Counted from the stretch's first letter, positions 1 to 40,000 are shown. The stretch is DNA of 40,000 nucleotides from Vibrio mytili (GCF_000830505.1 NZ_JXOK01000010.1:83794-123793); one strand, 5' to 3'. Translations and numbers: made by a program. Notes: a model not told the origin generated them from the letters alone.

Positions 1-152
1 ACCATGCCGTGTTTTTGCCTTCGGTTTGGGAAGTATTGCCGACAGCAGAGCAATTTGTAACTGCATTAAAGCAAAAGGGTGGATGGCCGCAATCGTATTG
101 GCATAACCATATCAAGCTTTACACCTTCACGACCGAGGTTATCCGTGATTAG
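1..152 (+). CDS. AMMECR1-domain protein, C-terminal fragment (5' end outside window)
   Basis: The frame is open from the window edge to TAG 150-152 and is not in the ORF track. The translation HAVFLPSVWEVLPTAEQFVTALKQKGGWPQSYWHNHIKLYTFTTEVIRD resembles the conserved C-terminus of AMMECR1 / AmmeMemoRadiSam protein A family members. The pattern is recalled from memory, not searched. Confidence 0.5.
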   Translation, partial: HAVFLPSVWEVLPTAEQFVTALKQKGGWPQSYWHNHIKLYTFTTEVIRD

Positions 153-153
153 C

Positions 154-190
154 AATACTGCTCGGGATTAATAATACTGCTCAGGATTAA
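154..190. repeat. Tandem 18-nt direct repeat, period 19, two copies
   Basis: AATACTGCTCGGGATTAA (154-171) is followed by T and then AATACTGCTCAGGATTAA (173-190), with one mismatch. It lies between two convergent gene ends. Confidence 0.8.
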
Positions 191-221
191 CATTACGCTT
201 CATGACGAAAAACCACTGCCC

Positions 222-812
222 TTAAGGAACAGGGTAACGGTTTATGACGTTTTCCAATGTCATAATTCCAAACATTATCTTTCTTACAAACGACTCAGAA
301 CTGCCAACAAAGTAAAAATGAGGATGTCTTGACCATATTTTTTGCAGTTTTTTATCCAGATCCGCTGCCTGTGCTAACGTCTCGTTTCTAGTTGGGTTAT
401 TACTGCTGATGTCTTGCCCAGAAGACGCTGCCGTTTCAAAAAATATCACGGCATCATAGCGTGACATTTCGGTTTCGAAGGTTGAATTGACTTGTTCGAA
501 AAAGTCTTCTTCTGAGTTAGGCCAGTATGCGAGACCGTCTAACGAACCTCGGTCACACACCAGTAACCGATCGGGATATTGAATTCTATGAATGTCTTCT
601 AAATTTTTTTGTAGCTGGAAAATGGTTTTTTGCACCATTTTTGTCGCTGGCTCGGTACCTGACCTCATGACACCACCAGAGAACAGCAAAGTCGCAGCTT
701 CGGGAACGACGACGATTTGGTCTTTGAGCTCTCGACGAAATAAATCCAATGCGGTGGTTTTTCCTCCACCCGGACCACCTGTCACCACAACTTGCAACTG
801 TCTTTGCGCCAT
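222..812 (-). CDS. small P-loop ATPase (AAA_28 / NadR-kinase-like)
   Basis: 196-aa ORF with Walker A GGPGGGKT at residues 12-19 and a Walker-B-like LLVCDRG. GGAG lies about 8 nt upstream of the ATG. Confidence 0.75.
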   Translation of the reverse strand: MAQRQLQVVVTGGPGGGKTTALDLFRRELKDQIVVVPEAATLLFSGGVMRSGTEPATKMVQKTIFQLQKNLEDIHRIQYPDRLLVCDRGSLDGLAYWPNSEEDFFEQVNSTFETEMSRYDAVIFFETAASSGQDISSNNPTRNETLAQAADLDKKLQKIWSRHPHFYFVGSSESFVRKIMFGIMTLENVINRYPVP

Positions 813-930
813 GGGTAGACTCCACTATATGGTTTGATACATAAAGTTTAGTCAAAGCAGAAGAGAATGTTGGCATACCCAATTGATCAGTAACATGATT
901 TGCGTACTTTTCTGGTTTACTCCTAACCAG

Positions 931-2550
931 CTAGCGCGATGCCTTGTGATTGATATAACACACAGAAAAGGGCACGTTTAAGCGATGAAATTCTTTTATC
1001 CAACGCCACTGATTGTCTTGGAGTTTATCGCCGGGCCCTTTCACTTCAATCCACTCAAATTGCTCATCTTTAAACATAATCAGATCTGGCATTCCATTAC
1101 GATACAACTTTAGGTCGCTCAACTGTACTTTGAACAGTGACAGTAACAGTGAGATTGGAATAGTCGTGAGTGACATGCTCACTAATTCTTTACTCACATA
1201 GGACCATTGAACTAAGGGATTACTGATACCGTATTTGTCGTCATATCGAGTGAGTAGAGTGGTGTGGTCATGAACCAATTGCTGCATTGCTTCATCAATC
1301 AATGTCTTGCGTTTATCTACGAAATCCGAGTGGTACAAATCTAGAGGGCGGTGCTGATAAGCATTAATGAAGGCGCCTTCAATAGGGGCAAAAATAGCAT
1401 CCCATATCGTCAGCCCTAATAGTGCGTTGAGTAATGTATTTTCTGCGTAGAATACTGTCCACCCAAGGCGCTCAAAGTACGTTTTGGTAGCGAGTTCGAC
1501 CCGCTGGTGGGATAAATCCAGTTCAAGGTGATACTCATTGCATTTTGGCTTGGGTATTCTGGGGACTTTTTCCCCTAGCTTACGTTTAACGCGTTGTTCT
1601 AGTTTCTGTCCGACTTCAAACTCAGAAATATTCAATGGCGTGGTGAGTATTTCGGTGACAGTGTCACTAAAGAAATCGTTTTGTTCGAGCTTGTCGTAAA
1701 TGCGCGCTCGACGTTCTCTGCTAGGTGCTAGCTTGGTTTGTTCAAAAAGGGTGAGTGCAATACTGAGTTCATTGATACGTTCATAGTCTCGAGCGATATC
1801 GTTGATGATGTGCTCACGTTTGCGATTGACATAATCATGGTCTGTTGCCGCGGGTAGGGCTGCGATAAGGAGATCGAGATTTGCTTTTTCTTTTCTATCG
1901 AACTGCCAATACAAAGCGGATATCTGGCTCAATTCAATGAGGAGATCGACTTGAGAACGAGATTCAAAGAACCGACATTCTTTGCTAAGTTGGTATGTCT
2001 CGAACTGATGTAAACCGAGATCATCAAGGACGAACTGACTGAGATCTTGGTGTGTATTGGCAAAAAACAGGGTCAACAATACATCAATCATGTGTGCTGA
2101 ATTTAGCTTGACGATGTCGAATTGAAGTACCGCGTACTGTTCGAACTCAGTATTTGGTAAGCGTTCTACTAAGTCATTTTTTTTTAAAGATTTTTGCTGT
2201 TCAGGAAAGAGAGTTAAGATTTCGGGTTTCGTGAGCAATTGTGCCGCTAACTCTTGGTGAGTCATAGTGGGGTTGAGCTCAATAAACCCAGACGTATTGA
2301 GTGTAGAGAGTGCGCTTGTAATAGAAGGGATTTCCGGATAGTTGAGCTTATCACTACGGAACCAGCGTCCTTTCCGACTGAATAAGCGCACCAACAAGCA
2401 CTGCGACTTCTTGTCTAGCTGACGAAACTCGGAAAGCCATTGATGTTCTTCTTCAGAGAGTAAATCACTATACCACGTTGTTGCGTGGTGGATGAGTTTG
2501 AAAAAGTTATCCAGATAATAATCCGGAGCGAGGTCGATGGTTTGTTCCAT
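931..2550 (-). CDS. VRR-NUC domain nuclease, FAN1-like
   Basis: The C-terminus MPDLIMFKDEQFEWIEVKGPGDKLQDNQWRWI fits the VRR-NUC D...E-V-K catalytic motif, and the size is like bacterial FAN1 homologues. The track start (TTG 2565) is replaced by ATG 2550 (MEQTIDL) because 2562-2600 is the terminator of the upstream gene. Confidence 0.75.
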   Translation of the reverse strand: MEQTIDLAPDYYLDNFFKLIHHATTWYSDLLSEEEHQWLSEFRQLDKKSQCLLVRLFSRKGRWFRSDKLNYPEIPSITSALSTLNTSGFIELNPTMTHQELAAQLLTKPEILTLFPEQQKSLKKNDLVERLPNTEFEQYAVLQFDIVKLNSAHMIDVLLTLFFANTHQDLSQFVLDDLGLHQFETYQLSKECRFFESRSQVDLLIELSQISALYWQFDRKEKANLDLLIAALPAATDHDYVNRKREHIINDIARDYERINELSIALTLFEQTKLAPSRERRARIYDKLEQNDFFSDTVTEILTTPLNISEFEVGQKLEQRVKRKLGEKVPRIPKPKCNEYHLELDLSHQRVELATKTYFERLGWTVFYAENTLLNALLGLTIWDAIFAPIEGAFINAYQHRPLDLYHSDFVDKRKTLIDEAMQQLVHDHTTLLTRYDDKYGISNPLVQWSYVSKELVSMSLTTIPISLLLSLFKVQLSDLKLYRNGMPDLIMFKDEQFEWIEVKGPGDKLQDNQWRWIKEFHRLNVPFSVCYINHKASR

Positions 2551-2561
2551 AATCTGATACG

Positions 2562-2600
2562 TCAAAAATTAAAAAAGCTTATCCTTGTTAGGGTAAGCTT
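2562..2600 (-). terminator. Rho-independent terminator of the MFS gene
   Basis: On the minus strand a hairpin AAGCTTACCC/GGATAAGCTT (one mismatch, 6-nt loop; 2575-2600) is followed by TTTTTTAATTTTT. Confidence 0.7.
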
Positions 2601-2693
2601 TTTCTTCAACAAATCAACGTGCTTACTGACTAATACTTACGTTCAATCCGTACTCACGTCAACTCAATACGTACGCAGACTAACTTAATACGC

Positions 2694-3926
2694 TTAGGCG
2701 TTTTTCAATTCAGCGACTTTTGCGTCTGAAAGTGGTTTGGTGATCAGCGCGAGTACAATACAAACGGCCATCATTGCTGCTGAAATAGTATAGGCGAGAC
2801 TGTACGCATTTCCGTTAGTCATGGAGAAGCCAACAACAGCAGCGCCAATCGCACCACCAATTCCCCATGCTGTGTAAAGTACACCATAGTTTGTGCCGTA
2901 GTTTTTCAGTCCGTAAAACTCCGCAGTCAGTGTCGGGAAGACGGCAAGCAGGGTACCGTATCCGACCGCTGCGATCGCGGTACCGATGATCAGCGTAAAC
3001 TCTGAGTCAAAGGTTGCGAACAGAACCATGTTGATTCCTTGCAGAACAAATGCCAGCAACAACGTCCGCACACCGCCAATCTTGTCGGCAAGTATACCCG
3101 CAGCCACACGACCGCCCGAATTGAATACGGCTAAAATAGAGGCGAGGTAGACCGCGTTTGGCAGATTCGCTTGCACGCTTGCTATGGTCGTGATGTTACC
3201 GATGATCATTAGGCCAACCGACGCTGCAAACGCGTACATGATCCAAAGCGAGTAAAACTGAGGCGTTTTTAGCATGGCTTTCCAGCTCAAATCTTCGCTG
3301 CTTTTAACGGCTTGCGGTTCTTGGCCAGGTTTTAATTTTGGCGCTGCTGGAGTGTAGTCAGCAGGTGGGTTATTGATGGTTGCAGCCAGAGGTACCGCAA
3401 TTGCCAAAATACCAACACCAAGAACTAAGAAGCTGGTTTGTATACCCATACTGTCAATTAAAGACGCTGTGACAGGAGCAAGATAAATAGCCGCCAAGCC
3501 AAAGCCTGCGGCAATAATGCCATTGACCATGCCTTTCTTAGAGGAGTGGAACCATTTCATTGCGGAAGGAGATAGACAAGCGTAACCGAAGCCAATGCCC
3601 GCACCTGTGATGACGCCAAACGTCACGTTGAGCATCATAGGCGTGCTCACAAAGCTAGAAGCGATCATCCCCAGACCAGTTAATACCGTGCCCAAGATGA
3701 GAATTAATCGAGGTCCCATTCGATCTTGGAGAATACCAGCAACAAGAAGGCAAATAGAAAAGGTGATTGTTGCTGTTGCGTAAGGGGCAGAGGCTTCTGC
3801 TGCGCTCCATCCGGATTCTGTGACCAAGGCTTTATTGAACACACTCCAAGCGTATAGGATGCCTAGGCAGAGGTTGATGCAGAACCCTGCAATCAGGATG
3901 CGCATTGCTTTATCAATCTTGCTCAT
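2694..3926 (-). CDS. MFS transporter, oxalate/formate antiporter (OFA) family-like
   Basis: Polytopic hydrophobic protein with MFS-like topology. The start is moved to ATG 3926 (MSKIDKAMRILIAG) because the 21-codon upstream extension in the track is Arg-rich and non-membrane. Family assignment is by recalled similarity only. Confidence 0.7.
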   Translation of the reverse strand: MSKIDKAMRILIAGFCINLCLGILYAWSVFNKALVTESGWSAAEASAPYATATITFSICLLVAGILQDRMGPRLILILGTVLTGLGMIASSFVSTPMMLNVTFGVITGAGIGFGYACLSPSAMKWFHSSKKGMVNGIIAAGFGLAAIYLAPVTASLIDSMGIQTSFLVLGVGILAIAVPLAATINNPPADYTPAAPKLKPGQEPQAVKSSEDLSWKAMLKTPQFYSLWIMYAFAASVGLMIIGNITTIASVQANLPNAVYLASILAVFNSGGRVAAGILADKIGGVRTLLLAFVLQGINMVLFATFDSEFTLIIGTAIAAVGYGTLLAVFPTLTAEFYGLKNYGTNYGVLYTAWGIGGAIGAAVVGFSMTNGNAYSLAYTISAAMMAVCIVLALITKPLSDAKVAELKNA

Positions 3927-4547
3927 TTCTATTCTCAATTGTCGCTTTCGATAAGGATAAGTGTGCCTTCTTCGCAAAAAGTGCCGCAAAAGTTGGGACG
4001 CCTTATCAAAAAGGAAGTTTATTTAAAGACTCATTTATTAAAAATTAGTTTGCGTTTTTCAACATATAACGCAATGGGCGCGGATTATAACCGATAAAGA
4101 TGTGATTGGAATCTCTTTTTGGCTGCGATTTTAAAAAATAATTGAAGATGTAAACGTAAGTGTTTCTGATAGGGCATTCACTGTTTAATGAATAAGGCTT
4201 TTCTATAGCAACTTTGTTTATAGCTTTAGCAACCTCAACTGCAATCCACTACTGGCGGGGGCGTGTCCAATTCACACTTTAAGTAAAAATAATCACGCTA
4301 TTTTTTGTGTTAACTATCTGTAAATAGATTTATGGAAGTGGCCTATCTGAACGCTAACTACTGGATGCAAAGGAGTTCTTGAATTTGAGATGTTAACTAG
4401 TTGTAATTACAGAAAAGGAATGTCGATTTTGGTTACAAAATGAGCAAAAAATGCACTTGAAATTGGACATTAGATAGCGAGAATGGAGTGGAAAATGAGT
4501 TTTCATTTATGAAGGGATGCTTTTTTAAATTTGTTGTGAGGTGACTT

Positions 4548-4904
4548 ATGAAAATGTTCTTATTGCTCATGGCTTCTGTATCTGCGGGTGTTGCATCTGC
4601 CGATCATTTCCATTCCTTTATGCTCGGTTTATCTGTGGCGTCTTTGGCGGTGGGAAGTTGCTACTTTTTTGCTTTCCGTAGCTCGCGTTTTCCTCAGCTA
4701 GCGCTGCTTTTACTGATCTGCGGTATGTTATCCAAGTTGGGCATTACCGTTGCTGGCGTGATGTGGGGGATGTCTGCTGAAGTGATTACGTCTCCGATTG
4801 TGTTTGCCTTATCGTACTTCTTTTTCTCTCTGGCGGTCACTTACTTGTGGTTCAGTTACCGTCAAAGCATAACTCCAGTACCTAAATGTATGAAAACAGC
4901 ATAA
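4548..4904 (+). CDS. hypothetical small membrane protein (about 4 TM)
   Basis: 118-aa ORF with four hydrophobic segments. GAGG lies upstream of the ATG and a terminator follows. No family recognised. Confidence 0.5.
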   Translation: MKMFLLLMASVSAGVASADHFHSFMLGLSVASLAVGSCYFFAFRSSRFPQLALLLLICGMLSKLGITVAGVMWGMSAEVITSPIVFALSYFFFSLAVTYLWFSYRQSITPVPKCMKTA

Positions 4905-4976
4905 ATAATCTATAGTGTTTTGGTACTGCCAAGTAAATGTGTAAACACATTTCAGGACGAGACAGGATTCAAAAAA

Positions 4977-5010
4977 GGCCGATGAGTTTTCACTTATCGG
5001 CCTTTTTATT
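4977..5010. terminator. bidirectional Rho-independent terminator
   Basis: GGCCGATGAG / CTTATCGGCC forms a stem of about 10 bp (4977-5002). It is flanked by AAAAAA on the left and TTTTTATT on the right, between the convergent membrane-protein and dcuC genes. Confidence 0.8.
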
Positions 5011-5029
5011 GCGACTTTAAAATCGTAAT

Positions 5030-6397
5030 TTATAGCGTCATTGGTACCAGTACCATTGTGCCGAAGATAACAGTAATCAAACCTGCAATCACAGGAACCG
5101 AAGTACGTTTAACCACTTCGAAAGGACTGATGTTTGCCATACCGGATGTTGCCACGATAACGCCAGATACAGGAGAGATTGTACGACCTAAGTTAGATGC
5201 TTGTAGCATTGGGATAATCAGGAACGCAGGGTTTAGCCCCATTTTCGCTGCTAGCGATGGAGCGAGTTCTACGAATGCATAGAAAGGCGCGTTACCAGAA
5301 CCTGTTGCGATAGCTGCAGCAACTGTCAAACCTGTCAACAGCAACATTAGTGCTACACCGCCGGCACCCGCTTGGTCTGCAAGATGAAGTAGGTTATCGA
5401 TCGCGCCGATAGACATAAGACCTTGAGCAAATACACCAGCTGCGACCAATAGCATAACCACGCCTTTAAACGCATCTGCCATACCCACATAACATGCATC
5501 CAAGTCTTCTAGTGACTTCTTACCATCAAATTTATTCACGACATAGTGAATCAACGCACCAATAAAGATAGAAAGCACAACGATAGTGTAAATATCTAGC
5601 GTGATACCAGGAATCGTACGGCCATTGAATAAGAAAACACCGAAGATTGGCAAAAATGGTAGCACGGCGTAGAAAGCGGGTGCGTCGGCTTCAATATCTG
5701 AAACGTCGATTTTTTCCATTGGCGTATTTTGTTTCTTATCTAGGTATTTGTTCCAGAAGAAAGCCGCTGCCGCCATGACGATAATTGCGCTAATTGAAAC
5801 AGGAAGTACGGTTTGTACAGCAAAAACATCCAGAGCAAGACCTGACTTTTCTGCCGCAATAACAACATCTCCCGACGTAGGAGATAGAATGATTGCTGCA
5901 GGTGATGCACACACGGCTGCGGCTGCTGGACGAGAAATACCCATGGCTACCATCATAGGGAATAGAGTGGCCATTAACAGTACACCCAAACCAGTTGCTG
6001 AACTTACTGCTAGAGACATCAAACATGCAACAATATAGGCAGCTACTAGTAAAACGTAGGGAGACTTGATCACAGAAAGTGGTTTTGAGAACTGTTTTAC
6101 GACAACGTTATTTGCACCGATGTGTGTCATGTAAGATGCAAAGCCACATAGCAGCATGATTTGCATACCTAAGCCACCACCGCGATACTGAAGCATGTAC
6201 TTCACGTATTCTAGTGAATCCGTCACCATACTGCCTGTTGAGGTGATCTGTTCAGGTAAAACTTGATGGCCCAAAACGCCAGTTAGTAGTAATAAGGAAA
6301 TACCAGCAGTTAGCAGAACGCCTGCTGCCTTGTAACCTTTGACAATGAAGTAGCCAACCGCGATGGTTACCACCAAGCCAATTAATAGCTCTAACAT
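5030..6397 (-). CDS. dcuC: anaerobic C4-dicarboxylate carrier, DcuC family
   Basis: 455-aa polytopic membrane protein. The N-terminus MLELLIGLVVTIAVGYFIVKGYKAAG and the length are typical of the DcuC family. A GGAG SD lies 5-9 nt upstream of the ATG. Confidence 0.8.
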   Translation of the reverse strand: MLELLIGLVVTIAVGYFIVKGYKAAGVLLTAGISLLLLTGVLGHQVLPEQITSTGSMVTDSLEYVKYMLQYRGGGLGMQIMLLCGFASYMTHIGANNVVVKQFSKPLSVIKSPYVLLVAAYIVACLMSLAVSSATGLGVLLMATLFPMMVAMGISRPAAAAVCASPAAIILSPTSGDVVIAAEKSGLALDVFAVQTVLPVSISAIIVMAAAAFFWNKYLDKKQNTPMEKIDVSDIEADAPAFYAVLPFLPIFGVFLFNGRTIPGITLDIYTIVVLSIFIGALIHYVVNKFDGKKSLEDLDACYVGMADAFKGVVMLLVAAGVFAQGLMSIGAIDNLLHLADQAGAGGVALMLLLTGLTVAAAIATGSGNAPFYAFVELAPSLAAKMGLNPAFLIIPMLQASNLGRTISPVSGVIVATSGMANISPFEVVKRTSVPVIAGLITVIFGTMVLVPMTL

Positions 6398-6866
6398 AAA
6401 GTCTCCAGATGTTATGAAAGAAAAGAAAAAAACTGTTTCAGATTATGACACGGAATGTACAGAATTCTTTCTTGTGGCACGAGACCAATCTGGCACTAGC
6501 ATGATCTAAAACAAATTATAACTTTTAATAATGGCCTTAATGGTGACTTTTTATCTTGCCAATCGTTTGCGCTCGGGTTTTATATGCTGAAAATTTGGTC
6601 TGGTTTCGTATTATGTAACGATTGGATAATGGTGTAGAAAAGTACTCATTTTAGAATCTTGAAGTCATTTTGGTTTTGTCTTTACGTATTGTTGACTTCT
6701 ATCGGAATATCATTCGGAGGTTTTGCTTTTAATTAAATAATCGGTAGTATTAAACCATGGCTTTGGCGTTAAAAATGGAAAATTAGCCATAAATTTACAG
6801 AACATATGGTTTAAAGTGCCAATGCTGTGTAGAGAAGCAGAAGATATAACTAAATAGGAATGCGTA

Positions 6867-7415
6867 ATGGATTTACGACTAGCAGAATATAAGGACTACG
6901 AGCGCATCGCGCAGTTGCACTCTGATAATTGGAAGCGAGATTATCGGGGAATTCTTAGCGACGAGTATCTAGATCAGCAGGCCGCTGACGACAAGCAACT
7001 AATTTGGCAAACTCGACTCACAAACCCTCCTTTCAATCAACATATCGTGCTTGCCGAAGAGGGTGGGTTGCTGATTGGCTTCGTGTGTGTGTTTGGTAAT
7101 CACGATTTCGAGCGTGGTACATTCATTGAGTCGCTTCATGTCGACGAAAGCTATCGCGGACGTGGCACTGGCAAACAACTGCTACTTGCGGTTGCTGAGT
7201 GGGTACAACATTATTTTAAAGATACTGGGTTGTATCTTGAAGTCGTTTCACAAAACACATCTGCTATTGAATTCTATAGACATATAGGAGGTCAGGAATG
7301 CCAAGAACGAATTTGGCATGCTCCTGGCGGTTCAGAGGTCATGGAAAAAGTGTTCCTATGGCCAAATGCAGAATCACTGGTCAGTGGTATCGAAGAGCAT
7401 GTGATTTATTCGTAG
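6867..7415 (+). CDS. GNAT family N-acetyltransferase
   Basis: 182 aa with acetyl-CoA motif A YRGRGTGKQLL and a typical GNAT beta-strand pattern. An AGGAA SD is present. Confidence 0.8.
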   Translation: MDLRLAEYKDYERIAQLHSDNWKRDYRGILSDEYLDQQAADDKQLIWQTRLTNPPFNQHIVLAEEGGLLIGFVCVFGNHDFERGTFIESLHVDESYRGRGTGKQLLLAVAEWVQHYFKDTGLYLEVVSQNTSAIEFYRHIGGQECQERIWHAPGGSEVMEKVFLWPNAESLVSGIEEHVIYS

Positions 7416-7446
7416 TATACGATTAATTGCACTTTCACCATTCACA

Positions 7447-7477
7447 AAGAGTAGCGTTAGCTACTCTTTTCGGTTTT
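7447..7477 (+). terminator. Rho-independent terminator
   Basis: AAGAGTAGC-GTTA-GCTACTCTT hairpin followed by TTCGGTTTTT. Confidence 0.8.
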
Positions 7478-7637
7478 TAGAGATCTTAGGTTTTAAACAA
7501 GGGTAATGAAGCCCTTAATTGTCAACTCTGCATCTTCACGTTATTTGGGTATATAATCCACCCCAAACAATAAGGTTAATATGATAAGCCGTTGCTCATC
7601 AATTCATATGATGGCATGGAGTAAGTGGTAAGTTTTT

Positions 7638-9683
7638 ATGGATGCGATACGCAAAGTCTACCAACATGCAGAGCCAAATCTAACGATTGTCGGCTGGATG
7701 GGGTTGGTCGGTTTTCCCTTTTACTACTGGGTATGGGAATTTTTATTCCCCCAAAGCTACGAGAACCTGCCATTACGGTTATTATGCTCAATGCTGTTTG
7801 CTGGAATTATCTTCAGGAATCGGTTTCCTACCTGGTTGCGTCGGTATGCGCACATCTACTATTTAGTAACCGTTACTTTGTGTTTGCCTTGTTTCTTCTT
7901 TTATATGCTGCTAATGAATGATTGGTCGAACGTTTGGGTCATGTCGTTCATGAGCGCCATTTTTCTCCAGATATTATTGACGCATGTGACTAGGGTGATG
8001 TTTGCCCAGACCATCATAGGATTGTCGTTGGCGACGTTATTTGCATGGTTAGCGAACGGGTTTAAACTCGACATAACGATAGAATGGGCGCATATCCCCA
8101 TTTTTGTGTTTATCTATATATTCGGCAATTTGTTTTATTTTAGAAACCAGATAGAGCATGAAGCCAAAGTGTCATTGGCAAAGTCGTTTGGTGCAGGAAT
8201 CGCACATGAAATGCGCAATCCACTCAGTGCGTTATGTACGTCCATCGATGTGATCCAATCCGTGCTGCCGACAACAAAAAACGCGAGTAAAGCGTCGGTG
8301 ATGATGTCGGTTGACGACATTAATTTACTGCGTGAAGTGAGTGAAGACGCGATGAAGCTCATCCATTCAGGAAATGAGACCATTGATCTACTTTTGACGT
8401 CCATTGATGAAAACCGCGTATCTCGCTCTACGTTCAAAAGGCACTCTGCTCAATTTGTGGTGGAAGACGCAATTACAAGTTTTTGCGCCAATCGGCATAC
8501 AGACCGAGAGGTGATATCACTGGACGTCCGTCGTGATTTTGAGTTCTTAGGTAGTGCTACGCTACTTAAATATGCATTATACAATTTGTTTAAGAACGCT
8601 TATCAACATTGCCGAGCGGATGGACTACATATCCAAGTAACGCTCTACAGCGATGATTTTGTGAATCAAATTGTTGTCTCAGATAATGGGTCGGGAATAT
8701 GTCCTGATGTTATCGAAAAGGTCTTTCAAGACTTTTATACTACCGGAAAGCGTGGTCGACATGGGCTCGGTTTACCATTTTGTAAACGAGTGATGCGTTC
8801 TTTTGGCGGCGATATCATGTGTCAGTCCGAGCATGGCGCCTGGTCTCAATTTACACTTAGATTCCCACCGATAAACTCTAATACTGTTACGAACATTAAA
8901 GCGGAATTAACGAAGTTAAAAACAGTGTTACTCGTTAGCAAGCAAGGTTCTCTGGTTGATAAAATGGTTGAAATGAGCCGTGCAATGGGGTTCTCGTTGA
9001 CTCTGATTGATGCGCGTGATGTTCTTAAAAAGCAAGAACATGAGTTTGAGTTTGACTTAATTTATCTCGATATTGACGGTTTGGATGATCAAGGTGACGA
9101 GCTCGCTCGAATTGTGGTTTTATTCTCGTTTACCGAAGCTCGAATTGTCTATCTATATGACAGGAATACCATCCAAAGTAACCAAAGGGATGGATTTCAA
9201 CCTATATGGATAAAAACACGTCACTGGTTATCAGACGCAGAAAAGGTAATGGATCAACTTCTGTTCAAACCTAATTACTCATTGTATAGCGGTAAGGTGT
9301 TACCGTCAGAAATGTCAGATAAACGTCGTATTATGGTGGTGGATGATAATGAGTCTGTACGAAAATATACCGCTATACTGTTAGAAAAATTAGGCTTTGA
9401 CGTGATTCAGAAAGCAAATGGGCGACAAGCGCTGGACTGGTTAAAATCAGAGTCAGTCGACTTGATACTCATGGATCTGGAGATGCCGGTCATGGATGGA
9501 CTAGAGGCATCAAAACAGATCAGATACTCTGAAAAGCCATACTCTTGTGTTCCCATCATCGCTCATACGGGAGATTGCTCTTCACCGACTTTGGATAAAG
9601 TGAATGCGTCGGGGATGTCTGATTTTATTGTAAAGCCGGCCGATAAGAATCGTCTTTACGACAAAATATCAAATTGGTTATGA
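7638..9683 (+). CDS. hybrid sensor histidine kinase / response regulator with multi-TM N-terminus
   Basis: H-box GIAHEMRNPLSAL, N-box LYNLFKNAYQH, G1 VSDNGSGI and G2 GLGLPFC are present. The C-terminal receiver reads RIMVVDDNESVRK...DLILMDLEMPVMDG...KP. An additional receiver-like segment sits between the kinase and the receiver. Confidence 0.85.
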   Translation: MDAIRKVYQHAEPNLTIVGWMGLVGFPFYYWVWEFLFPQSYENLPLRLLCSMLFAGIIFRNRFPTWLRRYAHIYYLVTVTLCLPCFFFYMLLMNDWSNVWVMSFMSAIFLQILLTHVTRVMFAQTIIGLSLATLFAWLANGFKLDITIEWAHIPIFVFIYIFGNLFYFRNQIEHEAKVSLAKSFGAGIAHEMRNPLSALCTSIDVIQSVLPTTKNASKASVMMSVDDINLLREVSEDAMKLIHSGNETIDLLLTSIDENRVSRSTFKRHSAQFVVEDAITSFCANRHTDREVISLDVRRDFEFLGSATLLKYALYNLFKNAYQHCRADGLHIQVTLYSDDFVNQIVVSDNGSGICPDVIEKVFQDFYTTGKRGRHGLGLPFCKRVMRSFGGDIMCQSEHGAWSQFTLRFPPINSNTVTNIKAELTKLKTVLLVSKQGSLVDKMVEMSRAMGFSLTLIDARDVLKKQEHEFEFDLIYLDIDGLDDQGDELARIVVLFSFTEARIVYLYDRNTIQSNQRDGFQPIWIKTRHWLSDAEKVMDQLLFKPNYSLYSGKVLPSEMSDKRRIMVVDDNESVRKYTAILLEKLGFDVIQKANGRQALDWLKSESVDLILMDLEMPVMDGLEASKQIRYSEKPYSCVPIIAHTGDCSSPTLDKVNASGMSDFIVKPADKNRLYDKISNWL

Positions 9684-9715
9684 ATGAATATCAATCATGA
9701 ACAAACAGGCCTAAA

Positions 9716-9742
9716 AAGGCGCGAACATTTTTGCCGCGCCTT
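9716..9742. terminator. bidirectional terminator hairpin
   Basis: AAGGCGCG / CGCGCCTT stem with an 11-nt loop between the convergent kinase and ylqF genes. An A-run lies upstream and GCCGTTTT downstream. Confidence 0.6.
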
Positions 9743-9777
9743 GGCCGTTTTATCCGTTCCTTTGAGAAAAAGACTGG

Positions 9778-10722
9778 TTAACGTTTATTACGCAAATAAC
9801 GTTTACGTCGCTCTTCTTTACGCTTGGCTTTTTCTTCTTCTTTACGAGCAGTTTCCACTTCAACCTCGATCAACTCTTGTGTGATCATTTCCGGACGTTC
9901 AAGGGTAATTTGACCTAGTGTACCTTGACGAAGCTCGTGCAAAAGAATTTCGGATACTTTGTGTAGGTCGACTCGGCCACCTGCTCGCAATGCACCACGA
10001 CGACGGCCAATTTCTTCCATAATTTCAATGTCTGATTCTGGCAGCTCTTCAATTTGGTAACGGTCTTTGATCTTTTCTGGATATTCTGCTGCTAAATACT
10101 CAATGGTATAGAACGCCACTTCGTCATATTCCATCGCTGTATCTTTTACGGCACCAGTGGCTGCAAGGCGGAAACCACTATGTGGATTTTCTACCTTTGG
10201 CCACAAAATTCCAGGCGTATCAGACAATACGATGCCATTTTGCAAGTTGATGCGTTGTTGACGACGTGTGACTGCTGGTTGGTTCCCGGTCACGGCTATC
10301 GTGCGACCCGCAAGCGTGTTGATAATGGTTGATTTCCCAACGTTTGGAATGCCCATGATCATGGTACGAATATTTTTACCGATCTCTTCGCGATGCGGCG
10401 CAAGTTTACGACAAAGTTCCATGATCTTATGCACTTCTTGAGGCTCTGACGTCGTAATTGCCATTGCTTTGACATGCTGCTCTTGTTCAAGGTGCTCGAT
10501 CCATAGTTGCGTTAACTCGGGATCAGCTAGGTCACGCTTATTTAATACTTTGACGACGGGCTTATCGCCACGAATTTGAGAGATCAAAGGGTTTTCGCTG
10601 CTGAAAGGAATACGTGCATCCAGTACTTCAATGATCACATCCACTTGTGGAATTGCTTCTTCGATCTCTTTACGAGCTTTATGCATGTGACCCGGAAACC
10701 ACTGGATTGAGTTATTAACCAT
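9778..10722 (-). CDS. ylqF: ribosome biogenesis GTPase YlqF/RbgA
   Basis: The N-terminus QWFPGHMHKARKEI is characteristic. The G motifs are circularly permuted: NKRDL (G4) precedes GIPNVGKST (G1) and DTPG (G3). The C-terminal tail is basic. Confidence 0.9.
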   Translation of the reverse strand: MVNNSIQWFPGHMHKARKEIEEAIPQVDVIIEVLDARIPFSSENPLISQIRGDKPVVKVLNKRDLADPELTQLWIEHLEQEQHVKAMAITTSEPQEVHKIMELCRKLAPHREEIGKNIRTMIMGIPNVGKSTIINTLAGRTIAVTGNQPAVTRRQQRINLQNGIVLSDTPGILWPKVENPHSGFRLAATGAVKDTAMEYDEVAFYTIEYLAAEYPEKIKDRYQIEELPESDIEIMEEIGRRRGALRAGGRVDLHKVSEILLHELRQGTLGQITLERPEMITQELIEVEVETARKEEEKAKRKEERRKRYLRNKR

Positions 10723-11089
10723 TTGAAAAATATGCCTTTAGTTTTTATGGTTAAGCTGGTGGGGTATCAAGTGGGGTACCAAAAATTCAAATAACATCAT
10801 AGGGTACCAGAGTGTTTTGCTATTCACTTGTTGCCACAGCAGCATCGGTGAGGACATCTTAACATTTTATTGTTGGTACTAAAATGTGATTACCTAGAAC
10901 GAAACTCCAAATACTTGCATTGTTCTTGATGACCGTTTTCCGACCTCTACATTTGGCAATCGCTATTTAACCGTTTGCATAAAATGCAAAAATAGTTGAA
11001 AGATTTAAAAAAAATTGAATTAACTTAATAAATAGTGATTTGCATCAAGAAATTGGTGTAAGAATGTACTTACTGTTATACAACGTTGT

Positions 11090-11181
11090 GGAATGAGATG
11101 GGGTCTGGTGGCCCTCTTGGTCTTCAAAACCAAAGTGAGCCGCACAGGCTTTGGTAGGTTCGATTCCTGCCTCTTCCGCCA
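11090..11181 (+). tRNA. selC: tRNA-Sec (anticodon UCA)
   Basis: 92 nt that aligns by eye with E. coli selC. It has a 6-bp D stem with a 4-nt loop (GGGGTC-TGGT-GGCCCT) and anticodon loop CTTCAAA with TCA at 11124-11126. It also has a long variable arm (11134-11153), T arm GTAGG-TTCGATT-CCTGC, discriminator G and encoded CCA. The acceptor 5' strand GGAATGAG has 8 nt but the 3' strand CTCTTCC has only 7 nt (see findings). Confidence 0.85.
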
Positions 11182-11248
11182 ATTTTGTCACTATATCAAT
11201 CGCCTTCGTAGTGACCTTGTTGCATTGATAAGATAACAAGGAATCATT

Positions 11249-12661
11249 TTGAACTCACAATCACCCCAGCCACCGCAGCGTTCAGAGGTGAGTGCTCCTC
11301 GCATCAATTACCGTCTTCCTCAAGTCGAACAACTACTACAACTCTCTATTCTTGCCCCTTTTATCGGTCTACTGAGCCGTCCTGTTGTCACCGATATTAT
11401 TCGAACTGAGCTTGAGAGCATTCGTCGTTCGGAAGATTTTAAGGAAAAAGGGACTCAGGACATTGATGTCAATCTACGCATTATAAAGCGTTGTGAGCGC
11501 GTGACATTGCAACGCCAGCATCGAGTCATTAATGCCACCGGCATTGTTCTACACACTAATTTGGGCCGCTCTCCGTTACACACCAACGTATGGGAAGCGG
11601 TCTCGGATGTGAATACTGGTTACACCAACTTGGAAATTACGCTGGAAAACGGCAAGCGTGGTGGTCGAAATGGGCTACTGCCTACTTTAGTAAGAAGTTG
11701 GCTTGGTGCAGAGAACGTACTATTAGTGAATAACAATGCCGCGTCGGTGTATTTGGTGCTACTGGAGTTAGCGAAAGGCAAAGAGGTGATTGTATCTAGA
11801 GGTGAGCAAGTTCAAATCGGTGGCGGCTTTCGTATCCCTGATATTCTGATGTTATCGGGCTGCAAACTGGTTGAAGTGGGAACGACGAACGTTACCACGG
11901 CTGATGACTACATTAACGCGATTACCGAAGATACGGCGTTGGTTTTGATGGTGCATCAATCGAACTTTTTTATCGGTGGATTTACAGAATCCCCCGACAT
12001 TCGCGAGGTGAAACGTCGCTTGCCAAGTCATGTTAGTTTGGTGATTGATCAGGGGTCAGGTATGTCGAACGAAAGCTTTGCGCCGGATGAGACGCAACTG
12101 GCGTCCTATTTAGACATGGGTGCGGATTTGGTCTGTTTTTCGGGGGACAAAATTCTGGGCGGTCCACAAGCAGGTCTGATCGCAGGCAGGGACGAACTCA
12201 TCCAACGTTTGGGTCGTAACCCGATGATGCGGGCATTTCGTTGTGGACGCATCATTTTGTCGCTGATAGAAGAGCTGTTGGTTCGCAAGCTCAATCAAGA
12301 AACCTCCGGACAGGGCATCGCAGAGCGTACGCTTGCCAACTTGTCGAATATACGTCAATGGTGTGAGGGGCTTGCGCAGCGTTGGCATCATTGGGTGACA
12401 TTTGTCGAATTGTCGACCCAAGTTGGCGGTGGAACCATACCAGCTCAAACGTACCCTGGATGCGGCTTAGTGCTCAACACGCCGCTTAAACCGCAAGCGC
12501 TGCTCGACCATTTGCGTCTTGGTTCGCCCGCTATTTTAGGTTATCTGCACAATAATCAAGTAGTGCTGAATCTCACCACGGTACTTGAGGAAGATCAAGC
12601 TGCGTTTGTCGACCGCTTGGATACCTTTTTTCACCAGTTAGATCGTGGTGACTTTTCATGA
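11249..12661 (+). CDS. selA: L-seryl-tRNA(Sec) selenium transferase (selenocysteine synthase)
   Basis: Collinear with E. coli SelA, sharing VLHTNLGR, VNNNAA, SRGEQVQIGGGFRIPD and the PLP-lysine motif FSGDKILGGPQAG. TTG start with an AAGGAA SD 5 nt upstream. ATGA overlap with selB. Confidence 0.9.
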   Translation: MNSQSPQPPQRSEVSAPRINYRLPQVEQLLQLSILAPFIGLLSRPVVTDIIRTELESIRRSEDFKEKGTQDIDVNLRIIKRCERVTLQRQHRVINATGIVLHTNLGRSPLHTNVWEAVSDVNTGYTNLEITLENGKRGGRNGLLPTLVRSWLGAENVLLVNNNAASVYLVLLELAKGKEVIVSRGEQVQIGGGFRIPDILMLSGCKLVEVGTTNVTTADDYINAITEDTALVLMVHQSNFFIGGFTESPDIREVKRRLPSHVSLVIDQGSGMSNESFAPDETQLASYLDMGADLVCFSGDKILGGPQAGLIAGRDELIQRLGRNPMMRAFRCGRIILSLIEELLVRKLNQETSGQGIAERTLANLSNIRQWCEGLAQRWHHWVTFVELSTQVGGGTIPAQTYPGCGLVLNTPLKPQALLDHLRLGSPAILGYLHNNQVVLNLTTVLEEDQAAFVDRLDTFFHQLDRGDFS

Positions 12662-14468
12662 GCGGCGTTAATACCTTACCACAGACGGTGATTGGCTTGG
12701 CGGGGCACGTCGATCACGGTAAAACCACATTAGTGAAAGCGCTGACTGGCATGATGACCGCTCGCCCGCATGAACAAGAACTGGGTATGACTCAGGATTT
12801 GGGCTTTGCACATTTCGAGGACGAACAAGGTCGCACCATCGGCATCATCGACGTGCCGGGGCATGAGCGTTATGTGCGCAACATGGTGGCCGGTGTTTGG
12901 CATATCAATATTCTGTTGTTGGTGATTTCCGCCACTGAAGGATGCATGCCAATGACCTTTGCTCACATGCGATTGGCGCGCGCGATGGGCGTTAAAGACA
13001 TCGTGGTGTGTATCAATAAAAGCGATCTCGTCAGTGATCAAGTGCTGGCGGAAGTTGAAGAGTCAGCATTAGAAAGCATCATGGACATTACCGGCATCGT
13101 GCCCGAAGTGGTGTGCGTCAGCGCGCTAACGGGACACAACGTCGATAAATTGCGCCAAACCTTGCTGGAGATGGTTGCGCGAGTTGAGTTGTCTGATGTG
13201 ATGCCGGGTGATGCGGCCACGCCGCTGCTGTATGTGGATCGCGTTTTTGTGGCCAATGGCGTCGGCACGATTGTGACCGGAACTCTGGCCCAAGGCACCG
13301 TAAGCATTGGCGATAAATTACTGAGCCCTAGTTGTGGCACGGTGGGCGCTATCCGTTCGATTCAGTGTTATCACCAACAAGTGAACGACGTCACGGCGAC
13401 TTGTCGAGTAGCGCTCAATATCAAAGGCTTAAGCCGAAAACAGGTGCAGCGAGGTGACTTGCTGTGCGCGCCTTCGGCTCCTGTGACGCTCACTGACTCA
13501 TGCATCGTACGGCTCAACGATCGCTATAGCGATGTGAGTCTATCCCGTGCAACTGAAGTGGAAGTAGCGGTGGGCACCTGGCATGGCCTTGCGCAGTGCA
13601 TTCCTTTGCCCAACACCCAGTTGGCGCGCTTGCTGTTTCGTGAGCCACGTCCGATGTTCTTTGGTCAGCGTTTGGCGATTATTCAAAGCAGCGGTCATGG
13701 ATTGCTGGCTCAAGCGGATGTGGTGTGGACATCGTTTATTGCGAAAGCGCGTAAACGTGCGATCTACCAAGCGTTGTCTACCTTGCCCGAGACGCTCACG
13801 GCGCATGCGCAACTGGATATGCTGCTGCAGCTGCAAGGCTACTATTCGGTTGAGTTATTGTGTGGTGAATCGGCGACGCAAGGCGTGGTCGAAGGCCAAT
13901 ATGTGTTTGATCCGCAATGGCTGGCTGAGGCACAAGCGCGCGTCATTCAGCTATTGTCTGAAGGTCGTGCGATGGGGCCGGGTGAACTGTCGAGTTCACT
14001 GCAAATCGAACCAGAAATCGTGCAGGTGCTGACTCAACAGCTAAAACAGCAAGAACGTATTTTTTACAGTTACGCTAAGTGGCAGTTAGGCAGCGGGCAA
14101 AGCGAAGATGAATTACCCGAAGTGGCGCAAACCATTTTGCGTCTTACGCGTGAAGCCGGACAAGCGGGTTTGGAGCTCAATAAAGTTTCGCTTGGTCATG
14201 ATAAAAAGTGGCTTCGGCAGCTCGCTCATCAGAAATACATTACTGCGATTGATGAGCAAATCTACTTCGATATGGGCGTGTATCGTGCGCTGGTTAACCA
14301 AGCTATTGGCGACAATCAACCTACGAACGAGTTACATTGCAAGAGATAAAACAGCGCGTGAATTTGAGTCGTAAATACCTCATCCCGTTTGTGAATCGAA
14401 TGGAAAAAGATGGTTGGTTCCGCCGAGATGATGAGGTTCGAATAATCCTAAAATCCGCCGAAGAATAA
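12658..14468 (+). pseudogene. selB: selenocysteine-specific elongation factor SelB, frame interrupted near the 3' end (or assembly indel)
   Basis: GTPase motifs GHVDHGKTTL, DVPGHE and NKSD are present. The main frame stops at 14347-14349. The neighbouring frame is open 14298-14468 and encodes TLQEIKQRVNLSRKYLIPFVNRMEKDGWFRRDDEVRIILKSAEE, the expected terminal winged helix. The span length is 2 mod 3, so one base is missing. Confidence 0.85.
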
Positions 14469-14511
14469 GCTAAATCGTATCATAAAATAACATTAACATG
14501 GACAGTAAAAC

Positions 14512-14544
14512 GCAGAGGTAACCCCTCTGCCGTTTTATTTTTTT
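14512..14544 (+). terminator. Rho-independent terminator after selB
   Basis: GCAGAGG-TAACC-CCTCTGC hairpin followed by CGTTTTATTTTTTT. Confidence 0.85.
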
Positions 14545-14557
14545 GGACGGAAAAATG

Positions 14558-14608
14558 TGCGTGTCGTCACAAGTGTCGACTGGGAGTGTCGAGGGAGATG
14601 TCGACACC
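14558..14608 (+). promoter_or_regulatory. putative FhlA-type enhancer (UAS) upstream of hycB
   Basis: Four TGTCG(A/T)C motifs occur within 50 nt (14562, 14574, 14587, 14599), including CACAAGTGTCG at 14568-14578. The same 11-mer recurs upstream of hydN. The site is centred about 115 nt upstream of the sigma-54 promoter start region. Confidence 0.5.
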
Positions 14609-14653
14609 AAATAATGCGTTTAAATAGAGAACAATATAAGACTTTGCTTTTAG

Positions 14654-14673
14654 TTAACTTGTTGTTTTTAAAT
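14654..14673 (-). promoter_or_regulatory. IHF-like bending site (20-bp element shared with the hydN promoter region)
   Basis: TTAACTTGTTGTTTTTAAAT is the exact reverse complement of 22388-22407. On the minus strand it contains AAACAAcaagTTA, an 8/9 match to the IHF core WATCAANNNNTTR. It lies between the UAS and the -24/-12 element. Confidence 0.4.
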
Positions 14674-14696
14674 GGTTTAAATTTGATTTTTTATCC

Positions 14697-14712
14697 TGGC
14701 ATATTTTATGCT
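14697..14712 (+). promoter_or_regulatory. sigma-54 (-24/-12) promoter of the hyc operon
   Basis: TGGCATATTTTATGCT has the GG and GC dinucleotides at the canonical spacing of TGGCAC-N5-TTGC. It lies 34 nt upstream of the hycB ATG. Confidence 0.7.
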
Positions 14713-14745
14713 TAATAGGGGTACTATTAACAACCAGGGTATACT

Positions 14746-15351
14746 ATGAAAAGCTTTGTGGTTGCCGACCCAACAAAATGCATTGGCTGTCAAACGTGCA
14801 TGGCAGCATGTTCAGATGTGCATAAGAAACAAGGGTTGCAAAGTCATCCTCGTTTAACCGTAGTCAAGCATAACGACGCGACTGCGCCGATTATGTGTCG
14901 ACATTGTGAAGACGCACCTTGTGCGACGGTTTGTCCGGTTAACGCGATCAAAAAAGAAGAGGATCGCATCCTCTTACAGGAAACATTGTGCATAGGTTGT
15001 ACCTTATGTGCTGTAGCGTGTCCGTTTGGCGCGATCGCGCTAGATGGCAGTCGCCCCGTTGCGATGTCAAATAGCTACGAAACCTTTATCCCTTCGACGC
15101 CGCGTTCTAGTAATCCTTGTACTTCAAATCCAAAAAACTTTGGCCATGATCTTTTGGCTTGGGAACCGGGCGTGAAAAGCATCGCCGTGAAGTGTGACTT
15201 GTGCGGATTCCGCGATAAAGGCCCTGCGTGTATAGAAGTGTGTCCAACAGGCGCGATCGTGCTGGTGGACGAAGCGAGTGCTTTGCAAGCGCGTGATGCG
15301 AAACGTGAAGCGGCCTCTAGTGTCTCCGCTGTTGTCAAAATGGAGTCGTAA
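14746..15351 (+). CDS. hycB: formate hydrogenlyase 4Fe-4S ferredoxin subunit HycB
   Basis: Collinear with E. coli HycB (MNRFVIAD..CIGC..). Four Cys clusters are present: CIGCQTCMAAC, CRHCEDAPC, CIGCTLCAVAC and CDLCGF..ACIEVC. Confidence 0.9.
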   Translation: MKSFVVADPTKCIGCQTCMAACSDVHKKQGLQSHPRLTVVKHNDATAPIMCRHCEDAPCATVCPVNAIKKEEDRILLQETLCIGCTLCAVACPFGAIALDGSRPVAMSNSYETFIPSTPRSSNPCTSNPKNFGHDLLAWEPGVKSIAVKCDLCGFRDKGPACIEVCPTGAIVLVDEASALQARDAKREAASSVSAVVKMES

Positions 15352-15353
15352 CC

Positions 15354-17285
15354 ATGAATCCTCTTGTACTTACCGCGTTATCGCTGTGTGGTTATATCGC
15401 TGCGGCGTTTGTGGCCATGTTCTCTCGTAATCATGAGCGGGAAAACCTGCGTTTATCCAGTGTGATCAGTATGTTTGCGGGCATATTGAGTCTGATTTCT
15501 GCTGTGGCTGTGATCGTCCATCCGATGGGTCATACGCTCGAATTTAGCTTGTTTTACGATGTATTTGTATTGGATAAATTATCTGCGTTGTTGCTGCTGG
15601 TGATTGCGATTGTTTCCATCGCCGCAGCGGGATACGCGATGAATTATCTTGATGAGTACCTAGGCAAAGGTGCTGGTTCCATTACAGTATTATTTAACCT
15701 ATTTGCTGGTGCGATGACTGCGTTAGTTGCAGCCAATCAAGCGATCGCGTTCTTAATTATTGTTGAAATCATCTCAATCAGCTCGTTTGCTTTGGTGATT
15801 CAAGGAAACACTGCTGCACACCGTAAAGCAGGTTTACATTACTTGGTCATGGACCATGTGGCGAACGTGTTTATCGTCGCTACCTTTGCAATTTTGGCTT
15901 ACCACGCTAACAGCCTGATGTTTAGCGATTGGATTGCCACACCACCTCAAGGTGAATTAGCGTCGTTGACCTTTGTATTGGCGTTAATTGGTTTTGGCAT
16001 TAAATCCGCTGGCATTTTCTTCCACGAATGGCTGCCTAAAGCGTACCCATTGGCGCCGTCACATTGTGCAACGCTGATGTCATGCGTAATGGTGAAACTG
16101 GGCGTTTACGGTTTGTTGAAAGTGGCCATTGTTTTCCTTGGTGCCACTCAATGGTGGTGGGGTTTGGTCGTGCTGATCTTTGGTGCGCTGTCTTCCGTTT
16201 TGGGCGTGATGTTTGCGCTGGCTGAACACAACATTAAACAACTGTTGGCGTACCATTCCGTTGAAAATATTGGGATCATCCTGATGGGCGTGGGCGTGAG
16301 TATGATGGGCATTGCGACCGATCACATGGTGATAGCAGTGCTGGGCTTGCTGGGCGCGCTGTATCACTTGCTCAACCACGCAGTGTTCAAAGGCTTGTTA
16401 TGTTTGGGGTCGGGATCGTTAGTTTACCGCCTGCACACCAAAGACATGGAAAAAATGGGCGGTTTGGCGAAACGCATGCCCAAAACCGCGCTGACTTTTT
16501 TAATTGGTAGCATGGCGATTTCTGCGCTGCCACCGCTAAACGGCTTTGTCAGTGAATGGTTTATTTACCAATCTTTATTTTCCATCAGCCAAACAGGTAG
16601 TGTGGCGCATCTAATCTTTGGTCCGTTTGGTGCAGTGATGCTGGCATTGACCGGCGCACTGGCGTGCATGTGTTTTGTCAAAGTGTACGGCATCTGTTTC
16701 GGTGGCGCGCCGAAATCTGAAGTTGCGGAAAGTGCTACCGAAGTGGGCAACGCGATGGTGAATGCGACCATTGGCCTATCTGTGCTGTGTGTGGTGTTGG
16801 GCATTGCTTCACCATGGATTGCACCGTACATCGCTGATATTGCCAGCGCAACACTACAAACGGGCGAAGTCACTGTAGCGCAAGGTATGTCGTTGTTCCC
16901 TGCCAGCAACATGCAGGCGCTCCTATCAACGCCGCTGATTTTGTGCGCACTGACACTGTTGCTGTTGGTGCCAACGGCGATTCTGGCTTTCCACAAACGT
17001 GAACGCTTAGCTAACCGACAACAAGGTGACCCTTGGGCGTGTGGTTACCAATACGAACAAAAAATGACGGTCTCTGCGGGTGGCATCACTCAGCCGATGC
17101 GTCACATGTTCCGCTATATCTATCAATCTCGACCTAACCGCACTTTGACGGAGCGTTTCTTACGCTCACAACCGACTGTGGGGGAAGAAATCTCGCGTGG
17201 GGTGTATCGCAGAACCATGGTGTTCTGGATTGGCCTTGTTGTACTTTGCACGATCTTTTTCCCGTTAATTTCTGGAGTTATTTAA
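15354..17285 (+). CDS. hycC: hydrogenase-3 membrane subunit HycC (NuoL-like antiporter subunit)
   Basis: 643-aa polytopic protein collinear with E. coli HycC (e.g. LAYHSVENIGIILMG, LNHAVFKGLL, PPLNGFVSEW). GGAG SD. Confidence 0.9.
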   Translation: MNPLVLTALSLCGYIAAAFVAMFSRNHERENLRLSSVISMFAGILSLISAVAVIVHPMGHTLEFSLFYDVFVLDKLSALLLLVIAIVSIAAAGYAMNYLDEYLGKGAGSITVLFNLFAGAMTALVAANQAIAFLIIVEIISISSFALVIQGNTAAHRKAGLHYLVMDHVANVFIVATFAILAYHANSLMFSDWIATPPQGELASLTFVLALIGFGIKSAGIFFHEWLPKAYPLAPSHCATLMSCVMVKLGVYGLLKVAIVFLGATQWWWGLVVLIFGALSSVLGVMFALAEHNIKQLLAYHSVENIGIILMGVGVSMMGIATDHMVIAVLGLLGALYHLLNHAVFKGLLCLGSGSLVYRLHTKDMEKMGGLAKRMPKTALTFLIGSMAISALPPLNGFVSEWFIYQSLFSISQTGSVAHLIFGPFGAVMLALTGALACMCFVKVYGICFGGAPKSEVAESATEVGNAMVNATIGLSVLCVVLGIASPWIAPYIADIASATLQTGEVTVAQGMSLFPASNMQALLSTPLILCALTLLLLVPTAILAFHKRERLANRQQGDPWACGYQYEQKMTVSAGGITQPMRHMFRYIYQSRPNRTLTERFLRSQPTVGEEISRGVYRRTMVFWIGLVVLCTIFFPLISGVI

Positions 17286-18239
17286 ATGTATTCACTAGAA
17301 ATTCCCAGCTTGAACTGGGTGATCTTTGCAGTGTTCCAAGCGTTGCTGATGTTATGTTTGGCACCGCTGGCGACTGGTTTTTCTCGTGTTATTCGAGCCA
17401 GAATTCACTCTCGCCGTGGTCCTGGCATTCTGCAGGACTATCGCGATATCGGTAAGTTGTTACGCCGCCAATCGGTGGCGCCGGCCAACGCCAGCTTTGT
17501 GTTTTGGATGATGCCATGGGTGCTACTAACTAGCTTGTTACTGATCTGTATGTCGCTGCCAACCTTCACCAGCATGTCGCCATTTCCTATGTCGGGCGAT
17601 CTGATCACCGACATCTACCTGTTGGCGATTGGCCGTTTTTTCTTCTCATTGTCGGGCATTGACTCTAACAGCATGTTTGCCGGTATGGGCAGTAGCCGAG
17701 AGTTAACGCTGGGCATTTTGATTGAACCGATCTTTATCCTCGCGATTTTCATAATGGCACTGGGCGCAGGATCGACCGACCTGGGTGTGATCAGCCATGT
17801 CGTGCAAAGCGGCGAGTGGGTGCGTCCTGTTACTTACTTGTTTGCAGGCATTGCGTGCGCGTTTGCGGTGTTTGTGGAAATGGGCAAACTGCCGTTTGAC
17901 AGCGCTGAAGCTGAACAAGAATTGCAAGAGGGTCCTGCAACGGAATATTCCGGTGCGGGTCTGGCGATGGTAAAGCTGGGCTTGGGCTTGAAACAACTGG
18001 TCGTGGCGCAGCTGTTTTTGGCCATTTTCATTCCTTGGGGTCGCGCGGCGAATCTAGGTGGTGCTGAGCTATGGAGCGCTGCGTTGCTCCTGTTGGTGAA
18101 ACTGTTCGTCGTGTTCTTGTTAGCTGGCATCGTCGAAAACTGCATGGCGCGAATTCGCTTTCTCAACATGCATCGAACTGTGTTCCCCGTAATTGGCGGC
18201 ACCGCTCTTGCGTTGGTCTTTTTTATTTTTGGTTGGTAA
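17286..18239 (+). CDS. hycD: hydrogenase-3 membrane subunit HycD (NuoH-like)
   Basis: 317-aa membrane protein in the conserved operon position. It has a NuoH-like EAEQELQEGPATEYSG loop and a GGAG SD. Confidence 0.9.
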   Translation: MYSLEIPSLNWVIFAVFQALLMLCLAPLATGFSRVIRARIHSRRGPGILQDYRDIGKLLRRQSVAPANASFVFWMMPWVLLTSLLLICMSLPTFTSMSPFPMSGDLITDIYLLAIGRFFFSLSGIDSNSMFAGMGSSRELTLGILIEPIFILAIFIMALGAGSTDLGVISHVVQSGEWVRPVTYLFAGIACAFAVFVEMGKLPFDSAEAEQELQEGPATEYSGAGLAMVKLGLGLKQLVVAQLFLAIFIPWGRAANLGGAELWSAALLLLVKLFVVFLLAGIVENCMARIRFLNMHRTVFPVIGGTALALVFFIFGW

Positions 18240-18242
18240 CAG

Positions 18243-19988
18243 ATGATGATAATGAATACACAAAACGATGCCTTGGTTAAAACAGGCAAACACTATCTGG
18301 CGGGGTTGGTGCAAAAGTTCCCGAATGCCATCCTTGAGGAAGAGTGGCAGACCAACACCCAAGTGACCATTACAGTGAAAATGACCTCGTTGGTCGAAGT
18401 GATGCAATGGCTTTACTACGATCAAGGCGGCTGGTTGACCGTGTCGTTTGGTAACGACGAACGAAGTATTAATGGACACTTCGCAGTGTACCACGCGCTG
18501 TCGATGGAAGGCGTTGAGAAATGCTGGATTACTGTCAAAGTGCTGGTGGATGCCAACAGCCAAGAGTTTATTTCGATCACGCCAACCATTCCCGCAGCGG
18601 TATGGGGCGAACGTGAAATTCGCGATATGTATGGTCTTCGCCCGGTAGGCTTGCCTGATGAACGTCGTTTGATCCTCCCCGATGACTGGCCAGAAAATTT
18701 GCACCCACTGCGCAAAGATGCGATGGATTACCGTCAGCGTCCACAACCAACGACAGACACTGAAACTTATCCGTTCATCAATGAGCGCGGAGACGATTCA
18801 AACCGCATCGTACCAGTTGGCCCAATGCACATTACTTCTGATGAGCCTGGACACTTCCGTCTTTTCGTGGATGGTGAAGATATCGTGGATGCCGATTACC
18901 GCATGTTCTACGTTCACCGTGGTATGGAAAAACTGGCGGAAACGCGCATGGGTTATCACGAAGTGGGCTTCTTGGCAGACCGAGTGTGCGGCATTTGTGG
19001 TTTCACCCACAGCGTCGGGTACGCCAATACCGTTGAGAACTCACTGAATGTACAAGTGCCACTACGCGCGAAAATGATTCGTACCATTTTGCTGGAAGTG
19101 GAACGTCTGCACAGTCACCTATTGAACATTGGTTTGTCGAGCCACTTTGTGGGCTTTGACTCGGGCTTCATGCAATTTTTCCGAGTGCGCGAAAAAACCA
19201 TGGAGCTGGCTGAGCTATTGACTGGTGCACGTAAAACTTACGGCATGAACCTAATCGGTGGCGTGCGTCGTGACTTTTTGAAAACGCAACGCGAAAAAGG
19301 CATCGCGATGGTACGTGAAGTACGCCATTCATTCCAAGAGTTGGTGGAAGTGCTGTTATCGACACCGAACATTGATAGCCGTTTGGTAGGCGTGGGCGTG
19401 TTGGCAAAAGACATTGCGCGCGATTTCAGCCCAGTTGGTCCGCTGATCCGCGGTAGCGGTTTTGAGCGTGATGTACGGGTTGTGCATGGTCAATCGCTAG
19501 AAGCGTACGCGAATGTGCCAATCGAACTGCAACACATGGGTAACGGCGACGTCCAATCCCGTGTGATCGTGCGTATTCGAGAAGTGTTAGATTCTCTTAA
19601 CATCATTGAATATGGCTTGGATAGCCTGCCAGCTGGCGCAATCCTGACGGAAGATTTCGAATACACACCGAACAAATTTGCGCTGGGCTTTACCGAAGCG
19701 CCACGTGGCGAAAATGTTCATTGGAGTATGACTGGCGATAACCAAAAACTATTTCGCTGGCGCTGCCGCGCGGCCACTTACGCCAACTGGCCAACGCTGC
19801 GTTACATGTTGCGTGGTAATACCGTAGCCGATGCACCGCTGATCATTGGTAGTTTGGACCCTTGTTACTCTTGTACTGACCGTGTGACCATCGTGGATAC
19901 CAAGAAAAAACGCAGCCAAACTGTACCCTACAAAGCCATCGAACAATACAGCGTGAGCCGCAAAAATTCGCCGCTGAAAGGACTGTGA
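18243..19988 (+). CDS. hycE: [NiFe] hydrogenase-3 large subunit HycE (NuoC-NuoD fusion)
   Basis: Near-collinear with E. coli HycE. It has the N-terminal Ni ligand motif [11 protein letters not shown] and the C-terminal DPCYSCTDR, followed by a tail of about 34 residues (the HycI cleavage substrate). Confidence 0.95.
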
Positions 19989-19995
19989 GGCTGTC

Positions 19996-20573
19996 ATGAT
20001 TAAACTACTCAAAACCATTCTCAAAACCGGTGACGTTACGGCGAAATATCCCTTTGCGCCATTTGAAGTTGCCGAGGATTTTCGCGGTAAACCGGAGCTG
20101 AATGCGAGCCAATGTATCTCGTGCGGCGCGTGTACGCGCGCCTGTCCGGCAAATGCTTGATCATGGAAAACGATGAGCAGAACAGCACCCGCTGTTGGGA
20201 GTTGTCGCTGGCGCGATGCATTTACTGCGGCCGCTGTGAAGAGGTGTGTCCAACCCACGCGATCGAACTCTCCAAAGCGTTCGAATTGGCCGTGACCAAA
20301 AAAGAAGATTTGTACGAAAGGGCAGAATTCGAGTTGGCCAATTGCACGTGCTGCAGTCGTCCGTTTGTGGCGAAGAAACTGCTCAACTACGTAGTGGATT
20401 CACTGGAACAAGCAGGCTTGCGCGGTGAAGCGTTAGCAATGCGTCGCCGTCAATTAGAAACCTGTCCGGCGTGCCGCCGAGAAGACAACATGTTGGACGG
20501 CACCAATCTGGCGACACACCGCTACATGACCAGTCCTAATGATTTAATCCTGATGACCCCGGAGGATATGTGA
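19996..20573 (+). pseudogene. hycF: formate hydrogenlyase 4Fe-4S subunit HycF, frame interrupted (or assembly indel)
   Basis: ATG 19996 opens a 54-codon frame, [54 protein letters not shown], that is not in the track and stops at TGA 20158-20160. HycF homology continues in the adjacent frame ([20 protein letters not shown]..) to 20573. The span length is 2 mod 3. Confidence 0.85.
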
Positions 20574-21388
20574 AAGGTATCAAGCAACTCTCTGGTGAAA
20601 AACACACCACCGCCGTGCCAGCCGAAGTTTCTCCGCAGCATGAGAAACTGAAACAAACGCTGATCAACCAAATTAAACGTTCTGCTTACGTTTACCGCGT
20701 GGACTGCGGCGGTTGCAACGCTTGCGAAATCGAAATCTTCGCCGCGACCACACCGGTATACGATACTGAACGCTTTGGTATCAAAGTAGTGGCGTCGCCA
20801 CGTCATGCCGACATTCTGCTGTTTACTGGTGCTGTGACGCGTGCCATGCGCGCTCCTGCGCTACGTGCGTATGAAGCGGCGCCGGATCCAAAAATCGTGG
20901 TCTCTTACGGCGCTTGCGGTTGTGACGGCGGTATTTTCCACGACCTGTACTGCGTGTGGGGCGGGACAGACAAAATCGTACCTGTCGATGTTTATATTCC
21001 CGGTTGTCCTCCAACGCCTGCGGCGACGCTTTACGGGTTTGCGGTCGCACTTGGTCTTCTTGAGCAAAAAATGCATGCCAAACAACATGATGTGCAATCC
21101 ACTCCTGCCACATTGCGTCATACTGGCATACCGATGGATATTCGTGTGTTAGTGGAACGTGAAACGCGTCTGTTGGCTGGTTACCGTCAAGGTAAACGCA
21201 TCGCCAACGAACTGCTGGATGTACTGGCAAACAGTACGAGCGACAATGTCGACAGCAATGTTAGCCATTACTTGGGTGAACATGACGACCCACGCCTGAG
21301 CGACATTGTCAATAGCGTGATGCGTTCGGTGATGCTGCAGATCACCGGAAACGATCAACCGAAAGGGGTTTGCCATGGCTGTCAGTGA
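20570..21388 (+). CDS. hycG: hydrogenase-3 small subunit HycG (NuoB-like)
   Basis: [35 protein letters not shown] and VYIPGCPP are almost identical to E. coli HycG. GTG start overlaps the hycF stop, with GGAGGA upstream. Confidence 0.9.
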
Positions 21389-21809
21389 ATCACGTCATGT
21401 GGATAGTCAGGTCTACTTCTACCGTCTGAGCCGTAAATTTGTCGACAACAAATACGATGTACCAGAGGAAGCGAAGCAGATCATGTATTACAGCCTGACC
21501 ATTGGCCATCATCTCGGCATTGTCGATTGCCTGAAATCTGAAATGCAGTGTTCAGGTCAAGAGTATCTTACTTGGATCTCCGGCCTTGATGAAAGCAGCG
21601 AAGCGTACCGCAAGTTGAAAGGTTTTCTGATGTTTGGCGAGATCACTGTGTTCCCCGAGCACATACACATGCTGGCGATTGCGCTTGACCGCATCGATAG
21701 TGCTACGCAATCAGAAAAAAGCCAACAATTGACGCAAGGCATGATCGCCATTTTGAACGCGATCTATAACGAGCCTACCATGTACTTAATGATTCGGGGT
21801 GGAGCATGA
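21375..21809 (+). CDS. hycH: formate hydrogenlyase maturation protein HycH
   Basis: LSRKFVDN...[16 protein letters not shown] is collinear with E. coli HycH. It overlaps hycG by 14 nt. Confidence 0.85.
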
Positions 21810-22260
21810 GCCAAAATCTACTATTAACCGTTGGCAACAACATGATGGGGGATGACGGCGCAGGCCCGTTGTTGGCGCAACTGTGTCGTGAGAACCGGTG
21901 GGATGGAGCGTAATAGAAGGCGGCACCATGCCAGAAGATAGCTTGCATTTGATTCGCAAAATTCAACCACAACGCGTATTAGTTGTGGATGCCGCCGATT
22001 TTGGAGAGAAGGCGGGTGAAGTGCGCATCATTGAGTCCGATACCATCGCTGATATGTTCATGGTATCAACGCACAGCTTACCGCTCAATTTCCTGATTGA
22101 TGAGCTGAAAACGTTCGTCCCAGAAGTCAAGTTTGTCGGCATTCAGCCTGCAATAGTGGCGTTCTCCTTTCCGATGACCGAGATGGTTACCGATGCCGTG
22201 ACTGAGTTGCATCGTCGTCTTCCTGAATGGGAAGGAGACGGAGGCTACGAGAGCTGCTAA
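21806..22260 (+). pseudogene. hycI: hydrogenase-3 maturation endopeptidase HycI, frame interrupted (or assembly indel)
   Basis: ATG 21806 (ATGA overlap with hycH) gives [30 protein letters not shown] and then a stop at 21911. The adjacent frame (open from 21892) continues PVGWSVIEGGTMPED..VVDAADFG..STHSLPLNFLIDEL, matching E. coli HycI. The span length is 2 mod 3. Confidence 0.85.
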
Positions 22261-22275
22261 CCGGTGATTTTTCTG

Positions 22276-22316
22276 AGTGTCGACACTTGTGACGGAAGCC
22301 GTCGACACAAGTGTCG
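22276..22316 (+). promoter_or_regulatory. putative FhlA-type enhancer (UAS) upstream of hydN-fdhF
   Basis: A perfect 11-bp inverted repeat, CGACACTTGTG (22281-22291) and CACAAGTGTCG (22305-22315), with a 13-nt spacer. TGTCGACA cores are present, and the 11-mer is the same as at 14568-14578. Confidence 0.5.
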
Positions 22317-22387
22317 GCGTTGTTGAGCTATAAGTTTAATCACCGCAATTATTCAATATCTTTCTTACTGGGTTTGGATTTTTAGTA

Positions 22388-22407
22388 ATTTAAAAACAAC
22401 AAGTTAA
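22388..22407 (+). promoter_or_regulatory. IHF-like bending site (inverted copy of 14654-14673)
   Basis: ATTTAAAAACAACAAGTTAA contains AAACAAcaagTTA, an 8/9 match to WATCAANNNNTTR. It lies 27 nt upstream of the -24 element. Confidence 0.4.
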
Positions 22408-22433
22408 ATTATTTTTGTTGTTATTTTTCATAT

Positions 22434-22449
22434 TGGCACATCTTGTGCT
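22434..22449 (+). promoter_or_regulatory. sigma-54 (-24/-12) promoter of hydN-fdhF
   Basis: TGGCACATCTTGTGCT has GG and GC at the canonical spacing. It lies 52 nt upstream of the hydN ATG. Confidence 0.75.
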
Positions 22450-22500
22450 TATAAGGAGTCGAGTGGTTGACTCGGTTCTATCGACACAGAAGGATATCCC

Positions 22501-23046
22501 ATGAATCGATTTGTCTTTGCGGACGCTAATAAATGTATTGGTTGTCGCACGTGTGAAGTGGCTTGTGCGATTTCACATCAAGATGAAGATATCGGGACAC
22601 TGCAAGATCGTGAGAGTTTTCTACCTCGATTCGAGGTTATTAAAAATGCTCATGTCACCACGCCGGTGATGTGTCGTCAATGTGACGATGCGCCTTGTGC
22701 TCAAGTGTGTCCTAACAACGCGATTGTCCACGAGGACGGTTACATTAAAGTAATTCAATCACGATGTATTGGTTGTAAAACCTGTGCCATTGCCTGTCCT
22801 TACGGAGCAATGAATGTTGTTACAACCATGGTTGAAGACACATCACGTAGTGCTTTGTTCGCACGAAAAGTCCCTAAATCACAAGCGATTAAATGTGATT
22901 TATGTTCTCACCGCGCCAATGGCCCCGCGTGTGTGGAAGTTTGCCCGACAGGTGCGATTTCTCTGATTGAACCAGAGGAAATTCATCAAACCAGTCAAAG
23001 CAAACGTGAAGCGGCTGCCAGTCGTATCGCGATTGTTACTGTCTGA
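22501..23046 (+). CDS. hydN: electron-transfer 4Fe-4S ferredoxin HydN
   Basis: MNRFVFADANKCIGCRTCEVAC... is collinear with E. coli HydN and has four Cys clusters. GAAGGA SD. Confidence 0.85.
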   Translation: MNRFVFADANKCIGCRTCEVACAISHQDEDIGTLQDRESFLPRFEVIKNAHVTTPVMCRQCDDAPCAQVCPNNAIVHEDGYIKVIQSRCIGCKTCAIACPYGAMNVVTTMVEDTSRSALFARKVPKSQAIKCDLCSHRANGPACVEVCPTGAISLIEPEEIHQTSQSKREAAASRIAIVTV

Positions 23047-23073
23047 TTTCTTGAAATAGTTAAGAAGGTAACT

Positions 23074-25218
23074 ATGAAAAAATCCATTGTGGTTTGTCCG
23101 TACTGCGGTACGGGGTGCAAACTAAAGCTACTTGTTGAGAATAACAAAGTAGTGGGTGCAGAACCGGCCGATGGCCGGACTAATGAAGGTCAACTGTGCC
23201 TGAAAGGTTATTACGGTTGGGATTTCCTAAACGATACTAATTTGCTGACTCCTCGTCTTAAAAAACCCATGATCCGTCGTACTAAAGACGCGAAATTGGA
23301 GGCGGTCTCTTGGGATGAAGCACTAGATTTCGCCGCTGAAAAGCTAATGGAAATTAAAAGTAAATATGGCCCAGATGCCATCATGACAACGGGTTCGGCT
23401 CGAGGACCAGGTAACGAAGCTAACTTTGTTATGCAAAAGTTGGCGCGTGCGGTCATTGGGACCAATAACGTCGATCACTGCGCTAGGGTGTGACACGCGC
23501 CATCAGTCTCCGGTCTGGAGTCAACAGTAGGTAATGGAGCTATGAGCAATGCCATTCCCGAAATTCAAGAAACAAAATGTTTGCTCATTTTCGGTTACAA
23601 CGCAGCGGATTCTCACCCAGTTGTAGCAAGACATATTATCAAAGCACGTGCGAATGGTGCCAAAGTCATCGTTTGTGATCCGCGTAAGATCGAATCTGCG
23701 CGTATTGCGGATCAGTGGTTACCACTGAAGAACGGTTCGAACATGGCGCTGGTGAACGCACTGGCTTACACCATTATCGAAGAAAACCTGTACGACAAGG
23801 CATTTGTTAAACAGTACACAGAAGGGTTCGACGCGTTTTACGACATCGTTAAAAATTATGCGCCAGAAACCGTGGAAACGATTACTGGTCTCGACGCAGC
23901 ATCGATTCGTTTAGCGGCTCGTACTTATGCTACAGCGCCAGAGTCCATGATTCTTTGGGGCATGGGTGTGACCCAATACGGCCAAGCGGTAGACGTTGTT
24001 CGCGGTTTGGCAGGTCTAGCAACCTTAACCGGCAACTGGGGACGTCGTGGAGTGGGTTGTGGTCCGGTACGTGGTCAGAACAACGTACAAGGTACCTGTG
24101 ACTTAGGTATGTTGCCTCACCAATATCCAGGCTATCAGGATGTGACCGATGATGCGATACGTGCAAAATTTGAAAAAGCGTGGGGCGTATCACTGTCATC
24201 AAAGCCAGGTTATCGCCTGACTGAAGTGGGACACAAAGTAGAAGATGGCGAATGCAAAGCCTTCTACATCTTCGGTGAAGATCCTGCGCAGACAGAAGCG
24301 GATCTGAACGCAATGCGTAACACGCTACGTAATATGGAACTGGTGATTGCACAAGACATCTTCATGACCAAAACGGTTGAAATGGCCGATGTGGTCTTCC
24401 CAGCCACCAGTTGGGGCGAACATGAAGGTGTGTACTCAAGCGCTGACCGTGGTTTCCAGCGCTTCTACAAAGCGGTAACCCCGCCAGAAGGCGTGAAACC
24501 TGACTGGGAAATCTTCAGTCTGTTGGCGACTCGCATGGGTTACCCAATGCACTACAATAATACCCAAGAAATTTGGGATGAGTTGCGTTCATTAGCACCG
24601 CTTTACGCCGGGGCAACTTACGAGAAAATGGAGGATCTAAAGTCGGTACAATGGCCTTGTCCAACCGAAGATCACCCAGGTACACCGTTCTTGTTTGAAG
24701 GCAATAAATTCTCTACGCCATCAGGTAAAGCGAAGTTTATTGCAGCAGAGTGGCGCGCGCCGCTAGAACAACCGGATGAAGAGTACCCATTGGTACTATC
24801 AACCGTGCGTGAAGTTGGCCACTACTCTTGTCGTTCAATGACAGGTAACTGTTCTGCATTGTCAGCGTTGGCTGATGAACCAGGATACGTTCAGATGAAC
24901 CCGCAAGATGCAGAGAAATTAGGCATAAAAGATCAACAACTTGTTTGGATTTCATCGCGCCGAGGCAAAGTCATTTCTCGTGCAAGTTGTAGTGAGCGTA
25001 CCAATAAAGGTGTGGTGTACATGACCTACCAATGGTGGATAGGTGCCTGTAACGAGCTGACTATTGAACACGTGGATCCGATCTCAAGCACGCCGGAGTT
25101 TAAATATTGCGCCGTGAAAGTTGAAAAGATTGACGATCAAGCTTGGGCTGAAAATTATGTACAAACTGAATATAGCAACATGAAAGCGCGATTAAAGTCG
25201 CAAGTTGAGTTTGCTTAA
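23074..25218 (+). CDS. fdhF: formate dehydrogenase H, selenocysteine-containing (UGA at 23491-23493 read as Sec)
   Basis: Track ORFs 23074-23493 and 23542-25218 are in the same frame. Read-through gives [31 protein letters not shown], collinear with E. coli FdhF around Sec140 (CARVUHGPSVAGL). The total is 714 aa against 715 in E. coli. Confidence 0.9.
23494..23535 (+). promoter_or_regulatory. bacterial SECIS element of fdhF
   Basis: Hairpin CUCC-GGUCU-GGAG at 23508-23520. The GGUCUG apex starts exactly 18 nt after the UGA, as in E. coli fdhF (GCA GGU CUG). U residues flank the stem (23507, 23521). Confidence 0.7.
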
Positions 25219-25230
25219 TTAGGTAATCAA

Positions 25231-25275
25231 TAGCCCTTCGTCCGAGTTTATAATGATGACAAATACGAAGGGCTA
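25231..25275 (+). terminator. inverted repeat after fdhF (possible terminator)
   Basis: TAGCCCTTCGT (25231-25241) pairs with ACGAAGGGCTA (25265-25275), an 11-bp perfect stem. The loop is 23 nt and only a weak T-tract follows. Confidence 0.3.
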
Positions 25276-25293
25276 TAATTTATTGTTACTATT

Positions 25294-27350
25294 ATGAATA
25301 AAACAGCGAAAGAATTAACCGCATTTTCCAAGGCTATGCTGCTAATTCATGGTATATCTGATCTGCTCACTTTTCTTCACGGAAAAGAGTGCGAATTTTT
25401 ACATGTAGAGAGAATAAATATCATTCTAAATGATGAACGACTAGGTGAAGCAATCGTTTATTTTCTTGATGCAAATCAGCAAATTCAAAGTGATGTGATA
25501 TACCATCATAATATTGATAACTATCATCAAAGTTACGAAGAGCACGTTTATCGACTTGACGGCGTCGATTTTTACTATTCACACCCTAAACTGGCTCAGC
25601 ATCCGGCTTACCAGAATGTGCGCAGTTATTACAAGATTCCACTGGATACCTTAGATAAACAACTGGGTGCTATTGAGCTGATTAACCCGAAATTTGATCA
25701 ATTAGATGGGGGGGAAAATCAATTTAAACTATTTAATAGTATGTTGGTTTCTTTTATTACGCATGTATTGGATCATCAACATGCAAATACATTAACGCGA
25801 CATATTAGTGATGAGAGAGATAATTACCATATTCTGGTGGATGTCACCAATGCCGTTATTAGTCAGAACAGTAAAGAAAATCTATTAACATCATTACTCA
25901 GCTGTTTACATCCTTATTTTAAAATCAAAGAGTTGTCTATTATCGATATGGACAATGGTCGCTGTATTCAGCGTGATGGACGAATTGTTGGAAATGATAT
26001 TCAAACACAGTGTTTTTTCTTTAATGATATTTCTGGAAGCGTACTCGATATTTATTATCCAGAGACCAAAATTGTCACTGGCCATGATCTAGAACAATTA
26101 CGCGCGGAACATACAGATTTCAATATTGAAGATGATATTGAATGTTTAATTCTAGTCCCATTAATTTTCCGTCGGGATTGGTGGGAAGGATCGCTTATAT
26201 GTTGCGCGATGTAGTGCAGTTGCAAGAGATTGATATTGCGCTGCTGCAACAGATTGCTGCACGTGTAGCGCTCAGCATGCACAGTTTACGCGAAAGTCAG
26301 CACAGTGCGCAGATGCTACCAAAGAGCACCGACATCCTCATTGATGATACGTACGAGCATTACCAGATTTTTGACGACATCATAAGCCAAAGTGAAGTGA
26401 TGAGTCACGTGTTGGATCAGGTCGCCATGGTTGCGAGCTGTGACAGCACCGTGTTAATCGAAGGGGAGACCGGCACAGGTAAAGAGCTGATTGCTCAAGC
26501 GATTCACAAGATGAGCCGTCGCTGCAATCGTCAAATGATCAAAATGAACTGTGCGGCGATTCCGGATGGTTTGTTTGAAAGTGAACTGTTTGGGCACGAA
26601 CGAGGAGCGTTTACGGGTGCGATAAAAAATCGAGTGGGTCGCTTTGAATTAGCAGACCAAAGCACGCTGTTTTTGGATGAAATTGGCGATTTGTCGCTGG
26701 AGCTGCAACCTAAGCTACTGCGGGTTTTGCAAGAGCATGAAATAGAGCGGGTGGGTCACAATCAGTTGATTCATGTAGACGTGCGTCTGGTAGTGGCCAC
26801 CAACGTCGATTTGGTCGCGCGGGTGGAAGATAAGCAATTTCGTAGCGACCTGTATTACCGCATGAATATTTTCCCAATTCGGTTGCCGCCTCTACGTGAA
26901 CGAGCGGAAGACATTCCGTTATTGGTAAAACATTTTGCGCGCCTGATTTCGAAAAAAATGGGTAAAGACATCCGCGCGATCAGCCAAGAGTCGATGCGCT
27001 GCATGACTGAATATCAATGGCCGGGCAACGTACGTCAGTTGAAAAACTTTATCGAACGCTCAGTGATTTTAACCCGTGGTGAAGTGCTGAATGTCCCTGT
27101 GCATGAACTGGTGGGTATGGGACAACCCTTGCCGGGCCAAGTGTCGACGCTTGAATCCAGCGCGGCATCGATTAACAAGAACGATGAAACGATCTCTCGC
27201 GAAGCGATCATTCAAGCGTTGAAAGAGAGTAATGGCATTGTGGCTGGGCCAAGAGGCGCGGCAGTGAAACTTGGGCTGAAACGGACAACGCTGTTGTCAC
27301 GTATGCAAAAAATGGAGATTAGCAGTAAGGATTATCTTGCTGCATGCTAA
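25294..27350 (+). pseudogene. fhlA: sigma-54-dependent formate hydrogenlyase activator FhlA, frame interrupted (or assembly indel)
   Basis: The N-terminal ORF (25294-26214) matches the FhlA GAF region (ERDNYHILVDVTNAVIS, compare E. coli ERDNFRILVAITNAVLS). The C-terminal ORF (26142-27350, adjacent frame) has GETGTGKE, GAFTGA, LFLDEIG and the HTH GLKRTTLLSRMQKM. The join fits at the GGG run 26174-26176. The span length is 2 mod 3. Confidence 0.85.
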
Positions 27351-27404
27351 GCCGCGTTTATTGCGGTTGGCTCAATCGACAGACAACAAATAAAGGTATT
27401 AACG

Positions 27405-28250
27405 GTGTACGAAGAACAACATATGGTCTGTCATTCCGAAGTGACAACAAGAAGTATCGTCAAATATCAGCGGGCTCGCGGGCAGTGGAGCCAAGATGAT
27501 ATTTTGATTGAAGAGACGCCGATTGCGCTCGAATACAACGGCATCGCCTATACCGTCATGATGGGCACTCCACGAGATTTAGAAGCGTTCGCGCTGGGGT
27601 TCTCGCTCAGTGAAGGCATCATCGCCCATCCTCGCGATGTTCACGACATTGAGGTCACACACAACGAGCAAGGCTGCACAGTGTCGATTGAATTAGCCAA
27701 TCGCTGCGTTGCACGTTTGAAAGAGCGCCGCCGCTCAATGGCTGGCGTCACTGGATGTGGGATTTGCGGCACGGAACAACTCAATCAGATCACGCGTTGC
27801 CTGGTGCCTTTACCTACCACCGCGCAATTTTGCTTTGACTATTTAGATCATTCGCTAGAGTCGCTAAATCGGTACCAACGTTTGAACCAACTCACTGGTA
27901 CCACGCATGCTGCTTCTTATCTTGATGAACATGGTGAAGTTCAAGCGTTGTTTGAAGATGTCGGTCGCCACATTGCGCTGGATAAACTGCTTGGATGGGC
28001 GAGCCGCCAGCAAGTGAAGGGCGGAGCGGTGTTGGTGACCAGTCGCGCTAGCTTTGAAATGGTGCAAAAAGTGGCGGCGTGCGGTTTTGAAATTTTGCTT
28101 GCGCTATCGGGCCCCACTTCAATGGCGGTCGAGTTGGCGGACCGTCTTAATGTGACCTTATGCGGCTATTGCCGCGAAGGTCGCCTCAATGTTTACGCGC
28201 ACGCTGAGCGCGTACGTTATCAGGGTACTGCCCAACGTGATGTTAGTTAA
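27405..28250 (+). CDS. fdhD: formate dehydrogenase sulfurtransferase / accessory protein FdhD
   Basis: Collinear with E. coli FdhD: YNGIAYTVMMGTPRDLEAFALGFSLSEGII, the GCGICG Cys loop and VGRHIALDKLLG. The start is either GTG 27405 or ATG 27420. Confidence 0.85.
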   Translation: MYEEQHMVCHSEVTTRSIVKYQRARGQWSQDDILIEETPIALEYNGIAYTVMMGTPRDLEAFALGFSLSEGIIAHPRDVHDIEVTHNEQGCTVSIELANRCVARLKERRRSMAGVTGCGICGTEQLNQITRCLVPLPTTAQFCFDYLDHSLESLNRYQRLNQLTGTTHAASYLDEHGEVQALFEDVGRHIALDKLLGWASRQQVKGGAVLVTSRASFEMVQKVAACGFEILLALSGPTSMAVELADRLNVTLCGYCREGRLNVYAHAERVRYQGTAQRDVS

Positions 28251-28366
28251 CCATGTTGAGTTATTTAGTCGTAAGGCTTATGGCTGCTGGGTTCCCAGCA
28301 TATCGAGAGTTATGAGTCTTCTTTTTAGTTTTTATTTTCTCGTTCATTTTTTAAGAGCTTTTCGTT

Positions 28367-28947
28367 ATGAGTAAAAAAAATACAGCAATCGTCAGTCTAT
28401 GCCTTCTTTTCTCACCAATGGTGTTTGCCCACCCGGGTCACCTTGGTAGTCATGGGCTTGAAAGCGGCTTTATGCATCCGTTGACGGGCTTGGATCACCT
28501 GACTGTCATGATTGGTGTGGGTCTGTTAGCGGCGTTGTTTGGGGGTAAAAACCGCTGGACAATGCCCCTAAGTTTTGTCGCCTTTATGGTGATTGGTGGC
28601 GTGATGGGTATTTCTAGCTTGTGGTTCCAGGTGTCGAAACCTTCATCGCGCTGAGTGTGATAATGATGGGCGTCATGCTGTTTCGCGGTACGAACATGCC
28701 ACAAAAAATGGCGACGACGCTGATCATGGCGTTTGCGGTGTTTCACGGTATGGCGCACGGTGCAGAAATGCCAATCAACAGTCAAGCGATCAGCTACTTC
28801 TCTGGCTTTATCGTTGTCACCGCCAGTCTGCACATTGTAGGTATCGTGTTAGGCGAAATGGTAATGCGTTTTGCAGCCAGCAAACGTTTGAATCAACTGG
28901 CAGGTGCGGTGATTGCTCTGCTGGGTGGCGCATTCCTGTTTTCATAA
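28367..28947 (+). pseudogene. hupE: HupE/UreJ-family nickel transporter, frame interrupted (or assembly indel)
   Basis: A signal peptide is followed by AHPGH..GFMHPLTGLDH (28367-28654). The adjacent frame, open from 28618, continues VVPGVETFIALSV...FHGMAHGAEMP to 28947. The span length is 2 mod 3 and the repaired product would be 193 aa. Confidence 0.8.
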
Positions 28948-28959
28948 TGGATAGAAGCG

Positions 28960-31247
28960 ATGATGCGTTGTCTGATTGAAATTAAAGGACAGGTACAAGG
29001 GGTTGGTTTTCGGCCCTTTGTGTACGGTCTGGCCATTGAGCACCAGTTGAAAGGCTGGGTGATCAATGATGCTCGGGGCGTACGGATTGACGTCCAAGGT
29101 GAACAGCGCCAATTTGACGCATTTTATCGTGAACTATTGATTAAGACACCGCCCTTAGCGCGTGTTGATAATATAGAATTACGTCCATTGGCATTGGCAG
29201 ATTTTACAGAATTCCGCATTTTACCGAGCCGTGGGGACAATGAAATTAGCGTCAGTGTTCCGCCCGACCAAGCGATTTGTATGGACTGTCGTCGGGAACT
29301 GTTTGATCCTAACTCGCGCTTTTATCACTACCCATTTATCAACTGCACTCATTGTGGTCCGCGTTACACCATCATCAAAGCCTTGCCATATGACCGTCAT
29401 CAAACCTCGATGAAGGGTTTTAAGCTTTGCCCAGATTGCGCGCGCGCGTACCAAAATCCAATGGATCGCCGTTATCATGCACAACCGGTGAGTTGCGCGC
29501 ACTGCGGCCCATCGGTTGCTCTGTTTAGCCCGCAACAAACACGTATCGCCAAAGAACACCAAGCGATTGAACGTGCAGCCGAGCAACTTATCGCAGGTGG
29601 TATCATTGCGCTTAAAGGCCTTGGCGGATTTCATTTGGTGTGTGATGCCACGTCTTACCAAGCGGTTGCGAGGTTGCGTGAGTTAAAACATCGCGCCAGA
29701 AAGCCGTTGGCCGTAATGGTGAGCGATGTGACGCAAGCCAAGCATTACGTTCAGGGTGAAGCGTTGGAGTGGCAAACGCTGAAATCGCAAGCCAGTCCTA
29801 TAGTATTGATGCGCAAGGCTGAGCGTGCTGATGAGGCAGAACGTCTGTCGCTGACAACGTCGCCCCAAATGTCGATTGCCTGGGTGTGATGCTGGCCTAC
29901 ACGCCACTACACCTATTGTTGATCGAGGCGTTGCAACTGCGTGGCTGTTTTGCGCCGTTGGTGATGACCAGCGCTAATGTGTCGGGGTTACCATTAGCGA
30001 CCGAAGCGCAGCAGGTGTTTGCGATGTTTGGGGCATCCCTCGACAGCGTGCTCGATCACAATCGCCCAATCATTCATGCCTGTGACGACAGCTTAGTGCA
30101 GTTGGCCGCTGGCAGCATGCGTGTGCTGCGTATGGCGCGTGGTTATGGACCTCTGAGTTTTCCGTTAGAGAATCACGCACCGGCCACGCTAGCAGTGGGC
30201 GCACAACAAAAATCGACCGTTGCATTTGCGGTGCGCAATCAATGGTTTTTGTCGCCTTACCTGGGGGATATCAACGATCTCGATACGCAGCAACGTTTTA
30301 TCGATGCGACTGGTTATTTTCCTGATCTTTACCAAGCATCGACCGAGCGTTGGGTGTCGGACGCTCATCCGGGTTATTTTTCAACCCAGTGGGTTAATGA
30401 GCAAACCGATTCAGCGCTACAAGTACAGCACCATTACGCGCATATTTTAGCCGTGATGGCTGAATCACAACTCAATGGTCCTGTTCTGGGGGTAAGTTTT
30501 GACGGCACTGGCGCGGGCGATGACGGGACGGTATGGGGCGGTGAAGTGATGATCGCAGACCGACTCAGTTATGAACGCATCGCGCACCTTCGACCTTTTC
30601 GTTTGATTGGGGGCGAACAAGCGATCCGTGAACCTGAACGCGTGCTGTACGCCTTATTGCTTGAAATCATGACGCCAGAACAGATCCAGCAGCTAAATCT
30701 GCCAGCGTTTGCGTCGTGGTCTGCGTCGCATTTCCAAAACCTGTTTCACTTGTGGCGCAACGCGGAACGTTCTCCGCTGTGTAGCTCGGTTGGTCGTCTG
30801 TTTGATGCGTGGGCATGCCTATTGGGCTTGGTGATGACACCGGATTACGAAGGCGAAAGCGGGCTGCAAATGGAGAATGCCGCGCGTCAAGCTGGCGAGC
30901 ACCAGTTTGCACTGGCATTGCCTTGGTGTGATCAGCAACTCGATTGGGCACCGGCGTTACAGCAATGTTTGGCGCAACACGAATTATCGTCCGAACGTTG
31001 GGCGTGTATATGTAGCGACGCCTTTATCAGCGCGTTGGCACAGGCAGTGGTCGATATTGCACAGCAACACGCTAACTTACCGTTGGTGTTGAGTGGCGGC
31101 GTGTTTCAAAATCGCTGCTTGCTGGATGCCATCGACGCGTTGTTCCCCGATTCGGCGTGTCCGTTTATCACCGGAAGTCACATTCCGGTCAATGATTCCG
31201 GAATCGCCGCGGGTCAGCTCTGGCATCAATTGGCTTATGACATTTAG
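28960..31247 (+). pseudogene. hypF: carbamoyltransferase HypF, frame interrupted (or assembly indel)
   Basis: The N-terminal part has the acylphosphatase motif VQGVGFRPFV, two pairs of CxxC zinc fingers, and the YrdC-like GLGGFHLVCDA. Its frame stops at 29887-29889. The adjacent frame is open from 29835 and reads SVADNVAPNVDCLGVMLAYTPLHLLL (E. coli: [24 protein letters not shown]), continuing to 31247. The span length is 2 mod 3. Confidence 0.85.
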
Positions 31248-31316
31248 TCGAACCTAAAGAATAACGCTACGGCGACGAATGGCGTCGTGGCTTCATTATC
31301 AATAAGTGAGAACACC

Positions 31317-31574
31317 ATGTGTTTATGTATTCCTTCCCGCGTGTTGTCTGTCGATGAAGACGGGATGACTGCCAAAGTGGACACCTTGGGTGTATGCAAA
31401 GAGATCAGCACACATCTCATCAGTGACCCAGTTGCCGTCGGCGACCATCTGCTTGTTCACGTGGGGTTCGCCATCAGCAAAATTAACCAGCAGGAAGCGG
31501 CAACCAACCTAGCGACGTATGAAGCGTTGTTGGCTGAGATGGAACAAGAAGACGTTGCGGTGTTGCTCTCATGA
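31317..31574 (+). CDS. hypC: hydrogenase maturation chaperone HypC
   Basis: The start is set at ATG 31317 so that the product begins MCLCIPSRV, giving the essential N-terminal Cys2. 85 aa. ATGA overlap with hypD. Confidence 0.85.
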   Translation: MCLCIPSRVLSVDEDGMTAKVDTLGVCKEISTHLISDPVAVGDHLLVHVGFAISKINQQEAATNLATYEALLAEMEQEDVAVLLS

Positions 31575-32722
31575 ATGCTGCGTCCAATCTGTATCAAACC
31601 TATCGTCGCCCGGATGTGGTGGTAGCCTTGGCGGATAAAATTCGCCAACACGCAGAGCAGCTTAACCAGCCGTTATACATCATGGAAGTGTGCGGTGGGC
31701 ATACTCACACCATCATGAAATATGGCTTGAAACAGTTGTTGCCGGAATCGCTCAGCTTCGTGCATGGCCCGGGGTGTCCGGTGTGTGTGATGCCAAAAGA
31801 GCGTATCGACCATGCGATTGCATTGGCACAATTGCCGGATGTAATGCTGGTGTGTTTGGGCGACATGATTCGCGTGCCGGGTTCGCGACAGTCTCTAGCG
31901 CAATGCCGAGCCGAAGGTGGACATGTGGTGCCGATTTATGATCCGATGGACGTGTTGAAGATCGCCAGAGAGAACCCAACCAAGCAGGTGGTCTATTTTG
32001 CAATTGGATTTGAAACCACCACACCCATGACGGCCGTGTTGGTCGATTTGGCCGAGCGCCAGCAGATCAACAATCTCTACTTTCACATTAATCATGTGTT
32101 GGTGCCGCCAGCGATGAATGCGGTGATGGCCGACGAACGCACGCCGGTGAACGCTTTTATTGGCCCGTCACACGTGAGTGCGGTGACCGGGTCACATATT
32201 TATCAACCGATTGTCGAACAACACCAAATTCCGGTGGTTGTGGCGGGCTTTGAGCCGGTCGATGTTCTGGAATCGGTATTGATGCTGGTTGAGCAAGCAG
32301 TCTCGAATCAGGCGGTGCTGGAAACTCAATATTCTCGCGTCGTGACATCGGAGGGGAACACGGTGGCTCAAGCGTTTGTCGACAAAGTATTGGCGGTGCG
32401 CGACACATTTACGTGGCGCGGGCTGGGCAATATTCCAAGTTCGGCATTGCAACTGCGTGATACGTACGCACATCGCGATGCGGAATTACGTTTTGCGGCG
32501 CATCTGCCACACCATCATCAAGACGATCATAAAGCGTGTCGCTGCGGCGACATCTTACGCGGCTTAGCTACACCGCCAGACTGCAAAGTGTTTGGCCGCG
32601 CGTGCAAGCCAACGCGCCCAATGGGCAGCTGCATGGTGAGTTCCGAAGGGGCTTGCAATGCGTATTATCGCTACGGCGCCATTGAATCGGTGTCGTTGAC
32701 CGGGGGGAACGAAAATGAGTGA
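31571..32722 (+). CDS. hypD: hydrogenase maturation protein HypD
   Basis: MEVCGGHTH, GPGCPVCV and the C-terminal Cys-rich SSEGACNAYYRY motifs are present. 383 aa. Confidence 0.9.
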   Translation: MNAASNLYQTYRRPDVVVALADKIRQHAEQLNQPLYIMEVCGGHTHTIMKYGLKQLLPESLSFVHGPGCPVCVMPKERIDHAIALAQLPDVMLVCLGDMIRVPGSRQSLAQCRAEGGHVVPIYDPMDVLKIARENPTKQVVYFAIGFETTTPMTAVLVDLAERQQINNLYFHINHVLVPPAMNAVMADERTPVNAFIGPSHVSAVTGSHIYQPIVEQHQIPVVVAGFEPVDVLESVLMLVEQAVSNQAVLETQYSRVVTSEGNTVAQAFVDKVLAVRDTFTWRGLGNIPSSALQLRDTYAHRDAELRFAAHLPHHHQDDHKACRCGDILRGLATPPDCKVFGRACKPTRPMGSCMVSSEGACNAYYRYGAIESVSLTGGNENE

Positions 32723-33716
32723 GATGACTCACGTGCAAATCAGTCATGGTGGCGGCGGTCAAGAGATGGGCCAGTTTATTCGCCAGTTATTTTTCTCGCG
32801 CTTTGGCAACGAAATTCTCAAACGCGACGAAGACGCTGCGAGCTTGTCGATCAGCGGCCCGATTGCGATGACCACCGACAGTTTCACCGTTTCACCGCTA
32901 TTTTTTCCAGGCGGCAATATCGGCTCGCTGGCGATTGCGGGCACCTGTAACGATCTGGCGATGGCTGCGGCGAAACCGACATATCTGAGTTGCGGTTTCA
33001 TGATTGAAGAGGGGCTGGCGCTGAGTGAGCTGACCGATATTGTCGACACCATGGCCAGGGAGCTCAGTCGCATCGACGCGCAAATTGTGTGTGGCGATAC
33101 CAAAGTGGTGCCTAAAGGCAGTGTCGATAAAGTTTTTATCAACACAACCGGTATTGGCGCCATCCTGCGTGACGGTGTGTCGGCGCACAACCTGCAACCG
33201 GGCGATTGCATTTTAGTGTCACGCGATATTGGTTGTCACGGTGCGTGTGTGCTGGCGCAGCGTGAATCGATGGCGCTAGAGACGCAAATCGAGAGCGATT
33301 GTGATCTGTTGTGGCCAGCGGTTAACGCGCTTTTGCACGCCGACATTGAGATTCACGCCATGCGCGATGCCACGCGCGGCGGTTTGTCTGCGGTGCTCAA
33401 CGAATGGTGTCAAACCAGCCAAGTACAGTTGGTGATTGATGAGCAAAGTGTGCCCGTGACCGACGCTGTGCGCGGGTTGTGTGAACTGTTTGGGTTCGAA
33501 CCTTACGATTTGGCCAATGAAGGCACTTTTGTGCTGGCCGTGCCCGCCAAAGATTGCGACACCGCACTGGCCGCGCTGCGCCAACATCATACCAACGCCG
33601 CGTGTATTGGCACCGTGCAAGCCGGAACGCCAGCGCGTCCCATTTTATGCAACCCTTGGGGAAGTCGTCGTTACCTCGACTTTCCGGCAGGCGAGTTGCT
33701 GCCACGAATTTGTTGA
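32715..33716 (+). CDS. hypE: carbamoyl dehydratase HypE
   Basis: PurM-like fold signature HGGGG and the invariant C-terminal PRIC. 333 aa. Confidence 0.9.
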   Translation: MSEMTHVQISHGGGGQEMGQFIRQLFFSRFGNEILKRDEDAASLSISGPIAMTTDSFTVSPLFFPGGNIGSLAIAGTCNDLAMAAAKPTYLSCGFMIEEGLALSELTDIVDTMARELSRIDAQIVCGDTKVVPKGSVDKVFINTTGIGAILRDGVSAHNLQPGDCILVSRDIGCHGACVLAQRESMALETQIESDCDLLWPAVNALLHADIEIHAMRDATRGGLSAVLNEWCQTSQVQLVIDEQSVPVTDAVRGLCELFGFEPYDLANEGTFVLAVPAKDCDTALAALRQHHTNAACIGTVQAGTPARPILCNPWGSRRYLDFPAGELLPRIC

Positions 33717-33724
33717 GAAGCGCC

Positions 33725-34066
33725 ATGCATGAACTTTCCATTAGCTTGAAAACCATCGATTTGGTTGTCGAGCAAGCTCAAAAGCACCACTACCGCAAGG
33801 TCACCAAAATTACGCTCAGCGTTGGGGTGTTGTCGTGCATTGAGCCAGAAGCGTTGCGAACTGGGTTAGAAATGGCCAGCCGCGAAACGATCGCCCAGGA
33901 CGCCGAAGTGGTGATAGAAACCCTGCCAGCGATTGCCGTGTGCCAAGGGTGTCGTCACCAGTTTGCAATTCAGAATTATCAAGACAGTTGTCCGCAGTGC
34001 CACAGTTATCAATTGACTGTGCAGCAAGGCGAAGAACTTCAGGTCAAACACATCGAGGTTGAATAA
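33725..34066 (+). CDS. hypA: nickel insertion protein HypA
   Basis: The start is set at ATG 33725 (MHELSI..., the N-terminal MHE Ni site). The zinc site is CQGC...CPQC. 113 aa. The track ORF from 33554 is an upstream extension that overlaps hypE. Confidence 0.85.
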
Positions 34067-34067
34067 T

Positions 34068-35204
34068 ATGTGTACTGTTTGTGGCTGCGGTGATAGCCAA
34101 ATTGAGCACGGTCATCAGCATGATCATCCCCATTCTCATGGACATTCACATGAGCACGGGCATTCTCATGACCATGCGCACGATCACGGTGAGTATCACA
34201 CTCACACTAGCGAACAACCGTTGGTGATTCATCATCATTACTCCCACCAAGGCGATGTTCATCATCACGTTCATTATCATGGCTTTACTCCGGCATCAGC
34301 GCCGCAGTACGCCCAGCTTGACCATGCACATCATGAACATAGTCACCATGAACATAGTCACTCTGACCATGCGCACCATGAACACAGTCATGCGGAACAG
34401 AGCCACCACGCCCATCATGCTCACTCAGACGATCACGACCACGCAGAGCATCACGCGCAGACGCATGCAAATGGTGATATGCATTTTGGTCGCGGCGAAG
34501 CGCAGGTGCATGTGGCGGGCGTATCTCAACGTCAATTGCTCACACTGGAACAAGACATTTTGGGCAAAAACAACGAAGTGGCAGAACACAACCGCGCGCA
34601 TTTCATTGCCGCTGGTCAGTTGGTGCTCAACCTTGTCTCCAGCCCGGGTTCAGGCAAAACCACCTTGTTGGTTGAAACCTTAAATCGTCTGAAAGATCGC
34701 TTGCCATGTGCGGTGATTGAAGGGGATCAACAAACCAGCAACGACGCCGACCGTATTCGCGCTACGCAAGTGCCAGCCTTGCAAGTCAACACTGGTAAAG
34801 GCTGCCATTTGGATGCCGATATGATTCACCACGCGTATCACCAATTAGCGTTTGATGAGTCCGGTGTGCTTTTCATCGAAAACGTGGGCAACTTGGTGTG
34901 TCCTGCCAGCTTTGATCTCGGCGAGCGTTGCAAAGTCGCGATTTTATCGGTCACCGAAGGAGAGGACAAACCTCTGAAATACCCCAACATGTTTGCTGAA
35001 TCTGAACTGATGATCATCAACAAAACGGATTTACTGCCGTACGTGAATTTCGACGTGGTGAACTGCATTCACAATGCCAAGAAAGTGAACCCAGCGATTC
35101 AGGTGATTCAGTTATCAGCGACCACTGGTGAAGGATTCGACGCTTGGCTCAATTGGCTGACCGAGCAGCGCGCGGTGGTGAACTGTTCTATTTCGGGCCT
35201 ATAA
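34068..35204 (+). CDS. hypB: nickel-binding GTPase HypB with a very long His-rich insert
   Basis: The start is set at ATG 34068 (MCTVCGCG, the CxxCGC motif). GTPase motifs are [19 protein letters not shown] and NKTDL. Residues 14-139 contain about 49 His by hand count. Confidence 0.9.
34332..34361 (+). repeat. perfect tandem 15-bp repeat inside the hypB His-rich region
   Basis: CATGAACATAGTCAC occurs twice (34332-34346 and 34347-34361), and a degenerate third copy CATGAACACAGTCAT lies at 34377-34391. Each copy encodes HEHSH units. Confidence 0.85.
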
Positions 35205-35286
35205 CGTCATCGCCATGTGGTTCTGAATGTTGGGCGACTCCGCCCATCATGTGTATTTTAAGCAACGTTCGTTAAAAGGTTCGATC

Positions 35287-36546
35287 ATGCGTTTAAGTCA
35301 AATGTCTCTTCTTCTCTGCGGCTTCAGCCTTAGCTCTATCGCTGCCGCGGCTACCTTCTCCGATGTCTTGGAGAGCCAACAAGCGCAACAGGATAAGGTG
35401 CAAATTGTCGATTGTCGCGACAGTAACTTCTACAACGGCTGGCCAGAAATGGGCCAAACGGCTGGCGGTCATATTCCGGGGGCGGTGAACTTTGATTCGC
35501 GCTGGGTCGAAATGATGTCAACCGATGAACTAAAACAGATCATCGAGAATAAGTCGCTGGTTAAAGATCAGCCTACTTTTCTTTACTGCGCCGTTGAAAG
35601 TGCAGCTCAATTGAAAAAAACATTGTTGAATCATGGTTTTCAATCCGTCGAGATCATTGAACAGCCGCTGGAACAATACCAAGGCGAGTTGGTAGCATTG
35701 CCCCGTTACCAAAACTTGGTGCCAGCTTGGTGGTTGGATGACGTGCTCAAAGGTGAGACCGTACAACATGCCCCAAGTAACGATTACAAAGTGCTGGAAG
35801 TGGCATGGGGTCCGGCAACCAAGTACCTGTGGGCGCACATTCCGGGCGCTCAGTATGTCAATACCAACGACATCGAATCGAAACCTTGGTGGAACCGCGT
35901 GTCTGACCAACAGCTGGAAATTCTGGTTAACAATCTCGGTATCAAATACGACACCACTGTGATTTTGTACGGCCGCGATAACACGGCGGCAGCGCGACTG
36001 GCCAACATTCTGATGTATGTGGGGGTGCAAGATGTGCGTCTGCTCAACGGCGGCTGGCAATCTTGGGAAGATGGTGGTTACAAAACAGCAATGACGTCAC
36101 CAGACGTCTCGGCGACCACATCTTTTGGTAAGACCATTCCAGCCAATAAAAATTACATTATTGACCTGCCAGAAGCGAAAGCATTGCTGACATTACCACA
36201 AGACAAGCAATCGCTGGTGAGTATTCGTTCCTTGGCCGAATTTAACGGGGAAACTAGCGGCTACGATTACATTCAGTCCAAAGGTCATATTCCGGGCGCA
36301 AAATGGGGTCACGCGGGCAGCGATGCGTACCATCTGGAAGATTTTCGTAACCCAGACCAAACCATGCGCAGCGCGAATGAAATCACTCAGTTCTGGCATG
36401 AATCCAACATCGAGCCACAGCAACAAGTATCGTTTTTCTGCGGTACCGGTTGGCGTGCTTCTGAAGTCTTTTTTGATGCTTACGTGATGGGCTGGGAAAA
36501 TATCAGCGTTTATGACGGCGGTTGGTATCAATGGGCAGGGAAATAA
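35287..36546 (+). CDS. periplasmic multi-domain rhodanese (thiosulfate sulfurtransferase, YnjE-like)
   Basis: The start is set at ATG 35287, giving the signal peptide MRLSQMSLLLCGFSLSSIAAAA. Rhodanese modules are repeated, and the last carries the active-site loop FFCGTGWRAS. The size is like E. coli YnjE. Confidence 0.75.
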   Translation: MRLSQMSLLLCGFSLSSIAAAATFSDVLESQQAQQDKVQIVDCRDSNFYNGWPEMGQTAGGHIPGAVNFDSRWVEMMSTDELKQIIENKSLVKDQPTFLYCAVESAAQLKKTLLNHGFQSVEIIEQPLEQYQGELVALPRYQNLVPAWWLDDVLKGETVQHAPSNDYKVLEVAWGPATKYLWAHIPGAQYVNTNDIESKPWWNRVSDQQLEILVNNLGIKYDTTVILYGRDNTAAARLANILMYVGVQDVRLLNGGWQSWEDGGYKTAMTSPDVSATTSFGKTIPANKNYIIDLPEAKALLTLPQDKQSLVSIRSLAEFNGETSGYDYIQSKGHIPGAKWGHAGSDAYHLEDFRNPDQTMRSANEITQFWHESNIEPQQQVSFFCGTGWRASEVFFDAYVMGWENISVYDGGWYQWAGK

Positions 36547-36611
36547 ACTCTAACTTTCGCGGTGAATTACATCTATCGTTGCAGCATGAGCGGTAGACAT
36601 GAAAGAGAATA

Positions 36612-36654
36612 AAGAGGCGACGTGATGGACTTAAATTTCAGCACGTTGCCTCTT
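36612..36654. terminator. bidirectional terminator hairpin between the rhodanese gene and selD
   Basis: AAGAGGCGACGTG pairs with CACGTTGCCTCTT, a 13-bp stem with one G-T pair and a 17-nt loop. An A-rich run lies to the left and TGTTTATTT to the right. Confidence 0.65.
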
Positions 36655-36674
36655 TGTTTATTTGGGCGAGGGAG

Positions 36675-37719
36675 TTAGAGGAAGTGAATGCGGCACACCT
36701 CACCGTTGTGTGCTGAGAATTGACCAACTTTAAACAGAGGCAGGTTACTCTCGGCCAGCAGTGTTTCCAAGTGTTCAACGTGTTGTGGATCAACTGCAAT
36801 CATCAGGCCACCACTGGTTTGTGGGTCGCATACAATGGCTTTTTGTTGTGCGGTCATTTTTGGCAAGCTGTCACCGTAACTGGCGAAGTTGCGGTGGGTG
36901 CCACCCGGTACGCAACCTTGTTGTAGATACGTATCCACTTTGGGAAGCAATGGCAATTCTTCTGTATGAATGGTAGCGTTTAGGTTAGAGCCCCGACACA
37001 TTTCAAGCAGGTGGCCGGCGAGACCAAACCCTGTCACGTCAGTCATGGCATGCACACCGTCAAGGCGCGCGATCTGTTCACCAATCTTGTTTAGTTGGCA
37101 CATGGCGTTTACCGCGATGTCGGTGTCGCCTTCGGCAATTTTTTTTCTGTTTCTGCGCGGTGGTCAGAATGCCAATCCCCAGCGGTTTGGTGAGGTAAAT
37201 GACGTCGCCTTCACGCGCGTGATCGTTACGCTTAATGTGGTCTAGCGCCACTTGACCGGTCACCGCCAAGCCAAAAATGGGTTCAGGTGAGTCGATGCTA
37301 TGACCGCCCGCCAAACAGATGCCGGCATCCGCACATGCTTTACGGCCCCCATCAACCACTTGTTGCGCTACGTCGGCCGACAATTTGTTGATTGGCCAAC
37401 CAAGAATCGCAATTGCCATAATGGGAGTGCCGCCCATGGCGTAAATGTCACTAATGGCGTTCGTCGCAGCAATACGGCCGAAGGTAAATGGGTCGTCCAC
37501 GATAGGCATAAAGAAGTCCGTGGTGCTGATAATACCCACTTTGTCATCGAGTTTATAGACTGCCGCGTCGTCGCAGCTTTGGTTGCCAACTAACAGGTTA
37601 GGGTCAACAAAATTGGGTTGTTGAGAGGCAAGAATGGTGGCAAGCACTTCGGGGGATATTTTGCAGCCGCATCCCGCGCCATGACTGTATTCAGTCAAGC
37701 GAATCGAATCTTCAATCAT
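36675..37719 (-). pseudogene. selD: selenophosphate synthetase SelD (Cys form), frame interrupted in an A8 run (or assembly indel)
   Basis: The N-terminal part [26 protein letters not shown]... is collinear with E. coli SelD up to [18 protein letters not shown]. The frame is then lost in the run CAG-AAAAAAAA-TTG (plus-strand T8 at 37139-37146). With 7 A the frame continues [21 protein letters not shown]...DVTGFGL to 36675. The span length is 1 mod 3, and the repaired product would be 347 aa, as in E. coli. Confidence 0.85.
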
Positions 37720-38070
37720 AATCAATGCTCATGTTCTGATGCTAAAAAATATTTGAATATTTAAAATAATATATGAATGATGACTCGACTCGCTGATCTA
37801 CATCATGAATCAGTGATGGCAAGAAGACGAATGTTAAAATGGTCGCTAAAAATCCGCGTTTTGATATTGGGTTACATTACTAAAGCAATGGATAACGAGA
37901 TATACGTCGAATGTTGGGTGTAGTCGTAGGTTTAAAGTAGCGTCAGAACTTTCTTACTTAATTTCGCAAAGTCATTTAAAATCAATTGTTTATTTTATTT
38001 ATTTGAAGCTGCGTTATTTGACTTTGTAGTTTCACAGATTACCCTGATTCCCCAGTCAGAGGAATCGGTT

Positions 38071-40000
38071 ATGTTCGGTACGTTAAAAAAAATCTCCTTA
38101 TTGAGCGCCGCGTTGATTTGTGTTGCGGTTTCATTCGGCGCATCTGCGAACCAAGATGACAAACAAACCATTGTTGTTGGTGTGATCACTCAACGCGAAT
38201 CAGCCGATTCCATTTTAGACAGTATTGGCCCTTTTTATGGTATTAACCTTGATTACCTTGCAAATATCACCAAGGTATTAAACCTTAAGCTCGAACTACG
38301 TGCTTACAAACACATCGTCCCTCTACTTAATGATGTAGAAAATGGTGTGATCGATGGCGCAGTGGGCTTTAGTAAAACGCCCGAAAGAGAAAAAAACTTC
38401 TTGTTTTCTAAGCCCTTCTTCTCGAGCACCATTGCCGTGTGGTATCGCGATGAAAACTCCAAAAATCGAGAAATTCAGAATCTGAAATGGGTCTGTGTCG
38501 AGGGGAGTGTTTATTGTGATGGAATTAAAGCTCTGGGTGCATCCGATGTTCACTATGTAAAAACACGCGTTGAAGCGTTCGATGAAGTACGTAGCGGACG
38601 TGCTCATGCTTTAGTTTCTACCTATGTTGCGATCAGTCAGTACTTAGATAAGAATAATGTCATTAACGGTGTGGTGGATATTCCTAACTGGTTGCATCAA
38701 GAGGAGGTGAGCTTTATTGCTTCGTTAAAGCAAAATGAACTCATCGACCAAATCAATCGAATCTTAGAGTGGGAGCAATCAGGTCGCAACATCCGTTCAG
38801 TGGCCTCGCAAAACCGTTACCATATTACAGACAAAATGTTGATTGATTATCGTAAAACATATGGTAGCGATCACGTCATCACATATAGCAGCAGTGAGCA
38901 GGCGTTTCCATTCTTATCCAGTAACCCAGAGTCAGGTGACGTTGACGGTTTTTTGCCTGACTTTATTGAGCTTATTCAAGCTCGAACAGGTTTATCATTT
39001 CAGTTTAATAAACCTAAATCCAGCCTAAACAGTGGGTTAACAGAGTTCAATGCAGACTTGGTTCCAGTTGCTTATGTTGACCAAGTTCCTGTGTCTGACT
39101 GGTTACTGACTCAACCATTTATGCAGGATAAGTTTGTTGCAGTCCAAGCTAAGAGTCAGGTTGAAACCTTTGAAAAACCGAATGCTGGCATTCTCCTTAG
39201 TTTTAATAAACAAGGTGTGGTCCCTCTCGATACTTGGCAGGAAAAACGTTTTAAACGCTACAGTGATCTCAAAGCGTTGCTGTCGGATTTGAAGCAGGGT
39301 GCCCTTGACGTGGCATACGTACCCGACGATATCGTTCACAGCATGATTGTGCAGGACAACGTAGACGGATTGACGATCAGTGAAAACAATACGCTTTCGT
39401 TTTCTATTGCTTTTGCGGTTGCCAATCATGATGCCCAACTAAAAAATGTGCTTGACAGCGTAATAGCAACGATCGATTCAAATGAAATAGAAAAATTGCT
39501 GCGCTCATATAGAAATTTCAATCTGGTTTACGGCTACAACGACAAGCAGATCACAATAATGGCCTTTGTTGGCGCCGCTGTTTTTGCTGTGTTCTTGATT
39601 ATTGCCTATTTCATATTGGCTCATTTACGCCTTAAGGTGAATTTGGCTGAGTTGAACGCAAATAATGAAGAGAAAGAAAAGCAGTGGTTGATGGATATTA
39701 TCCAAGAGATCAATAGCCTTGTTTTCATTCATAGCGAAGATAACCACCTTGAAATGAGTAACTGTGCCCGTTATCAAAGTGGTCAATGTAAGCAGTGTTT
39801 TCTTCAAAGTGTTAACACAGCACGCCCATTAGTTGATAACGAAGGTGAACTCGCCTGTGTGATTCGCGGCCAGAGAATTTCAGAAGAAACGGCAGCTTCA
39901 GGTTGTGTGATGGGGATAAGTTACATTCATCGTGAGCGTAAAACGATTGCAGCTCCAAATGGTAAAAAGAAGTTTGTACTAACGGTAGTCCACGATATTA
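38071..40000 (+). CDS. sensor protein with two periplasmic family-3 solute-binding domains, a TM helix and a cytoplasmic Cys-rich PAS-like region (BvgS/EvgS-type architecture); 3' end outside window
   Basis: ATG 38071 with a GAGGAA SD 6 nt upstream. I read 643 codons to the window edge without a stop. It is absent from the ORF track because no stop falls inside the window. It has a signal peptide, two SBP_bac_3-like repeats, the TM helix IMAFVGAAVFAVFLIIAYFILA, and then NCARYQSGQCKQCF. Confidence 0.75.
   Translation, partial: MFGTLKKISLLSAALICVAVSFGASANQDDKQTIVVGVITQRESADSILDSIGPFYGINLDYLANITKVLNLKLELRAYKHIVPLLNDVENGVIDGAVGFSKTPEREKNFLFSKPFFSSTIAVWYRDENSKNREIQNLKWVCVEGSVYCDGIKALGASDVHYVKTRVEAFDEVRSGRAHALVSTYVAISQYLDKNNVINGVVDIPNWLHQEEVSFIASLKQNELIDQINRILEWEQSGRNIRSVASQNRYHITDKMLIDYRKTYGSDHVITYSSSEQAFPFLSSNPESGDVDGFLPDFIELIQARTGLSFQFNKPKSSLNSGLTEFNADLVPVAYVDQVPVSDWLLTQPFMQDKFVAVQAKSQVETFEKPNAGILLSFNKQGVVPLDTWQEKRFKRYSDLKALLSDLKQGALDVAYVPDDIVHSMIVQDNVDGLTISENNTLSFSIAFAVANHDAQLKNVLDSVIATIDSNEIEKLLRSYRNFNLVYGYNDKQITIMAFVGAAVFAVFLIIAYFILAHLRLKVNLAELNANNEEKEKQWLMDIIQEINSLVFIHSEDNHLEMSNCARYQSGQCKQCFLQSVNTARPLVDNEGELACVIRGQRISEETAASGCVMGISYIHRERKTIAAPNGKKKFVLTVVHDI

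Follow-up and report, generated by a model that had tools for sequence, protein, structure and literature searches.

Formate hydrogenlyase and selenocysteine genes in Vibrio

Among the known systems closest to the locus considered here is the formate hydrogenlyase-1 system of Escherichia coli (hycA-I, hypA-F, fhlA, fdhF and hydN) together with selABCD, whose gene set, by Pfam and product name, matches that of the window, the whole stretch of 40,000 nucleotides from Vibrio mytili that was analysed. HycB-I, HypA-F, FhlA, HydN, FdhD, FdhF, SelA, SelB, SelD and tRNA-Sec are common to both. The sel genes and fdhF lie at scattered places in E. coli, whereas the window brings everything together in a single island of about 27 kb, hupE and a rhodanese gene included, and, unlike in E. 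coli hycA-I, no hycA homologue was noted. The formate hydrogenlyase (FHL) and selenocysteine (Sec) islands of V. furnissii, V. fujianensis and Photobacterium are syntenic with the window from tRNA-Sec through at least hypF, with HycE protein identities of 99%, 97% and 86%, respectively, and V. furnissii DNA is 87.7% identical from window position 10975 onward. V. mytili itself is a member of the Harveyi clade. The GC content of the island is about 50%, that of its flanks 42-44%, and a search of PLSDB for the island on a known plasmid gave no match above about 75% identity. The hydrogenase-4/formate dehydrogenase region of V. furnissii has been described as horizontally acquired (Lux et al. 2014, PMC4139957), and it may correspond to the block in the window.

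The genes of the island are as follows.

11090..11181, plus strand: tRNA-Sec (selC), anticodon UCA, discriminator G and CCA encoded (ARAGORN call)
11249-12661, plus strand: selA (open reading frame)
12658-14468 once the frame is restored, plus strand: selB (open reading frame)
14746..22260, plus strand: hycBCDEFGHI, core of a hydrogenase-3-type FHL (Pfam on called genes; open reading frames)
22501-23046, plus strand: hydN-like ferredoxin gene (open reading frame)
23074-25218, plus strand: fdhF (open reading frame halves around an in-frame UGA)
within 25294..37719, plus strand: fhlA, fdhD, hupE, hypF, hypC, hypD, hypE, hypA, hypB and a rhodanese gene
36675-37719, minus strand: selD

The Hyc subunits matched PF00329 with PF00374 and PF00346, PF01058, PF00361, PF00146, Fer4, PF07450 and PF01750, so that the signature of a Hyc-type FHL is present: a [NiFe] large subunit with a fused 30-kDa-type domain, one small and two membrane subunits, ferredoxins and HycH/HycI. 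FhlA, with 685 aa, matched PF00158 as a sigma-54 activator. A sigma-54-type -24/-12 element (TGGCA-N7-TGC) could be read upstream of hycB. The UGA (Sec) of fdhF at 23491-23493, codon 140, lies between the two FdhF reading frame halves of a protein called at 714 aa in the public record, and is no lesion. Judged by its predicted gene content, the locus of the organism is an intact and ordinary Hyc-type FHL island of a known kind, with Hyp maturation genes and selenocysteine machinery.

The tRNA-Sec gene deserves a separate comment. It scored 60.1 bits against Rfam RF01852 (gathering threshold 47), and the pairs of the 6-bp D-stem and the long variable arm are present in the consensus fold. In the acceptor, the 5' strand GGAAUGAG of 8 nt faces the 3' strand CUCUUCC of 7 nt, giving seven pairs and a bulged U5 rather than the canonical 8-bp acceptor and 5-bp T stem (13 bp in total). 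A reading made earlier from the sequence alone had counted this asymmetry, which is real, as damage. The same acceptor occurs in a second assembly of the strain, in four other V. mytili genomes, in V. furnissii and in V. fujianensis; six Photobacterium species share both strands and Aeromonas shares the 3' strand. Since the 8-nt/7-nt acceptor is invariant in Vibrio and Photobacterium and its 7-nt 3' strand extends to Aeromonas, it is, by comparative sequence, a conserved feature of the lineage and not damage.

Two assemblies of one strain

The window apparently comes from the older, 2015 draft of the V. mytili type strain CAIM 528 (WGS set JXOK01). As the reference allele we used GCA_965136275.1, a second public assembly of the same strain, whose contig CBCRVP010000003.1 aligned to window positions 1-40000 with no mismatches and eight one-base gaps. 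When all eight indels were undone, the window became an exact copy of that sequence and seven open reading frames returned to their expected sizes. The differences, with the base state in the window and in the reference, are listed below.

14319..14321, plus strand: selB frameshift at codon 554 of 603; CC at 14320-21, reference CCC
14511..14512, plus strand: non-coding 1-nt deletion in the 5' arm of the selB intrinsic terminator; G at 14512, reference GG
20155..20156, plus strand: hycF frameshift at codon 54 of 192; C at 20156, reference CC
21894..21896, plus strand: hycI frameshift at codon 30 of 151; CC at 21895-96, reference CCC
26176..26177, plus strand: fhlA frameshift at codon 295 of 685; A at 26177, reference AA
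28617..28618, plus strand: hupE frameshift at codon 84 of 193; C at 28618, reference CC
29834..29836, plus strand: hypF frameshift at codon 292 of 762; GG at 29835-36, reference GGG
37139..37146, minus strand: selD frameshift at about codon 194 of 347; 1-nt insertion, T8 on the plus strand, reference T7

Seven of the eight indels are thus frameshifts, in genes whose intact products were called at 603 (SelB), 192 (HycF), 151 (HycI), 685 (FhlA), 193 (HupE), 762 (HypF) and 347 aa (SelD). Each truncation removes 8-81% of the protein; the least affected is SelB, which loses its final 50 aa. At the non-coding site the terminator stem of the reference, AAAACGGCAGAGG/CCTCTGCCGTTTT, is a perfect 13-bp complement, which the window allele breaks. 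No nonsense mutations, deletions or IS elements were seen alongside the eight indels, and at positions 1-14318 and 37147-40000 the alignment contained no differences at all.

The sequence-only reading had anticipated most of this. All seven of its single-base gene frameshifts were recovered by the alignment, with the direction it had given (six 1-nt deficits and a surplus in selD), and its statement that the flanks carry no lesion holds inside the window. The sites fell in the genes it named, but selB, put at about 14332, was misplaced by 12 nt. Its total of eight lesions was reached with the tRNA-Sec item, which is none, and the real eighth indel, at 14511/12, went unreported.

That reading had also asked for an alignment with the orthologous loci of the closest relatives, and the intact allele was found in every other genome covering a site, among them as many as five V. 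mytili genomes or contigs from metagenomes, at 99.3-99.7% identity, and, wherever they could be aligned, V. furnissii and V. fujianensis. The selB site is CCC in six other genomes that cover the position, and the hycF site is CC in the second assembly, V. furnissii and V. fujianensis. None of the lesions recurs in another V. mytili genome or contig that covers the sites, and the fhlA lesion allele had no match in metagenome contigs. A selB-site pattern accepting either allele had no matches in the genome contig collection, which probably withholds the source record, and a scan for HycE found no V. mytili locus there. Natural variation in the species has a different character: in pairs of V. 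mytili strains there are 473 substitutions and 17 indel events, a ratio of about 28:1, and all but one of these indels are intergenic or in-frame, whereas the window differs from its twin assembly by no substitution and eight indels.

Origin of the frameshifts

We consider it very probable that the eight differences are sequencing or assembly errors in the older draft and that the locus itself is intact. The seven broken genes are almost certainly an artefact of this kind, because the second assembly of the strain is identical except that the genes are intact. The sequence-only reading had offered assembly or basecalling indels as one of two explanations, without choosing between them. This one is strongly supported, since only one assembly carries the lesions and the other agrees with it base for base elsewhere. 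Miscalls of homopolymer length during sequencing or assembly of the 2015 draft would produce the eight single-base differences. Homopolymer errors known from drafts (454/Ion Torrent, unpolished long reads) are likewise single-base, indel-only, located at homopolymers and private to one assembly, and leave the downstream frames open and the genes annotated as pseudogenes or fragments. Neither the platform used for sequencing nor a publication turned up in a search on JXOK01 and GCA_965136275.1.

Most of the sites had been described earlier as homopolymers; in fact all eight indels change the length of a run. Seven shorten a run of 2-3 nt, which is G or C in six cases, and the eighth lengthens T7 to T8; the chance that seven random deletions all fall in runs of at least 2 nt is about 0.004. 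By eye, no methylation-type motif common to the eight sites was seen beyond the short run. Corruption of single bases in the record, whether deliberate or random, is disfavoured by two facts, the run-length nature of all eight changes (the same p of about 0.004) and the existence in RefSeq of the product of the fhlA frameshift: WP_245228359.1 (306 aa, on a 239,104-bp V. mytili contig) is letter-for-letter the truncated FhlA reading frame of the window, out-of-frame tail included. A C-terminal HycF fragment of 95 aa, WP_245228365.1, is annotated on a V. mytili contig of the same length. The differences depart from typical homopolymer draft errors in that they lie mostly at 2-3-nt G/C runs and are unevenly spread over the roughly 56 kb examined. 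Errors mostly at runs of 2-3 nt, with 54 of the 55 long runs spared, are atypical for nanopore, though usual for flow-based chemistries at low coverage.

The bookkeeping of accessions was followed for genes inside the window and, in place of DNA, for the older draft beyond it. Unaffected genes carry KIN accessions of 2015 (SelA KIN11848, HycB 11849, HycC 11850, HycG 11853); this numbering leaves no place for SelB and is too short between HycC and HycG for HycD, HycE and HycF. The intact form of none of the seven affected proteins has a KIN accession: six have accessions of 2025 only (CAM..., WP_415679281-85, WP_415679301), and intact HycF is WP_238812768.1, common to identical proteins of other genomes. 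Logan read-based assemblies contain the intact proteins and not the fragments. An index of gene positions gave no exact match for the truncated SelB, HypF and FhlA reading frames of the window or for KIN11951. Two genes just right of the window, for a hybrid kinase of 1218 aa and a LysR regulator, have new accessions only (WP_415679287 and WP_415679288), in the same number run as the lesion genes, and eight neighbouring genes keep old ones. The numbering suggests that both genes are also broken in the older draft. We infer that this draft is the assembly in error and that its errors were not restricted to the FHL/Sec pathway.

The second explanation offered earlier, a real and very recent inactivation, would mean that the sequenced culture was truly frameshifted and that FHL and selenocysteine decoding are dead in the stock or lineage. 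Clustering speaks in its favour: all eight indels of the window lie between selB and selD (P = 0.039; range test 0.079), seven of them disrupt one functional module, and every one of those seven takes 8-81% off a protein. This clustering within the window is marginal. The probability becomes about 0.13 for the six G/C events when weighted by G/C runs, and about 0.03-0.07 (binomial, calculated by hand) when the two outside lesions derived from accessions are added. The density is uneven. About 24 kb on the left have no lesion (14.3 kb were checked directly, and a further 6 kb or so of coding sequence through accessions), and about 31 kb on the right have 8-10; at the pooled rate, 24 kb would be free of lesions with a probability of about 0.01. 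Where host-restricted or niche-shifted bacteria undergo genuine pathway pseudogenisation, several genes of one pathway are interrupted too, but such decay is lineage-wide and accumulates over time with a mixed spectrum of nonsense mutations, deletions, IS elements and substitutions, and none of this is seen in the window. The absence of substitutions in 40 kb where about 28 per indel are natural, the intact genes in the second assembly and in every other V. mytili genome that covers the sites, the intergenic indel and the two unrelated neighbours that seem to be affected all count against inactivation. Furthermore, once fhlA or selB had been knocked out there would be no selection for six further hits, and slippage of the mismatch-repair type would prefer the 55 runs of at least 6 nt in the window, of which 54 are untouched and one is affected. 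We therefore find real inactivation very improbable. Its more particular form, a localised indel-hypermutation in which at least eight slippage-type 1-nt indels arose in about 30 kb without point mutations and silenced FHL and Sec decoding in one laboratory stock, we would call highly improbable.

Conversely, the window could be true and the newer assembly wrong, for instance if polishing guided by homology had corrected it too far. Polishers that repair frameshifts do exist, but independent V. mytili genomes, two metagenome assemblies, V. furnissii and V. fujianensis are intact, Logan contigs built from reads encode the intact proteins, and at the non-coding site the perfect terminator stem forms only with the intact allele, which leaves this idea scarcely credible. 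Functional frame changes, that is programmed ribosomal frameshifting or phase variation switching the regulon, are hardly conceivable: the selD T8 run is a tract type used in phase variation, but the other seven sites are 1-3-nt runs with no slippery heptamer, orthologues of the shifted genes are single-frame in all relatives and the shifted arrangement is not conserved.

Significance for Vibrio mytili

Taken at face value, the pattern would suggest that a Vibrio lineage has only recently lost the ability to make gas and selenoproteins; a literature search on gas production by V. mytili found nothing. The draft appears to be the representative genome of the species. With draft errors as the preferred explanation, its users should not score SelB, HycF, HycI, FhlA, HupE, HypF and SelD as pseudogenes, and the neighbouring hybrid kinase and LysR regulator are probably not pseudogenes either. 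Pseudogene counts taken from the older V. mytili assembly are inflated, and the case illustrates that errors of a draft assembly are able to mimic the pseudogenisation of a specific pathway.

Eight single-base differences between two assemblies of one strain

The record JXOK01 belongs to the V. mytili type strain CAIM 528 (PMC12753305). The RefSeq protein WP_245228359.1 (V. mytili, 306 aa) is letter-identical to the truncated FhlA reading frame of the window, its out-of-frame tail DWWEGSLICCAM included, which makes the window the older, and GCA_965136275.1 a newer, of the public assemblies of this strain. The contig CBCRVP010000003.1 of the latter was located by exact-protein look-up, and three overlapping loci of it span the whole window. 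Aligned over the entire window, the two sequences show no mismatch and eight single-base gaps, and when these eight are reverted the sequence is exactly that of the public record and the reading frames are full-length again.

Single-base indels of the window; the reference is the newer-assembly allele
14320-21; selB codon 554 of 603; window CC, reference CCC
14512; selB terminator, 5' arm, non-coding; window G, reference GG
20156; hycF codon 54 of 192; window C, reference CC
21895-96; hycI codon 30 of 151; window CC, reference CCC
26177; fhlA codon 295 of 685; window A, reference AA
28618; hupE codon 84 of 193; window C, reference CC
29835-36; hypF codon 292 of 762; window GG, reference GGG
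37139-46; selD, about codon 194 of 347; window T8, reference T7

By this alignment the seven frameshifts in genes, which the sequence-only reading had listed, are real and lie close to where it placed them; the selB frameshift stands as well, only its position of about 14332 being wrong by 12 nt. The indel at 14512 was absent from that list. In the reference allele the two arms of the terminator in which it lies pair perfectly over 13 bp (AAAACGGCAGAGG/CCTCTGCCGTTTT), and a T-tract comes after them.

Accession numbers tell of the same genes. KIN accessions, which we take to be those of the 2015 draft JXOK01 of CAIM 528, sit on proteins of unaffected genes, such as SelA (KIN11848), HycB (KIN11849), HycC (KIN11850) and HycG (KIN11853); the numbering has no free number for SelB and one number between HycC and HycG, too few for HycD, HycE and HycF together. 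No KIN accession was found for intact HycF, which is WP_238812768.1, common to identical proteins in other genomes, and intact SelB, HycI, FhlA, HupE, HypF and SelD carry only 2025 accessions (CAM..., WP_415679281-85, WP_415679301). Logan read-based assemblies contain the intact proteins, and the truncated fragments were not found in them.

Assembly error or loss of a pathway

Two explanations had been offered, namely assembly or basecalling indels and a very recent inactivation of one regulon, and we consider the first very probable, with all the lesions as artefacts that arose in a single draft. The twin assembly has intact alleles with not one substitution, and in the aligned orthologous loci every relative covering a site has the intact allele too. 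Between the window and natural V. mytili genomes there are 35-112 substitutions per locus and, besides the window's own lesions, just 1-4 indel events each, 473 substitutions versus 17 indels in total (about 28:1), whereas the window differs from its twin by 0 substitutions and 8 indels. The natural indels are intergenic or in-frame with one exception, a 1-nt deletion at window 9609 in another V. mytili assembly (JATABJ01, contig JATABJ010000025.1); it falls inside a 681-aa hybrid kinase/response-regulator gene, which is uncalled there, and may be a real frameshift or a further assembly error.

All eight lesions are changes of run length. Runs of at least 2 make up about 45% of the bases, and the chance that seven of seven deletions fall in runs is about 0.004; only one of the 55 runs of six or more is affected, which argues against slippage of the mismatch-repair type and for a problem of chemistry or consensus. 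That a single stock really underwent a localised hypermutation by indels is in our estimate highly improbable.

One argument for the inactivation of one regulon was the confinement of the lesions to one pathway. Within the window, the chance of all eight falling inside the 26.6-kb block is 0.039 (0.079 by a range test); for the six events in G/C runs p is 0.13, given that 72% of such runs lie in the GC-richer block, and within the block itself stretches of 5.6 and 7.3 kb are clean. For ten genes from the flanks of the newer assembly (loci L091 and L095) we compared the accessions that carry the identical protein. For eight of the ten there are V. mytili accessions from before 2025 (KIN11834-38, KIN11863, WP_128814610, WP_052481486), and the remaining two are these:

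Flank genes beyond the window's right end (coordinates in L095)
12784-16440; 1218-aa hybrid sensor kinase; only CAM and WP_415679287
19756-20658; LysR regulator; only CAM and WP_415679288

Both WP numbers fall within the series of new accessions that also includes those of the lesion genes. The kinase starts at about window 38073 and passes the right end, its first 1.9 kb being window 38073-40000. The accession numbering indicates, indirectly, that at least one of these unrelated genes, and probably both, were non-intact in the older draft, presumably frameshifted, and so the zone rich in lesions seems to begin at about 14.3 kb and to reach at least 45 kb, across the pathway boundary. The clean zone includes selC, selA and most of selB; leftward no lesion was found in about 24 kb (14.3 kb checked directly, about 6 kb of coding sequence by accession), for which P(0), calculated by hand at the pooled rate, is about 0.01, and local coverage or composition could account for this uneven spread. 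As a description of the sequence the earlier observation was largely correct, and the regulon decay offered as one reading of it is rejected: the pattern has no biological reality. A spectrum of 0 substitutions and 8 indels is beyond what could come from ordinary divergence, from a mutator background, or from neutral decay once a first gene had been knocked out.

The tRNA-Sec and the island around it

Genes were identified by precomputed Pfam matches to the genes called in the corresponding public record and by source protein names.

Genes of the block
11090-11181; tRNA-Sec (selC), from a tRNA scan
next to tRNA-Sec, in the compact block; selA-selB (ORF listing)
in the compact block; hycBCDEFGHI (ORF listing)
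in the compact block; a hydN-like gene and fdhF (ORF listing)
in the compact block; fhlA, fdhD, hupE, hypF, hypCDE, hypAB (ORF listing)
35287-36546, between hypB and selD; rhodanese gene (419-aa rhodanese-domain protein)
up to 37719, strand opposite to the rest of the block; selD

The tRNA-Sec had also been counted as damaged. Its asymmetry is real: opposite the 8-nt 5' strand GGAAUGAG stands CUCUUCC, a 3' strand of 7 nt, so that U5 reads as bulged and there are 12 stacked pairs plus the bulge versus the canonical 8+5. The newer assembly, four other V. mytili genomes, V. furnissii and V. fujianensis all have an identical gene, six Photobacterium species have both acceptor strands identical, and Aeromonas has the same 3' strand with a different 8-nt 5' strand (loci compared: the window, L011, L012, L017-L032, L046 and L050); the Rfam tRNA-Sec score is 60.1 bits against a threshold of 47. 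Judged by such comparison of sequences, the 8/7 acceptor is not damage but a peculiarity conserved in Vibrio, Photobacterium and Aeromonas. Likewise, the in-frame TGA of fdhF (23491-23493, codon 140) is the expected selenocysteine codon and no lesion.

SelD has Cys rather than Sec in its GAGCGCK motif, and the rhodanese protein could hand sulfur or selenium to it as a transfer partner. The His-rich N-terminal region of HypB has a natural 9-nt in-frame length polymorphism (window 34318-34331), the protein being of 378 aa in the window versus 375 aa in ERZ650157 and ERR2094169 contigs. Read by eye, the stretch upstream of hycB (14555-14715) has TGTCG/CGACA motifs that recur over 14563-14610 and, at about 14698-14712, the sigma-54-type -24/-12 element TGGCATATTTTATGC; the region is compatible with a predicted FhlA-dependent transcription.

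Synteny is shared with V. fujianensis, many Photobacterium species and V. furnissii, whose HycE is 99% identical as protein and whose DNA is 87.7% identical from window 10975 on; this similarity begins abruptly at about 10975, slightly 5' of tRNA-Sec. Lux et al. 2014 (PMC4139957) called a hydrogenase-4/formate dehydrogenase region of V. furnissii, which may or may not correspond to this block, horizontally acquired. Protein clusters at 90% identity include sequences of V. parahaemolyticus and, from a 175-kb contig, proteins that bear the label '(plasmid) [Vibrio alginolyticus]'; a search of PLSDB with the island found no close plasmid copy. Given this abrupt start and a G+C of about 50% versus 42-44% in the flanks, the block (about 10975-37800) behaves as an island acquired by horizontal transfer would. 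In kind, the locus is an ordinary formate hydrogenlyase island of the Hyc type, together with Hyp maturation genes and the Sec machinery.
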